Assembly (NCBI GenBank): GCA_963726255.1
Contig: CAVSBL010000002.1
Location: forward strand, 640,001 to 704,000
Direction: 5' to 3'
From: Candidatus Bathyarchaeota archaeon
GTDB lineage: Archaea > Thermoproteota > Bathyarchaeia > 40CM-2-53-6
Length of the DNA stretch: 64,000 nucleotides
Shown: positions 1 to 64,000 of the stretch, piece after piece
How the letters are laid out: each line of letters opens with the position of its first letter
How positions within the stretch are numbered: position 1 is the first letter of the stretch
Notes under the pieces: model-generated
Seen by the model: the letters and a program-made list of their open reading frames with translations, nothing else
Told to the model about the DNA's origin: nothing
Database searches by the model: none
Position numbers and translations under genes: made by a program

Positions 1-10
1 TCTTGAAGAC

Positions 11-385
11 GTGCAACTTGTTCTCTCTGAAGAAATAATCCGAGAATTTGTGCGAGTGATGTCAAGAGATGAACTGCTCGTCAGGTTTGACTATACTCTC
101 GCCAACGTTGAAGAGCTGGCGAGACTCCTCAGGAAGACGTCTCAGATGATTGAGGTAAAATCTGAGTTCAAGGCCGTGAAAGAGGATCCTGCAGACAACA
201 CGATTCTGAACGCAGCCTACGATGGAAAATGCGAATTCGTGGTCAGCGGAGACCATCACCTGCTGAACATCAAGAAATTCAAACGAATTAGGATCCTTTC
301 ACCTAGGCAGATGCTCGACTTGCTGTCCAGAAGATACGGCAGGTTCGTCTCAAGCAAAGCGATCAGTGAGTCGACTTCGGATTGA
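11..385 (+). CDS. PIN-domain putative toxin (likely 5'-truncated by window edge)
   Basis: LVLSEEIIREF...DPADNTILNAA...VVSGDHHLL motifs typical of this PIN family. Confidence 0.85.
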   Translation: MQLVLSEEIIREFVRVMSRDELLVRFDYTLANVEELARLLRKTSQMIEVKSEFKAVKEDPADNTILNAAYDGKCEFVVSGDHHLLNIKKFKRIRILSPRQMLDLLSRRYGRFVSSKAISESTSD

Positions 386-535
386 GGAGGCTGAGCCTCT
401 AGGTATGGAACCGTACGCCATGAGCTGGCCGTCGCGTCTGCAAGTGAAGCGATGGTATGGGACTCCGAGAGTGACGGTAATCGCTTAGTCAATGCAGATG
501 AGTTACCAAACGACAAGGTAACAGAACTAACAAGG

Positions 536-766
536 TCAGGCATCCTCTTCCCTCATCCTGTCTAAGAGGCGTTTCATCTGTTCAGGGCTCGAGTGTTCGG
601 ATCCACTGCCAGCTAAGTCGGCTGTATTTGGCTTAGGTTTGAGGAGTATGCCGGAACCCGAGTCGATTACTTCCAGTCGCGTGCCCTCCTTGATTTGATA
701 CTTTTTCCTCAGCCTGACAGGGATGGTTGTTTGCCCATTTCTGGTAACGAGTACTTCTTCCGTCAT
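536..766 (-). CDS. AbrB/MazE/SpoVT family DNA-binding protein (antitoxin)
   Basis: VTRNGQTTIPVRLRKKYQIKEGTRLEV signature. Confidence 0.9.
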   Translation of the reverse strand: MTEEVLVTRNGQTTIPVRLRKKYQIKEGTRLEVIDSGSGILLKPKPNTADLAGSGSEHSSPEQMKRLLDRMREEDA

Positions 767-924
767 GGTTCATCGAGGCACTTCCATCAGACATGTACTA
801 CATTAGAGCTTGTCTTACAAGTTGAAGCTTCTCAATACTCAAGGCAACGTGAAAAAAGCGACTTCGAGAAACCCCGTGAAATCGAAGACCTGTCGAGTCC
901 TTGTTTCCACGTCCATCTGGAAGC

Positions 925-966
925 GGGTGGATCCACCCGTCTAGGGGTGGTGCCAAACGGTGCCAA
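925..966 (+). repeat. 42-bp dispersed element, copy 1 (GGGTGGATCCACCC-N9-TGGTGCCAAACGGTGCCAA)
   Basis: Matches 31083-31124 (reverse strand, 40/42) and 2987-3027. Confidence 0.9.
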
Positions 967-1133
967 GAGTTCGGCGTTGCAGATCAGGAAGCTTGGCATG
1001 TTGAGTTGCTCGCCCTCGGATGGAGGGTTGTCACCCGCAGAGCCAAAACATCTACCATGCGGACGTTCAAGCATGGGGAAGCAGCGGCATTGAAGCGAGA
1101 AGCCCACAGCCCATAGGCGTGTGAGGACATCAC
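967..1133 (+). mobile_element. Degenerate IS200/IS605 tnpB 3' end and right end
   Basis: Frame-broken peptide remnants SALQIRKLG..PAEPKHLP..AALKREAH resemble the TnpB C-terminus; AAGCCCACAGCCCATAGGCGTGTGAGGACATCAC resembles an archaeal IS605 right-end hairpin ending in TCAC. Confidence 0.6.
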
Positions 1134-1151
1134 TTTCTTCTTCGCGCCCAG

Positions 1152-1922
1152 CTATCCTGCTGGGCTGGCCGTCTTATTTTCTTCTTCGCCCGGTAAGGGG
1201 AAGTGCGACGGAGCAAACACCTGCGAAGATTCGGGGGGTGTGGTGAGGGGTTGTCCGCGGCCGAGGAAGTTTCGGGCGTCCACTCTTTGGTTCAGGACGC
1301 TGGCTGGAAGCGTGATGAAGGCCGGGGCGCTTCCCGAAGCGAGCACGTGCACCGCGTACAAGTCAAGGGTCGAGAGCATGGGCGGTTGCGAGGCTCGGGT
1401 CGGCGTGGCCATCGGGTCCATTACATCTGAGCTGTCGAGAATGCTTCCTAACCCTAGGACTCGTCCCAGCTCGTGCAGAGCCAGCCAAAATGGGTACTGT
1501 CCTGCCGTTAAGTTATCTGCCACGTTGAAGGTCGCGGGGTCGAGGTATGTCTGGGTTGATTTTATCAACGTCCTTGAGCCGGGCTCAAACTTGTAGTTTG
1601 TCCACCCAACCGCAATCCCTGCATAGGCCTTCGGCATATCGAAGCTAACCTTAGCGTTAGCGGATCCATCGTTCACTTCAACGAACGTGTAAACTGGGCT
1701 GGCAGCGCCCTGCCAGAGCTGAGCCTGGTTCCACGCAACCATCGCGTTCACCACAACATCATGCGCCCACGCCGGGAACTGCGGAACAGAGATGCTGATT
1801 ACAAGCGACGAATAACGGCCGATGATCGGAATCGACGGCTGAGCCGACGCGTGCACTGGAACCGCCAGGGTCAGCAGTAGTAAACCTAGGGTAATGGCGT
1901 ACGCTGAGCTACTTCGTCGCAA
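1152..1922 (-). CDS. Secreted matrixin-like (M10/metzincin) protein with degenerate zinc motif
   Basis: Signal peptide; AMVAWN; LALHELGRVLGLGS followed by Met-turn DVMDP. Confidence 0.75.
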   Translation of the reverse strand: MRRSSSAYAITLGLLLLTLAVPVHASAQPSIPIIGRYSSLVISISVPQFPAWAHDVVVNAMVAWNQAQLWQGAASPVYTFVEVNDGSANAKVSFDMPKAYAGIAVGWTNYKFEPGSRTLIKSTQTYLDPATFNVADNLTAGQYPFWLALHELGRVLGLGSILDSSDVMDPMATPTRASQPPMLSTLDLYAVHVLASGSAPAFITLPASVLNQRVDARNFLGRGQPLTTPPESSQVFAPSHFPLPGEEENKTASPAG

Positions 1923-2042
1923 CTATTGTCTAGATGAATAAGTCTAGTATTCTAGAAATGATGACCGTAACCACACATGGAACACTATGGTGACATTTCT
2001 ACAACAACATACGCTGTAAGCTGCCCGCCCTGGCTTAGGGAA

Positions 2043-2525
2043 TCAAAAGTACCGAAGCGGCGCAGGCTGGGGAATTCCTAGCCGAACAGACATTCGTTTC
2101 CAGATGCTAAGGCGAATGGGAGTATGCACTTCCGAAAGTTTATTGGTCGTTCTATCGAGAGCGAACCATTGCTTCTCATGGCAGGTTTCGCATTCAACCT
2201 CGTTCTCGCCGGTTGCCTTGAGGTTTCGGCATCCGCAGACGCGGCAGGCGACGCGTGTAGCTATGCGCACACTGTCGCTCCGTTCGCGAGATTTTGGGTC
2301 GTCAATTGACCGCAACAGGCTTACGGTTTGAACTGGGGAGATGGCGCCTGGTTTCCGTCGGATCTGCACGTCGGGATATTGTCTGATTTCTATAAACTCC
2401 CATCGGGCCAGGAATTCAACGGTTTGCTTCAGCGTGCTTTCGTCTAGGCCTGAGGTCTGTTTCAGCGTCTCCTGGCTTTCCCATTCCAGTTCGGGTATCG
2501 CTGACCAGACAGATTCGAGGAACAT
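2043..2525 (-). CDS. Hypothetical protein: winged-HTH-like N-terminus plus C4 zinc ribbon
   Basis: ETLKQTSGLDESTLKQTVEFLARWEFIEI; CRVCGC...CETC. Confidence 0.65.
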   Translation of the reverse strand: MFLESVWSAIPELEWESQETLKQTSGLDESTLKQTVEFLARWEFIEIRQYPDVQIRRKPGAISPVQTVSLLRSIDDPKSRERSDSVRIATRVACRVCGCRNLKATGENEVECETCHEKQWFALDRTTNKLSEVHTPIRLSIWKRMSVRLGIPQPAPLRYF

Positions 2526-2722
2526 TATCCCGCAGTCTCAAATACGGGTTAACCCGTGACGGAAGGTAAGTCCACTGTCACTGAAGTTCGTCAACGTCAG
2601 TGTCATAGAACAATCTAGAACACTCGCAACAATCTTCTATATGCGAGTCAACCCCAACTTTGCGCTACCCCGGACGCAAACGCCTAATGGTGCGCCCAAT
2701 TTTCTAGTGGCCCAGATGGTTC

Positions 2723-2968
2723 TTGGCGCGCAGGAACATGCTCCTCCGTCCCGTGGCCTTGACGATGTTCGTTTTCGGCCTGCTAGTGTGGTTCTATGTC
2801 ATCCTAATTCAGGTTACGCATCCTGAATGGCTTCCCGCGCAATTCTCGCACGTGGGCTTTCCACCTTTCAATTGGCGGCTCGACGAGGTCGGTATGCTTG
2901 CATTCGCCGTTGCGATTGCCGGGTTCTTCTTGTGGCAACTCAACGAAACCAAGCCTCGCGCCGGGTAA
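2723..2968 (+). CDS. Small two-TM membrane protein
   Basis: Two hydrophobic segments in an 81-aa ORF. Confidence 0.65.
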   Translation: MARRNMLLRPVALTMFVFGLLVWFYVILIQVTHPEWLPAQFSHVGFPPFNWRLDEVGMLAFAVAIAGFFLWQLNETKPRAG

Positions 2969-2986
2969 TCACGGATTTCGCAGCGT

Positions 2987-3027
2987 GGGTGGATCCACCC
3001 ATAGACGGCTGGCGCCAAATGGTGCCA
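2987..3027 (+). repeat. Dispersed element, copy 2 (GGGTGGATCCACCC-N9-TGGCGCCAAATGGTGCCA)
   Basis: Same palindrome, same 9-nt spacing and same direct-repeat module as copy 1. Confidence 0.85.
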
Positions 3028-3295
3028 CCCATTTCTCCACCGAACAGCGATGACTAGCCCGTTATCCCGAGAAACTTGCTTTGGACGCTGAAACTTTCCC
3101 ACCCTCCCTCAAACGCCCCGTCCGCACGCTCAATCACAAACATAGCAAAGTAACATAGTTGGCTCCAAAAATAGCGCCACCCCCCTACCCCCTCCTCCAC
3201 GCGCAGGCGCACAGCAACCCCTCTCGCCTACGCGAACAAGGTAGCTCAAAACGCGGGGCGCAACGTACCCCAAGAAACTGAGGTGCGAACGTGGC

Positions 3296-3586
3296 CTACT
3301 TCTTTCTTCGGCTGGACGTTCTGCGAGGCGTTTTCGCGGCGGGCTCAGCGCTTACGGGTTCTGTTTCCAGCGGCGCCGGCGGCGGTGTCGTAAGCATCGT
3401 CCAACCAATCCACGCAGATATCACGAGCACGAGCAAGACGAACAGGAGGACGGGTATCCCAATCGCCCACCACTGCCAAGCCGTCGGCAGCCCAAGGAAC
3501 GGGGCGAAGAACGCAACCAGGTAACCAATCGCAACAATAATCGATATGAAGAAGATCACGAAGCCGTAGCCCTGATCCTTACTCAT
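3296..3586 (-). CDS. Conserved archaeal two-TM membrane protein
   Basis: MSKDQGYG...WIGWTMLTTPPP pattern; basic tail. Confidence 0.75.
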   Translation of the reverse strand: MSKDQGYGFVIFFISIIVAIGYLVAFFAPFLGLPTAWQWWAIGIPVLLFVLLVLVISAWIGWTMLTTPPPAPLETEPVSAEPAAKTPRRTSSRRKK

Positions 3587-3652
3587 CGAAACTCACAAGC
3601 TACCCGCGCAACTAGCCGTCGAACCCAATATAAGCTTTAGCAAACCCGCGGC

Positions 3653-5500
3653 TCAATTTAGTTGCTTGTACCCCGGTCTCTGACTGAGTTTAACGGGGAG
3701 CTTCAGCGGGATTGTCGGGTAACCTGTGATGGAAGTGGTTATTTCCTTTTCAAGCTCAGAAACATTCGCATTGTACTGTTTTCCGTCCAGCCGGCGGCGA
3801 ACCGCAACCATGTTCGCGTCGGCTTCCCTTTTTCCTACGACGGCAACGTACGGTATCCAGTTTAGTTCAGCTTCGCGCACACGCTTATCGAGGCTCTCAT
3901 CTCTATCGTCGACATCAGCCCTGACATGCGACGCAGTAAGCTGATCAACCATCTTCTGCGCATAGCCCAAGAACTCAGGCCTAACAGGAACAACTCGGAC
4001 CTGCGTTGGCGACAACCACAACGGCAGGCTCGGCTTGCCACCTCGCTTCTCCGTTCTCGCACACTCATCTAGCACCGTGAAGAGGTAACGTTCAATCGAG
4101 CCAATGATAGCGGTGTGGATTATGGGCGGAAATTCTTTTGCACCTTTCTCATCGACGTACGAGATGGCGAAACGTTTCGCGTTCCCCGTATCGATTTGGA
4201 AAGTCGCAATCTCCCTCGGGCGCTCAAGCTCATCGATTATGTGGTATTCTATGTTGAGAACCCAATAGTAGATACCCTCAGGCACAAAGTTCAGCAGTGC
4301 CGGTTTCCCCTCCCGCTTCACAAGCTTCATCACGTAATCCTTGTGTGACTCAAGGAAGCTCTGGGTAATGTTGTAGACCGAGACATAATCCCTGCCAAGT
4401 TTCCCAATTTCCTCGTAGATTTTATCATGCAACTTCAGCGTCACCTCTTTCGCCTCTTCCAGGTTCTTGCAGTAGATGTGGCAGTCAGGCATGTGCAATT
4501 TCCTCAGCCTAAACGAGAGGAGAAGCTCACCGCTTTGCTCCAAACGGTATGAGTCAGCCACTTCGAAGGTGCCGAACGGTAAGTGCCTGTAGCTCAACGT
4601 CCAATTCCTCACCGCCGCAAACTGCTGGTGGCAGGCAGCATACCGCATGACGAAGCTCTTGTTCTCCACCTCAAGCCTATACAGCCTAGAACCGAACAGG
4701 TCTGCATGCTCCTTCACGGCGGGGACGGCTAGGTCGAACATGTTCGTGCCCTTCACCTGAAGAATTGGTAACCCAACAGAGTTCACCGTACTCCACGAGT
4801 ATTCGCTGATCAGGTCGAAGATCATTACGCCCTCAGGGCTGTAACGCATGTGGCCTACGTCGGAGAAGTTTTCCCATTCGATGCCGAACTTCTTGCAGTA
4901 TTCCAGGTATCGCGGTTCCCCGCCGGGCAACCCTTTCTTGAGCGCCTCCTTCTCCACAAGTGTTCGGAACTCCTCCTCGCCCGCTTTGAACACGTACTCA
5001 TCAGGCTCGTAGAGCTCGCCATCCAACGCGAGAACCTTGTAGAACGTCTTCACCGGCGCAGCCTCCGCCTTAGCCTGCTCAGGCCTAATTGTCCGGGATA
5101 GTTCGGAGAGGGGGTGGCCCAGGCAGTGGAGGCTGAAACTCTTGTAATACCCAAATGGGCTACGGTGAACCTCATAGCTCATCTCGTTAAGGGTCATGCT
5201 CATTTGTTGCAGAATCGAAATCGCGGTGCCCGCGGAGGCTAGGCTGCTTGAAAGGTGGGCGTAGGGGTAGACCAAGATGCGGTTCGTTCTTACGGACTTT
5301 GCTACTTCCGCGATGGATTCCGTAGCTTTCCCGACAACTTCAGCGGGATTCTGCTCGTCCTCCTTCTCAATGGTCGAGAAGGCCACGAGCACGTTCTCAA
5401 ATTTACCAGCACGGTTGTTCTCTAGGGGCTCAGGGTTCTTGACCGCGGTCTGGCGGACTTCGTACTCGAACGATTCGCAATGAAGCAAAAGAAGCCTCAT
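3653..5500 (-). CDS. thrS: Threonine--tRNA ligase, archaeal type with N-terminal editing domain
   Basis: MRLLLLH, VYPYAHLSS, SPFGYYK, HTAIIGSIER, WLSPTQVRV; start set at the ATG overlapping the upstream stop. Confidence 0.95.
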   Translation of the reverse strand: MRLLLLHCESFEYEVRQTAVKNPEPLENNRAGKFENVLVAFSTIEKEDEQNPAEVVGKATESIAEVAKSVRTNRILVYPYAHLSSSLASAGTAISILQQMSMTLNEMSYEVHRSPFGYYKSFSLHCLGHPLSELSRTIRPEQAKAEAAPVKTFYKVLALDGELYEPDEYVFKAGEEEFRTLVEKEALKKGLPGGEPRYLEYCKKFGIEWENFSDVGHMRYSPEGVMIFDLISEYSWSTVNSVGLPILQVKGTNMFDLAVPAVKEHADLFGSRLYRLEVENKSFVMRYAACHQQFAAVRNWTLSYRHLPFGTFEVADSYRLEQSGELLLSFRLRKLHMPDCHIYCKNLEEAKEVTLKLHDKIYEEIGKLGRDYVSVYNITQSFLESHKDYVMKLVKREGKPALLNFVPEGIYYWVLNIEYHIIDELERPREIATFQIDTGNAKRFAISYVDEKGAKEFPPIIHTAIIGSIERYLFTVLDECARTEKRGGKPSLPLWLSPTQVRVVPVRPEFLGYAQKMVDQLTASHVRADVDDRDESLDKRVREAELNWIPYVAVVGKREADANMVAVRRRLDGKQYNANVSELEKEITTSITGYPTIPLKLPVKLSQRPGYKQLN

Positions 5501-5703
5501 GCTGAGAATCTCCACTTGTCCAGTTGCCGGTCCTTGCACGTAAGCTTCTTGAATTCCCGGTAGTGCGTCTTGCACAAGTAAGCTCTGCGAGCGTTGCCTA
5601 TGTTTAGGCCACTATGTGCGACTTTCTCAGTTGAAATAGACCGCGTAGCAGCGTTACTGCAGCCCACGACGCTGCATTGTTGCCCCTTGCCCACCTTGCC
5701 CAT
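5497..5703 (-). CDS. Small basic Cys/His zinc-binding protein
   Basis: CSVVGC...YLCKTHY; ATGA overlap with thrS. Confidence 0.75.
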   Translation of the reverse strand: MGKVGKGQQCSVVGCSNAATRSISTEKVAHSGLNIGNARRAYLCKTHYREFKKLTCKDRQLDKWRFSA

Positions 5704-5769
5704 CGAAATCACGCCCAGAAGGCCAAGGGTGCTTGAAAAACTTGGTTTTTCACGAAACGCCCTTAAGCT

Positions 5770-6396
5770 GTGATTCCCATTTGGCGCACGCTGATTCACT
5801 TGTTAGGCAAGTTCAGGGCGAAGTATGAAGCTGCGATGAAGCCCATCGGCAGCCGGCTCGGGAAATCCGGGTTGAAGCCCAACACAATAACCACTCTGAG
5901 CCTCCTAGTTTCAATTTTGGCTGGTGGCGCTTACGTCCTCAAATCACCCATTCTAGGGGCTCTTGGCCTTGTGGCGGCCGGCTTTATCGATATGCTCGAT
6001 GGGGCAGTCGCTCGCGCAACAGGGACGAGTAGCAAATTTGGGGCTGTATACGATCACGTACTCGATAGGTATGCAGAGTTCGCAGTTCTCCTTGGTATCG
6101 GGCTCGGAGGGTTCGTGGGCTGGCCGTGGATAGTCTTCGCACTTTTCGGAATGGTGATGGCCAGTTACACGAGGGCGAAAGCCGAGTCGGTTGGGGGCCT
6201 CTCAAGCTGTACCGTAGGCATCGCGGAGCGCCAGGAAAAGATAATTCTACTGCTAATAGGTTCAGTGCTTCAGCCATACGTTAACGTGGCGCTCACCTTC
6301 AGCACGATTGCGGTGGGTTTATTGTCGCACGTGACCGTGGTCCAGAGACTTCACTACACACTCAAACAAACTCGAGGCCAAAACGTTGCACTATGA
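5770..6396 (+). CDS. CDP-alcohol phosphatidyltransferase (archaetidylinositol phosphate synthase-like)
   Basis: DMLDGAVAR...GAVYDHVLDR; SYTRAKAE. Confidence 0.92.
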   Translation: MIPIWRTLIHLLGKFRAKYEAAMKPIGSRLGKSGLKPNTITTLSLLVSILAGGAYVLKSPILGALGLVAAGFIDMLDGAVARATGTSSKFGAVYDHVLDRYAEFAVLLGIGLGGFVGWPWIVFALFGMVMASYTRAKAESVGGLSSCTVGIAERQEKIILLLIGSVLQPYVNVALTFSTIAVGLLSHVTVVQRLHYTLKQTRGQNVAL

Positions 6397-7315
6397 TCTG
6401 GTAGGCATCGGCAATCCCGTGTATGACATCATCGTCACCCCCTGGACCAAAACAAACGGCCGAGTTCTTTCAGGATGCAGTACCAACGCTTGCCTTGCGG
6501 CGAAACGGCTTGGCATGGAGAAAGTGGGCTTAGTCGGATGCATTGGCCCAGACTTTGCGCGAAGATTTGCGGATGACATGAAGAACTTTCACTTAGACTC
6601 CAGAATGGAGGTCGGCGGGACGGAGACGGGTGGGTTCCACCTCATCTACGATGAAAACGGCAATAGGACCCTGGACGTTCTGGGCGTGGCCGGAAAAATA
6701 ACGCCAGAGAACTTTCCGAAGGAGTTCTTGGATGCGGAATACCTATTGATCGGCCCAATCCTCGGCGAAGTAAACGTTGAGCTTCTCCAGTTCATACGCT
6801 CGTCCAGTTCCGCAAGAATATTCCTGGACCCGCAGGGCTTGATCAGAGTAGTCGGAAAGGACAGGCGCATCGACCATCAATGCAACAAAGACGAATTTCA
6901 CAAAATTAGCAAGTTAGTTGACTTTGTCAAACCGAACGAGCACGAGAGTGAAACCATAACCGGAGAAAGGGACCCTGTACTCGCCCTCCGCAAACTAGGG
7001 GATATGGCGAAGGGCGTGCCCATGGTTACGCTTGCGGAAAAAGGGTCTCTACTAATGAATGCTGATAGGCTGTATCGAATCCCACCCTATCCCACACATG
7101 CTACCGACCCCACAGGCGCGGGAGATGTTTACGCCGGCTCCTTCATCACTGAATACAAGAAAAGTGGCAGTCTCCCAGAGGCCGCCCTCTTCGCCTCGGC
7201 CGCAGCATCAATAATGGTCGAACAAACTGGGCCTGATTTCAAGATGCCCCTGGATGAGGTGCTGGAAAGAAAGGAAGCGATCCGCGGTCGTCTGACCGTG
7301 GAGCGGCTGGCTTAG
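6386..7315 (+). CDS. PfkB family carbohydrate kinase
   Basis: KPNEHE, DPTGAGD. Confidence 0.92.
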   Translation: MHYDLVGIGNPVYDIIVTPWTKTNGRVLSGCSTNACLAAKRLGMEKVGLVGCIGPDFARRFADDMKNFHLDSRMEVGGTETGGFHLIYDENGNRTLDVLGVAGKITPENFPKEFLDAEYLLIGPILGEVNVELLQFIRSSSSARIFLDPQGLIRVVGKDRRIDHQCNKDEFHKISKLVDFVKPNEHESETITGERDPVLALRKLGDMAKGVPMVTLAEKGSLLMNADRLYRIPPYPTHATDPTGAGDVYAGSFITEYKKSGSLPEAALFASAAASIMVEQTGPDFKMPLDEVLERKEAIRGRLTVERLA

Positions 7316-7587
7316 TAGAAGTGCCTTTCGTCTCTCGATCTTACCTTCGTAAGCCCGAAGTGTACAGCGCAGGAGACGCAGTAGAACTTGACGACTCGCT
7401 GCCGTGCGATGTACGTCCCGTGGGAACGCAGTTCACGTGCAAGGGACGGTTCCACCAACGAAATCCATTGCGTGTCGCGCTTAGCCTTGTCCCTAGGAAC
7501 TGGCCTACCACAGTTAGTGCACTGAATCATCTCGCTCCGCCCCTTACCTCCCTTACTTCGGCCGCGAGATTTTCTCTTCTTCGTCAA
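7312..7587 (-). CDS. rps26e: 30S ribosomal protein S26e
   Basis: KKRKSRGR..CTNCGRPVPRDKA..YCVSCAVH. Confidence 0.95.
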   Translation of the reverse strand: MTKKRKSRGRSKGGKGRSEMIQCTNCGRPVPRDKAKRDTQWISLVEPSLARELRSHGTYIARQRVVKFYCVSCAVHFGLTKVRSRDERHFY

Positions 7588-7662
7588 ACCTTATCCTCCA
7601 CCGTAAACTCGCGTCTGCCGTGCTTAAACGTTGTTGTGGGTGCTAGGCGTGGGTTGGAGCGA

Positions 7663-9113
7663 CTAGTAAGATTTCGCGAAGTATGCAACCTTCGCAGTAG
7701 GATTTTCGCAATAGATGCAGCTTGAGAATGGCTTCTCCTCGACGAGAGGAATAGTGCGTATAGTAGCCCCTGTCTCAGTCTTTATCGCCTCTTCGCACTC
7801 GCCTCGCCCGCACCAGCATGCCCTCACGAATCCCCGCGGACATTCAACGTTTTCTTGAATTGCGCATAGTCACTTGCTTGGGTTATTGAATCGGTGAGTG
7901 CTGACTTAGCCTTAGAGAAGAGAGCCTTCTGAATCTCGTCGAGGCATCTCTGAACTTCACCAACGATGGCGTCATCTTTGACCGTGAGCTTCTGCAGGTT
8001 GTCGCGCCGGACCAATGTCACTTGTTTCTTCTCAACGTCCTTCGGCCCGATTTCCATCCTAAGCGGGACCCCCTTGAGCTCCCATTCGTTGAACTTCCAC
8101 CCAGGCGTGTACTGTTCACGGGAGTCCACATGCACCGCCAGGCCAGCCTTCCTTAACTGGTCAGCAGTTGATCGAACCTTTTCCGAAACCGTTTCAGCCC
8201 GCTCAGTCTTGTAGTATATGGGAACGATGACAACTTGAATCGGAGCAATTCGAGGCGGCACGACCAATCCCTTGTCGTCGCTGTGAAGCATGATCATCGC
8301 GCTGATCAGCCGCCACGAGACACCCCAAGAGGTTGTCCAAGCATAGTGGGTCTGCTCGTCTTGCCCTAGGTATTTGATCTCGAAGGGCTTCGAAAAGTTC
8401 TGCCCGAGGTTGTGTGACGTACCCATCTGCATTGCTCTGCCATCCGGCATGATTGCTTCAAGGGTTGTCGTGTAGAGGGCTCCAACGAACTTCTCTTTCT
8501 CGCTTTTATACCCGAGCAGAACTGGGGCCGCCATCTGCTCCTCGACCAGCTCCCGGTAGAATTCCAGTATCATCATGACCTCCTTGTCCGCATCTTCTTT
8601 AGTAGCGTGCACAGTGTGGCCTTCCTGCCAAAGGAACTCAGAGGTTCTGATGAAGGGTCGAGTAGCAGTAATCTCAGACCGCAGTACCGAGTTCCAGAGG
8701 TTAATCAACAGCGGTAGGTCTCGCCAGCTTCGAACCCATTTCGAATACGCGTCGTTGACTATGGTTTCAGATGTGGGACGAACCGCGAGCCGTTCGGAGA
8801 GCTTATTCTCTCCTGCCTCCGTTACCCAGAACACTTCCGGGGTGAAACCTTTGAAGTGCTCAGCTTCCTTCTTGAGGTAACTTTCCGGAATGAAAAGCGG
8901 GAAGTAAGCGTTCGAGTGCCCGGACTCCTTCAGCCTCCCGTCCAACCACTCCTTAATTTTCTCCCATATCGAATACCCATAGGGCCGAAGAACCATGAAA
9001 CCCTTCATCGGAGCGTAGTCAGCAAGTTCTGCCTTAGTCACTACCTGTGTGTACCATTCCGAAAGGTCCTCAGCCTTCTTCACAGTAATGCCAATTTCCT
9101 TACTCAACACCAA
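7663..9113 (-). CDS. proS: Proline--tRNA ligase (one-base frameshift near 7832-7835)
   Basis: RPTSET, EFLWQEGHT, GTSHNLG; the C-terminal GGFVRACWCG...CIYC..YFAKSY* continues in another frame to 7663. Confidence 0.93.
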
Positions 9114-9425
9114 ACCACTCCCGAGAACAATGCCGCATAGGGACTAGTGAAAGAGTTCGTTTAGGCTTCTGGAACGAAAACACCGGAACTTTCCAAGCGT
9201 ACCATTGCCTCAACAATCTAGCAAGAGTGCTGTATTACCATATTTAGTGTTTGCTCGTATTTGCGATGCGTTGTTGGGAGTACCCACATAGAATCAGTCT
9301 TGAACTCGGTTCTGAGCATTGTGAGTGTTTCCGCACGAGTCCTAAATCGTAGGTTCGCCACATTCCAAATGTTGGGCCTAAGGCCTTTATTGTCGCCGCA
9401 CTAGAATCCACTCGGCGTCCGTTTC

Positions 9426-10847
9426 ATGTCGAAAAATAGCGATGTAAGGGTTGAGAGAGACTCGCTTGGGCCTGTGCGCGTGCCGGCGCAGGCATACTAC
9501 GGCCCTGAAACTGCTAGGGCTGTAGATAACTTTCCAATCAGCGGAATTAGGCCGTTGCCGGAATTCCTCAAGGCAACGGTACTAGTCAAGAAGGCTGCCG
9601 CGGAGGCGAATCTCTCACTAGGCTTATTGGCTGAGAAAGTGGGGCGGGCGATTGCTTCTGCAGCTGATGAGATTCTTAACGGTGCCTTGCACGACCAATT
9701 TGTCGTTGATGTTTTCCAGGCTGGGGCAGGGACTTCCCACAACATGAACGCGAACGAAGTTCTAGCGAACCGAGCCATTGAAATTCTGGGCGGCCGAAAA
9801 GGCGACTACAAACTGGTGAGCCCTCATGACCACGTCAACATGGGTCAATCCACGAATGACACCTATCCAACTTTCATTCGTGTAGTCGCCGTATTGATGG
9901 CTAAGCCACTCATTGGAGCCGTTGCCTCGCTCAAACAAAGCTTTGATGAGAAGGCGAAGGAATTCGATCGCTTAGTGAAGTCTGGTCGCACGCATTTACA
10001 GGATGCAGGCGCAATTCGGCTAGGCCAGGAATTCGCAGCTTGGGCGCGGAATCTGGAGGACGACCTCCAAACAATTCAAAACGCCGTCGACAAGTTGCTG
10101 GAACTCAATTTGGGGGGCACAGCCGTAGGCACTGGCTTGAACGCCGACCCGACGTATGTGAAACTTGCAGTGGAGAACCTCTCCAAGTACACGGGTTACA
10201 AGTTCAGAGTCGCCCGCAATTATGCGGCATTGATGCAATCCATGGCCGACTTCGTAACATTCTCCGCTGCACTGCGCACACTGAGCGTGGACCTAACAAA
10301 GATCGCTAATGATCTGCGGCTCATGAGTTCTGGGCCTGTTACGGGGATTGGGGAAATAACCCTGCCTGCCGTCCAGCCTGGATCCTCGATTATGCCAGGT
10401 AAGGTGAACCCGAGCATTGCTGAAATGCTAAACATGGTTTGCTTCGAAGTCATTGGGAACGACGTAACAATTATGATGGCCGCGCAAGCGAGCCAGTTGG
10501 AACTGGATGTGATGATGCCTGTAATAGCATACGACCTAACCCAGTCACTCCTGATCCTAACAAATGGCATACGGGTATTCAATGAGCGTCTCGTGAAGGG
10601 CATTAAGGCAAATGAAGAAAGGTGCACTGCTTTGCTTGAAAAAAGCGCAGGCATAGCATTGGCCCTCAATCCCTTTATTGGTTATGAGAAGGCGGCCGAA
10701 GTTGCGAAGGAAGCGCTGGCACGTGAGGTCCCCTTGCGCCAGGTGGTGTTGGAGAAGGGCTTACTCTCCGCTCATCAACTCGATGAAATATTGGACCCGT
10801 TCGCTATGACGACGCCCGGCGTCCACGGAAAAGAGAAGAAAAAGTGA
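9426..10847 (+). CDS. Aspartate ammonia-lyase / class II fumarate hydratase
   Basis: GSSIMPGKVNP, KSGRTHLQDA, QSTNDTYPT. Confidence 0.92.
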   Translation: MSKNSDVRVERDSLGPVRVPAQAYYGPETARAVDNFPISGIRPLPEFLKATVLVKKAAAEANLSLGLLAEKVGRAIASAADEILNGALHDQFVVDVFQAGAGTSHNMNANEVLANRAIEILGGRKGDYKLVSPHDHVNMGQSTNDTYPTFIRVVAVLMAKPLIGAVASLKQSFDEKAKEFDRLVKSGRTHLQDAGAIRLGQEFAAWARNLEDDLQTIQNAVDKLLELNLGGTAVGTGLNADPTYVKLAVENLSKYTGYKFRVARNYAALMQSMADFVTFSAALRTLSVDLTKIANDLRLMSSGPVTGIGEITLPAVQPGSSIMPGKVNPSIAEMLNMVCFEVIGNDVTIMMAAQASQLELDVMMPVIAYDLTQSLLILTNGIRVFNERLVKGIKANEERCTALLEKSAGIALALNPFIGYEKAAEVAKEALAREVPLRQVVLEKGLLSAHQLDEILDPFAMTTPGVHGKEKKK

Positions 10848-10855
10848 GGGTTGTT

Positions 10856-13663
<2,808 letters not shown>

Positions 13664-13757
13664 CGCTATTAGGCTTTACGAGCCCTAAAACTTCACCCTC
13701 ATGTATTCGGACGGTTCGTTTGAGACCGGGACGACATACAAGCGTTCCATGCGCTGA

Positions 13758-14147
13758 TTAGCTTTCGCCTATGATTTGCAGCCATACTTCCCGCCTGGAG
13801 CGCGGGCCGTCAAGTTCAACCACGAAAATGTTCTGCCAGGTGCCTCTAACCAGTCGGCCATCTACGATCGGGAACGTTCGAGAGTGTCCAAGAAATGCCG
13901 CGGCTAAGTGGGCGTCCGCGTTATCGTCGATGGCGTTGTGGCGGTAGCTCCGAGATACCGGGAAAACATCCTCGATCTTCGCGAGCACGTCTTGCATTAG
14001 ACCGCTTTCATGTTCATTTGCGATTACTGCCGCAGTTGCGTGGGGTACGCTGATGATGCAGATTCCGTTCTTTATTCCGGCGTTTTCAACGAGGCCCATA
14101 ACTTGAGGCGTAATATCCATGAGTTGCCTTCTATCTGACGACCTCAA
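13758..14147 (-). CDS. YjbQ/UPF0047 family protein
   Basis: PHATAA, YRHN..DNADAH, GTWQ..ELDGPR. Confidence 0.92.
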   Translation of the reverse strand: MRSSDRRQLMDITPQVMGLVENAGIKNGICIISVPHATAAVIANEHESGLMQDVLAKIEDVFPVSRSYRHNAIDDNADAHLAAAFLGHSRTFPIVDGRLVRGTWQNIFVVELDGPRSRREVWLQIIGES

Positions 14148-14240
14148 CGTCAGAAGCTTGCTAATGACAGTCGTTCAACTGCACCTCTATCGGGTGCAGG
14201 TAAAAGTAGAGGGGATTGAAAAAGGGATGGGGAAGCTCGG

Positions 14241-14858
14241 TTACATCCGAGCTTCGCTAGTCGGAATGGGTGGCAACTCTGGGAAGCGCTCCTTCATCTT
14301 TTGCTCAGCCACTAAGTTGGCTTCCTGAAGTATCTTCTGCGACTCGCCGCTGGATGATGAGATGTCGAAGGTGTTTTCAGTAGTTTCTCCAACTTCCACG
14401 CTCAGTTCTTCAAGTGTTTCGTTTACACTGGAGAGTTCTAATGAGACCTCGGGCATCACGCCCTCCAACTGCGATTTTAGTGTTCTTACCACGCCGGCGA
14501 CCGGCAGCATCGTGTAGGCTAGCTGACCGAACTCGTTCACAGCTTCTAATCGCAACGTAACTTGTTCGAGGGCTAGTTCGCTGTGTAAGACGACCTTCGC
14601 TATCTTTCTGAGTTCAGCGCATTCGTTGGCATAGATTGATGCGAGTTCAGTGTTCTTTCCTTGAACCGCTAGGACGCATTTTCCATATAGTGCTTGGTCG
14701 CGTTCCTGCATATGGTATGACGTCCTCTCGAGTTTTCGTTGTTGAACCTTTAGCTTGAATAGGCATTGACTTACGCGCTGTTTCATTGGGGTGGGGTGTA
14801 TTGCTTCCTTGAGCTTTTTACTCCACGGATTTCTCTCTTTGAACATGCTATCTATCAC
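14241..14858 (-). CDS. ESCRT-III/Snf7 paralog (CdvB1/B2-like, no wH domain)
   Basis: IYANECAELRK, LEQVTLRLE, MPEVSLEL, C-terminal FPELP. Confidence 0.9.
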   Translation of the reverse strand: MIDSMFKERNPWSKKLKEAIHPTPMKQRVSQCLFKLKVQQRKLERTSYHMQERDQALYGKCVLAVQGKNTELASIYANECAELRKIAKVVLHSELALEQVTLRLEAVNEFGQLAYTMLPVAGVVRTLKSQLEGVMPEVSLELSSVNETLEELSVEVGETTENTFDISSSSGESQKILQEANLVAEQKMKERFPELPPIPTSEARM

Positions 14859-15370
14859 CCCTTTGTGAGTGTTCCATTCCCGCCGCTTTCGTTCGTTGCT
14901 TTTTCGTGTTCGTTGGCCAAGATCTTCAGGAAATTGCCGAGCCTGCCTTCTTCGAAAATTCGTATTATTGATCCGGTGTATTCGATCTTGACATTGAGGG
15001 ACCGTAGTTTCGTCATCAACTTCTCGATTTCCGACTTGTTCTTTCCCACCAGGAAGACAAGCCCTTCGGGTTCGCCCAGCGAGCTTACTACTTTCACTGT
15101 TTGTGGGATTGCCGCAATTTTCTCAATGATGGCATCTCTTTCTGTGTCTCTCGGGAAGCTGGCGCCAACTAGAATTTGTTCGGCGACTCCAAGTTTCTCC
15201 AGGTCCAGGTCGGCTGTATAGTCCTTGATTACACCGTTCTTCTCTAGCTTGTTCACGCGGTAGGCGACAACATTTGGGTGAAGGCTCAGCTTTCGTCCGA
15301 TTTCCGCAAAGGAGTACTTGGCGTTTTCAACAAGTTCCGCTAGGATCTTGTAGTCTACTGAATCTATCAT
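14855..15370 (-). CDS. Lrp/AsnC family transcriptional regulator
   Basis: IDSVDYKILAELVENAKYSFAEIGRKL..VAYRVNKLEKNGVIKDY HTH plus a C-terminal domain. Confidence 0.88.
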   Translation of the reverse strand: MIDSVDYKILAELVENAKYSFAEIGRKLSLHPNVVAYRVNKLEKNGVIKDYTADLDLEKLGVAEQILVGASFPRDTERDAIIEKIAAIPQTVKVVSSLGEPEGLVFLVGKNKSEIEKLMTKLRSLNVKIEYTGSIIRIFEEGRLGNFLKILANEHEKATNESGGNGTLTKG

Positions 15371-15382
15371 TTCATTCTTACC

Positions 15383-16519
15383 TCAAAGTGCTTTGTATGT
15401 TTCAAACCACTTATCGTAAAGGCCCAGCATTTGGAGCGAAACGCTTGGTTTGCGTCTTCTCAAGATCTCTCTGAAATCGTCCATAGTAATCGGTCGTGCT
15501 TGACCTTGAGCCTTCGGAGTGCTGGCTTCGAATAATTCACGCACGACTCTTGTTTGGGCTCCTTGGAATATGTCACGAAAGTCGCTCCCTGAGTATCCTT
15601 CCGTCTTCTGAATTAGCGTCTCCTGATCTATGTCATGGTCGAGCCGGAGCTCCTTCGCGTAAATGCTAAACAGTTCTCTCCTAGCTTCAGAGTTGGGGAG
15701 TGGGACGTAGATTCGTTTCTGGAATCTGCGTATGAATGGCTCATCCAAGGCCCAGGGCTTGTTCGTTGCTCCAATCACGTATACGTGGCTCTGGCGTTTC
15801 TTGTCCAAGATGTTGTCCATTTCCTTGAGAAATTGGTTGCGGGTTCTAACCTCGCCACCTACTTCGTCTCCTCGAATTCCAACCAGCGAGTCTACTTCAT
15901 CAATGAAAATTATGACGGGGTGTCCTTCCTTCGATGCTTTATGTGCTGAACCAAAGAGTTCAGCGACATTTTTCTCAGACTCACCTAGCCACTTTGACAT
16001 TATGGAAGCAGCGTCAACGCTGTAGAATACTGCATCAATCTCAGTGGCAATTGCAGCGGCTAGAAGGGTTTTGCCGCAGCCCGGTGGGCCGAAGAATAAT
16101 ATTCCTCTCGGCCACCCTAATGGGAAAAGGTCTGGGCGCTTTACTGGAAAGACTATAGATTCCTCGATGGCCTTCTTGGCGTCGTGGAGATTGGCTATCT
16201 CACCCCACTTGATGTTCGGTTTCTCTGCCAACACGAGGTGTTCAAGTTTTGTGGATTGCCCTAGGCTTGGGCGTTCATCCAAGTGCCCATTCTCATCCTT
16301 AAGCTCCTTGATCCTACGCTTGCAATTTTCGACCTGTTGCATGTACAGTCGGGTTTGGGGGGCTTCCGGGTAGAACGTGCAGAGTTTCAGCAGTATCTCA
16401 GCTGTCCGTTCGTACCTTGAAATCGCATTCGATTTTGCGCCTTGCTTATCAAACTGTACTGCTTCGTTTGCGAATCTTGCAGCCATTTGCTCGAGTTCTT
16501 CAGAGGCCGAAAGTTGCAT
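15383..16519 (-). CDS. cdvC: Vps4-like AAA+ ATPase CdvC (MIT + AAA)
   Basis: N-terminal MIT; GPPGCGKT, IFIDEVD, ATNKPWALDEPFIRRF. Confidence 0.95.
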   Translation of the reverse strand: MQLSASEELEQMAARFANEAVQFDKQGAKSNAISRYERTAEILLKLCTFYPEAPQTRLYMQQVENCKRRIKELKDENGHLDERPSLGQSTKLEHLVLAEKPNIKWGEIANLHDAKKAIEESIVFPVKRPDLFPLGWPRGILFFGPPGCGKTLLAAAIATEIDAVFYSVDAASIMSKWLGESEKNVAELFGSAHKASKEGHPVIIFIDEVDSLVGIRGDEVGGEVRTRNQFLKEMDNILDKKRQSHVYVIGATNKPWALDEPFIRRFQKRIYVPLPNSEARRELFSIYAKELRLDHDIDQETLIQKTEGYSGSDFRDIFQGAQTRVVRELFEASTPKAQGQARPITMDDFREILRRRKPSVSLQMLGLYDKWFETYKAL

Positions 16520-16536
16520 GAATAAGCACTCGCTGA

Positions 16537-17316
16537 TTATTCGATTACGACCTTTCCGTTTTCCCGTAGTCTCTGTATGGCAGTTTTCACTTCAACCGGG
16601 GAGGCATGCAGCTCTTCCGCGCATGACTCAACACTCATCTCACCGTCATGCTTTCTGGCGTAATTGTAAACTTGGTCGTCGATGCCCGATTCCATATCAG
16701 GGATCGCAGGTTCGGGAACTGCCACTTTTTGAGTTGCCTCTATGGTCGGAAGATCTGGGAAATGTTCATGCAACTTCTGTTCTGCGATCAGACCAGTCTC
16801 TTCGAGGACTTTTCGCGCTTCTGCGTCGGACGTTTCCACGGATAGCGTGCTTGTCGTTACTTCGCCGGTTTCGTAGGTTAGGTCACCCAGCAAGTTGTTG
16901 ACTTCTTCGAGCTCATCGGCTACTTGCGGAACAATTCCGGCGATTTTTGATTTCGTTTCCTTAACTATGCCCATGACGGGGGCTATGTCGGAGATGATTG
17001 TGCCGAATTCTCCGACCGTTTCGAGTCTGAGGATTACTTTTTCCAAGGCTAGCTGACTGCCCAAGACAACTTGGGCGATTTTTCTTATTTCGGCGCATTC
17101 ATTGGCGTAGATTCTGGCGTGTCCTAAGTCGTTTGAGAGCTGAGCACCCACACAGCGTTGGAAAAGGTCAGTGTCACGTTGGTGGAGGCGCGCATACATG
17201 TGTTCCAGTTTGTCAAGTTGCGCGTTGAGCCTGAATGAGGCGTGCTCTATTCGTTCCTTTAGTGGTACGGGGTGAACCTTGTCTTCGAATTTTCTAAAGA
17301 TGGAGAAGGTAACCAC
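16537..17316 (-). CDS. cdvB: ESCRT-III CdvB with C-terminal winged helix
   Basis: Snf7 core (IYANECAEIRK), FPDLP, wH tail VYNYARKHDGEMSVESCAEEL. Confidence 0.9.
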   Translation of the reverse strand: MVTFSIFRKFEDKVHPVPLKERIEHASFRLNAQLDKLEHMYARLHQRDTDLFQRCVGAQLSNDLGHARIYANECAEIRKIAQVVLGSQLALEKVILRLETVGEFGTIISDIAPVMGIVKETKSKIAGIVPQVADELEEVNNLLGDLTYETGEVTTSTLSVETSDAEARKVLEETGLIAEQKLHEHFPDLPTIEATQKVAVPEPAIPDMESGIDDQVYNYARKHDGEMSVESCAEELHASPVEVKTAIQRLRENGKVVIE

Positions 17317-17328
17317 ATCCTACCGTGG

Positions 17329-18012
17329 TTAGGCTGATTCTCGCATCTTGATTACTACAACATCAGGGATTTTTGGCGGGGCCGAGGTTTCAGTGGTCGT
17401 TATTGAGGCGTCTAGGTTATCGATTGTTTGCAGTGATTCCTTGGTGTTGTCAATGTCCTTTCGCTCTTTTCGAGCGATTTCGAGTCCCGCTCGAATGGAT
17501 CCGGTAACAGAGTGGTATGTGTTCTCGTCGATTTCAGCAGCTGTGTAGAGCATCTTATTGTTCGTTAGGGCTGTTTGAAGGTCTTTGATTTGTTGTTCGA
17601 GCTTTGCTACCTGTTCCTTTAGCGTTTCAACTACTTTTTCGCGTTTTGCAATGATCTCTTTGTTTATGTCCTCGTAACTGTTTCGGAGTTGGTTGTACTC
17701 GGGTTGGTCTATGTCTCCGTCTCTTAGAAGCAGGTCGAGCGCTTGCCTTCTTCTCTTGACGATGTCGTGTTCCCTTTTGAGATCCTCGGCCTCGACGCGC
17801 CACGCCTCTAGTATAATTGGATGTCCGTCGATGACTCTGACGCAACTTATCGGATATTCTGCAACCCCGCCGTCCCCCAGGGCTACTTGGACGGCCTGTA
17901 CCTCATCTTTGATATCCGCTGTAAGCCCCACTAGCTTACCTGTGGGCCGTCCCATCGGATCCTCAAGCGACTGCCCTAGGTACTTTCCAATCTGTTCTAT
18001 GGTCAGGTTCAA
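17329..18012 (-). CDS. cdvA: CdvA cell division protein
   Basis: PRC-barrel-like YLGQSLEDPMGRPTGKLV, WRVEA, coiled coils, C-terminal beta peptide PDVVVIKM; position directly before cdvB-cdvC. Confidence 0.88.
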   Translation of the reverse strand: MNLTIEQIGKYLGQSLEDPMGRPTGKLVGLTADIKDEVQAVQVALGDGGVAEYPISCVRVIDGHPIILEAWRVEAEDLKREHDIVKRRRQALDLLLRDGDIDQPEYNQLRNSYEDINKEIIAKREKVVETLKEQVAKLEQQIKDLQTALTNNKMLYTAAEIDENTYHSVTGSIRAGLEIARKERKDIDNTKESLQTIDNLDASITTTETSAPPKIPDVVVIKMRESA

Positions 18013-18026
18013 GACGAATTGATCCT

Positions 18027-18698
18027 CTAGTGAGAAATTCCGGCTTCGCCAACTTTCGGGCGAGATGCGATCCCGTTGCTCGGGAGGTCTGGGAAGATGT
18101 TCTTCATGTGCTGCTCTGCAATGGTGTTTGCCTCGCCGAGGATTCTTTGAGCCTCTTCCCCAGATGCGTTCACATCATAATTTGACCCGGTGACTTCGCC
18201 TGCTTCGTCAACGACACCGCTTAGAACTTCTCCTATCTGTCCGAGTTCGAAGCCTACTTCTGGCATTACACCCGATATCTGGCTCTTGATTGAGTGGACA
18301 ACGCTCGCTACAGGCGCCATCATTTTGGCTACGTCGCCAAATTCCTCAATTGTCTGAAGGCGTAGGTAGACTTGTTCCAGGGCCATCTGGCATTGAACCG
18401 TTACCTTGGCCATCTTGCGCACTTCTGCGCACTCGTTCGCATACATCATCGCTCGCGCATTGTCATGAGCCATCTGTGAACTCACGCACTTCGCGAAAAT
18501 CTCCTTGTCGTGCTGTTGCATGCGATTAGCGGCTGTTTCAAGCTTGTTTTTCTGAACGTTTAGTCTGTAGAGCGCCGAAGAGATCTGTTCCTTTACAGCC
18601 GGTTTGTGATGGAATCGGTCACCGACTCGTGTGAAAACAGGTTCTCTTTGGTCGTTATCCCAGTCCTTTAGGAATCCTTGGTTCATTATCACTTTCAC
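18027..18698 (-). CDS. ESCRT-III/Snf7 paralog (CdvB1/B2-like)
   Basis: MYANECAEVRK, LEQVYLRLQT, MPEVGFEL, FPDLP. Confidence 0.9.
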   Translation of the reverse strand: MKVIMNQGFLKDWDNDQREPVFTRVGDRFHHKPAVKEQISSALYRLNVQKNKLETAANRMQQHDKEIFAKCVSSQMAHDNARAMMYANECAEVRKMAKVTVQCQMALEQVYLRLQTIEEFGDVAKMMAPVASVVHSIKSQISGVMPEVGFELGQIGEVLSGVVDEAGEVTGSNYDVNASGEEAQRILGEANTIAEQHMKNIFPDLPSNGIASRPKVGEAGISH

Positions 18699-19040
18699 CA
18701 GTTTGTGTTTGCAACAATTCTTCGTGTTTGTTCTGCGTACGCGAACGAATGCTATTCAAATTTCATGCAAGAAAACTGTCAAGATTTAGTGAGTCACCGA
18801 AAGGGGTTTCTCATAATCATCGTTCAGGAACTAGAAGTGCATCATATTCTGATGTAACACAGAAACGAGCTCCGGCCTAGTGTGCGTGAAAGGCAACCAT
18901 CCCGAGCCGGATCTTGTTGATTCCACTAATCTGGCCTAGGATTCAACAAACAACGCTGCGAACCCTACTGTAAACCGAAAAACAGCGAAAGAAACTTGGA
19001 TTTTCACGTCAGACCGTGCGTTCCGGTGTGGCCACCCATG

Positions 19041-19373
19041 TCATATCTTCTTCAGTTTGATTTCGATTGATGAAACGTTTCTCGTGTCGCCACCTTCTCC
19101 GAGCACTTCCGTTCCGATGCTTATTTCCTGGACCGCGAGTTTCCCTGCAAAGAATCTGCGGCGTACAACCTCGACAACGTCCACGGCTGTGCTGATCGCC
19201 CGCCCTCTAGCCTTGACGCTTAAAGTTTGAGCACCTGCCTGGAAATGCATCATTACGGCGGTCGCGTAGGCCATTATAGGCTTCTTTCCAATCAGAATTG
19301 TGTCCGGTGGAATAGGCTGTCGAACCCTCGCTTCCTGCCTTGGTGGGGATGGAGCTGCCTTCTCCTGTGCCAT
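19041..19373 (-). CDS. albA: DNA/RNA-binding protein Alba
   Basis: ILIGKKPIMAY, KARGRAISTAVDVVE, RNVSSIEI. Confidence 0.93.
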   Translation of the reverse strand: MAQEKAAPSPPRQEARVRQPIPPDTILIGKKPIMAYATAVMMHFQAGAQTLSVKARGRAISTAVDVVEVVRRRFFAGKLAVQEISIGTEVLGEGGDTRNVSSIEIKLKKI

Positions 19374-19514
19374 GCCTTCGTCACCTCCTAGTATTGCAAA
19401 GTCCTCTGATGCGGTATGCTTCGCTGGAATGCTTGAGCGAAGATGCGTAAGCTTCAAGCTTCGTATTTGTCAATTTCGGTTAGGTTGCTGTTGAGTTGAG
19501 TAAAGCCTTGAATT

Positions 19515-20753
19515 CTATGTCGGTATGACCTTAAAGGGGAACATTGAGAAGAAGCTAGCCAAAACCACAGCGAGATAGAACAGTAGAACCAGCTTCGGTG
19601 GGTTTTGGTCGGCAATCATTTGGGCGATGGCTACGCATATGGCCGGAACCGCGGCCAAGAAGTAGAAGAGGTATGTAACTCGCTGCCCGAATATCACTGC
19701 AGGGTAAAACGGCAGGTATGTGACCGCGAACCACACCAATGCAACCAAGCTTAGGTCGCTCTTCTTCTGATAGTAGCTGTATGCCATGTAAATCATTGCA
19801 GGGATGGTCAAGTATAGAATGGCGGGATTCATTGCTCCGAGGAATTTGATTGATGTGTAGCTATTCGAAGTGGTACCAGAGCCGACTTGAACGTTTACCG
19901 CTAGGTATGGAATCTGAACTTGGTTAAGGAGCCACTGCCAAGGGCAGCTTATGATTCCGTTCGGGCATTGGGACACTAGTCCTGCGGAGTAGCTCAGTAT
20001 GTACTTGATATGGTCGAAGGGGTTGGAATAACCCACCCACAAACGGTCCATGATTGTGAGCAACAATAGAAAGCAGGCCAGCCAAACAGCAACATATTTC
20101 TCAAACCAGGAAAAGAATTCACTCCAATTCCTCCGTGATGAACGGCCTGTGGTGAACCTTACCAGATGCACGATTACTATGATGAGGATACCTGCTATTC
20201 CGGTAATTTTGGTCAAGGCGCTGAGCGCCATGCCAATCGCGCTCAAGTGGGGATGGCCTGAGAAATACCAGTAGAGCCCAAGCAGAATGAAGGTTAGCGC
20301 GAAGATGTCGAGGATTGCGATTCGACTCTGAATAAAGACAAGATTGTCGAAGGAAAATAGGAAAGTGGAGACCAGAGGGACCATCTTGTATGTTGCAAGC
20401 CGCTTCATTAGCAGGTAGAAGACGAGGATTGCGATTGAACCGAAGATCACGCTGGGAATGCGCCAGCCGTAACCATTGTCTCCCAACAGGTACATTGAGA
20501 ATGCGATCAGCAGTTTTGCTAAAGGGGGATGTTCATGGTTCGGGTCTAAGCCTGGTGGGACATTGACGTAGGGTGGCTGCGAATTGGAGCCTAGGCTTTG
20601 TTTGAGTCCGAGTATGACGCGTGCAACATTAACGTAATACCATTCATCGAAGATTAGCGAACCCGCGGGTTTGTCGAGCCAGATGGCCCGCAGAAAAATG
20701 TCGACGACAAATAGCAAAAGGAAAAGCTTGTCATATAGGCTCCGTAGGCTCAA
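19515..20753 (-). CDS. GT39/PMT-like protein O-glycosyltransferase (start uncertain)
   Basis: IFDEWYYV, EHPPLAKL, GWRIPS, SRIAILD; multiple TM segments. Confidence 0.88.
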   Translation of the reverse strand: MSLRSLYDKLFLLLFVVDIFLRAIWLDKPAGSLIFDEWYYVNVARVILGLKQSLGSNSQPPYVNVPPGLDPNHEHPPLAKLLIAFSMYLLGDNGYGWRIPSVIFGSIAILVFYLLMKRLATYKMVPLVSTFLFSFDNLVFIQSRIAILDIFALTFILLGLYWYFSGHPHLSAIGMALSALTKITGIAGILIIVIVHLVRFTTGRSSRRNWSEFFSWFEKYVAVWLACFLLLLTIMDRLWVGYSNPFDHIKYILSYSAGLVSQCPNGIISCPWQWLLNQVQIPYLAVNVQVGSGTTSNSYTSIKFLGAMNPAILYLTIPAMIYMAYSYYQKKSDLSLVALVWFAVTYLPFYPAVIFGQRVTYLFYFLAAVPAICVAIAQMIADQNPPKLVLLFYLAVVLASFFSMFPFKVIPT

Positions 20754-20817
20754 ATCAAGCGTGAGATTATTCTTTATCGCTCGCCAACCGAGGTTCGCTG
20801 AGTTCCTGCTCAAACTG

Positions 20818-22767
20818 TTACATCCTTTCACTTACGTTGATTCCCAGTAACTCCATCGAGTTGCGGAGTACAACCTGAATCCCTCTAACTAGCCATGCCC
20901 TTGCGTTCTTAACACCTGTGTCTGCGTGTATGACGTCCACCTTCTCGTAGTATTCGTGGAATTTTTCGGCTATGGAATTCGCGTACCCGGCCAGTTCTTC
21001 CGGTTTGAGTTGGTCCGCGGCTTCGCAGAACACATCGGTCATTTGCGCGATTTTGAACACGAGTAAGAGTTCAAGGGGATGCGTGAGAAGAGAGCAATCG
21101 GCATTTTCGGGGAATTCGCCAAGTTTACGAAGAATGCTCCCCGCCCTTGTGTAGGCATAATTGATGAAGGGGACACTGTTGCGCTCCAAGCTAAGTACCC
21201 GGTCCCAGGTGAATGTCATGTTTTTCGTACTGTTGATGTTGAGCAAGGTGAATCTGATTGCGCCGAGCGCTATGTTCTGAACCGTTTTATTGGCTTCGCT
21301 CGGCCCAAGTTCTTCTTTTCTTTGTGCCATTGTTTGTTCGACTCGGGCTTTTGCTTGTTGAATTACGTCGTCAAGGGCTACGTAATGCGCTCGGCGTTTC
21401 GAAGCCTTGATCCCGCCCGGTAGCTCGACAAGGCCGTACGCATAGTGAACCTGATTACGTGCCGCCCTTTGTTCGCCGAGCGCAAAGAGTGCGAGCCGGA
21501 TTTGGAGTTGAGGTAAAGTCTGCTCGGTTGCGATTACATTTATCACTTTCTCGGCATCGGTGGACTTTACGATTGAATACGCGATATCCCTTGTTGGGTA
21601 AAGGGTTGTCCCGTCACTACGAGCAAGAGTCACTGGAGGGACCTCATAACTCTCGGATAGGCCGAATTCCTTTCGTAGTGAATAGGTGTCGAGGATCGCG
21701 TTAACGTCCAATGCCACGGATGCCTCCTCCTTTTTGGCGAAAGGCAGCTTGGCTAGTTTGGCGAGCGCTTTCTCAACATGACCATTCCAAAGTAATTCGC
21801 TTTCCCAATCCCAGGTGTCAAATGTGATGTCCATCTCGGTCAAGGTGGCCTTCATGCCACTTAGGCATAGTTCAGCAACTTTCCTAACCAGAGCAACGGT
21901 TTCCTTCTCATTTTGCTCGTATTTGCGGCCAATGTCCTGGATGGCCTTCTCAGGGTCAGAGTCTGCACTTACGACCTTCACAACTCTTGCCAGGAGCTCC
22001 CCATCAGTTGCCTCGAGTTCCGTAGCTATCCCTACCCATTCGTCGAGGTTCCGCTGAAGCTCGGCTTTTTGTTCGTTGTTTAGATCCTCTGCAATCTGTT
22101 TCAGTTTCATTTTCGTGGCTTCAATCTGGACTGCACAGTTCGTGCAGGCGTAGAGGCGGCCGAACCAGTGGTCTACCTTGCCTTGGGGTTCAGGTTCCTT
22201 GAGGAGTCTGTAGCCGTATGCGAGAATGGACACTTGCCGTCCCATGTCGTCAATGTAGAACCTTCTGTTGACTGAATGGCCTCTTCCCTTCAGCAAGCGT
22301 GCTAGCACGTCGCCAAGAATGGCGTTCCGTGCGTGGCCCATAGTTAGGGGGCCGCTTGGGTTAGCGCTCGTGTGCTCGACTGTAACCCTCATCGGATGCT
22401 CTGACTTCTCAATCCCGAATGTCGTGTCCTCTCTGAGGACCTGCGCGAGGATAAGAGGGGCAGCAATCCTGTAATCCATTTTGAAATTCACGTATCCTGA
22501 AATGCTCTCGACCTTCGTCAGGAGCGACTCTTTTTTCAGGCGCAGGGAGGCGCAAATTGTTTGGGCGACTTGTTGTGGCTGAAGCCGCTTCTGACGTGCA
22601 ATTTCATGAGCAATTGATGATGTCAATTCGCCGAATTCGAGGGACGGTGGCACGGTGATGCGGGGGATCTTTGTTGCCCAGTCCGGAAACGATTTCTCCA
22701 GCGCACCGCGAAGGGCGCTGACACATTCGTCCCTAAATTGCTGGAGAATATTCGCCAAGTTGACCAA
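20818..22767 (-). CDS. argS: Arginine--tRNA ligase
   Basis: EHTSANPSGPL..GHARNAILGD, RSDGTTLY..RDIAY, YAYTRA, ERM C-terminus. Confidence 0.95.
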   Translation of the reverse strand: MVNLANILQQFRDECVSALRGALEKSFPDWATKIPRITVPPSLEFGELTSSIAHEIARQKRLQPQQVAQTICASLRLKKESLLTKVESISGYVNFKMDYRIAAPLILAQVLREDTTFGIEKSEHPMRVTVEHTSANPSGPLTMGHARNAILGDVLARLLKGRGHSVNRRFYIDDMGRQVSILAYGYRLLKEPEPQGKVDHWFGRLYACTNCAVQIEATKMKLKQIAEDLNNEQKAELQRNLDEWVGIATELEATDGELLARVVKVVSADSDPEKAIQDIGRKYEQNEKETVALVRKVAELCLSGMKATLTEMDITFDTWDWESELLWNGHVEKALAKLAKLPFAKKEEASVALDVNAILDTYSLRKEFGLSESYEVPPVTLARSDGTTLYPTRDIAYSIVKSTDAEKVINVIATEQTLPQLQIRLALFALGEQRAARNQVHYAYGLVELPGGIKASKRRAHYVALDDVIQQAKARVEQTMAQRKEELGPSEANKTVQNIALGAIRFTLLNINSTKNMTFTWDRVLSLERNSVPFINYAYTRAGSILRKLGEFPENADCSLLTHPLELLLVFKIAQMTDVFCEAADQLKPEELAGYANSIAEKFHEYYEKVDVIHADTGVKNARAWLVRGIQVVLRNSMELLGINVSERM

Positions 22768-22892
22768 TTTTCCGGTTTTTGGCAGTTCTTCAGTTAGATG
22801 GCTAAGGGGTTGTTCGCCTTAAAATTGGTTCTCTGCTCTTGGAATCTTATCGCGTCCACGCTTATACATGAAAACCTACTCTGTCTCTCGTA

Positions 22893-22970
22893 GGGCGGGT
22901 AGCCTAGCCTGGATAGGGCACAGGCCTCCGGAGCCTGAGGTCGGGGGTTCGAATCCCTCCCCGCCCGCCA
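22893..22970 (+). tRNA. tRNA-Arg(CCG), CCA encoded, no intron
   Basis: Acceptor GGGCGGG/CCCGCCC; anticodon arm CAGGC-CTCCGGA-GCCTG; T-loop GGTTCGAATCC. Confidence 0.96.
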
Positions 22971-23036
22971 ACACATTCCCCGGTGCGGGAGCCAACAGTT
23001 TAACTATCCAGGTTACTCGTTGCGCTCGGATGACTC

Positions 23037-24062
23037 TTGGCGAAAAGCGTCGCTTTGATCAAAGGGGACGGAACTGGCCCTGAACTTATCGATGCGACCC
23101 TGAAAGTCTTGAAGGCCGTTGGCACGAACGTGGAAATTCTTGCGTGCAACGCAGGCTTTGAATGGTGGCAGGCCCACGGTGGGGCAACACTGGTGCCGGA
23201 TGAGAGTTGGAAGATAATCGAAGCCGCGGACGCGTGCTTGAAAGGCCCAACAACGACACCTGCTGGCCCGAACACTCCGCGGAGTGTGGCAGTTAGTATT
23301 CGTCAGCGTATGAATCTCTACGCGAACATTCGGCCTGTGAAGACGTTTGAGGGAACGAAACGGCCGCTCGGCGATGTGGAGCTCGTTTGCGTTCGTGAGG
23401 GTACTGAAGGCCTCTATTCAGGAATCGAACATCGCCTATCGAATGATGTCGCCATCGCCTTCCGCAAGATCACTCGTGAGCCAAGTCAGAAGCTCGCTAA
23501 GCGGGCTTTTGAGGAAGCGAAACGGCGAGGGTGGAAACGCTGCATCGCCATCACGAAACAGAATATACTGAAGGAAACGGACGGGCTCTTCATGGATGCA
23601 ACGAGGACCGTGCACAAGGATTACTCTGGGATCAGTTTGGAGGAGTATTTCATAGACAACTTTGCGCAGCAACTTATCAAGAACCCGCAGCGTTTCAATG
23701 AGAGCATCATATTCGGAACGAACCTTTTCATGGACATAATCTCCGAAGAGGTCTCAGCGCTGGTTGCGAGCATCGGGTGCATATACTCCGCGAACTTCGG
23801 GGATAATTACGCAATGTTTGAGCCGGCACATGGAAGCGCTCCGGCTTACAAAGGCCAGGACAAGGTAAACCCCACGGCAACGGTGCTAGCAGGCGCCTGG
23901 ATGCTGGAACACCTAGGCGAGAAGAAGAAATCTGAAGCCATATTCAGAGCAACCCGCGATGTCATCGCGGAAGGAAAGAAAGTAACGTACGACCTCGGTG
24001 GCACTGCCCGCCTCTCAGAAATGGCCGACGCCATAGCTGAACGCGCACAAAGATACCTGTGA
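23037..24062 (+). CDS. Isocitrate/isopropylmalate dehydrogenase family
   Basis: GDGTGPE, KGPTTTP, REGTEG, FEPAHGSAP. Confidence 0.93.
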   Translation: MAKSVALIKGDGTGPELIDATLKVLKAVGTNVEILACNAGFEWWQAHGGATLVPDESWKIIEAADACLKGPTTTPAGPNTPRSVAVSIRQRMNLYANIRPVKTFEGTKRPLGDVELVCVREGTEGLYSGIEHRLSNDVAIAFRKITREPSQKLAKRAFEEAKRRGWKRCIAITKQNILKETDGLFMDATRTVHKDYSGISLEEYFIDNFAQQLIKNPQRFNESIIFGTNLFMDIISEEVSALVASIGCIYSANFGDNYAMFEPAHGSAPAYKGQDKVNPTATVLAGAWMLEHLGEKKKSEAIFRATRDVIAEGKKVTYDLGGTARLSEMADAIAERAQRYL

Positions 24063-24133
24063 ATACTCAACCGTTTTGACGACTAGATGCTCCCCCAATA
24101 AAGTTAGGCAAGCCAAGCAGTTGACAACAAGGA

Positions 24134-24622
24134 CTAAGGTCCGCCGCTCTTCGTCGAACGTTCAAAGGCCTCAAACCAAGTCTTGTTCTTCCCGGCAAAT
24201 TCGACGAATTTAGCGATGCGGTCGATGGTTGCTTCGTGGACGTGGTGTTCAATCCCTTCGGCATCTGAATTCGCAATGTTCTCGCTTACACCAAGAATCC
24301 GAAGAAACTGAGTGATGACAAGGTGGCGTTGTTCCACTGAACACGCCAAGCGTTTGCCTCTTTCGGTTAGCGTAGTTCCCCGATAGCGCTCGTAGACTAC
24401 TAGCCCCATCCCGTGGAGCCTTTGCAGCATGTTTGTAACGCTTGGCGACTTGACGCCTAGGTACTCAGAAATGTCAACCGACCGAGCGTATCCCTTCTCT
24501 TTCATCAATTCGTAGATGACTTCTAGGTAGTCTTCCACGCTCGACGTAAGATCTGAAGACGGCTTTCTAGCCTCCCGGAGTCGTGACAGAATATAGCTAG
24601 TCTGCCTTTTCTCAATCGGCAT
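24134..24622 (-). CDS. DtxR/MntR metal-dependent regulator
   Basis: EDYLEVIYEL, PSVTNML, DAEGIEHH. Confidence 0.92.
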   Translation of the reverse strand: MPIEKRQTSYILSRLREARKPSSDLTSSVEDYLEVIYELMKEKGYARSVDISEYLGVKSPSVTNMLQRLHGMGLVVYERYRGTTLTERGKRLACSVEQRHLVITQFLRILGVSENIANSDAEGIEHHVHEATIDRIAKFVEFAGKNKTWFEAFERSTKSGGP

Positions 24623-24750
24623 CGTGCGCGCCTCAACATACCTGTCCAAGGCTCCTGCTTTATAGCTCCGCCATCTCAAAGCTGCTTGCAGGCATGACGC
24701 GGCACGCAAATACCTATTTGCCTGCACCTTCGTTAGCAGAATGGACACAC

Positions 24751-24951
24751 ATGTCGAAGCCGGCACAAAAAAAGACTGACTTCCCCGACGAGGAAATTGA
24801 AGACATATTGGACATGCATGCGCCTATCGACCTGTTGCGAGAGTTCCGCAAAGCAGCTCAAGAAAGCCCGCTGCTGGTGACAGGATTGGCCTTTGCGTTC
24901 GGCTTGCTTATCGGCGCCTCGTTATCTAATGGGAACAAGAAATCCCGTTGA
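24751..24951 (+). CDS. Small tail-anchored protein, DUF883/ElaB-like C-terminus
   Basis: QESPLLVTGLAFAFGLLIG. Confidence 0.6.
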   Translation: MSKPAQKKTDFPDEEIEDILDMHAPIDLLREFRKAAQESPLLVTGLAFAFGLLIGASLSNGNKKSR

Positions 24952-24977
24952 CGTTCATATCATGAGGCAGCAGTAAT

Positions 24978-25199
24978 TTGTCGAAAAGGGAAAAAGACCT
25001 GGAGCCCGAGAAGACCGAGCAATACCTAAAGGAACTCCGAAAAGACATGGACAAACGGTTAGGCGAACTCAAGGTGCAGATGGACGATCTTCAACAAAGA
25101 GCCGCACAGAAAGTTACGGAACAGCCCCTGATAGCCCTTGGCGTCGCTTTCGTGGCCGGCATGGCACTAGGAGTTGCGTTATCGAGGGCCGGCGACTAG
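24978..25199 (+). CDS. ElaB/YqjD/DUF883-like protein
   Basis: Charged helix then EQPLIALGVAFVAGMALG. Confidence 0.7.
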   Translation: MSKREKDLEPEKTEQYLKELRKDMDKRLGELKVQMDDLQQRAAQKVTEQPLIALGVAFVAGMALGVALSRAGD

Positions 25200-25210
25200 G
25201 AGACCAGACA

Positions 25211-25510
25211 TTGCCAGAAAAGGAAGGTTCCACATTGTTGGAGAGGCTCGCGCGATTGGTTCTGCGAGAAGCCTTGGGCGGCATCGTCAAACCTGCGGAA
25301 AGATTGGCAAAACGGGTTGCTCGGGCCGTCGGACTGATTCTTGCCGGAGTCGTCATCTCTGTTCTTGGAATCGCGTTTCTGGCCGTAGGTGCTGTCAAGT
25401 GGTTGGCGATATTGATGCCTGTTTGGCTGGCCTGGTTCTTGGTCGGAATAATCCTCTTCTTAGCGGGTGTTGCAGTCACAGCAATAACGTTCTCGACCGG
25501 GCGTGGCTAA
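25211..25510 (+). CDS. YqjE/holin-like two-TM protein
   Basis: Amphipathic helix then two TMs with PVWLAWFLVG; follows DUF883-like genes. Confidence 0.6.
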   Translation: MPEKEGSTLLERLARLVLREALGGIVKPAERLAKRVARAVGLILAGVVISVLGIAFLAVGAVKWLAILMPVWLAWFLVGIILFLAGVAVTAITFSTGRG

Positions 25511-25531
25511 GACGGCGTCGAAGCTTCTTGC

Positions 25532-25912
25532 CTAGCTAACATGGCCGGTCTTACTCTCGTAGAATTCATCCACAAACCGAGAAAAATCGCTGAAGTTGCT
25601 CAAAACGACGCCAAACGAGGAGCCTTTATCGATAGAGACGACCTTTTCGAGATACGCCTTTGCTGAAGTTGGGTCGCCTTCGTAAAGCGCAAGTTTGGCC
25701 GCGCTGGCAAATCGATTCATTGCCACGACTGAATTCCCGTTTTTCAGTAGATTTTCAGCTGCAGACGCAATTGCCTTGCTGTTCGGATACTGCGCCACGA
25801 GCAAGTCTGGATTAAGCAGGACTAACGTAGCGGCGGCGCGTTTCTTATCTTCACTCAGTTTCAGCTTTTCGGCGATGCTTTCGAAGGAATCGTAGCTCAC
25901 CTGTGGCACCAT
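25532..25912 (-). CDS. Hypothetical helical (TPR-like) protein
   Basis: AAKLALYEGDPTSAKAYLEKV. Confidence 0.65.
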   Translation of the reverse strand: MVPQVSYDSFESIAEKLKLSEDKKRAAATLVLLNPDLLVAQYPNSKAIASAAENLLKNGNSVVAMNRFASAAKLALYEGDPTSAKAYLEKVVSIDKGSSFGVVLSNFSDFSRFVDEFYESKTGHVS

Positions 25913-25952
25913 TCCTATACTTTGCAGGGCTGTTGTGATACTGAGAAACTAC

Positions 25953-26834
25953 TTAATTGTTCTTGCCGAACTGTGTTATGCCAACGCCCAACATTGTTAA
26001 GCCGGAGAAGGCAATATCGAGGGTTGTGAAACTTTCCTTTAAGACGATGACAGATATCAAAACGGCCAGAACGGGCATCGTGAAGAGAAGAACGTAGAGC
26101 CGAAACACTTCAGTACGCTGAAGGACATCATACCAACATACAAGCCCCAGACAGTACATGAAGGAAAGAAGCAATAGTGCCACTATGACCTCGTTCGACA
26201 ATGCCGCCGGCCACTGGTTCCTCTCGAAGACAAACGCGGAAAACGTGAACAATGCGGCACCGAAAACAAATGTTAGTGTTACTACGAACATCGGTTGGTA
26301 TTTCTTCAGTAAGACCTTCCCAACGATTCCAGACAGAGCGTAAGATGCTGCAACTCCCACTTGAAGCACGTTTCCGACAAATACCGACCCAGCAAGATTC
26401 GCGAGATTGCCTCCGGTCGAAAGAAGGATTACGCCAAGCATCGCAACCATCACACCTGCTACTTCTCTCCGCCCGACCTTCTCCTTTAGGAGGGTGAAAG
26501 AGAGCAGCAACGTGAAGACTGGGGTAATCGATTGGAGGACGCCACTCATGGAGGCGGTGGTGTACTCGAGCCCAATGTTCTGCAGCAGGTTGGGCATGAA
26601 TATCTGAGCAATTGACAAACCAAACACGATCGATAGGTCGTGCTTCGTCACGCCCGATGTGCTTCCGCGGTAGTGAAAGAGAGTCAGTGGCACGATTAGA
26701 GATGACGCCAAATCGAATCGGAGCGCCGCCACCGTAAGCGGTGGCAATTCTGTAAGGGCAATTCGTATCAAAGCATATGCGGAGGCAAAAACAAACAGGG
26801 CTATTACGCTTTCAACAAAGTTGCGGAAGCTCAA
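25953..26834 (-). CDS. EamA/DMT family transporter
   Basis: PPLTVAALRF, GLEYTTAS, LLKEKV; about 10 TM. Confidence 0.92.
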   Translation of the reverse strand: MSFRNFVESVIALFVFASAYALIRIALTELPPLTVAALRFDLASSLIVPLTLFHYRGSTSGVTKHDLSIVFGLSIAQIFMPNLLQNIGLEYTTASMSGVLQSITPVFTLLLSFTLLKEKVGRREVAGVMVAMLGVILLSTGGNLANLAGSVFVGNVLQVGVAASYALSGIVGKVLLKKYQPMFVVTLTFVFGAALFTFSAFVFERNQWPAALSNEVIVALLLLSFMYCLGLVCWYDVLQRTEVFRLYVLLFTMPVLAVLISVIVLKESFTTLDIAFSGLTMLGVGITQFGKNN

Positions 26835-26912
26835 GTTAGGACATCAATTCTGCCCGGTGCACGCACGCGATAGCATTAGCCCGAACGGGAAATCTAATCA
26901 TCAAAAGCTGTG

Positions 26913-27230
26913 TCAGGGAGGCGAACTGGGCTCATTTGACAGAAACCTGATAACCTTTCCCGGGCCGAGCTTCTCGACCACGACTTTCCTCTCGTCTTCA
27001 TTCAACGGTTTGTATTTGAGGTGAGTATCGGTGGAGCTTGCATAGCGCCCTGCGACCAAGCACGCGTTGGCATTCTTCTCCTTGTAGATGGTTATGGGTT
27101 TGTGAACGGCTTCCGGGTCGGTCCCCGCATACATGTAGGCGATTGCATCTTCATACTTCGCTTTGTCCTCGATCCTAAGTAATACGAGCTGTGAATCGTC
27201 GGGTTTCATGTTTTGCTCAGTATCGGCCAA
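26913..27230 (-). CDS. Hypothetical protein
   Basis: 105-aa ORF filling the gap, protein-like composition. Confidence 0.6.
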   Translation of the reverse strand: MADTEQNMKPDDSQLVLLRIEDKAKYEDAIAYMYAGTDPEAVHKPITIYKEKNANACLVAGRYASSTDTHLKYKPLNEDERKVVVEKLGPGKVIRFLSNEPSSPP

Positions 27231-27335
27231 ACGTAAAAACCCTTCCAGAGGAAATTGCCCGCATGAGAGAGAGGGCCAGAGGCGCCACTGATCACTTCAG
27301 AGCCGTTTTTGCCGCAAACGTCAAACCGCAAGTTG

Positions 27336-27483
27336 TGGAGCCGGGGATGGGAATTGAACCCACCTCAGCGATTCTCGCTTTCTATACTGCGGGTTGCGGC
27401 AAGCTTTAGTCTACTGCAGCCCGCCGCCTGGACCGTTCGGCCTTCGGTGGCCATAGGCATCAAACCCAAAGACCAACCCCGGC
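27336..27483 (-). tRNA. tRNA-Cys(GCA) with three insertions (8/9, 37/38, variable loop/T-stem junction)
   Basis: Acceptor GCCGGGG/CCCCGGC, U73-CCA; anticodon stem GCGGG/CCCGC with CT-GCA-G; T-loop GGTTCAATTCC; inserts 27443-27475, 27395-27413 and about 20-22 nt near 27363-27385. Confidence 0.85.
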
Positions 27484-27561
27484 ATTTTCCCCGGCGAATG
27501 AACCGTTCACGCACATAGCTCTAATAAACCTGCACGTAAAGCTGTAATTCGCCGATGGTTC

Positions 27562-27891
27562 TTGAGTCATGTGATGTCGATGGTTGATTCGCAAGAAGAC
27601 CAGGTGCCGCTGTTCTTCAAGTTATGTTCGGATCACCTTTCAATTGAAGCCATCCCAAGAAAAGCTCTTACTATCAACATCGAAGGCATGAAGGATAAGT
27701 CGATCCGCGAGCACGAAGTGATGATGTGGACTCCCCATTTTGTTGTGCTGAAGAATTCGAGCGGACAGGAGATTACTCTTAGGCGAGATGGGCGAATGGT
27801 AGTAAGAAAAGCGGATACAGAACAGGTTGCGCGAGAGGCCGCCACGAACGTTATGCATTTAGCCTTGAAAGAGTTCGGAAGCCGAGCCTAG
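27562..27891 (+). CDS. Stand-alone homolog of the MoeB/ThiF C-terminal domain
   Basis: LC..P.K.L.I...H.V...TP..VV...G.E.TL.R.GRM aligns by eye to the neighbouring MoeB C-terminus. Confidence 0.7.
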   Translation: MSHVMSMVDSQEDQVPLFFKLCSDHLSIEAIPRKALTINIEGMKDKSIREHEVMMWTPHFVVLKNSSGQEITLRRDGRMVVRKADTEQVAREAATNVMHLALKEFGSRA

Positions 27892-28517
27892 ACGGTCAGA
27901 ACACGAGCGGACTGAACGGCCCTTGCAACCATGCCGTCAATGTCCAATGCCGTTTCGACCTCGGCTAGTCGGTTCCTCCTGGCTGAGGTGCTTGGGTTGT
28001 CTGTTGGAACTCCGCAGCTAGCGACCCCTGGGCGGATTGAAACTTCATAAGTACCAATTTCAATTGCGAACTTCACGATTTGCTGCTTGTTCATTCCGAC
28101 AAGTGGCCTAAGCACCTGAACCTTATTCAGCACACAGTCTGCCGCTACGATGTTTTGGAGCGTTTGGCTGGCCTTCTGCCCGACAGCGTCACCTGTGACA
28201 ATTGCGTTACACCCCTCCCGGTCGGCTATTCCTTCGGCAACTCTAAACATGATCCGCCTGGAAAGCATGCACGCGAACTTCGCCGGACACTTGGACAAAA
28301 TAACTTGGAGGTCAGGCGCGTGAGAGACAACGTATACGCGTGCCCCCTGAAGTTTTGCTCGCTCGCACAGCCTGCGAACAGTTTCTATGGCAAGGCTTTC
28401 GGCTGCTTGGTCGCAGAGTGGGTAATTATCGAAATAAACGAAAACCGGTTCTACGCCTTTCCTCATCAATAACCATGCTGCGACTGGGGAATCGATACCG
28501 CCGGAAATGAGGCACAC
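27888..28517 (-). CDS. ThiI-type PP-loop sulfurtransferase, catalytic domain only (no THUMP)
   Basis: LISGGIDSPVA, VTGDAVGQKASQTL, RPLVGMNK, IGTYE; in-frame stop about 22 codons upstream. Confidence 0.88.
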   Translation of the reverse strand: MCLISGGIDSPVAAWLLMRKGVEPVFVYFDNYPLCDQAAESLAIETVRRLCERAKLQGARVYVVSHAPDLQVILSKCPAKFACMLSRRIMFRVAEGIADREGCNAIVTGDAVGQKASQTLQNIVAADCVLNKVQVLRPLVGMNKQQIVKFAIEIGTYEVSIRPGVASCGVPTDNPSTSARRNRLAEVETALDIDGMVARAVQSARVLTV

Positions 28518-28583
28518 GGCTCTCCCGGAAAGTCTGAGTTCCGGGGATTCTATTGTTTGTGGAGACTGTAGCGACAGTTTCTT

Positions 28584-29618
28584 TCACCCTTCACCGACCA
28601 GCTTGGCGACCTCGGCTGAAATTGCGAGTGCCTCTATCTCGTTTCGTACGTTCTTGATCAGCATCCGCCCTTTCCTAAATAGACTTACTTCATGCCCACT
28701 GAAGTCGAAGACGATAACCATTGGCGTCGTCAATAATACCCTGTGGTTTCGCCCGATAGTTCTAGCCAGTTGGTCCAGGTCAACGGATAATGGCTTCTCC
28801 GGGTTGACATTCGCAGTCTCTGATCCGCACAACCAGGCCAACTTACGAGAATAGTTTGGTGTAGTAGTCAGCTTTGCCTGGCAGACTCCACAGTCAGCAC
28901 GGATGCTCAACCTCACTGTTCGATATTCAGACTGCGCGAAATCGAATATCAGCAGTCTTCCCATCGATTGGGGGTCGATTCCCGCAAGCGCCTTCACTGC
29001 CTCCATCGCCTGAATAGCTCCAACAATTCCAGTGGTAGCACCCAGCACACCGCGAGTATCGCAAGTTGGCAGGTCCACGTCGTTCAGACCCGGCAAGATA
29101 CACTCTAAACATGGGGTTTCAGGGCTCTTGAATACTGCTACGTTCCCTTCCATCCCGATTGCCCCCCCAAAGACGAACGGTGTCTTCCTCGTCACGCAAA
29201 AACGGTTGATAATGTACCGCGTTTCCATGTTGTCAAGCCCATCCACAACGCAATCTGCTCCATCTAAGATCGCCGGGACGTTCTCGGCATTCAAGTTCTC
29301 TGGGACGGGATTGACTTCAACCTCAGGATTGATCATACCAATTCTGCGTGCAGCAGCTTCTACCTTCGGATACCTGATATCGCCTAGCGAATAGAGAACC
29401 TGCCTGTGCAAATTGTTTACTTCTACAGTATCTTGATCTATGAGCGTTAGTTTTCCGACACCTGCGAGCGCAAGGTAGAGCGCTGAAACACTTCCCAAGC
29501 CACCTAATCCCACAACGGCAACTTTCGAGTCATGCAGTTTCTTTTGGCCGCTCGAACCGAGTTCCTTCAGAACCAATTGCCGACTGAAGAACTCATCTCT
29601 GTCGAAATCTGCGTGCAT
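28584..29618 (-). CDS. MoeB/ThiF/UbaA family adenylyltransferase
   Basis: FSRQ, GLGGLG, NLHRQ, DGLDN, CLEC, TCDTRGVLG, CGVC. Confidence 0.93.
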   Translation of the reverse strand: MHADFDRDEFFSRQLVLKELGSSGQKKLHDSKVAVVGLGGLGSVSALYLALAGVGKLTLIDQDTVEVNNLHRQVLYSLGDIRYPKVEAAARRIGMINPEVEVNPVPENLNAENVPAILDGADCVVDGLDNMETRYIINRFCVTRKTPFVFGGAIGMEGNVAVFKSPETPCLECILPGLNDVDLPTCDTRGVLGATTGIVGAIQAMEAVKALAGIDPQSMGRLLIFDFAQSEYRTVRLSIRADCGVCQAKLTTTPNYSRKLAWLCGSETANVNPEKPLSVDLDQLARTIGRNHRVLLTTPMVIVFDFSGHEVSLFRKGRMLIKNVRNEIEALAISAEVAKLVGEG

Positions 29619-29671
29619 CTGTTGCTCACGCCAAAATATGGCAACGCGGGCTTTCAGTGTATAGGCGCGTT

Positions 29672-30892
29672 TCAAGAATAGAAGGGTAGTCCTAGCTTGG
29701 CAAGCCTGTATTTGAAGTACGGCCACGCCAATTTGGCTCGCACGTCCCGATACCGTAACGACCCATCCATCAATCCCACCATGCACTCCTGCACTTTCCG
29801 TTCTGAGAAGAAGAATTTGGCAACTCGTTCCATGTCATATTGCTCCAAGTAGCTGAAACAGGCAACACGGCATGCAACATCGAAATCGATCCCGAAGGCC
29901 TTTCGGCAACGTCGACCGTAACGGCCGAGAAAGCCCTTATCAAACCGACCCTTTTGGCATGCTTCTTCGGCTGTTTGTGCCGCGATCTGTCCACCCAATA
30001 TCGCGAAATAAATGCCCTCCCCGAGAAGGGGCTCGGCAAATCCGCCTGAATCGCCAGCGAGCAGAATCCTATTAGTAGCCAAAGGCACTTTGGCAATGCC
30101 GCCAAGCGGAATCAAATGAGCTTGTGGCCTCGGAACTTTTCGCCCACGCAGCTGAGGGATTTGCTTCACAAACCCATCGAACAGAGCGTGCGCATCACGA
30201 AGCCTGCTCAGGCGGCAACCCACCCCGACCGTCAGATGGTTGTCCTTTGGGAAAACCCAGCCGTACCCGGCAGCGGAGACGCCGAAGTATATGTCAAAAT
30301 AAGATTCGGGGCCAACGAAATCCTGTACACCTGTCTCTCCAACAGGAACTTCGCTTTCGATAGCGTAGGCGACTTCGTGGGGTTTCCACCGATCATAGAG
30401 CTGCCCATAACCTGCGGTTGGGCCACCCATCCCATCAGCACCGATAATCAGCCTTCCTTCAAATGAGCCATGGGAAGTTTTCACTTGAATATGAGAGTCG
30501 TTTGTTTCAATTCGCTGTGCAGGAGTTCCATCTTTGAGTTCTGCGCCAGCCTCCACAGCCTTGTCGGCTAAGAATGAGTCCAACCTGGTGCGAGAAGTCA
30601 TATAGACAAGCGTGCGGTCCGATTCGAAGTTGAAGCAATCTTCGTCGACATGAATTCGTGTCGACCTGGCAGTATATTCGATGAGTTCGTCAGGTAGGCT
30701 GAAGCCGAGTAATTTGATGACCTTAGGAGTAACGCCCCCGCCGCACAATTTGCTTCGCGGCAGCTTATCTTTCTCGAGTAGGAGAGTTTTCAGTCCGAGT
30801 TGGGCAGCGGTCCTCGCGGCTGAAGCACCTGCAGGCCCTGCTCCGACAACGATCAGGTCGTACAAGCGAATCTTTGCTCGACGCTGTAACAT
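29672..30892 (-). CDS. Geranylgeranyl reductase family flavoprotein
   Basis: GAGPAG, KLCGGG, GYGWVFPK, GDSGG..GEGI. Confidence 0.9.
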   Translation of the reverse strand: MLQRRAKIRLYDLIVVGAGPAGASAARTAAQLGLKTLLLEKDKLPRSKLCGGGVTPKVIKLLGFSLPDELIEYTARSTRIHVDEDCFNFESDRTLVYMTSRTRLDSFLADKAVEAGAELKDGTPAQRIETNDSHIQVKTSHGSFEGRLIIGADGMGGPTAGYGQLYDRWKPHEVAYAIESEVPVGETGVQDFVGPESYFDIYFGVSAAGYGWVFPKDNHLTVGVGCRLSRLRDAHALFDGFVKQIPQLRGRKVPRPQAHLIPLGGIAKVPLATNRILLAGDSGGFAEPLLGEGIYFAILGGQIAAQTAEEACQKGRFDKGFLGRYGRRCRKAFGIDFDVACRVACFSYLEQYDMERVAKFFFSERKVQECMVGLMDGSLRYRDVRAKLAWPYFKYRLAKLGLPFYS

Positions 30893-31082
30893 TCTGCATT
30901 GTAGAGTGAGCGACAAATTAAGAGATTTTCCTGGACCTGAGGGTGCAAGCCCAAGTTATTATCATGAGTAATTCGGAAAGGAACCATACTTTAGGAATCG
31001 AAGGATTCAATTTGCTCCCGGGTCTGTAGATCGCTTCGTATTAGGGGATCGGGGCGTAAAATGAAGCGAGAGTTACCTGAGT

Positions 31083-31124
31083 TTGGCACCGTTTGGCACC
31101 ACCCTTCGACGGGTGGATCCACCC
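31083..31124 (-). repeat. Dispersed element, copy 3 (inverted)
   Basis: TTGGCACCGTTTGGCACCACCCTTCGACGGGTGGATCCACCC; 40/42 identical to the reverse complement of 925-966. Confidence 0.9.
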
Positions 31125-31452
31125 TCCACTTTTTCCAGAGCGGTTACGTGTATTTAGATGGGTTCTTGTCGAACTCTGACTTACAGGCAGCTGAGCAGAA
31201 ATAGTATTTCTTGTCGTTCTGTGAACTAGTGTACTTCGCCTGGGATTCCTGAACGTTCATCCTACAAACTGGGTCGACTGCCATACAATCGTCAACGCGC
31301 TATCTTGTGGCAATTGAATATGTAAGCTTGTTGCCAACGCGCGGCTCCATGAATTACCGAAACCGTTACGCCTTTCGCTCGCATCGATTAGTCTTCGACG
31401 TTGGGCCATAAGCTTAACATTCCAAAGAACTTTTGTCGTCATCTGAGCGTCC

Positions 31453-31992
31453 ATGCCACCCAAAGTCGGCAAAACCAGGACAGTTCCGAAATCCTTCAGA
31501 GTCGACGAAGCGGCACTTCAAGCGATTGAAAAGGATGCGGAAACACAAAACGTTAGCGTTAACACTCTTGTAAATCAGATTTTCAAGCAGTACGCTGATT
31601 ACGACCGATTCGCTCGCAAGATAAGCACTGTAAAATTGAGCAGCTCCACATTCCGTGGCTTACTCTCGTCTCTTGACACGGAGAGGGTGATTGAAGTCGC
31701 CAAGGCGTCCGGCAGTGGAGTCCCGCAGGCGTTGGCTACGGCCAAGAGCGGGCGTGTTGACATGAAAGCCTTGCTTGACCATATGCGGTATCTCGCTACC
31801 TATGCTCACCTCTGCGAGATGAGCGAAACGGTCGACTCACAAGGACAAAACGTATCCCTAATCCATGATTTTGGCCTCAACTGGTCAATTTTCTTGGTAC
31901 ACTACGTGACCGCAATGTTCGGACTGATAGGAGTGACACCGAAAATAGAGATGAGCGACAGATCGGTGTCCGTGACGATCCCCAACGTGTAG
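31453..31992 (+). CDS. Putative regulator with N-terminal ribbon-helix-helix
   Basis: SFRVDE..IEKDAETQNVSVNTLVNQIF; C-terminal IHDFGLNWS. Confidence 0.75.
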   Translation: MPPKVGKTRTVPKSFRVDEAALQAIEKDAETQNVSVNTLVNQIFKQYADYDRFARKISTVKLSSSTFRGLLSSLDTERVIEVAKASGSGVPQALATAKSGRVDMKALLDHMRYLATYAHLCEMSETVDSQGQNVSLIHDFGLNWSIFLVHYVTAMFGLIGVTPKIEMSDRSVSVTIPNV

Positions 31993-32191
31993 CTGCAATA
32001 CACTGTTTTTTCACTGTGCACCCCCACCTTAAGTTCAAAAGAATCCCAACTGTCCAGATGCATGAAATATTACAACAAGCGTGTGCTTTGATAACTATGA
32101 AATCTCTTCCTTGGTCTGCTGGGAGATTGGGCTAGCGCTAGCGATCTAGTAGTGCGCACAGACACAAGAAGTAGATGGGGAATGAGCAGAA

Positions 32192-32629
32192 CTATTTCTT
32201 GGCTTCAGTGGGCTTCCAAGTTACGGCTAGTATGCCCCCGATGAGACCAAGGATTAGGCCGATTCCGAAACCGCCCATTGCGCTGCCGAAAATACTGAGC
32301 ACCGAGAAGACTATGATCAATATACCCCAAGTCGAGTGCTGATCGGGTTTGTTGTTCAACATGAGAGCGCTGATGATTACGATGACTCCGAAAATCAGAC
32401 CCAGGACACCAAGGAAACCGAAGCCGTAGCCAAGACCTCCCATCATTCCGAAACCAGGCCCCATCATGCCGCCCCATCCACCATAGCCGCCATAGCCGCC
32501 CATCATCCCGTAACCGTAATTGCCCATCCATGAACCAAGCATAGTAATCGCACCTCCGCCTAAGAGGATGAAGATGCCACCGATCAACGAGAGAATAAAT
32601 GCGGTGCCAGGTTTTTCTGCTTCTGTCAT
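32192..32629 (-). CDS. Gly/Met-rich four-TM membrane protein
   Basis: AFILSLIGGI, GMMGG loop, GLILGLIGGILA. Confidence 0.75.
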   Translation of the reverse strand: MTEAEKPGTAFILSLIGGIFILLGGGAITMLGSWMGNYGYGMMGGYGGYGGWGGMMGPGFGMMGGLGYGFGFLGVLGLIFGVIVIISALMLNNKPDQHSTWGILIIVFSVLSIFGSAMGGFGIGLILGLIGGILAVTWKPTEAKK

Positions 32630-32653
32630 TTTGCCGATTTCACCTGCACATGC

Positions 32654-33439
32654 TTAATCAAATTCGACCTCTTGGATAAAGTCACCATGCCAAGAGTGAT
32701 ACCAAACCTGACCTGTATTTCCGTTTACGCTTAGCATTCCGGCAATCTTCCCGTTCACTGTGAAGTCGAAGGTGTAGTAGCCGTAGAACTGCGTAGCCAT
32801 CTCAGTCTTGGCGTTTTGAAAGTTCGCGTTAAGGTATGCCTGGGCGAATTGCTCGGCTTGGTTTTGGGAAACTGTCATGGTTGAGAACGCTTGGTTTCTA
32901 GTCCCCATCATCCCAGAGGCCATGTAGCTGTATTTGTTGTTCCACATCATGTTAGGGCCTGGCTCCGGCATTATGTAGCCTGCAGCGCCGCGTCCACCCA
33001 TCATACCGCTGCCCATCATTCCGGAGGACGGCGCCTGCTTCCAGATGAGCATCTCGAAGGCGCCAATCCCGGTGTCCTTCTCGTAGTAGATGATGTAGAA
33101 GTTGTTTTGGAACTCCATGATCTCCTTAATCGCCAAGTTGGAATTCCCTGTTGCAGTCAGATATTGCTGTGCAATCTGTTGGGCCTGACTTAGCGTGATG
33201 ACGGTGTTAGGGGAGGTCTGAGGTTGCTGATACCCTTGCTGCCACTGCCCCATCATGTACTGGTTCCCGTTTCCGCTATTCCAATTCGCGGACCGCACGT
33301 ACGACGTCGCCGTATACGCCGAGTAAGCCAGACCCAGCGCCAGAATTCCAAGACCGACTGCCAGAAGTACGATAGCGAAAGCATTCGTGTTCTTCATCTT
33401 CATCCACGCCATTTCTTCAGAGAACTCGCCGTCATGCAA
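32654..33439 (-). CDS. Membrane-anchored PepSY-like repeat protein with Met-rich loops
   Basis: Two QAxQxAQxYL repeats; PEPGPNMMWN; FYGYYT..GMLSVNG.TGQVWYHSWHG. Confidence 0.75.
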   Translation of the reverse strand: MHDGEFSEEMAWMKMKNTNAFAIVLLAVGLGILALGLAYSAYTATSYVRSANWNSGNGNQYMMGQWQQGYQQPQTSPNTVITLSQAQQIAQQYLTATGNSNLAIKEIMEFQNNFYIIYYEKDTGIGAFEMLIWKQAPSSGMMGSGMMGGRGAAGYIMPEPGPNMMWNNKYSYMASGMMGTRNQAFSTMTVSQNQAEQFAQAYLNANFQNAKTEMATQFYGYYTFDFTVNGKIAGMLSVNGNTGQVWYHSWHGDFIQEVEFD

Positions 33440-33488
33440 TTAAAGGAAGTGTCTACACTGAAACACAAAGTGTTGCATCGTCAAGCGT

Positions 33489-34166
33489 TCAGTATACTGT
33501 GATCTGTCCCTCCATCCATCCCGACGCTGCCATGGCTCCTCCCATTCCCGATGGGCCAAAGCCGCAGGGAGTTAAGCAGATCCATTGAAACGTGCCCGTC
33601 TGGTTGAGGTAAAGGTAAGCTATCTCCGTGTCGCCCCCCACCACGGGAACATTGATTCCGAGTTGCTGAATCGTGAATGTGTGCGCAAGCATGTTTCCGG
33701 GCACTGAAGTAACATTTTGACCCCACGATGATGGTACGTCCGTTCCCATCGCGGTCGTACCGTTGACAAGGTAGACTGTGCCCCCCACCGTTCCAGTTAC
33801 CTTGCCCTGCTCGTCTGTACTGGCCGGGGTAGGCGTGTCATAGGAGATGATCGTAAGCTGGATCAATGTGTGGACGGGAAGACGAATGCTAACCGCCGGC
33901 TCCAACCCATTCTTTCCGAGTATGTAGAACTGAGCCTGGGCCACCGTGGAGTTCCAACCCGCGTCCATAATCTCCATGAGCGTTAACTTGAACGGAACGG
34001 ATTGCTGCGAAACCGCATTAGTGACAGGCACCGTCGCGGAATGCGTGCCAACATAAATCGAGAGTACTCCAACGAGACCAGCGGTTAGGATCATGATGAT
34101 AAGCTCCAAACCTCTAAGAGAAACAGGATTAATTCTTGACGAGTCCATGCCCCTTCTCGTTTGCAT
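33489..34166 (-). CDS. Membrane-anchored cupredoxin (sulfocyanin/CuA-like)
   Basis: AHTFTI, GTFQWICLTPCG...AM...WMEGQITV. Confidence 0.75.
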   Translation of the reverse strand: MQTRRGMDSSRINPVSLRGLELIIMILTAGLVGVLSIYVGTHSATVPVTNAVSQQSVPFKLTLMEIMDAGWNSTVAQAQFYILGKNGLEPAVSIRLPVHTLIQLTIISYDTPTPASTDEQGKVTGTVGGTVYLVNGTTAMGTDVPSSWGQNVTSVPGNMLAHTFTIQQLGINVPVVGGDTEIAYLYLNQTGTFQWICLTPCGFGPSGMGGAMAASGWMEGQITVY

Positions 34167-34490
34167 AGCTCTTAATTCCGCGTAGTAATGACTGAGAACT
34201 TCACTTAAGCCGCGTGTACATATTTGCCTTACATTATTTACAATGTGACTACTCCCTGCGTTACGTTGCGTTCCTCGAAAAATGTGTCAGGCAGAAGCGG
34301 TTCAGAGAGTGAACCTCCCATTTTCTGACGGTTCCTAGTATGGAGTGAAATCAAACGGAAAAGCCATCCTCCCCAGAAGAAATGAAAACAGAAAATGAAA
34401 CCGAAAATAAGCAAGACTCTGTATTTCACTGTGGACGCTCCGTTTAAGACAATTCCCTAGTCGTATCAGTTCCAACTGGAGCAAGCTACG

Positions 34491-35222
34491 TTGGTTGAAT
34501 GTGAACGTTGCCATAGAAAATTCGTGTCTTATGCTGCACTCTCGCAACATTTCGACACAAAGCATCAGAACGCGCAAAGGCCACGTGACATGGAGAGGGA
34601 GCTAGCAGTCGAGAAGGAACTGGACACATACAAGGCTACGGTTCACTACGCACATGGCCCTTCGAAGACCAAGCTGGCAGTGTTCCTTCTTATTCTAATC
34701 GTCGCGGCGGGTGTCATCGGATATGTTGCGCTTACGCCAAGAGAAGCGGGCGGGTCAATTCTTGGTGTTGGGTCAACTGCACCGAACTTTACCCTTCAAG
34801 ACGTAGCAGGGGGAACATTCACGTTATCTGATTATCAGGGAAAGTCTAACGTCCTTTTATTGTTCAACGAAGGGCTAAGCTGCCAACCTTGCCTGCAGCA
34901 GATGCATGACCTTGACGGATTAAACGGGCAGTTTAGGGGCATGAACGTTCTGGTTGTTAGCGTGACTCCAGACAGCGTTGGCCAGTTGCGCGGTTGGATG
35001 GGAGCGGGTGGCCCGCAGTATGGCAAGGTGCTCGCCGATCCAGCGCTAGTCGCCTTCAGCCTGTATCGTCCGGTTGGTACTGGCGGCAGCATGATGACGC
35101 ACACCTTCGTACTGATCAACAAGGCCGGGATGGTGATCTGGAGACAGGACTACGGACCGAACAACATGTATGTCCAGAACACGGAAGTTCTAGCCGCAGT
35201 CACGAAGGCCCTAGGGACGTAG
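34491..35222 (+). CDS. C2H2 zinc finger-TM-AhpC/TlpA thioredoxin-fold protein
   Basis: CERC..HFDTKH; TM; GSTAPNFTL; SCQPC. Confidence 0.85.
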   Translation: MVECERCHRKFVSYAALSQHFDTKHQNAQRPRDMERELAVEKELDTYKATVHYAHGPSKTKLAVFLLILIVAAGVIGYVALTPREAGGSILGVGSTAPNFTLQDVAGGTFTLSDYQGKSNVLLLFNEGLSCQPCLQQMHDLDGLNGQFRGMNVLVVSVTPDSVGQLRGWMGAGGPQYGKVLADPALVAFSLYRPVGTGGSMMTHTFVLINKAGMVIWRQDYGPNNMYVQNTEVLAAVTKALGT

Positions 35223-35229
35223 TTGCGTA

Positions 35230-35496
35230 ATGCCTCAGATACGTTTCGTTACAAGTCTCGGATGCACTCCGTGCCTGCGCATCAAGCGCATCCTCGGCGA
35301 ACTGCAGGCGGGTATGCCGAATCTCACGGTTGAGGAAGTAGAGTTCACGTCCGCAGTTGGAACCAAACTCGCGACGGAAAATGGGATTCTCTACCCGCCG
35401 GCTGTTTTCCTCAACGGCGTCATGATCGCGAAGGGCAAGATCGATGCTAACGCAATGGTTATGGAGATTCGTAAATCAAGCGAGATTGGAAGTTGA
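35230..35496 (+). CDS. Thioredoxin/glutaredoxin family protein
   Basis: CTPC, YPPAVFLNG. Confidence 0.85.
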   Translation: MPQIRFVTSLGCTPCLRIKRILGELQAGMPNLTVEEVEFTSAVGTKLATENGILYPPAVFLNGVMIAKGKIDANAMVMEIRKSSEIGS

Positions 35497-36377
35497 TGTC
35501 CCTACTACTTCTAGCCTACTTGATAATCGCCTTTGTGGCGGGGGTGGTTGCTCTCGCTATGCCCTGCTGTTTCAGCGTCCTCCTGCCATCCTACTTTGCA
35601 CAGAGCTTCAAACAGAAAGCCAGGCTCATTGGGATGACCGTCGTCTTCTCATTCGGAATCGCAACCATTATGTTGCCTCTAGCCTTGGGAGTCGTCGCCC
35701 TCGCGCAGACGATTAGAGCAAGTCACAGCTTGGTCTTCGTGATCGGCGGATTCCTAATGATAATTTTGGGATTCTGGACCCTTTGGGGACAAGGCATGCT
35801 TCCGCGACTTGAATTGCCAGTGAACCTGAACAAGAACGACGTTCTCTCAGTATACACGTTGGGTGTGTTCTCAGGGGCTGCCACATCATGTTGCGCCCCC
35901 GTGCTTGCTGGAGTCCTCGTATTATCCGCATTATCAGCCGGGATCGTTGAGGGATTGGTAATTGGGTTCACGTACGTGCTTGGGATGGTCTTTCCACTCT
36001 TCATAATCGCCCTGGTTTGGGACAAATGTGTGCCTAGCGGAGAGAATCCGTTGAAGGGACGGGTTCTACACTTCAATATATTCCGCCGCGAAGTTACGAT
36101 ACACTCATCGAAGCTCGTTTCCGGCCTGATGTTCGTCTTCATGGGGATCGTGACCGTTGCATTGGGCCTACTGGGGGAAATGATTCCGGCACCCGGCGCT
36201 GCGCAAATAGGAGTCTTACAGGCCCAGCTCGCGCAGCTTCTAACGGCTTACTTCGCGAATTCCCCTGGACTGGAGTTAGTTGGAGTTCTTGGCATGGCAC
36301 TAATCCTCACTAGCGTCTTCGCTCTGAGAAATCACATCCGAAAACCCCTGAAACCCGCTAGAATCGAGGGGGACTAA
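35493..36377 (+). CDS. CcdA/DsbD-family transmembrane electron transporter
   Basis: AMPCCFSVLLPSY, SCCAPVL, YVLGMVFP. Confidence 0.9.
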   Translation: MMSLLLLAYLIIAFVAGVVALAMPCCFSVLLPSYFAQSFKQKARLIGMTVVFSFGIATIMLPLALGVVALAQTIRASHSLVFVIGGFLMIILGFWTLWGQGMLPRLELPVNLNKNDVLSVYTLGVFSGAATSCCAPVLAGVLVLSALSAGIVEGLVIGFTYVLGMVFPLFIIALVWDKCVPSGENPLKGRVLHFNIFRREVTIHSSKLVSGLMFVFMGIVTVALGLLGEMIPAPGAAQIGVLQAQLAQLLTAYFANSPGLELVGVLGMALILTSVFALRNHIRKPLKPARIEGD

Positions 36378-36381
36378 AGCG

Positions 36382-36615
36382 GTGAAATCAACCCCAGTGA
36401 TCGCACAAAAACGGATAGGGCGAGCAGTCTTATCACTATACAACTATGAAGGCGACGCACCAACTCAAATCCTTCAGCGCAAGCTGAAAAAGACAACTGG
36501 CATAAAGCGTGTAGATCTAAATTACGCTGCTAACACAATAACCGTCGACTATGATCTAACCAAAATCACGATCGAAGAGGTAAGGGCAGTCATCAAACAG
36601 CCCCTCCTAGCTTGA
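36382..36615 (+). CDS. HMA-fold protein lacking CxxC
   Basis: [24 protein letters not shown]; directly upstream of copA. Confidence 0.7.
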
Positions 36616-36643
36616 GTCTTTCGAAACGCGGGAGGAAGTAAAA

Positions 36644-38722
36644 ATGGCCAAAGACCCGATTTGCGGCATGTTCGTGGATGAGAAGACCGCGACCATAACC
36701 CGTACAATTCGAGGAACAAAATGGTACTTCTGCAGCGAAACCTGCGCCAAGACATTTGAGAAACCAGAAGCTGAAATGAAGCGTCTCAAGCTCTTGGTGG
36801 TAATTGGCATCGCGTTCACAGTACCAACAGCTTTGTTCACATACGTGCCGCTTCTTCCATCCAACATCAACAATTATCTGCTCTTCATTTTGGAAACGCC
36901 AGTACAATTCATCGTGGGGTGGCGCTTCTACAGAGGCGCGTACGACGCTCTAAGAAACCGAATGGGTAACATGGACCTTCTAATTGCCATCGGTACTACT
37001 GCCGCTTGGGCATACAGTACAGTCGTCACATTTCTTCCGTCAGTCTTCGCTACGAGCGGGGCATACTTCGATACCGCTGCAGTGATCATCACCCTGATCC
37101 TACTCGGTAACATGTTGGAGCATATCAGCAAGGGAAGGGCTTCCGAGGCAGTTCGCAAACTCCTAGACCTACAGCCCAGGATGGCACACGTGATTCGCAA
37201 TGGGACTGAGGAGGACGTTCCAGTAGAGTTGATCAAAGTAGGCGATGTTCTCGTCATCCGCCCCGGTGAAAGGATACCGGTTGACGGAGTGGTGACTGAG
37301 GGCAACTCAGCGGTTGACCAATCCCCCATTACTGGAGAAAGTATTCCCGTTGAAAAAATCGCGGGCGATGAAGTAATCGGAGCGACGATCAACACATCCG
37401 GTCTTCTCAGAGTTCGGGCATCGAAGGTCGGAGCAGATACAGTACTATCAAAGATCGTTCAACTCGTCGAAGAAGCCCAGATGGCGCATGCGCCGATTCA
37501 ACGCCTTGCCGACCAAGTTTCAGCTTACTTCGTGCCTGCAGTGATCTTAATCGCCACAGGGGCGGCGCTAGGTTGGTATTTCTTCGGCGGATTGGCGCTC
37601 AACTTCGCCTTATTGGCGTTTGTCTCAGTAATCGTCATCGCATGCCCGTGTGCACTCGGCATCGCTACTCCAGCCGCCATCCTTGTCGGAACAGCCAAAG
37701 GCGCTCAGAATGGGATTCTCATCAAAGGCGGTGAGTATCTAGAGACAGCCCATAAGCTACAGACAATTGTCTTTGACAAGACCGGCACTTTAACCAAGGG
37801 CAAACCGTCCGTAACGGATATCATTGTTCATGGAAACCACACGGAAAAAGAAGTACTTCAGCTGGCCGCTTCAGCCGAGAAAGGCTCAGAGCATCCCCTC
37901 GGCCGAGCAGTCATAGAAGCCGCCGAGAAAAAGGGCATAAGCATACCTGAGGCGACCTCGTTCAAAGCTGTACCAGGCGAGGGCGTGGTAGCAGAGCAGA
38001 ATGGCAGAACCATATTGCTGGGAAACAGAAAGCTGATGGCAAAATACGACATGAACCTCGCGCCAGTCGATTCAGACATATCCGCACTTGAGGAAGAGGG
38101 CAAAACGATCATGGTTCTATCCGATGGTAACGAGCCCGTCGGTGTCATCGGCCTCGCAGACACCCTCAAAGATGACGCTTTAGACACAGTTCGAGAATTG
38201 CAACGGATGAAGATTGAAGTCGTAATGTTGACTGGCGACAACATCCGAACGGCCAAAGCCGTCGCTGGCAAATTGGGCATAGACAGGGTTGTGGCAGACG
38301 TTCTGCCAGAGCAGAAGGAGAAGATCATCAGAGACTTGCAAAAAGAAGGTAGGATTGTGGGCATGGTTGGAGACGGAATCAACGATGCCCCCGCTCTTGC
38401 CGCGTCCAACATTGGGATTGCCATCGGAGGCGGGACAGATGTCGCGGTCGAGACAGGCGGCATTGTTCTGATCAGGAACAGTCTACGAGACGTGGTAACC
38501 GCCATCAAACTCAGTAAGGCAACTGTCAGCAAGATCAAGCAAAACCTGTTCTGGGCATTCTGCTACAACGTTGCCCTCATCCCAATCGCTGCAGGTGCAC
38601 TCGTCCCATTCTTCGGACCTGGTGTGTACAATTTCCTTCCGTTCCTGGCTGCTGCAGCGATGGCTTCGAGTTCAGTTACTGTCGTCAGTAACTCCCTTTT
38701 GCTGAATAGGTTCAAGGCCTGA
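36644..38722 (+). CDS. copA: P1B-1 Cu(I)-transporting ATPase with YHS/TRASH N-terminus
   Basis: DPICGM..YFCS..C; TGES; CPC; DKTGT; SEHP; GDGINDAP; YN; MASSS. Confidence 0.95.
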
Positions 38723-38755
38723 TTCAGCTTCGGCAAAAAGGCTGGCAGGTCATTG

Positions 38756-39724
38756 TTACGGGAACTTTGGGCTCAATGATCCGTGCGGGCAGGCGTCGAT
38801 GCATTCCATGCACATTATGCATTCGGGGTCGTTGAACTTCTCCCAAGGTAGATCAAGTATGTTGATTTGCATTGGACATTTTACCTCGCAGTGTGGGCAC
38901 TTTGTGCATTTCACTGGGTCTCTTTTGATTCCAGCCAGGCTGTATTTCTGGAAGATCGCCATCATTGCCCCTGTGGGGCAGGCGTAGCGACACCAGAAGC
39001 GTGGAACTTTCCATGCTGCCCCGAAGAAGCCTACCAGTATCAGTATTCGCAGCGCAAGTAGCGGAGGCACTTGAGTCAGGTAAACCCAGACTTGCTGAAT
39101 CGTCGGTGGCCTAGTGAATAGAGACGCGAAGTTATCCTTAGCCAAACCAATCAACGTAGGAACCACTCCGAACAATGTGCCGTCCGGTGATATTGCGATG
39201 AAGGGGCCCGAAGCCAGGACACCAAGGGCGGTTTTGTAATCCGTTCCTACTCCCAGGTAGAGTGCTAGACCTAGAGTGCCGCTGATTAAGAGTGTTCCCA
39301 GAAACAGGAGATACTTGAGTTTCTTAGCGCTGCGGTGGGTTCGAGGCGATAAGAAGTCTAATCGTCCTTTCAAGTTCGTAATGATGTCCTGTATAAAACC
39401 GACCGGGCAGACCCAGCCGCAGAAAGCGCGCCCTACAACGGCTCCTATCAGGAGCACAGTTCCGAAAGCGAGCCAAGGAAACTCAGGCTGCGCCAACTCG
39501 ACCTGAATGAGGTCGAAAGAACTGTAGACCGCGCTAAATGGAGAGTTCACGCTGGCTAGGATCGGTAGGCCTAGAGGAATAGGCTTGAACTTCAGGCTCG
39601 GGAAAATCAGGGTGAGAGCAATCGCGTTAACCGCGACGAGAGAAAGTAGCTGGACAGTGATGCGTGGGAGAGTCCATTTGAATTTGAACCGTCTAAGGTC
39701 TTCCTCGGGGTGCGCCTGGGCCAA
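38756..39724 (-). CDS. Membrane 4Fe-4S binding protein (NapH/MauN-like)
   Basis: GRAFCGWVCP, RFWCRYACP, two CxxCxxCxxxCP; TTG start after GAGGT. Confidence 0.9.
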   Translation of the reverse strand: MAQAHPEEDLRRFKFKWTLPRITVQLLSLVAVNAIALTLIFPSLKFKPIPLGLPILASVNSPFSAVYSSFDLIQVELAQPEFPWLAFGTVLLIGAVVGRAFCGWVCPVGFIQDIITNLKGRLDFLSPRTHRSAKKLKYLLFLGTLLISGTLGLALYLGVGTDYKTALGVLASGPFIAISPDGTLFGVVPTLIGLAKDNFASLFTRPPTIQQVWVYLTQVPPLLALRILILVGFFGAAWKVPRFWCRYACPTGAMMAIFQKYSLAGIKRDPVKCTKCPHCEVKCPMQINILDLPWEKFNDPECIMCMECIDACPHGSLSPKFP

Positions 39725-39734
39725 GGATGGAACC

Positions 39735-39908
39735 TCATGGGAAAAGGACAACATATCCGTTAAGAACGTCGGCAAGTATCTTGAATTCGTTGATGTACAG
39801 TCCGATCATCACGGCCGTCAACCCCAATAGTATGGTAAACGCGGCAGCAGTGCGCTTCAAAGAACCACTTCTCGACCTTGTGATGGATTTTGGTAGCGTT
39901 GAAACCAG
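39735..39908 (-). CDS. 57-aa single-TM protein (not in ORF track; CTG start assumed)
   Basis: ...KRTAAAFTILLGLTAVMIGLYINEFKILADVLNGYVVLFP*; its stop overlaps the SD of the next gene. Confidence 0.55.
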   Translation of the reverse strand: MVSTLPKSITRSRSGSLKRTAAAFTILLGLTAVMIGLYINEFKILADVLNGYVVLFP

Positions 39909-39952
39909 CCTGTAATTAACCCTTTCCGACCTTCCGCCCGGTCGAGAATTGC

Positions 39953-41371
39953 ATGGTCAGCACGGTTCTTATTGCGCCGCAAGCCATTCATGGCATTCGC
40001 CGAGGGAATACAACACCTTTGTCCGGAGACGATGTTGCGCTAGCAACCGACCTGTATGAGCTAACAATGGCTGCTGCCTACTTCGAGAATGGTGAAACCG
40101 CGGAAGCTACGTTCGAACTCTTCGTACGGAACTTTCCAAAAGATCGTTCATACCTGATTGCGGCGGGCCTGGAGCAAGCTGTAGATTATCTAAAACGATT
40201 GCGATTCAGAGACGAACATATCAAGTATCTGAGAAGAGACCCAGATTTCAAGAATGTAAGCAGTCGGTTCTTCCGGTATCTCAAAAAACTGAAATTCACC
40301 GGCGATGTGTGGGCTCTCCCGGAAGGAACGGTGTTCTTCACAAATGAGCCTGTTTTGCGAGTTACCGCGCCAATTATTGAAGCCCAAATCGTGGAGACCT
40401 ACCTTCTATCGATGATTAACTTCCAAACTTTGATTGCCACCAAAGCCTCGAGAGTTGTGCAGAGTGCGAGAGGAAGGGGAGTCGTCGAATTTGGTGGCCG
40501 ACGCGCCCACGGGCCGCAGGCGGCGCTATTGGCCGCCAGAGCCAGTTACATAGGAGGCTGCATAGGGACCTCCCATGTTTTGGCCGGATACAGGTTTGGA
40601 ATACCAACCTATGGTACAATGGCCCATTCATTCGTAATGAACTACGATTCAGAGCAGGAGGCGTTTGAGAGGTTCGCCAAGGTCTTCCCCTCCAATCCAG
40701 CCCTTCTGCTTGACACCTACGATACCATTGAGGGTGCGAAAAGGGCTGTTTCCATGAAGGTTGCGCCGTCACTTGTCAGGCTTGACAGCGGCGACCGCTA
40801 CGACCTGAGCGTTAAGGTCAGACAAATCCTAGACGATGCAGGTTTCAAGGGAACGAAGATATTTGTGAGCGGCGACCTCAACGAATTCGTCTTAGACGAC
40901 CTGACTTCCCGGGGTGCCCCAATCGACGGGTTTGGCGTTGGAACGGAACTCGTAACATCACGGGACGACCCTGCATTACAGGCAATCTACAAAATTGTTT
41001 CAACAAAACGGAATGCGAGAGTGACCTACCGCGTCAAGACAAGTGAAGGTAAGCGAACGACTCCAGGGGCTAAGCAAGTATACAGGAAATACTCAGAGAC
41101 GGGAGAGATTCAAGAGGACATAATCGCCCTCGAAGATGAGGAACCACCCCGAGCAACCGAACCCCTCCTCACCAAAGTGCTCAAACACGGCAAACTCGTC
41201 CACAATCTGCCTACTCTCGGTGTAATACGAGAGCGAGCCATCAAGGATGTAGCCCGCTTACCCGCAAGTTACAAGGTTCTGAAAGGTTCGGAAGAGCCGC
41301 CAACGAAACTGAGTCGAAAGCTTGAAGAATTAAGTGAGTCCTTGTGGGGCAATCCGAACCGGAAAGATTGA
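39953..41371 (+). CDS. pncB: Nicotinate phosphoribosyltransferase (likely start TTG 40019)
   Basis: TDLYELTM, EFGGRRAH, GTMAHS, LDTYDT, RLDSGD. Confidence 0.95.
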   Translation: MVSTVLIAPQAIHGIRRGNTTPLSGDDVALATDLYELTMAAAYFENGETAEATFELFVRNFPKDRSYLIAAGLEQAVDYLKRLRFRDEHIKYLRRDPDFKNVSSRFFRYLKKLKFTGDVWALPEGTVFFTNEPVLRVTAPIIEAQIVETYLLSMINFQTLIATKASRVVQSARGRGVVEFGGRRAHGPQAALLAARASYIGGCIGTSHVLAGYRFGIPTYGTMAHSFVMNYDSEQEAFERFAKVFPSNPALLLDTYDTIEGAKRAVSMKVAPSLVRLDSGDRYDLSVKVRQILDDAGFKGTKIFVSGDLNEFVLDDLTSRGAPIDGFGVGTELVTSRDDPALQAIYKIVSTKRNARVTYRVKTSEGKRTTPGAKQVYRKYSETGEIQEDIIALEDEEPPRATEPLLTKVLKHGKLVHNLPTLGVIRERAIKDVARLPASYKVLKGSEEPPTKLSRKLEELSESLWGNPNRKD

Positions 41372-41432
41372 TTATTCGACTGGAATTCCACTTAGCGCAA
41401 GAAATTAACGCTTTCTGAAAAACTTAAATTTA

Positions 41433-42170
41433 ATGCCTTTTGTTAGTCGCGCAAACATTTCAGGCGGAATCTTTCAAACGGTAAGACTCATGACCCCCGT
41501 TCACAAAGGACCTGGTTTTCAACGCAGAACCATCGCCAATCGGGGTCAAACCTTCACTAATGCTTGTCTGTCGTGCAAGGATTTAGCTAATTGCTGTGGA
41601 AGCGCAGCGTCTGCACTGCCTAGAGCGGAATTTGATGGGGCTTCGCCGATCAAGAAAAAAGGCCTTTCAAGGCGAGATGCGCTCAAGATTATGGGTGGGA
41701 TTTCAGCGGCTCTCGCATTAGCCCCGTTTACGGCGGCCGGTTCATACCTCATCCCGACTGTCTCTACGAAATTCAATCCAGTCCTAATCGCAAAGAAAGA
41801 AGACGTACCAGTTAATGGGTCGACAGTTTTCTGGTTTCCGTTCACGACGGACCCAACCTATACGAATATGCTAATTCATCTGCCGCCGGACCTGGCCGCG
41901 AAAGCGGGAGAGGAATTTGTGGCTTATAATAGGACTTGCATTCACCTGCAATGTCTTGTTTCCTACCTCTCGAATTCGGAGATCATCGGGTGCCCATGCC
42001 ACGGAAGCGAGTACAGGCCTACCGACGGATGGCCAGTTGCAGGCCCCGCGGCACAAATCGGACGCTACCTACCTAGCGTCAAGCTTAGAATAGATGGCGA
42101 CAACATTTACGCCGAATCCGTAGACCTGGATGTGATTGGATATGGCAGCGACACGCCCCCCTCGCAGTGA
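41433..42170 (+). CDS. Rieske 2Fe-2S protein with Tat anchor (true start probably near 41568)
   Basis: SRRDALK; CIHLQC; CPCHGS; GPA. Confidence 0.93.
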   Translation: MPFVSRANISGGIFQTVRLMTPVHKGPGFQRRTIANRGQTFTNACLSCKDLANCCGSAASALPRAEFDGASPIKKKGLSRRDALKIMGGISAALALAPFTAAGSYLIPTVSTKFNPVLIAKKEDVPVNGSTVFWFPFTTDPTYTNMLIHLPPDLAAKAGEEFVAYNRTCIHLQCLVSYLSNSEIIGCPCHGSEYRPTDGWPVAGPAAQIGRYLPSVKLRIDGDNIYAESVDLDVIGYGSDTPPSQ

Positions 42171-43524
42171 AGACAAGAACCCTATCCAGCTCCTGATCGA
42201 CTGGTTGAGCCAGCGACTTGAGCGAACAATATTCATGGGTCTGAAGTTTACACTCCCCAGGAAATTCGTAAGCCCTCTAGGATTCTTGGGTTTCTTGACT
42301 TTCACGGTTTTCGCGTTGCTCGGAATCTCGGGAGCCCTACTAATGCTGTATTACAGCCCCACGGTCATTTTCAACACAGCAACAGGGGCAGTAACCTCGC
42401 CATTCGATAGTGTGCAAAATATCAACAATGTTGTGCCGTTCGGCTCAGCGTTACGTAACATTCACTACCATGCCTCAAATGCCATGGTCCTCCTAGCCGT
42501 TGCACACATGTTTTACCAGTATTTCTCGGGGCGGTACAAACTACGCTACGAGGTCCTATGGGTTACCGGAATCATCATCGGGATACTCACGATAATCGAA
42601 GCCTATACTGGATATGACTTACTGCTAAATGTGCGCGGGATGCTCGCAATCAACATTGGTAGAGCACTTGCGCGAAGCACACCGTTCATGGGGCCGGAGG
42701 CCTTTCGACTCATGGCCGGAACCGGACTCGCTGATCTAATTCTGAGATTCTACGCAGTCCACGTCTTCATCTTCCCAATGATAATGATACTGATCATGAT
42801 GGTCCACTTCCCACGCTACATGGTCTTGGACATCCCGGTGGTGTCCATGGTCGCGGGCGCCATAATGGTGATCGGCGGCCTTTTCCCGGTTGAGCTGGGC
42901 GCAAAATTCATCCCCACGGCAGAGGCAGGCATCACGATGCCGGAGTGGTACCTTACCGGCATGTATGCCATCATACGGACTGGAATCGACAGATTCCTCG
43001 CGGGTGTAGTCATTCCGATGATATTCGTCATAGTCTTCTTAGTTGTTCCGTTCGTTGACACAAGTAGGAAGTTATTCGTTCGTGACCGTCCATTCTTTAC
43101 AGCGATGGGAGTTGCTGGACTAGGGCAACTTGCGCTGACGACGGTGTGGGGTTTCAGGGCGAACAATCTCTTTTTGCCGCTCGACAGTATTCCACAACTC
43201 GAAATTGACCCATTCATCTTCTTCGGTTCAGTAATTTTCATTGGCGCCGCCGCGTACGCACTCATCTACTTGTGGTTGAATGCTACAGCCCCTGCGCCGG
43301 GCGCACGTCCCACCCATGGTCGGAAGCAGTTTCCAATCTACAAGCTGAGCCCGAATGAATGGCGGGCGGTAGTGATCTCGCTTCTCGGATTCCAAGTGCT
43401 CTTCGACATTTACTCTTTCCAAGCGTTCCTGGCTAGTTTCAAGAACGTGGTTCTCCTGCAGATCGGTGTAGGGTTAATTGCGTTCGGGATATTGGTTCAT
43501 CTTTACCGAATTGGGGCGGAATAG
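42142..43524 (+). CDS. Cytochrome b of a Rieske/cytb complex
   Basis: RNIHYHAS...AH, RFYAVH...VH haem ligands; PEWY. Confidence 0.93.
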   Translation: MAATRPPRSEDKNPIQLLIDWLSQRLERTIFMGLKFTLPRKFVSPLGFLGFLTFTVFALLGISGALLMLYYSPTVIFNTATGAVTSPFDSVQNINNVVPFGSALRNIHYHASNAMVLLAVAHMFYQYFSGRYKLRYEVLWVTGIIIGILTIIEAYTGYDLLLNVRGMLAINIGRALARSTPFMGPEAFRLMAGTGLADLILRFYAVHVFIFPMIMILIMMVHFPRYMVLDIPVVSMVAGAIMVIGGLFPVELGAKFIPTAEAGITMPEWYLTGMYAIIRTGIDRFLAGVVIPMIFVIVFLVVPFVDTSRKLFVRDRPFFTAMGVAGLGQLALTTVWGFRANNLFLPLDSIPQLEIDPFIFFGSVIFIGAAAYALIYLWLNATAPAPGARPTHGRKQFPIYKLSPNEWRAVVISLLGFQVLFDIYSFQAFLASFKNVVLLQIGVGLIAFGILVHLYRIGAE

Positions 43525-43542
43525 AGTAGGAGAATAGTTGCG

Positions 43543-44001
43543 TTGGCGCAAACGCAAGCAAATCATGGGCCTTGGGTTGGAGCGACCGCCATACTGCTGC
43601 TACTACTCATGGGCACTGGAATGTTCTACTACCAGTACTACGTTTTACCCTCGCAAATCGGCCCGCCTCATGTGCCACAGAACATCACCATATACATCGT
43701 CGCCCAGCAGTGGGCGTTTATGGTTAACGGCACAGTTGACACACGCAATGTTCCGATCGTTGTTCACGTGGGAGATAATGTAACTTTCCACGTTCACGGA
43801 ATTTGGCAGCAGGATCCTTCGTTTAGCGAACATGGGTTCTTCATTCAAGGCATAATGGATACCCCACTAACGGTGGCCAAGGATCACGACATAACCGTAA
43901 CTATCGTTCCCACGCAACCTGGTGAGTATACAATAATTTGCACAATCTTCTGCGGCGCAGGCCATGGAGACATGCATGGGCTACTGGAAGTTCTACCGTA
44001 G
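43543..44001 (+). CDS. CuA cupredoxin, oxidase subunit II-like (single TM)
   Basis: AQQWAF, EHGF, CTIFCGAGHGDM. Confidence 0.88.
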   Translation: MAQTQANHGPWVGATAILLLLLMGTGMFYYQYYVLPSQIGPPHVPQNITIYIVAQQWAFMVNGTVDTRNVPIVVHVGDNVTFHVHGIWQQDPSFSEHGFFIQGIMDTPLTVAKDHDITVTIVPTQPGEYTIICTIFCGAGHGDMHGLLEVLP

Positions 44002-44013
44002 GAGCCCAGTGGA

Positions 44014-44901
44014 TTGCAAGCTACCGCAACACAAACACTGAAGAACTATGTTGAAGTCACGAAACCGCCGATAGTCTTCCTGCTTGTCTTTACGTCCCTC
44101 GCCACGATGATTATCGCATGGAGACAGACACTTCATCCAGTATCTCCTGAGTTGGTCATCGTAGCTATCATAGCAATAACCGCCGCCAGTGCCGGCTGTG
44201 ATACGCTTACGTCGTACGTCGATAGGGATATTGACGCGATAATGCACCGCACTAGACGCCGGCCTATTCCGAGTGGCAGGATCACTCCCACGAACGCCCT
44301 CCTTTGGGGTCTTTTTCTGGCCGCCATCGGGCTGGCATTGGCCTACTGGATCAATGCGCTTTCATTCCTTTGGATTGCTCTTGGTGTCGTTGACAATGTT
44401 ATCGTCTACAGCCTGTTGTTGAAACGGAGAAACCCACTGAACATCATTCTGGGCGGCGTAAGCGGCGGATTACCCGTCATGTTTGGCTGGAGCGCGGTTA
44501 CCAACGGAGTGGAACTGCTTCCAATTCTATTGGCGGCTTTGGTGGTCCTCTGGATCCCCGGCCACATCTGGAGCTTGGCCATATTCACCAGGGAAGATTA
44601 CAAGCGTGCACGAATTCCGATGTTGCCCGTGGTCACGAAACTTCGCACCGCTCTGAGGTGCATCGTCTCGACTGTGGTGCTTATGATTCCTTTCTCGCTT
44701 TGGATTTGGGTTGTGGGTGGGTTCGGGTGGCTTTACTTGGCCGTCGCAGCGGTATTCGGGGTTTGGGTTCTGTACATCAATGTCCAGCTGTTTGTCCATC
44801 CAGATAATGAGATGGCTTACAAGGCGTTCAAAGTTTCAAGCCCATATCTTTTCGCCTTGTTCTTCGCGATGATCGTTGACAGTTTGATTCGCGCAGTGTA
44901 G
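44014..44901 (+). CDS. ctaB: Protoheme IX farnesyltransferase (haem O synthase)
   Basis: VTKP, DRDIDAIMHRTRRRPIPSG, W.P.H.W.LA...EDY..A.IPMLP. Confidence 0.95.
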   Translation: MQATATQTLKNYVEVTKPPIVFLLVFTSLATMIIAWRQTLHPVSPELVIVAIIAITAASAGCDTLTSYVDRDIDAIMHRTRRRPIPSGRITPTNALLWGLFLAAIGLALAYWINALSFLWIALGVVDNVIVYSLLLKRRNPLNIILGGVSGGLPVMFGWSAVTNGVELLPILLAALVVLWIPGHIWSLAIFTREDYKRARIPMLPVVTKLRTALRCIVSTVVLMIPFSLWIWVVGGFGWLYLAVAAVFGVWVLYINVQLFVHPDNEMAYKAFKVSSPYLFALFFAMIVDSLIRAV

Positions 44902-44903
44902 CC

Positions 44904-46070
44904 TTAGGATAAGAACGGTTTTAGGCCTCTCGGCGCCCTGCACGTGATTACGTCCTTGATTCCCTGAGTCCCCAAGACTCGCAGCAATAGGTGGAATATG
45001 ATATCGTTTCCCATGAAGTGGTCCGCTAGCCTCCTAAGCTTGGTAGAAACCACCATCTCCTTCCCCAGCGTCTGCTTCCATTCCCTCTCGTATTCCGAAA
45101 GTGGCGTTCCTTTCTGAACGTAGTCCGCGGCGACCTTCCCTGCAATTTCGCCCGTAATCATCGCGGTTGAAATTCCTCCGCCATTAGTAGGCATCACCAT
45201 GCCCGCGGCGTCCCCAACAGCCATCACATGTTCGGAATAGGTCGTGGCCAATGGTCCATCAACGGGGAGAACGTCAGCAATCATAGGCCCCGCTTTGCCA
45301 CCTTTGAGTTTCAACTTCGTTAGGGAACATTGATCGAGGAAGAATTGAAGGTAGCTTCTGCCATCATTTCGCCCAGAGTACGAGGTCCGTATTCCGATGC
45401 CAACGTTCGCAGAACGCCCGCCCTTCGGAATGATCCAGCCGTAGCCCCCTGGGGCTAGCTCAGTCCCAAGATACATTTCTGTTACGGCTTGGTCAACCGA
45501 CAATTCTGTCATTAGGTACTCATAGTTTATCGCAACGTTGTTTGGCGTCATGTAATCCTCGGTGAGAATGCCAGCTGACTTAGCGACTTTGGAGGGAAAT
45601 CCATCTGCCGCGATGACCACTTTCGCTCGGACTGCATCCTGTCTAGTTCTGCCGACGCTCATGTTGTCGTTCTCAACGAATAGGTCGACAGGAGTCCGTA
45701 GCTGAACTGTGCCACCTAGATTTTGGACCTCTTGTGCAGTGCGTTGTTCTAGTTTGGTCCTGTCCAGAATGTAGGCTTCGAAATCGAATTCGTATTCACT
45801 GCCTTTCGGCGATATCACACGGATGCTCTTGCAAATGTTGTCCACAGATTCCTTTGGAATATCGAAGACGTGCATGTAAGCGCCAGCACCCGGCAGCAGG
45901 TACTCCATCTCCTTGCGTACTGGAAAGTATTCACCGCATTTCACTGGTGTGCCCACGACTGTTTTCTTGTCGAATACGTGAACGGTTAGACCGCGTTTGA
46001 GGGCCTGAACGGCGGCATAGAGGCCCCCTGGGCCAGCTCCAGCCACGACTAGGTCGACTTCTTTTTGCAA
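44904..46070 (-). CDS. Digeranylgeranylglycerophospholipid reductase-like flavoprotein
   Basis: GAGPGG, PVKCGE, APGGYGWIIPKG, GDAAG..P.NGGGI. Confidence 0.9.
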   Translation of the reverse strand: MQKEVDLVVAGAGPGGLYAAVQALKRGLTVHVFDKKTVVGTPVKCGEYFPVRKEMEYLLPGAGAYMHVFDIPKESVDNICKSIRVISPKGSEYEFDFEAYILDRTKLEQRTAQEVQNLGGTVQLRTPVDLFVENDNMSVGRTRQDAVRAKVVIAADGFPSKVAKSAGILTEDYMTPNNVAINYEYLMTELSVDQAVTEMYLGTELAPGGYGWIIPKGGRSANVGIGIRTSYSGRNDGRSYLQFFLDQCSLTKLKLKGGKAGPMIADVLPVDGPLATTYSEHVMAVGDAAGMVMPTNGGGISTAMITGEIAGKVAADYVQKGTPLSEYEREWKQTLGKEMVVSTKLRRLADHFMGNDIIFHLLLRVLGTQGIKDVITCRAPRGLKPFLS

Positions 46071-46139
46071 ATTTCCCGCCGCAAGAGGATGATGTTATTT
46101 GATTCGGCGAGTGCGTCAAAAAAATGGTTCGGTTAGGGC

Positions 46140-47600
46140 TTAAGGACTCAGGCTGACGCCGGCGGGCAAAAGGTAGTTTGCGACCTTAAGCAGGTAGTTA
46201 AGAATGGGTCCCGGGTATATCCCGACGACCACGATGATTACTGTCGATACCAGCAGCACGGCAACGAGTGAAGTTGGCTCGCGTAACCTGCCGGAGGTCG
46301 TTGGTTCGTCGAAGTACATTCGTTTCACCACCCAACCGTAGTAGGCCATTGAGAACGCGCTGTTCAGGACTCCGGCCAATGCCAGCCACCACAGTTGCCC
46401 GTTTACGGCTGCAGTGAAGAGAACAAGTTTGCTCATGAATCCGCTCAGCGGCGGGACTCCAGCTAGCGCGAACAACGAGATAGTGAGCGTGAACGCCGTT
46501 ATGGGCATGCGCTCACCTAAACCTGAGTAGGAATCCAGCGACGTCGTAGACATTCGACTGTAGACTGTTGCTGCCGCGACGAAAGCAGCCGTCTTCATTA
46601 CGCCGTGGTTGAGAATATGAAACAAAGCACCCGCAATTCCCAGTGGGTTCGGGGCGGCAAGTCCGATGAGAATATAGCCCGCTTGGGCAATGCTCGAATA
46701 CGCAAGCATCCTTGTGAAACTCTTCTGCATTAGGGCGGCGATGTTACCTAGCGTCATTGTCAAAATCGCGATGATTGCAAATGTCCCTGACCAATCCAAG
46801 CGGAGCGCAATTAGAGCAACTGTGAAGATTCTGATGAGGGCTGCGAAACCCCCGTTCTTCGTTCCAGCCGCGAGAAAGGCCCCAATAGTTATCGGTGCGC
46901 CTTCGTACGCGTCAGGAATCCACATGTGGAAAGGCACAGCCGCGACCTTCATCCCAAATCCCGCGACGAACAGGACCATTGCCAGAAGTGCTAAAGGATT
47001 AAGCTTCGGAAGAACCACGCCGAACTCTTGCGCAACGAGGTAAATGTTCGTGGTCCCGGTTATGCCGAAGGTCAGGGAAATTGCGTACACAATTAGAGCT
47101 GATGATAAGGCGCTCAAGATGAAGAACTTCAGAGCAGCTTCATTCGAAATCGGATCATCCTTCTGTATTCCAGTTAGAATGTAGCTTGGGATATTCATCA
47201 ACTCCCAAGCAAGGAACAATGCGATTAGGTCCACTGACAGAGAGACCAAAATCATTCCAAAGGTCGCGAGCAAAAGCAGCGCGAAATATGTGTCAAGGTT
47301 CTTGTTGGCGCGCATGTAATGGATGGAAGCGACGCCAATAAGAAGCGTAATTCCGACAAAAACAGCGGCGAAGTATACAGAAAAGCCGTCAATCGAAAGA
47401 ACGTTGAGGACCAATTGAGGCTGCGGAAAACCTTGGGCCAGTATTGCGGCTATTGCGCCAAGAGTTACTAAGAGGCCCGCGAGGGACCAGTAGGTAACAA
47501 GAGAGCGAACACGAATCCTGTTGGAAAGGCCCTGAACCAATGGGATAAGAATACTGAAAAATGGAAGGGTGAAAAGCAGGAGGGCCGTCGTCAGCTGCAT
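46140..47600 (-). CDS. nuoN: Complex I-like subunit N
   Basis: SNEAALKFF, MKVAAVPFHMWIPDAYEGAP, RMLAYSSIAQAGY. Confidence 0.93.
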   Translation of the reverse strand: MQLTTALLLFTLPFFSILIPLVQGLSNRIRVRSLVTYWSLAGLLVTLGAIAAILAQGFPQPQLVLNVLSIDGFSVYFAAVFVGITLLIGVASIHYMRANKNLDTYFALLLLATFGMILVSLSVDLIALFLAWELMNIPSYILTGIQKDDPISNEAALKFFILSALSSALIVYAISLTFGITGTTNIYLVAQEFGVVLPKLNPLALLAMVLFVAGFGMKVAAVPFHMWIPDAYEGAPITIGAFLAAGTKNGGFAALIRIFTVALIALRLDWSGTFAIIAILTMTLGNIAALMQKSFTRMLAYSSIAQAGYILIGLAAPNPLGIAGALFHILNHGVMKTAAFVAAATVYSRMSTTSLDSYSGLGERMPITAFTLTISLFALAGVPPLSGFMSKLVLFTAAVNGQLWWLALAGVLNSAFSMAYYGWVVKRMYFDEPTTSGRLREPTSLVAVLLVSTVIIVVVGIYPGPILNYLLKVANYLLPAGVSLSP

Positions 47601-47729
47601 CAGCTTCGCCTTTCCAAGAACGCCCTAGGTGAAATTCCTTCACGTAAATAACGTTTCGCAGTGAGAGAGCAAACGTTTTTCTTGCTGACGTTGAGATTCA
47701 TGGCGACTCCCGAAAATTGTGAACAAGCG

Positions 47730-48053
47730 ATGTCCGCAATAGAAACAGTCAAAATAATTGTCGACGCCGAGAAAGGAGCGGCGGAAATGCTCGAAAAAGC
47801 CCATGCGAAGGCATCGGAGATTCGCAAGGATTTGGAGAAGCGCATCAGAGCAGAGCGGGAGGAGATTCTGAAGTCAGCTAAGAAGGAGGCCGAAGCCATT
47901 GTTGAACAAGCGAAGCGAGATGGAAAGATGGAAGCTGAGGCTTACGAGAAAGAGGCTGTACTCAGAACAAAAGCGGTTGTAGCCAAAGCCTCCACGAGAA
48001 AGGGCCCTGCCGTCGACAAGCTCGTCAACCTCGTTTTGGGGGAAAAGACGTAA
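47730..48053 (+). CDS. A/V-type ATP synthase subunit H (G)
   Basis: Charged coiled coil (IVDAEK.A.E.LEKA) directly before subunit E. Confidence 0.8.
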   Translation: MSAIETVKIIVDAEKGAAEMLEKAHAKASEIRKDLEKRIRAEREEILKSAKKEAEAIVEQAKRDGKMEAEAYEKEAVLRTKAVVAKASTRKGPAVDKLVNLVLGEKT

Positions 48054-48670
48054 TGTCTGAGACTAGTAGATTCACTGAAGATATTCTGGCTGTTGCTAAA
48101 GAAAAATCACAGAGTATAATCACGGAGGCGGAAACTGAGACCAAGCGCGCCTTGGACGAAGCCAAAGCCCACATCTCACGTGAAGCAGGCGAGATCATTC
48201 GCAATGCTCAGTCTGAGGCTGAGGGGGTCAAACGACGAGAAATAAGTGAAGCCCGACACAGATTGAAACTTCAGGAGCAGCAGGAGAAAAGCAAAATACT
48301 CTCCGAAGTCCTAGAAGCGACCAAGAAACGTGTCATTGAGATTGTGAATGACGAGGGCAAATATACTCCGCACCTCTCGGCTTACATTGAAAGTGGCATC
48401 CGTGAACTTGGTTTACCAAGCGTTACCGTCCACCTTAATGCAACTGATTTGAAGCGAATCGATAAGGGCAAACTCGAACAGGAGATCGCCAAGCGGCTCG
48501 GGAAGCCGCCAAGGTTTGAATGGTCAAATGAACCAATTGACGCCCTAGGCGGAGCAATCGTATCCAGCAGTGACGGCCGAACACGAATAGTCAACACCTT
48601 GAACGAACGCTTTGAAGCTTTGGAGTCGAAACTGCTCGTCGAAGCAGGAAAACTACTCTTTGCGGATTGA
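48053..48670 (+). CDS. A/V-type ATP synthase subunit E
   Basis: Coiled coil; LGGAIVSSSDGRTRIVNTLNER. Confidence 0.9.
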   Translation: MSETSRFTEDILAVAKEKSQSIITEAETETKRALDEAKAHISREAGEIIRNAQSEAEGVKRREISEARHRLKLQEQQEKSKILSEVLEATKKRVIEIVNDEGKYTPHLSAYIESGIRELGLPSVTVHLNATDLKRIDKGKLEQEIAKRLGKPPRFEWSNEPIDALGGAIVSSSDGRTRIVNTLNERFEALESKLLVEAGKLLFAD

Positions 48671-48691
48671 TGGTACCCTAGCGAGCCAAAA

Positions 48692-49723
48692 GTGCAAATG
48701 ACAGGAGCAGGAAGATACGCGGAGCTGGCCGCCGCCGTTCGCTCCTTCAAGGCTGAACTTATCCACCCAAGCCAGATTGAACGACTTGTCGAAGCTGGCT
48801 CACTTTCCGAAACCGCCAACATTTTGACTGGAGGCCACGTTACAACTGCCGACAGCTCCGATCTTACCTCAGTGGAATTCTACCTAATTCAGAACGTAAT
48901 CGAGATTACGCACAGGTTAGCAGCGTACGCGCCTCATGACTCCCGTGGCCTGATAAAGCTGTTCGCGACCTCATACGAGCTCTCTTGCGTTAAGGACATA
49001 CTGAAGGCTATAGCTGACCAAATTGAGCCTGATGAAGCGATAAGGTATGTTGTGCCGGCTGGACGTTTCACATTTGAAAGATGTAAGGAACTTGTCGAAT
49101 CACATAACCCTGCAAGGGTCGTAGAAACATTAGAAGACGAAGCGCTCAGACGATTCGTAACGCCAAGGCTGGCGGGAGATAGGGGTGGAATGCTTTCTAT
49201 TGCCGCAATAGACCAATACTATTTCGGCAGGTTGTGGGCGGCATCTAATTTGCCTGACCCACTGGACGCACTGTCAGCGAGGGGTTTGGTTGGAGAAGCA
49301 ATCGACCACTTGAACATACTCCTTGCGTTTCGTGCGCGCTTGGTCGGTCTCGATGCGAGAGCCACTTCAGACATGATGATCCCTGTGAACTACGCCCTAG
49401 GCCACGCGTTCACCGAACTCGGCGAGGCCACAAACGCACAGAGCCTAATGCGTGTGCTTGACAAAACCCCATACGCGCAATCGCTCGAGTTGCCGGGACC
49501 GATCGAAGGGGCGGCTATAGGTGTTGAACGCGCGTTGAAACGAAACCACGCAAAAAGTTGCTTAAACGCTTTTGCGGGTTCGCCGTTCAATGTCGGGCTC
49601 GCATTAGCGTATCTCTTCCTCAAGAACTATGAAATGCATGACCTCTTCAGCATAATAAACGGCAAGGCGAATAGCGTCCCCGCGGAACGCATGTTGGAAT
49701 CATTGATTTTGCAACTCGCTTAA
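48692..49723 (+). CDS. A/V-type ATP synthase subunit C (divergent)
   Basis: IDQYYF, IDHLNI, KTPY, YLFLKNYE..L..I..GK. Confidence 0.85.
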   Translation: MQMTGAGRYAELAAAVRSFKAELIHPSQIERLVEAGSLSETANILTGGHVTTADSSDLTSVEFYLIQNVIEITHRLAAYAPHDSRGLIKLFATSYELSCVKDILKAIADQIEPDEAIRYVVPAGRFTFERCKELVESHNPARVVETLEDEALRRFVTPRLAGDRGGMLSIAAIDQYYFGRLWAASNLPDPLDALSARGLVGEAIDHLNILLAFRARLVGLDARATSDMMIPVNYALGHAFTELGEATNAQSLMRVLDKTPYAQSLELPGPIEGAAIGVERALKRNHAKSCLNAFAGSPFNVGLALAYLFLKNYEMHDLFSIINGKANSVPAERMLESLILQLA

Positions 49724-49785
49724 CCTGGGCAAAGGATTATAATGCCATGCGAGTTGTAAGCGGCCTCGATAGGTGCTGAGCAGTA

Positions 49786-50124
49786 GTGAAGCCCAAACAC
49801 CAATTGATTTTGAGCTTCTTCCTGATGCTAGTCGGTGTAATCGCCATTTCTTCGATGACCGTTGTCGCTTTCTCCCAAGCCCCAACCCAAACTGACCAAG
49901 CCGTTGCGAGTGAGAAAGGCCTGTTCCTTGTCGGCGCAGGAATTGCGGCCGGCTTAGCATCGTGCGGTGCGGGCATCGGCCTCGGAACCGCAAGCGCTGC
50001 AGCTATCGGAGCTATCGCCGAAAAACCTGAAATGCTAGGCAGGACACTATTGTTCGTCGTGCTCATCGAAGCAATCGCAATCTACGGCCTCGCAATGTTC
50101 TTCATAATCTACTCGAGAATCTAA
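49786..50124 (+). CDS. A/V-type ATP synthase proteolipid K/c with N-terminal extra helix
   Basis: GAGIGLG..AIAEKPE..LIEAIAIYG. Confidence 0.95.
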   Translation: MKPKHQLILSFFLMLVGVIAISSMTVVAFSQAPTQTDQAVASEKGLFLVGAGIAAGLASCGAGIGLGTASAAAIGAIAEKPEMLGRTLLFVVLIEAIAIYGLAMFFIIYSRI

Positions 50125-50130
50125 ACTCCG

Positions 50131-50589
50131 ATGAAGAACGCCAAGGAACTCGGCGAAGCACTCAAAGCAAAATCCTTAACCGGATTAACCAAAGCTCTGA
50201 GCCATCTCGCTGAAAAGCTCGGTTACGAACTCAAGCCCCCGTTTACCCAGATAATTGAGCTCAAGGCAAAGGAGCAAAGAGGCCGTTTTGCGCTTCGCTT
50301 TGAGGCAAGCCTCGCTCTCCATTATTGTAACTTAGCGAATCAGCAAGAAGGCGTGGTTTTTGACATTCAGTTCGGCGGGAGCGCTATCGCAGATTCGCCA
50401 AGCCCGCCGATTGACGAACTCTTCTACGCTGGAATCGTACGTCGCTTCCAAGTCTACGGGTACGGGAGCGGTTGGAAAGGAAAACAGGTTGCGATGCAAA
50501 AGAGGTTCATCGATGAGCTGGAGGTTTCCTCGAATTTCATGAACGAAATCGATGTGGACAGCTTCTTTCAGCAACTCGAGAGCAAGTAG
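50131..50589 (+). CDS. Hypothetical protein co-oriented with the ATPase genes
   Basis: 152-aa ORF starting 6 bp after the proteolipid stop. Confidence 0.7.
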   Translation: MKNAKELGEALKAKSLTGLTKALSHLAEKLGYELKPPFTQIIELKAKEQRGRFALRFEASLALHYCNLANQQEGVVFDIQFGGSAIADSPSPPIDELFYAGIVRRFQVYGYGSGWKGKQVAMQKRFIDELEVSSNFMNEIDVDSFFQQLESK

Positions 50590-50597
50590 CGTTCGCC

Positions 50598-52040
50598 TCA
50601 ATGGGCCATATGCTGTACGGTGGGGAGAATCACACTGAGTAGCAGGGACGGGTATAGCCCAAGGATCAGAAGCGGAACAAGGAATGCGCCTAGCGTTAGC
50701 AACGTATAGTATGGAGCCTCTCTGGATCCTACAGGCTTAGTCGGAGCTGCGAATAGGACCCGACGGAGCATCCACACGAAATAGCCTGCAGTTATACCTG
50801 GAACGAGCACGGCAACCGCGTAGAATGCGTTAACGGAGATGCCGGCAAGGATAATCGTATATTCACTAATGAAATTGCTGAAGCCAGGGAAGCCCATCGC
50901 ACCCAGCGAAGCCAATACGAGCAGAAAACTCGTCTTTGGCATTGCGTTTCCGAGGCCACCCAATTCTCGGATCGTGCGAGTGCCCATATGTTCGTGAATT
51001 ACCCCCGACATCAGGAACAAGGCTCCGATGACGCAAGCGTGGTTGAACATTTGGAAAACTGCGCCGCTGATTCCGGCAGTCGTGAGCGTGAACGCCCCTA
51101 ATAGAACGTAGCCCATGTGGTTTATGCTCGTCAGAGCAACCATTCGTTTGAAGTCCTGTTGGACAATCGCTACGAGACCCCCGTAGAACATCGTCAGCAG
51201 GCCGAAGCCGATGAAGACAGGGGCCAGATATTTGGAGGCTTCAGGCATGAGGAAGAGGTTCATTCGAATGAAACCGTACCCGCCCATTTTGAGGAGTAAA
51301 CCGGCGAGTAGAACACTGATGGGGGCCGGTGCTTCGACGTGGGCGTCGGGCAACCATGTGTGAAAAGGAACTATGGGCAGTTTGACTCCGAATCCGATGA
51401 AGAACCCGATTGAGATTAGGATCTGTGAGAGCAAGGGCAGGTGCATGTTCATCAAATCTAGAAAGTTGAAGGTGTGTGGAGTTGAGAGGACGTAGAGTGA
51501 AATGAAACTCAAGAGGAGCAGAATACTGCCCACGTGTGTCATGATGAGGAACTTCATTGCCGCGTATTTCTTTCGCGGCCCGCCCCATACTCCGATGAAG
51601 AAGAACATTGGAATGAGGACAAGTTCCCAGAAAACGTAGAAGGCGACTAGGTTCAGGGACGTGAAGACACCTATGATAGCGCCTTCAAAGAGGAGGAGCA
51701 GCGCGTTGTACTCTTTTACTCGGGAGGTTATCTGCTCCCATGATCCTGCGGCCGATAGGGTCGTCAGGAATGCTGAAATGATTAGGAGGGGGAGGCTGAT
51801 TCCGTCAACTCCAATCGTGTAACTCAATCCGAACTCTTTCGCCCAGTCGTATGTTTCGACTAGCTGGAAGCCAGGGGTGCTCCAGTTGAACGTTAGGAGT
51901 ATGAAGAGCACCAAGGCGATAGTAGAGGCGGAAATCAGAATCGTTAAAGCCTTGGAGACTTTGTCGCCGAGGTAACCGGCAAAATAAACGATGACTGCCC
52001 CGATGAAGGGCATGAAAACGAGGAAAGATAGCAGATACAA
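50598..52040 (-). CDS. nuoM: Complex I-like subunit M (second copy)
   Basis: GVDGIS, FYVFWE, VKLPIVPFHTWLPDAHVEAP, LLKMGGYG. Confidence 0.93.
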   Translation of the reverse strand: MYLLSFLVFMPFIGAVIVYFAGYLGDKVSKALTILISASTIALVLFILLTFNWSTPGFQLVETYDWAKEFGLSYTIGVDGISLPLLIISAFLTTLSAAGSWEQITSRVKEYNALLLLFEGAIIGVFTSLNLVAFYVFWELVLIPMFFFIGVWGGPRKKYAAMKFLIMTHVGSILLLLSFISLYVLSTPHTFNFLDLMNMHLPLLSQILISIGFFIGFGVKLPIVPFHTWLPDAHVEAPAPISVLLAGLLLKMGGYGFIRMNLFLMPEASKYLAPVFIGFGLLTMFYGGLVAIVQQDFKRMVALTSINHMGYVLLGAFTLTTAGISGAVFQMFNHACVIGALFLMSGVIHEHMGTRTIRELGGLGNAMPKTSFLLVLASLGAMGFPGFSNFISEYTIILAGISVNAFYAVAVLVPGITAGYFVWMLRRVLFAAPTKPVGSREAPYYTLLTLGAFLVPLLILGLYPSLLLSVILPTVQHMAH

Positions 52041-52050
52041 CTCTGTTGCC

Positions 52051-54147
52051 TCATGTCAAGAAGAATAATATCGCCACTACGAGCGCGAACACGCCAAGCG
52101 CGAAGACTGCCACGTACTCTTGCGGAATCCCCGTTTGAATTCTTCTCACTCCTGTTGAAAACTTCCTGCCTGTTGAAGCGATTCCGTTGATCCAGCCGTC
52201 AATGAATGCTAGGTCTATTCTCTGCCCACCCTTCGAGACATCAATCGACGCTGTGGCTACAGCACCACTGATTCTGTCGAAGAAACCAGTCTCAATCGTG
52301 TTCTTCAAGCCCGCTGCTGCAGATAAAGTTCCGTAAACGAAGGTACGGTAGTAGATTGGGTTGATGTACCAGCGATTCCAGAGAAAGTTGTATACCGTGC
52401 GCCCGAATCCACTCTCGCCAACAATTGAGGTCGATTTCAGCCGGCCCGAAATATAGATCAGATAACCAAAGGTCCCTCCTACAGCCAACATTACCAGCGA
52501 ACCAAGAGTTGCGGTCAGCGCCGCGCTTTGTTCTACAGCAGGGTTGAGCTCCGTTGGCGGCGCCATCAATGGAGTGGTTGTTGTCGCTAGGGCGCGGGTA
52601 ATCGCGGATTCTATGAACGGGCCAGCCAAACCTATCGCAACAGTCGCGACTGCTAGAATCACGTACGGGACCCACATGAGTGCCGGGGCTTCATGCATGT
52701 GGTGCCCTTCATCCTCTAGTTTCTTGACGTTCGCGCTCTTCGGCCCTAAGAACACCATCCCGATTACTTTGAGGCTGTAAAGGAAGGTTAGTCCGACAGT
52801 GCCCCACGCAAGAAGCATTAGGGGAAGTTGCCCGGTCATGACGGTTGCAGCTATTATTGCATCTTTGCTCCAGAATCCGCTCAAAGGCGGCACACCTGAA
52901 AGTGCAAGCATGGCTATGAGCATTGAGGCAAATGTGATTTTCATTGCTTGGCGCAGCCCGCCCATATCGCCCATGAATCTCGATTCCACTGCGTGCAAGA
53001 TTGCTCCGGCTGCGAGGAAAGCGGCTGCCTTGAAGAGAGCGTGAGTCATCAGGTGGAAGATTCCTGCGCTTAGGCCCGTGACGAATTCTGAAGCTAGGCC
53101 GCCGGCACCTATGCCGAGCATCATGTAACCGATTTGGGAGACTGTGGAGTATGCGAGAAGTTTCTTCAACTCTTTCGATACCACTGCTTGCGTGGCGGCC
53201 ATGAAACATGTGAAGGCGCCAACCCAGGCAACAGCCTCAAAGAAGAACGTGGGCTGGGCGTACTGCAGGACTGCGTTGTAGAACATTGGGCCTGCTCTGC
53301 CCGCTAGGTACACGCCCGCCGTGACCATTGTGGCCGCGTGAATGAGGGCTGAGACGGAGGTTGGGCCCGCCATCGCATCCGGGAGCCATTCATGCAATGG
53401 AAATTGGGCTGATTTACCAATCGGTCCCCAGAAGAAGAGCAAGGCGACAGGAACGAGTAGACCTAGCTGAGTTAATGGCAAGGCCCATGACACGTTACTT
53501 GACAGCTCGGCGAAATTCAACGTTCCCGAGTAGGCGTAGATCATGAAGATTGCGATGAGTAGGCCTATGTCGCCGATTCTCGTTACGATGAGGGCCTTCA
53601 TTCCGGCGTGGCTTGGCGAATAAGCCATAGGCACGTTCAAGGATTTTTCACCAACGGGTCCAACCCATTTGTCAATTGGGTCCTTGTACCAATGCCCGAT
53701 TAGCGCATATGAACAGAGGCCTACTCCTTCCCAACCGAAGAAGAGCTGAAGGAGGTTATCCGACATAACGAGGAGAAGCATGCTGCCTATGAAGAAGTTC
53801 ATGAAGAACCAGTAGCGGGTTAAGCCTTCATCGCCTTTCATGTAGGCGAGGCTGTAGACCATGATGAGGAAGCTGACCCACGAAACAACGTTCGCCATGA
53901 TTACGCTGAGCGGGTCAACGAGAACTCCGGCCTTGATGTTCAAGCTCATTATCCAATTTACTTGAAGGTCCTGCGCCGTACCTGAGAACACGGTTGGAAT
54001 CAGTAGAGCTGCGGAGATTGCGCCGAGCAAGGAAAACGTGACTGAGCCGTAATCCCTAACCTTAGCGTGCATGCGCGCCAAGGCCGGAGTTAAAACCGCG
54101 CCGGCAAACGGTAGCGCCCAAGTCAACCACGCGAAGATTTCGTTCAT
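52051..54147 (-). CDS. nuoL: Complex I-like subunit L with lengthened lateral helix
   Basis: WEGVGLCSY.LIG, GKSAQFPLHEWLPDAMAGPT.VSALIHAATMV, GFWSKD, WY..RRIQTG. Confidence 0.95.
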   Translation of the reverse strand: MNEIFAWLTWALPFAGAVLTPALARMHAKVRDYGSVTFSLLGAISAALLIPTVFSGTAQDLQVNWIMSLNIKAGVLVDPLSVIMANVVSWVSFLIMVYSLAYMKGDEGLTRYWFFMNFFIGSMLLLVMSDNLLQLFFGWEGVGLCSYALIGHWYKDPIDKWVGPVGEKSLNVPMAYSPSHAGMKALIVTRIGDIGLLIAIFMIYAYSGTLNFAELSSNVSWALPLTQLGLLVPVALLFFWGPIGKSAQFPLHEWLPDAMAGPTSVSALIHAATMVTAGVYLAGRAGPMFYNAVLQYAQPTFFFEAVAWVGAFTCFMAATQAVVSKELKKLLAYSTVSQIGYMMLGIGAGGLASEFVTGLSAGIFHLMTHALFKAAAFLAAGAILHAVESRFMGDMGGLRQAMKITFASMLIAMLALSGVPPLSGFWSKDAIIAATVMTGQLPLMLLAWGTVGLTFLYSLKVIGMVFLGPKSANVKKLEDEGHHMHEAPALMWVPYVILAVATVAIGLAGPFIESAITRALATTTTPLMAPPTELNPAVEQSAALTATLGSLVMLAVGGTFGYLIYISGRLKSTSIVGESGFGRTVYNFLWNRWYINPIYYRTFVYGTLSAAAGLKNTIETGFFDRISGAVATASIDVSKGGQRIDLAFIDGWINGIASTGRKFSTGVRRIQTGIPQEYVAVFALGVFALVVAILFFLT

Positions 54148-54150
54148 GCT

Positions 54151-55620
54151 TTAACCCCCTAAAATCGCTTTTACGGCTGGCAAGAGCAACTTCTCGACGA
54201 GGTCCGGGTAAATTCCGAGTATGAGCGAAATTGCGCCCAGAACGAGTAACGGCCCTGTCACTAGCCATGGAGCCTCAGTGACATTGTTCAACTCATCAGG
54301 CAGGCTGCCAAAGAAAATCCGTTTCACCGCCCAAAGCGAGTAGCCTGCCGTTAGCGCGGTCGACACGACACCCAAGAAGGATAGTGCGATTCGTAGCATT
54401 GAGTTTGCTGCAAATGCTGCGTTGAAGCTCCCCGCGAAGATCAGGAATTCTGAGATGAAGCCCGTTGTTGGCGGTATGCCCATTATGGTTAGAAAACCGA
54501 GTATTGCGGCTGTGGCCGTGATCGGCATCTTGGACGCCAAGCCGCCCATTTTGCTTATACTTCGTAGTCCGTGGGCCTGCATGATAATCGTTCCTGCCAC
54601 CATGAAGAGAATCCCTTTCCCAAGCCCATGCGTCACGTACTGAAACATGCTGCCAGATACTCCGAGAACTTGAAATGATGAGATTCCGAGCAAAATGTAA
54701 CCCATCTGGCTTACACTCGAATAGGCTAGTAGTCGCTTAATGTCATCTTGGACTAGCGCCATCGCTCCGCCGTAGAACATGGTGACTATGGCCCATATCG
54801 AGAGCAATGTGGAAATTTCGAGAAACGCCGTGGGTAAAATTGTGATCACGAGTCGGACAATTGCATAACCGCCTATCCCAATCATTGCTGGCGAAAGAAG
54901 CGCGCTGATAGGGGTTGGGGCTTCTGCGTGCGCGTGGGGCAGCCAGATGTGCAGCCCGAACGCGGCCATTTTGACCAACAGTCCAACAACCATCAAAACG
55001 ACAATGAAGAGTCGAAGGTTCGCTGGGATTGTGGAAGAAACGATCGTGGCTAGGTCGAAGGTTCCGGTGAGGTATCCGATTGAGAGGATACCGGCGAGAA
55101 ACGATAGTGCCCCTATGTGGGTCCACATGAAGTACATGAATGATATTCGGTCCCTGTCACCGTACCCCCACTTTGCAATCAGAAAGTAAGATGGGATGAG
55201 CATTAGTTCGAAGAACAGGTAGAATTCGATGAGGTTCGTCGCTAGCACCGCTCCCATCATTCCAACCGAATAGAGCGTGAACAGCGCGTAGTACAGGCCG
55301 AACTGTCTCTTTTCGTCGCCAATGACGTGCTTCATGTATGGGATTGAGTAGATGGACATCAACGTGCATAGCAGTGCGATCGTGAAAAGAATCGGAATGC
55401 TCAAACCGTCCGCTTTTAGCCCGAAGAGACCGATCGGGCTCCAGTCATAGAATTCCTGAACCCCACCCTGCCAGCCCGCGAGCAGCGTCAAGAAAGTTGA
55501 GTAGCCGAGCGCGGCAAAGGAAAACCAACCCGCTTTAGCTCCCCACCTAACGCCCGCTGCATATACGACGAAAACGAACACAAGAGGGACTAGAAGAATT
55601 TGGAGAACCTGCATGTACAA
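54151..55620 (-). CDS. nuoM: Complex I-like subunit M (first copy)
   Basis: FYLFFE, VKMAAFGLHIWLPHAHAEAPTP, KRLLAYSS, GFISEF. Confidence 0.88.
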   Translation of the reverse strand: MYMQVLQILLVPLVFVFVVYAAGVRWGAKAGWFSFAALGYSTFLTLLAGWQGGVQEFYDWSPIGLFGLKADGLSIPILFTIALLCTLMSIYSIPYMKHVIGDEKRQFGLYYALFTLYSVGMMGAVLATNLIEFYLFFELMLIPSYFLIAKWGYGDRDRISFMYFMWTHIGALSFLAGILSIGYLTGTFDLATIVSSTIPANLRLFIVVLMVVGLLVKMAAFGLHIWLPHAHAEAPTPISALLSPAMIGIGGYAIVRLVITILPTAFLEISTLLSIWAIVTMFYGGAMALVQDDIKRLLAYSSVSQMGYILLGISSFQVLGVSGSMFQYVTHGLGKGILFMVAGTIIMQAHGLRSISKMGGLASKMPITATAAILGFLTIMGIPPTTGFISEFLIFAGSFNAAFAANSMLRIALSFLGVVSTALTAGYSLWAVKRIFFGSLPDELNNVTEAPWLVTGPLLVLGAISLILGIYPDLVEKLLLPAVKAILGG

Positions 55621-55626
55621 TTAGCT

Positions 55627-55935
55627 TCATCCCTTGAGCTTGTTCAGCTTCCTAACGTCTATACTTGAGTTCAACCTGAAGGCGACTAGGATGAGGGCTA
55701 AACCGACCGCCGCTTCCATTGCAGCTGCTGCGATAGAATAGAATACAATGACCTGCCCTGAAACCTGCGGTGGGTTCATGTACCTAGTGAAAGCAACGAA
55801 GTTCAGGTTAGCCGCGTTCACGATAATTTCAATAGCGAACAAGAGTCGCATCGCGTTCTTCTTCACGCTAAGCCCATAGACGCCGATTCCGAGGAGCGCT
55901 GCTGAAACTATTAGGTAACTGGTTAGAGCAACCAT
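55627..55935 (-). CDS. nuoK: Complex I-like subunit K
   Basis: AIEIIVNAANLN, GQV, AAMEAAVGLAL. Confidence 0.93.
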   Translation of the reverse strand: MVALTSYLIVSAALLGIGVYGLSVKKNAMRLLFAIEIIVNAANLNFVAFTRYMNPPQVSGQVIVFYSIAAAAMEAAVGLALILVAFRLNSSIDVRKLNKLKG

Positions 55936-55941
55936 CTAGAG

Positions 55942-56454
55942 TCACTTCTCCAATTTCGCCAATACCAACGCGCCAAGAAGTGCCGCAGACATCAACAATG
56001 CAAGTATTACGAGTGGAACAGGATAGGCGGTCGCGAGCACAGGCCCCAATTGCGATATTGGCAAAAATGCGGTAGGCGGCGCTGCGGGGAGATTTGGGCC
56101 GGCTAGGGCAGCGACCCCGGCTATCGATACTGCCAGTAGGCCTGCGATCCACAATCCCATCGAGCCTTCGCCACCTTCTTCACGCTCTTCTGTCTCTCCC
56201 ACAACTTCACGCCGGACCAGCATTATCGTAAAGAGAATCAGGACCACGACGGCGCCGACGTATACTGCAATCTGAAGCATTGCAAGGTAAGGTGCATCCA
56301 GAAAAACGAAAAACCCGGCAATGCCTATGAAACTGATCGCGAGAGAAATAGCCCCGTAGATGAGCTCCTTTGCTTGCAAAGCCATGATTGCGGCGAGGAT
56401 AGTCACGGTGGTTAGAATTATGAAAGGGATGTCAGGGGGGATAGCTATGTCCAC
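55942..56454 (-). CDS. nuoJ: Complex I-like subunit J (GTG start assumed)
   Basis: LDAPYLAMLQIAVYVGAVVVLILFTIML. Confidence 0.92.
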   Translation of the reverse strand: MDIAIPPDIPFIILTTVTILAAIMALQAKELIYGAISLAISFIGIAGFFVFLDAPYLAMLQIAVYVGAVVVLILFTIMLVRREVVGETEEREEGGEGSMGLWIAGLLAVSIAGVAALAGPNLPAAPPTAFLPISQLGPVLATAYPVPLVILALLMSAALLGALVLAKLEK

Positions 56455-56458
56455 GGAT

Positions 56459-57487
56459 TCAAAGCCCCCACGCTGATAGCACGCCCGTGTTAAGCAGGAG
56501 GACTGTGAGGAAAACATTGGCGAGGGCGATTATGAGCAACCGAGTCCAGCCCACTTTGATGAGCATGTCAACCCTGATCCTTGGGTAAACTCCCCGAGGT
56601 ATGATGATGAAGGTGGCAACGATTAGGGTCTTTATTATGAACCAGACTGGTTGGGGAAGAAACGCTGGACCCCACCAACCACCAAGAAAGAGCACCGTCA
56701 CAAGTGAGGACATTAGGTACAGTTTCATGTAAAGCGCCAAGAATAATACCATAAAGATCGCTCCACTGGATTCGGTATACCACCCAGCAACGAGTTCAGG
56801 TTCAGCTTCCGGTAGGTCGAATGGTAGCCTCTCAAGTTCAGCCATGATGGATATGAAGAATACGATGAAGGACAGAATCGCCGGGACGATGAACCAAATC
56901 TTCTGCTGGGCGTTCACAATGTCAACTAGATTGAGGGAACCGGCGAGCAAGACGATGCTAAGCGCTGAAATCCACATTGGAATCTCATACGCGACCTGCT
57001 GAAACAGGGACCGCAGCCCTCCCAGGAACGGGTACTTGCTGTTGCTCGCCCAAGCAAAGATCAGGATCATGCTAGGGAAGAGAGAGGTCATAGCAAACAC
57101 GAAGACTAGTCCAACATCCAGATTCGCAATCACCCAATGTTGACCAAACGGAATCACTGCAAACGGCAGCGCAGCGAAGAATACTAGCGCAAGGGGAATC
57201 CAGATGAAGAGTGGTTTGTTCGCCTTGTACGGAATCATGACCTCTTTGAAGATTAGTTTAACTCCGTCAGCAATCGGTTGCAATATTCCCCCTGGGCCGC
57301 CAGCGTACAGTGGACCTATCCTGAGTTGAATTCTGGCTAGAATTTTTCTCTCGTACCAAGTCAAGAACATGACGACTAGCATCAAATGTATGAATCCTGG
57401 GAAGAAGACGATTGTGATGAAAGTGTGAGAAGTGACAACGGCGATGATGAAGGGAAGTAAGTCTGCCGGTGTTGTCGGGAGGTTCAC
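56459..57487 (-). CDS. nuoH: Complex I-like subunit H
   Basis: ERKILARIQLRIGP, DGVKL..KE, RLPFDLPEAEPELVAG, PRIRVD. Confidence 0.95.
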   Translation of the reverse strand: MNLPTTPADLLPFIIAVVTSHTFITIVFFPGFIHLMLVVMFLTWYERKILARIQLRIGPLYAGGPGGILQPIADGVKLIFKEVMIPYKANKPLFIWIPLALVFFAALPFAVIPFGQHWVIANLDVGLVFVFAMTSLFPSMILIFAWASNSKYPFLGGLRSLFQQVAYEIPMWISALSIVLLAGSLNLVDIVNAQQKIWFIVPAILSFIVFFISIMAELERLPFDLPEAEPELVAGWYTESSGAIFMVLFLALYMKLYLMSSLVTVLFLGGWWGPAFLPQPVWFIIKTLIVATFIIIPRGVYPRIRVDMLIKVGWTRLLIIALANVFLTVLLLNTGVLSAWGL

Positions 57488-57491
57488 TAAT

Positions 57492-57857
57492 CTACCAAAT
57501 CTCCTTGCGCAACGCTAGCTGCAACGCGTAGCCCAAAGGCGCTGCGAGCAGAAATAGAAACAGCAACACCAAGAACGAATCGTTTAGGGGAATCATCCTG
57601 TAGCTTATCCCCCAGGCAAACAGAAACATTCCGACGACATCAAAGACAACGAACATGAGGAGGTATGGGTAGTATTGCATGACTATTCTAGTTCTCGCCT
57701 CCCCTTGTGGGACTTGGCCCGATTCGAATGGCATGTCACGAAAAGGGTCAGGTTTTCGCCGGGACCAAAACATTGGCAGAGTCAGCAATGGGCCTGTAAG
57801 GAGGACGATGAGGATGGCCCAGATGATTATTGCCAGCCAGGGGTTTAACGCCATCAT
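57492..57857 (-). CDS. nuoA: Complex I-like subunit A
   Basis: PFESG, QYY..LMFVVFDV, terminal W. Confidence 0.9.
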   Translation of the reverse strand: MMALNPWLAIIIWAILIVLLTGPLLTLPMFWSRRKPDPFRDMPFESGQVPQGEARTRIVMQYYPYLLMFVVFDVVGMFLFAWGISYRMIPLNDSFLVLLFLFLLAAPLGYALQLALRKEIW

Positions 57858-58062
57858 GAGTCCCTGCGAGACTTGACCGGGTTGCCGTCTGACTGAAATC
57901 AACCGCATATAAATCATGCGAATACTTCAAACCGCGTCGCGGTCGGTAACGTCACAATCTCCTGAGGTATTTTCTTAAGGAACGAGAAATATTAGCTGGC
58001 GTTTCGAATCATCACCTAATCTGGAAGCGTCTAGGTCACAAGAAATCGAGTTGTGAAGAAGA

Positions 58063-58215
58063 ATGGCTTGGCATTCCGCGGGAACTACTCACTTCTGGTG
58101 TGCCAAATGCAAGAAACAGGTCCCTGCACAATCTGAGTTAGTCTTCAAGGAGGGAAAGGTGTTGTGGAAATGGAAATGTAACTCGTGTGGGACCGACTAC
58201 ATGACAGACGCTTAG
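58063..58215 (+). CDS. 50-aa C4 zinc-ribbon protein (not in ORF track)
   Basis: MAWHSAGTTHFWCAKCKK...WKCNSCGTDYMTDA*. Confidence 0.7.
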   Translation: MAWHSAGTTHFWCAKCKKQVPAQSELVFKEGKVLWKWKCNSCGTDYMTDA

Positions 58216-58219
58216 ATGG

Positions 58220-59140
58220 CTAGAAGGACCTCTCAAGCGAATAATCCGCGAAATCTTCCAGTAGCTTGCTTTTGCTTTGATCGCGAAGTCCCTTCAATTC
58301 TTCTTTTGCCTTAGCGACGTGTTCACGTGATTTCTTTAGCGCAAACTGCATAGCTTTCTCGTATAGCGCTGCAATTGCGACTTGGTCTGACTTCTCTTTT
58401 TCATCTAGAAGGTTGCTCACTCGCTCTCTCTTCGTCGCTTCGTCCAGATAATGCATGACGACCAAGTTTACGCGTTCTTGCCGTTCCGGATCGCCCGACT
58501 GGTCGAGAATATCGTCTTTGATTTGGAACGCTATGCCCACAGCTCTTCCATAATTATACAGGCAGTTGACCTCATCTGCGTTTGCACCACCGAGCACTCC
58601 GCCAATCCCAGCGGCAGCACTGAATAGTGAACCAGTCTTGAGGTCCGCGATGTTTAGGTAATGGTCGATGTCAATTGCCAGCTCTGTTAGAGTGTCCAGG
58701 ATTTCTCCCTTGCTCAGGTCGACAAGTCCCCAACCGGCAAGTCGTGTTATTCGTGGTTCCTTGTACTCGGAAAGAATTTGAACGCCTTTGGAGGCTAGGA
58801 AGAGCCCGGCGCTAATCGCCTTATCATCAGCGAAGGCGTGTTGGGTTGTCGGGAGGCTTCGCCGTAACCTGTGTTTGTCGATTAAGTCATCGAAAATCAG
58901 TGATGCCGCATGGAGAAATTCCATTGATACAGCGGCGTCGAGAGCATGCTCCGGCTTTCCGCCAACACTATCAGAGGCCAATAAGACTAGAATTGGCCGA
59001 AGCCGCTTGCCGCCCGTTCTAAAAGTGTACTTCACGAGCTCGTTTGCTTCGCTCTGCTCGAAACCAGTTGAAAGTAACTCGTCGAGTCGTTTGTTTACGA
59101 CGGCCCGCTTTTCATCGAGCAGTTTTTGGAAGTCGTTCAT
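58220..59140 (-). CDS. Polyprenyl diphosphate synthase
   Basis: GGKRLRP, DDLID..RR, KTGSLF, FQIKDDILD. Confidence 0.93.
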   Translation of the reverse strand: MNDFQKLLDEKRAVVNKRLDELLSTGFEQSEANELVKYTFRTGGKRLRPILVLLASDSVGGKPEHALDAAVSMEFLHAASLIFDDLIDKHRLRRSLPTTQHAFADDKAISAGLFLASKGVQILSEYKEPRITRLAGWGLVDLSKGEILDTLTELAIDIDHYLNIADLKTGSLFSAAAGIGGVLGGANADEVNCLYNYGRAVGIAFQIKDDILDQSGDPERQERVNLVVMHYLDEATKRERVSNLLDEKEKSDQVAIAALYEKAMQFALKKSREHVAKAKEELKGLRDQSKSKLLEDFADYSLERSF

Positions 59141-59227
59141 CCGGCTCCACGAGTCTGTTTTTGCGCGAATGAATGCGGTAACCGTTATAAATGCTAGCTA
59201 GGGACGGACGCCCTTCGCATTCGGCCT

Positions 59228-59917
59228 TTAAGCGTACTTCTGAATGGCTTCACAGAAATCACGCAATACCCTTTCCGGAGCAGGTGCCTTGACTATGCCG
59301 CTAGCGACTAGAACCCCCTGTGTCCCAAGCTTCAGCGCCGCGTAAACGTCTTCCCCGGTCGTTATTCCAGCACCACACAGGATCTTGACCTGACTATTGA
59401 CGGCGCGAATTCTTCTTACTGATTCGGTGAGGATCTCCGGTTTTTCCTTTGAAACTGCGCGTCCCGAACCGATCAGCTCAGGGGGCTCGATCGCTACCAT
59501 ATCCGGCTCGGAGAGAGCGACTGCAGCACCCAGCCTAGCCGTGCCTGCACAAACGACAGTCGTCAATCCGATGTCTCGAGCATGCTCTACCGATTTCTCG
59601 ATGTCCGGAAGTTTCAGATTCCTTTCAGAATGATTGATAATGGTCCCCGAGGCTCCTGCTGCACTCACAGACTCGGCTAGTACATGGCCTGTAAAGGCGC
59701 CGGGAGTTATTGCGTCTATGTGCTGGGCGAAGACGGGAATCCGTACGTTGGCCGCGACCCGTTCGATGTCACAAAACTGTGGGGCTACTCCCACATTTAC
59801 GCCCGTTTCCGCTCCGACTTTTTCCAATTTGAGAGCTAGTTCAACTGCCTTCTTCCCGGTGGCTTCGAGATACGTCTTGAAGTTGACGAGAAGAAATGGT
59901 TCAATTTCAGTTGCCAT
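59228..59917 (-). CDS. tpiA: Triosephosphate isomerase, archaeal type
   Basis: NFKTY, NHSE, EPPELIG, GAGI, LVASG. Confidence 0.95.
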   Translation of the reverse strand: MATEIEPFLLVNFKTYLEATGKKAVELALKLEKVGAETGVNVGVAPQFCDIERVAANVRIPVFAQHIDAITPGAFTGHVLAESVSAAGASGTIINHSERNLKLPDIEKSVEHARDIGLTTVVCAGTARLGAAVALSEPDMVAIEPPELIGSGRAVSKEKPEILTESVRRIRAVNSQVKILCGAGITTGEDVYAALKLGTQGVLVASGIVKAPAPERVLRDFCEAIQKYA

Positions 59918-59950
59918 GTCAGATCTCTCGTCTAATTGTGATGCGGATTT

Positions 59951-60856
59951 CTACATCTTCATTGTTTCTTCGAGTTCGCTGATTAGATCGACGTCGCCCA
60001 CGTATGTTGGGACACGCTCGTCGATGCGCGTTGGTTCAACGTCAAGGATAGATGCTCTTCCAGTGCTTCCTCTTCCGCCGGCCCTTTCAGTTATGAACGC
60101 GATTGGGTTCGATTCAAACTGCAGCCTAAGCTTCCCATTAGGTGCGTCAACGAGTTCAGGGTAACCAAAAACCCCTCCGTAGTAGAGCACCTGATTGAAA
60201 TCGCCAACGAACGACCCACCGTAACGGAGTTTCAGTCCTCTCCTTTCGAGCGATTGGACGAAGCCCTGAACCTTGGGAGTCCACTTTTGCTTCAGTCCCC
60301 CGAATCCGTACACGGACCCCTTTTCCGGAAGCATGTGGGGTTTCCCGTTGCACAAGTATCGCTTCGATCCGGCTGCTCGACCGGAAGGCACGAAGATGTA
60401 GACTCCGTCTTTGAGTGCGACCACAGCTTCGGTATATGGTCCATACAGGAAGTACAGCGCCGCAATTTGGCACCTACCTTTCGCTGGAAGACTCGTCTCG
60501 CGGTAAATGCCTACTATTGTTCCCATCAGATTGTTGCTTGTAATGTTTGAGGAACCGTCCAGCGGATCCAGCGTTACAGAGTACTCGCCTTCTTTCAGGC
60601 CAAGTGGCTGGGCGATTTCCTCCGATGCGACTTGCCGCACAAGGCCACTTTTTACTAGTTTCTTCGTGAGTAAGTCGTTAGCCCATACGTCAATTTCTGC
60701 TTGCTTCTCGCCGTACACATTGTATTGATCGGTCCCGCCTAAGCTCTTTGGAATTTCTGTTGCTATGCGGAGGCTAATTTCAGCGAGGAGGAGGATGAGT
60801 TTGCGAAGACTCCGGTCCTCGTTCCGCAACACCTCGACCATGCTAGTTTGGGACAT
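59951..60856 (-). CDS. fbp: Fructose-1,6-bisphosphatase class I
   Basis: NVYGEKQ..D, ASEE, DPLDGSSN, RYGGS.V.D, KLRL.FE. Confidence 0.93.
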   Translation of the reverse strand: MSQTSMVEVLRNEDRSLRKLILLLAEISLRIATEIPKSLGGTDQYNVYGEKQAEIDVWANDLLTKKLVKSGLVRQVASEEIAQPLGLKEGEYSVTLDPLDGSSNITSNNLMGTIVGIYRETSLPAKGRCQIAALYFLYGPYTEAVVALKDGVYIFVPSGRAAGSKRYLCNGKPHMLPEKGSVYGFGGLKQKWTPKVQGFVQSLERRGLKLRYGGSFVGDFNQVLYYGGVFGYPELVDAPNGKLRLQFESNPIAFITERAGGRGSTGRASILDVEPTRIDERVPTYVGDVDLISELEETMKM

Positions 60857-60863
60857 TAGCTAG

Positions 60864-61649
60864 CTACCGGGCAAATTTCCCAAGTGCAGTCTCTACGCTT
60901 TGGCCGTTTAGTATAATTTCTCTGAGGGCTGCGGCCATCTCTAGAGGTCGCTCGTGTTGCCAGACGTTCCTCCCTACCGCAAGACCGGTAGCGCCCGCAT
61001 CCATTACGCCCTTTACTTGTGTCAAGAATGCTTCGTCCGTCGGTGCTTTTGGCCCGCCGGACATGAAGACCTTCACAGTACCAGCAGACCTCACCGCCCA
61101 TCTGAAGGTGTTGGAATCGCCCGTGTACTTGATTTTCACTGCGTCTGCTCCGACTTCGAGGCCGGCTCTCGCCGCGTATGCGATTATTTCGGGCGCTGTA
61201 TCGTTGGTTATGGTTTCGCCCCGCGGATAGATCCAAGCTATTGCTGCGAGGCCAAGTTCGTGTGCTTCTTGTTGAATTCTGCCAAATTCGCTCAGCATAA
61301 GATTCTCGTGTGTGCTACCTAGATAGATCGTGTATCCTACGGCCCTGGCGCCGAGGGCTTTTGCCTGTTTCACGCTGCAAATTTGACTTGCGATCGGCTC
61401 TCCCTTTGGCAAACTGGTCTTACCGTTGACTTTTACGATGAGAGGAACGGTGCCTTTGTAGTATTTTTCAGCAACCCCTTTCTGGAAGATTACGCCTGTG
61501 AATTTGCCCTTCCTGGCGATCTCGAGAATGTAATCCGGGTCTACGCTCTTTTCGTTGAAATCCTTGGACGGTCCGTGCTCTAACCCCTGATCGTAGGCGA
61601 GTAGGATCCCTTTACCCCTTCGTAAGAACGGTGCCATCGTGGGCTTCAT
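60864..61649 (-). CDS. Class I (DhnA-type) fructose-bisphosphate aldolase
   Basis: AYDQGLEHGP, WIYPRG, GADAVKIKYTG, GGPK, GRNVWQ. Confidence 0.93.
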   Translation of the reverse strand: MKPTMAPFLRRGKGILLAYDQGLEHGPSKDFNEKSVDPDYILEIARKGKFTGVIFQKGVAEKYYKGTVPLIVKVNGKTSLPKGEPIASQICSVKQAKALGARAVGYTIYLGSTHENLMLSEFGRIQQEAHELGLAAIAWIYPRGETITNDTAPEIIAYAARAGLEVGADAVKIKYTGDSNTFRWAVRSAGTVKVFMSGGPKAPTDEAFLTQVKGVMDAGATGLAVGRNVWQHERPLEMAAALREIILNGQSVETALGKFAR

Positions 61650-61785
61650 TAAGAACCACGGGATTGAATCCTTGGCTATTGAATAAAAAGGTCCCTTTAG
61701 GTTTCCTATAGCAGAGTTTTCGATTCGTCAACGCATTATTCTGACCAAATGGTGAGGATTTCATGCCGAAAACAAGTGCTCGGCA

Positions 61786-62220
61786 TCACGTGCTAAGTCC
61801 TGCGTGCTCGATCTTCATGCATCGATCCATAACCACGTCTAGGCCTTCCCGTTTCGCTTTAACGGCTGCCTCCTCGTTTACGATCCCCAACTGCATCCAG
61901 ACAACCTTAGGGTTACCAATCTCTTTGTGAAGTTGAATGGCTTCGTCCACGATTGGAGGCACATCCTCCGCACGCCGGAAAATGTCGACGACGTCAATCT
62001 CACGTTTCAATTCTTCGGGAAGGTCAAGTAGCGATTTGTAGGATCTCTCGCCAAGAACTTCAGTGACCGTGGGATTGATCGGGACGATCCTATAGCCATG
62101 GGACTTGAGGTACCGGGCAACATCGTTACTCGGCCTTGAGGGGTCTTTCGATAGCCCCACCACGGCGATTGTCTTGAAGCCCAGTGCCTTCGAAATCAGA
62201 TTATCGATTTCCGATGACAT
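61786..62220 (-). CDS. CoA-binding protein (YccU-like)
   Basis: IAVVGLS..P.RPS, PINP, DVVDIFR, WMQLG, DRC. Confidence 0.93.
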   Translation of the reverse strand: MSSEIDNLISKALGFKTIAVVGLSKDPSRPSNDVARYLKSHGYRIVPINPTVTEVLGERSYKSLLDLPEELKREIDVVDIFRRAEDVPPIVDEAIQLHKEIGNPKVVWMQLGIVNEEAAVKAKREGLDVVMDRCMKIEHAGLST

Positions 62221-62321
62221 AGGAGTCAGCTCCCCTTGCGAACTTGGGGTTGATTAATTCATCCTTGAAATCTATGGAAAGCTCATATTAGTGAACTCGT
62301 CGAAGCCCCCTTTGATTCCGT

Positions 62322-63260
62322 ATGCCAATCAAAGTCTTAGTTTGTGACCCCATCCACCAAGACGGCATAGCCTTGCTGAGAAAAGCCGGGTTCGAGGTGA
62401 AGGAAAACCCCAGCCTGACGCCCGACCAATTAGAGAAGACGATTACCGAATTTGATGCCATAATTGTAAGGGGCCGAACCAAAATCACGAGTTCCGTATT
62501 GAACGCCGGAACAAAACTGAAGGCGGTGGCACGCTCCGGCGTCGGACTGGACAACATCGACCTGGAGACTGCGAAAAAGAAGTCGATTAAAGTCATTTCA
62601 ACCCCGGCAGCGCCAACAACAAGCGTCGCCGAGCTAGCAGTTGGCCTAATGCTCGCCGTTCTACGGAAGATATCATTTGCTGACAGGGCGATGAAGGAGG
62701 GACGGTGGGCTAAAGCAGAACTAATGGGATCAGAGTTGAAGTCGAAAACCGTCGGCGTTGTGGGAGCCGCAGGACGCATAGGCCTCGAAGTCGCCCGGAT
62801 TACAGTTCAAGGGTTCGGGGCGAAAGCAATTGGCTACGATGTGATCGACTTTGCGGAGAAGGCACGGCAAATTGGATTTCGAGCGGTCAGTCAACTTCCT
62901 GAACTCCTCTCGGAATCCGACATCATCTCCATACACGTTCCATACCTACCGGCAACTCATCACCTGATAGACCAAAAGGCAATCAGCAGCATCAAGAAAG
63001 GAGCGATCTTGGTCAACACTTCTCGAGGGGACATAGTTGATGGCCAGTCTCTATTGGCAGCGCTCAAATCAGGCAGCCTTTCGGGGGCTGGGTTAGATGT
63101 CTTCCACAAGGAGCCGCCCGTTGACGTTTGGGAGAGAGAACTCGTCAGCTTGCCAAACGTAGTATGCACCTCGCACGTCGGTGCCCAGACCATGGAAACG
63201 CAACGATTGGAGAGCACAATTGTCGCTGAAGAATTGATACGTGCACTCACCAGCAAATAG
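62322..63260 (+). CDS. D-2-hydroxyacid dehydrogenase (SerA-like, no ACT domain)
   Basis: RSGVGLDNID, SVAEL, NTSRG, LDVF..EP, HVGAQT. Confidence 0.92.
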   Translation: MPIKVLVCDPIHQDGIALLRKAGFEVKENPSLTPDQLEKTITEFDAIIVRGRTKITSSVLNAGTKLKAVARSGVGLDNIDLETAKKKSIKVISTPAAPTTSVAELAVGLMLAVLRKISFADRAMKEGRWAKAELMGSELKSKTVGVVGAAGRIGLEVARITVQGFGAKAIGYDVIDFAEKARQIGFRAVSQLPELLSESDIISIHVPYLPATHHLIDQKAISSIKKGAILVNTSRGDIVDGQSLLAALKSGSLSGAGLDVFHKEPPVDVWERELVSLPNVVCTSHVGAQTMETQRLESTIVAEELIRALTSK

Positions 63261-63275
63261 CTGAAGGGACTAAGA

Positions 63276-63599
63276 ATGAGCGTATCGTTCAAAGACTTCG
63301 AAAAACTAGAGTTCAAAGTTGGCAAGATTACAGCCGCAGAAAAGATCACGGGAATGAAAAAGTTACTCAAAGTGCAAGTGGATTTGGGCGATAGGACCGC
63401 GCAGGCCATCGCAGGTGGCGCAGAATTCTATGAACCCATCAGCTTCCTCGGCAAGCGAGTCATCGTACTAACCAACATGGAAACAAAGACGATCGCCGGC
63501 GTCAAGTCCGAAGTCATGCTACTAGCAGCAGACTTGCAAGGAAAGCCAATCTGGGCTACAGTCGAAGCGGACGTCCCAGCGGGTACAAAAGTTCGCTGA
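63276..63599 (+). CDS. tRNA-binding OB-fold protein (MetRS beta/Trbp111-like)
   Basis: DFEKLEFKVGKI, KLLKVQVDLG, G.KSE.MLL. Confidence 0.9.
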   Translation: MSVSFKDFEKLEFKVGKITAAEKITGMKKLLKVQVDLGDRTAQAIAGGAEFYEPISFLGKRVIVLTNMETKTIAGVKSEVMLLAADLQGKPIWATVEADVPAGTKVR

Positions 63600-63774
63600 A
63601 CATTATGACTAGTCACGGCGCCACATTTGTCGGTGGCGGCAAAACCCGTGTCGCCCGGTTTTTCCTGCTTTCTGGAAAGCGTTCCGAGAAAGTATGCGAA
63701 AGCCTGGGTGCAGGGTGACACCCAAATCAGCAAATTGTCAGAATGACAAGGTGAGTGGCGAAGCGGGTCTCCTC

Positions 63775-63999
63775 TCATATGTTCTGGATGAAGCGGCTAA
63801 ACGATTTTGTCCGTCGCATGTACAGGAGGCTGAAGATTAATGAGTCAACGACGATCCCAACCAATGTCCAAATGTCCATGATTGTGCGTGTCGTAAGAAA
63901 TCGGAGCAAGGATACCACAGCGTAGACGATCACTCCTATAGCGAGAGCACCAAGGGAAATTGAACGAATATGGAACTTGTTCACGAACCTGACGGCCAC
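63775..63999 (-). CDS. Membrane protein, C-terminal part (window edge)
   Basis: Two hydrophobic segments. Confidence 0.55.
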   Translation of the reverse strand: MAVRFVNKFHIRSISLGALAIGVIVYAVVSLLRFLTTRTIMDIWTLVGIVVDSLIFSLLYMRRTKSFSRFIQNI

Positions 64000-64000
64000 G

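Follow-up and report, generated by a model that had tools for sequence, protein, structure and literature searches.

Enterobacterial REP and BIME sequences are mosaic repeats mobilised by RAYT, multi-copy pdif sites bound gene modules on Acinetobacter plasmids, and the SM elements of Sulfolobus are archaeal MITEs defined by IS-like ends. A review of the IS6 family (PMC7986276) notes that its members abound in archaea and mentions two MITEs; as family features it gives GG tips, 8-bp repeats, a length of 700-890 bp, a single ORF of 213-254 aa and the TIR motifs cTGTt/caaa.

The motif analysed here occurs in a window of 64,000 nucleotides from the genome of a Candidatus Bathyarchaeota archaeon (G000). 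Like IS6-derived MITEs, the elements that carry it are short, non-coding and multi-copy and, in the relative G013, have GG tips, 8-bp duplications and the ends of a transposase-bearing IS that would act in trans. They differ in that the partner IS is longer than in the quoted portions of the review (2,844 bp, three ORFs, 387 aa), the TIRs lack the cTGTt/caaa motifs given there, the MITE has an interior that does not derive from the IS and is more strongly conserved than its ends, and the ends are missing altogether in most carrier genomes. As with REP and BIME sequences, the units are palindromic and intergenic, form mosaics with other short modules and fall into genome-specific subfamilies, but here there is no Y1 (RAYT) gene, direct repeats lie beside the dyad, no bias towards gene 3' ends is seen and the host is archaeal. 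The motif shares with dif sites, as depicted in a review (PMC8371274), an 11-6-11 inverted repeat and with pdif sites a multi-copy occurrence near small accessory modules, including toxin-antitoxin (TA) genes; it has no sequence likeness to either, however, no Xer-type recombinase is detectable in the genome and the motif does not mark the module boundaries. Like the Sulfolobus SM elements, these are non-autonomous archaeal elements relying on a resident IS transposase, whereas their conserved part is an internal 42-bp module common to subfamilies with unrelated arms. Full-text searches turned up no account of the motif, nor of repeats of this kind in this group of archaea.

Layout and distribution of the motif

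Direct reading of the sequence gave three copies of GGGTGGATCCACCC-N9-TGGYGCCAAAYGGTGCCA in the window (Table 1). The 14-mer palindrome occurs there exactly three times; in 100 shuffles of the window, with up to two mismatches allowed, the mean was 0.32 and a single shuffle reached three. The three-copy element of the initial annotation is therefore far above chance. Its palindrome extensions (C:G in copy 1, T:A in copy 2), the 10-bp period of GGYGCCA and the intergenic position of all three copies, each between ORFs, hold as described. The pattern itself is 41 nt long, and the annotated 42 bp counts one further A. The spacer, described as variable at a fixed length, is indeed 9 nt in the three window copies, but 9-10 nt elsewhere, and it is not free, because in most copies it ends in three to four Gs, and T is the second letter in 10 of 10 aligned copies. 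Copy 2 is the most divergent of the copies (spacer ATAGACGGC, first repeat TGGCGCCA), and a BLAST search of the genome gave no near-identical partner for it.

The core has three dyad boxes, TGG-NN-CCA, at spacings of 20 and 10 bp. Because it holds two overlapping palindromes, it could extrude as a cruciform. It also contains an 11-6-11 inverted repeat, TGGATCCACCC-N6-GGGTGGTGCCA, with symmetry at 9 of 11 positions, plus an accessory box. The dinucleotide at the palindrome centre varies by subfamily (AT, GA, CT/AG or TG).

Table 1 Features of the motif copies and their surroundings in the window
Feature	Positions	Strand	Description
Left arm of copy 1	878..924	+	Repeated along with the core in G014 and G015
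Core copy 1	925..965	+	Palindrome 925-938; spacer 939-947 GTCTAGGGG; direct repeats 948-965 TGGTGCCAAACGGTGCCA; without tail
tnpB 3' end remnant and downstream (right-end) sequence	967..1133	+	Joined directly to core copy 1
42-nt hairpin-containing direct repeat, right copy	1144..1185	+	Family D2, 93% identity
68-nt stretch with copy 2	2970..3037	+	Missing at the orthologous G021 site; bounded by the 3-bp repeat CAC (alignment)
Core copy 2	2987..3027	+	Palindrome 2987-3000; spacer ATAGACGGC; direct repeats TGGCGCCAAATGGTGCCA, to 3027
Tail of copy 3	31017..31083	-	Second conserved module of the repeat family; BLAST extent, alignment and tail-based census (C2:671035-671061)
Core copy 3	31084..31124	-	Runs from 31124 down to 31084; spacer GTCGAAGGG; direct repeats TGGTGCCAAACGGTGCCA

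Beyond the three sites of the initial annotation, the motif forms a family spread across the genome. The 2.42-Mb genome of the window holds 11 strict copies, or about 19 with variants; it has 10 exact palindromes and four one-mismatch sites, compared with one for a reversed control. Of 105 genomes from the order, 7 contain a relaxed composite pattern; these belong to a single genus and hold 1-22 copies each (G000 11, G004 2, G011 1, G013 22, G014 7, G015 11, G021 10). Control patterns gave none in any of the 105. The genus sample comprises 23 genomes, so that 7 of 23 carry the motif. Copies occur beside PGK, SRP54, topoisomerase, L40e and similar genes. Most copies thus lie in ordinary core intergenic DNA, which does not support the initial reading. 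The copies in G000 are dispersed and not in arrays; an integron attC identity was rejected on this ground and for want of a tyrosine recombinase.

Element ends and a partner insertion sequence

In G013, the motif lies in the middle of a 185-187-bp MITE with TIRs of 11-25 nt and 8-bp target duplications. Five copies align end to end, TIRs included, and TIR matches in this genome are paired, about 187 nt apart. The TIR tips, GGTAACGTCAA, match 11/11, with repeats extending to ~22-25 nt. Among the 11 elements with both TIRs, the 8-bp flanks are identical at 8/8 positions in five, at 7/8 in three, at 6/8 in two and at 2/8 in one. The partner IS, found in G017 (L095:846-3689; 2,844 bp, three ORFs), has the tip GGTAAC, is flanked on either side by the target duplication TTACGTAA and agrees with the MITE at 22 of 25 right-end positions. 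Its 387-aa transposase matches Pfam DDE_Tnp_IS240 (5.9e-14; 52.8 bits, cut-off 27) and NCBIfam IS6 (1.4e-31; 110 bits, cut-off 125). Because the latter score is below its cut-off, and because of the length, ORF number and transposase size, we regard the IS as IS6-like and not as an IS6 member. Transposase homologs occur in 20 of 23 genus genomes, with nine matches in G000, and two transposase fragments are separated from cores by 1.1 kb and 1.4 kb.

Since the ends of the MITE match those of the IS, dispersal in G013 would take place in trans and through the outer ends. By this reading, the motif is interior to tiny mobile elements and is not the end of a cargo-moving system. The evidence supports the initial annotation in assigning it to mobile DNA moved in trans, but not in reading it as an end or attachment site: in the G013 elements, the only ones with defined ends, TIRs and 8-bp duplications mark those ends. 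Because the core is absent from the autonomous G017 IS, an older element may have been captured secondarily to give the G013 MITE. None of the copies in G000, those of the window included, has definable TIRs or 8-bp duplications, the GGTAACGTCAA tip with at most one mismatch was not found beside the cores, and the copy 2 indel is flanked by a 3-bp repeat only.

We consider that the motif is probably the conserved core of a lineage-restricted family of MITE-type interspersed repeats, which are short and non-coding. The family is multi-copy, intergenic, present or absent between close relatives and confined to seven related genomes: G015 and G014 have no element at the sites orthologous to C2:408569 and differ from each other in the presence of the tail at orthologous loci, and copy 2 is missing from the orthologous site in G021, an empty site of the kind the initial annotation had named as support. 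A metagenome contig spans the 68-nt stretch of copy 2 intact. An IS6-like DDE transposase acting in trans on the outer ends would have dispersed the elements, and in the window's genome these ends would have decayed or been replaced. The window copies may then be relics, copy 3 of core and tail and copies 1 and 2 of the core only. G013 and its relatives offer a worked example of MITE, partner IS and target duplication, with a burst in one genome. Mosaic arms, an arm at a palindrome centre and changes at three to four of six spacer bases are not explained by simple transposition and decay.

Window positions 878-966 are 84-89% identical to G014:C13, G015:C2:730276 and G014:C7, and the ortholog of copy 1 in G014 (L069:1542) has a tail. 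On the other side, the sequence joined to copy 1 is 89-91% identical to the tnpB 3' end and downstream sequence in G011:C8 and G008:C19, in agreement with the truncated tnpB annotated there; the G011 ORF (L066:1534-2166, minus strand) matches OrfB_IS605 and a Cas12f1-like TNB domain. Neither Pfam nor tblastn with the genome's own two TnpBs detected tnpB beside copy 1. The left copy of the D2 repeat lies 1,878 bp upstream, outside the window, and the two repeats bound a 1.88-kb segment, ending at ~1143 in the window, that holds copy 1 and two TA pairs. This segment is missing from G021, where L078 joins both flanks via a single copy of the 42-nt repeat. The repeat at copy 3 extends ~65 nt past the direct repeats, a tail that had gone unseen, and its ortholog in G021 (L024) is collinear.

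Conservation of the core and competing explanations

Among 30 copies ascertained by the tail alone, the core is present in all 30. Mismatch to the consensus is 3.3% in the palindrome and 2.8% in the repeats, compared with 9.4% in the linker, 16.7% in the spacer and 22% in the distal tail. The core, at ~3% versus 9-22% in its surroundings, is thus 3-7 times better kept than the adjacent parts of the repeat, and divergence rises with distance from it. Selection would have kept the core, leaving the 6 bp between boxes free and hypermutable. To our knowledge, MITE interiors are normally not better conserved than MITE ends; here evolution keeps the interior of the element and not its ends, and this interior resembles a platform for protein binding whose centre is hypervariable. 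No compensatory change was found at 16 predicted pairs in 26 copies, Rfam covariance models gave no match at E up to 1 in 11 loci, which led us to reject an Rfam RNA family, and 35 cores show no uniform arrangement relative to genes (11 convergent, 9 divergent, 8 co-directional, 4 opposite and 3 undetermined). Because of these three observations, the core is most likely kept as DNA rather than RNA. Judged from sequence, it is most likely retained as double-stranded DNA for a putative dimeric protein at the three TGG-NN-CCA boxes.

Several pieces of evidence suggested that the motif could instead be a site-specific recombination or attachment site, where a recombinase in trans exchanges strands in the spacer or palindrome centre and shuffles flanks and cassettes: (i) The 11-6-11 layout equals that of dif sites. 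(ii) Across 10 orthologous pairs from G000 and G021, differences affect 9 of 340 positions in the arms of the core, compared with 17 of 61 in the spacer, and three to four of six spacer bases change between orthologs. (iii) The same spacer variants recur among non-orthologous copies. (iv) The family is a mosaic of at least seven left and at least four right arms, with sharp edges at the core, where left and right arms re-assort exactly. (v) In G021, an arm is inserted at the exact palindrome centre, with GGTGGATC duplicated. (vi) Indels or synteny breaks of at least 1 kb lie beside the core at 7 of 14 loci compared between G000 and its closest relative, G021; there are none in 40 kb of background. 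(vii) The centre dinucleotide differs by subfamily.

We nevertheless consider this explanation unlikely. The 98.5%-complete genome has no match to Phage_integrase, Resolvase or Y1_Tnp, families that gave matches in control genomes: PF00589 had none in G000 and was positive in 14 of 14 control genomes, and PF01797 (Y1/RAYT) also had none in G000. The absence of a recombinase from the window, noted initially, stands. Tyrosine recombinases in 19 of 23 genus genomes bear no relation to the motif, and the core is interior to the sole element type with proven ends. A dif or tyrosine-recombinase core site was judged unlikely despite its layout, there being no cognate recombinase and 11-19 copies instead of one; REP with RAYT was set aside as the genome has no Y1 (RAYT) transposase gene. 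The copies are enriched beside variable accessory DNA, as the island-border idea of the initial annotation implied, but the motif is not the boundary: other repeats, 60-180 nt from the core, delimit the variable segments (direct repeats of 42 nt and 67 nt, inverted repeats of 22-38 nt). Nor were the rearrangements it suggested found. Despite the inverted orientation of copies 2 and 3, there is no inversion of 3027-31083 in G021, where contigs run straight across both sites, and no contig skips 925-2987 or joins copies 1 and 2.

It is quite improbable that the 42-bp core is a working strand-exchange site, with a dif-like 11-6-11 repeat and accessory box, for a kind of recombinase that current profiles do not recognise. 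Exchanges at the palindrome centre and within the 6-bp spacer, whether completed or abortive, would then account for spacer turnover between orthologs, and would also cover the clean re-assortment of arms, the arm at the palindrome centre and the clustering of TA and restriction-like cassettes beside cores. If true, this would point to an unrecognised recombinase.

Alternatively, a host protein-binding site (operator, nucleoid or chromosome architecture) might have hitch-hiked on a MITE in one genome, with the host function driving its spread and retention. The conservation of the core, its three helically phased dyad boxes and the retention of copies at orthologous sites in G000 and G021 are consistent with such a site, to which we give little credence. 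Among the 35 cores there is no strand bias, orientation bias or fixed distance to genes, including the fixed distance to promoters of stable genes that the initial annotation had set against its own reading. With carriers among only 7 of 23 genus genomes, the motif is not required by any conserved host process. The 1-22 copies per genome, the genome-specific subfamilies and the one spacer common to 18 of 22 G013 copies form the pattern of a burst.

We regard as highly improbable either a small RNA with a defined structure or a hairpin element of the single-strand type known from IS200/IS605 (PATE/omega-RNA) and REP/RAYT: two hairpins can be drawn (the second with G:U pairs and on one strand only), compensatory changes between loci are seen in a hairpin module nearby and the 3' end of a tnpB is joined to copy 1, but fold energies are no better than those of shuffles (z -0.1 to -2.6), the core has neither the compensatory pairs, Rfam match nor orientation bias expected, the tnpB remnant touches copy 1 only, the motif is absent from the genome's two intact tnpB loci and from the tnpB fragments of G011 and G008, and there is no Y1 gene.

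The cores mark sites where close relatives differ by TA and restriction-like cassettes, genes carried by the indels of at least 1 kb beside about half of the compared copies. This makes them useful landmarks of genome plasticity, and of assembly breaks, within the group.

Core architecture and distribution among relatives

The best-supported reading of the sequences compared here is a MITE-type repeat family with an interior core under selection. The 14-bp palindrome of this core occurs exactly three times in the 64-kb window; with up to two mismatches allowed, shuffled windows held a mean of 0.32 occurrences and reached three in 1 of 100 shuffles. Read directly, the three copies have the build described in the initial annotation, i.e., the palindrome, 9 nt, and two GGYGCCA units 10 bp apart. 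The core can also be drawn as three TGG-NN-CCA boxes, each dyad-symmetric, whose centres are spaced by 20 and 10 bp. Two palindromes overlap within it, GGGTGG-AT-CCACCC and CCACCC-N6-GGGTGG, the second of which is a perfect 18-mer in the related genome G013, and an 11-6-11 inverted repeat is made up of its left arm, spacer and right arm. Over the whole host genome there are 10 exact palindromes and 4 one-mismatch places versus 1 in a reversed control, and a generalised direct-repeat pattern has 25 matches on both strands, at ~19 places, versus 1 in the reversed genome. In variant sub-families the centre dinucleotides are altered and the architecture is retained, e.g., GGGTGGGACCACCC then TGGGACCATTTGGTACC.

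The host genome (2.42 Mb in 5 contigs, 51% G+C, rated 98.5% complete and 9% contaminated) is archaeal, because a full-length archaeal SSU rRNA (1,466 bits) is present. On size and composition it might be related to ammonia-oxidising archaea of soils, which is no more than a guess. A strict core pattern was found in 7 of 41 genomes, the host included; none of 18 from outside the genus has it. Of 105 genomes in the order, 7 match a relaxed pattern; all belong to one genus, and the controls had 0 matches. Copies by the relaxed pattern number 22 in G013, 11 each in the host and G015, 10 in G021 (the closest relative), 7 in G014, 2 in G004 and 1 in G011; G021 and several other carriers are draft assemblies, and the relatives were read as fetched pieces. 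Five of the six carriers other than the host are its closest relatives (74-93% DNA identity around thrS), and several non-carriers are at least as close to the host as G013 (70%). Core spacers are genome-specific, and the CTCGAG spacer shared by 18 of the 22 G013 copies is the mark of a recent burst. Literature searches found the core motif strings in no paper, and returned nothing on intergenic repetitive elements of Nitrososphaera and, at listing level, nothing relevant on Thaumarchaeota MITEs.

Conservation of the core and turnover of its spacer

Copies were gathered with a 27-nt piece of the tail, the second conserved module of the repeat family, which avoids selection by the core itself; there were 49 matches in 6 genomes, of which 30 were fetched, and the core was present in all 30. 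Mismatches to the consensus in these copies amount to 14/420 in the palindrome, 15/540 in the direct repeats, 45/270 in the spacer, 62/660 in the linker and 120/540 in the distal tail. In ten orthologous pairs from the host and G021, differences number 9/340 in the arms and 17/61 in the spacer, and three pairs differ at 3-4 of 6 spacer positions with flanks ~85-97% identical. A small set of spacer variants turns up repeatedly, at loci that are unrelated. Candidate causes of this turnover are hairpin-loop mutagenesis, short-patch conversion between copies and abortive strand exchange; spacer inversion does not lie behind the ortholog differences, as the reverse complements, read by eye, do not match.

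The surroundings of the core are modular. In 7 of 12 host copies of core family A the core begins a repeat of ~110-130 nt that includes the tail; copy 3 of the window consists of core plus tail, and copies 1 and 2 of the core alone. The core is joined, over the genomes compared, to no fewer than seven types of left arm and four of right arm, and its edges are sharp, since contigs of other copies aligned on copy 1 stop at 919-925 and 959-966. Between orthologous loci of G015 and G014, a 52-nt tail directly after the core is present in one and absent from the other, and one G021 palindrome is interrupted at its exact centre by a 59-nt arm, which has GGTGGATC on either side. Contigs of four DNA runs covering window 1-6000 have no joint at the cores, although assembled contigs are blind to rare forms. 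A tRNA scan of 15 loci found no tRNA. At two loci, L036 (G015:C1:830183) and L021 (G004:C28:28272), a stretch resembling a tRNA T-arm, acceptor and CCA was seen by eye on the opposite strand, adjoining the core and a small hairpin module; ARAGORN called no tRNA at this 3′-half-like stretch, and its whole-genome run with introns, which made many implausible long-intron calls, was used solely to read tRNA 3′ ends.

The core could, as a less likely reading, be a recombination site, which would explain spacer turnover and account for the clean exchange of arms. No recombinase is at hand: Y1_Tnp, Phage_integrase and Resolvase profiles have 0 matches in the host genome, and the same profiles matched 6, 14 and 12 of 14 control genomes, respectively. 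Tyrosine recombinases occur in 19 of 23 genomes of the genus; the absence is therefore a feature of the host genome itself, in which a Xer-type enzyme appears to be wanting altogether.

Core copies fold no better than shuffles, and Rfam has no matching family. RNAalifold on 26 copies gave 16 pairs, 0 with compensatory change, which, for the core, is hardly evidence in either direction because nearly all pairs are invariant. By crude ORF calls, 35 cores lie in convergent (11), divergent (9), co-directional (8), opposite (4) or undetermined (3) gene contexts, with no preferred orientation and no preference for gene 3′ ends. Together, folds, covariation, Rfam and gene contexts therefore favour a core that works as DNA. 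A sigma-54-like reading of TGGCAC-N5-TGGC was set aside because the host is archaeal, and a C/D-box reading of variant-family spacers because the boxes are absent from family A.

MITE ends and an IS6-like partner

Copies in G013 align end to end as 185-187-bp elements, with inverted repeats (tips) at the ends and the core in the centre. G013 has 28 occurrences of the tips, GGTAACGTCAA, most of them in pairs ~187 nt apart. Eleven elements among the fetched loci have both tips, and their 8-bp flanks match at 8/8 positions in five, 7/8 in three (two of which look like one locus on two contigs), 6/8 in two and 2/8 in one. In the related genome G017, the ends seen in G013 also bound a 585-bp element without the core and a 2,844-bp IS with 25-nt inverted repeats and the target duplication TTACGTAA. 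This IS has three ORFs: a 387-aa DDE transposase with an N-terminal zinc domain (Pfam DDE_Tnp_IS240, 5.9e-14; NCBIfam IS6, 1.4e-31, its 110 bits falling below the cut-off of 125), one of 265 aa that belongs to no family, and one of 207 aa with a weak Peptidase_C39-like match. An 8-bp duplication and GG tips are among the marks of the IS6 family described in PMC7986276. The G017 IS has both, but it is far larger than classical members and differs in ORF count, and we call it IS6-like because its size and ORF count do not fit the family. Homologs of the transposase are found in 20 of 23 genus genomes, and most single tip matches in other genomes lie 0.4-3.5 kb from one.

Since the core is absent from the 2,844-bp IS, the G013 MITE would consist of IS ends around a pre-existing core-plus-tail unit. 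Dispersal, at least in G013, would be the work of an IS6-like transposase acting on the outer ends, and the host copies would be relics of the repeat family. The initial proposal of mobile-element DNA acted on in trans thus holds, in that the G013 MITE ends match those of a transposase-bearing IS; its view of the motif as an end or attachment site does not, the core lying in the middle of the G013 elements.

No recognisable tips were found at any host core copy. The host genome has nine transposase matches, two of them long, and these two IS6-like copies have no convincing inverted repeats at their ends. The core at C2:1170242 (C2, a host contig) has a transposase fragment 1.1 kb away, and that at C2:1061742 has one 1.4 kb away; neither of two TnpB genes is near a core. 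Elsewhere on C2, two tips stand back to back, 7 nt apart (GGTAACGTCAA...TGACGTTACC), and could be either a minimal element or a footprint. A ParA/NUBPL-type iron-sulfur carrier gene of the host contains an intein (Intein_splicing match); its ORF has 772 aa versus ~330 aa in the orthologs fetched from G015 and G014.

Variable DNA beside cores and the copies in the window

Fourteen G021 loci were compared with the host genome (BLAST pieces of at least 150 nt, E ≤1e-20). At seven (L030, L035, L077, L078, L079, L081, L083) at least 1 kb is in one genome only or synteny is lost, mostly within ~250 nt of the core, so cores do keep company with accessory cassettes, as had been supposed; the other seven (L018, L024, L040, L064, L072, L080, L082) are collinear. 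As background, window 8001-48000 is collinear with G021 except for contig ends and three indels of ~0.2-0.7 kb. The enrichment of variable DNA beside cores is suggestive, not measured, because a single genome stretch served as control and the G021 assembly is in fragments. PIN/antitoxin pairs (copy 1, C2:2091091) or, at C2:1061742, Mrr-like genes and genes of unknown function are found on the extra DNA. It is bounded by repeats of its own, either 42-nt and 67-nt direct repeats or 22-38-nt inverted repeats with a ~10-bp duplication, and not by the core, which speaks against the motif as an end or attachment site of the cassettes. Other cores adjoin ordinary housekeeping genes. The 110 ORFs that surround 16 host loci gave one weak rve_3 match, and no transposase or integrase was present among the 90 ORFs near 25 copies from six further genomes.

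Coordinates of features in the window or, where a contig (C) or fetched locus (L) is named, elsewhere
Feature	Position	Strand	Remark
77-nt repeat	427-505		just after PIN toxin gene
GTTACC...GGTAAC	503-521		after 77-nt repeat
MazE-type antitoxin gene	536-766	minus	one neighbour of copy 1
Copy 1	925-965	plus	
tnpB-derived block	967-1133	plus	~165 nt, sharply bounded
42-nt direct repeats	1144-1185; C2:639266-639307		93% identical
Peptidase-like gene	1152-1922	minus	other neighbour of copy 1
Stretch missing from G021	2970-3037		68 nt, CAC at both borders
Copy 2	2987-3027	plus	
Copy 3	31084-31124	minus	
Divergent stretch	33478-38725		ORF 36644-38722
Back-to-back tips	C2:1889454-1889481		
Second segment between direct repeats	C2:2088993-2091004		67-nt repeats, two PIN pairs
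Intein-containing gene	L053:527-2842 (C2:1205920-1208235)		
2,844-bp IS	L095:846-3689 (G017:C3)		

At copy 1, a 1.88-kb segment absent from G021 lies between the 42-nt direct repeats, both of which contain a hairpin with a 7-bp stem and a T-rich run. The segment runs from 692 nt before the window to window 1143 and holds two toxin-antitoxin pairs, copy 1 and a tnpB remnant. In G014 the same peptidase gene is preceded by this left arm and core together with a tail; the core is therefore probably ancestral there and the segment probably lost by G021. The right edge of copy 1 is fused to the last ~167 nt of a tnpB element, which bears out the truncated tnpB noted initially. This block (tnpB 3′ end and downstream element end) is 89-91% identical in three genomes, and the three loci are unrelated downstream of it, a pattern to be expected if an omega-RNA scaffold is encoded here and the guide that comes after it differs from locus to locus. 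The tnpB fragments of the related genomes G011 and G008, which have only a 5′-truncated 600 bp in common, are without the motif, so it does not form the left end of the tnpB element.

The most divergent of the copies is copy 2. It has no close twin, so the difference from G021 may reflect either a recent insertion or a precise deletion in G021; G015 and G004 are rearranged at this site. Copy 3 and its tail are collinear with G021, and G015 and G014 have unrelated sequence at the site instead. Beyond copy 3, the divergent stretch has a 0.7-kb indel relative to G021 and then 4.3 kb at 81% identity, in surroundings 94-97% identical. The 77-nt stretch near copy 1 recurs at 83-92% identity in many unrelated places of at least eight genus genomes and forms a second dispersed repeat family.
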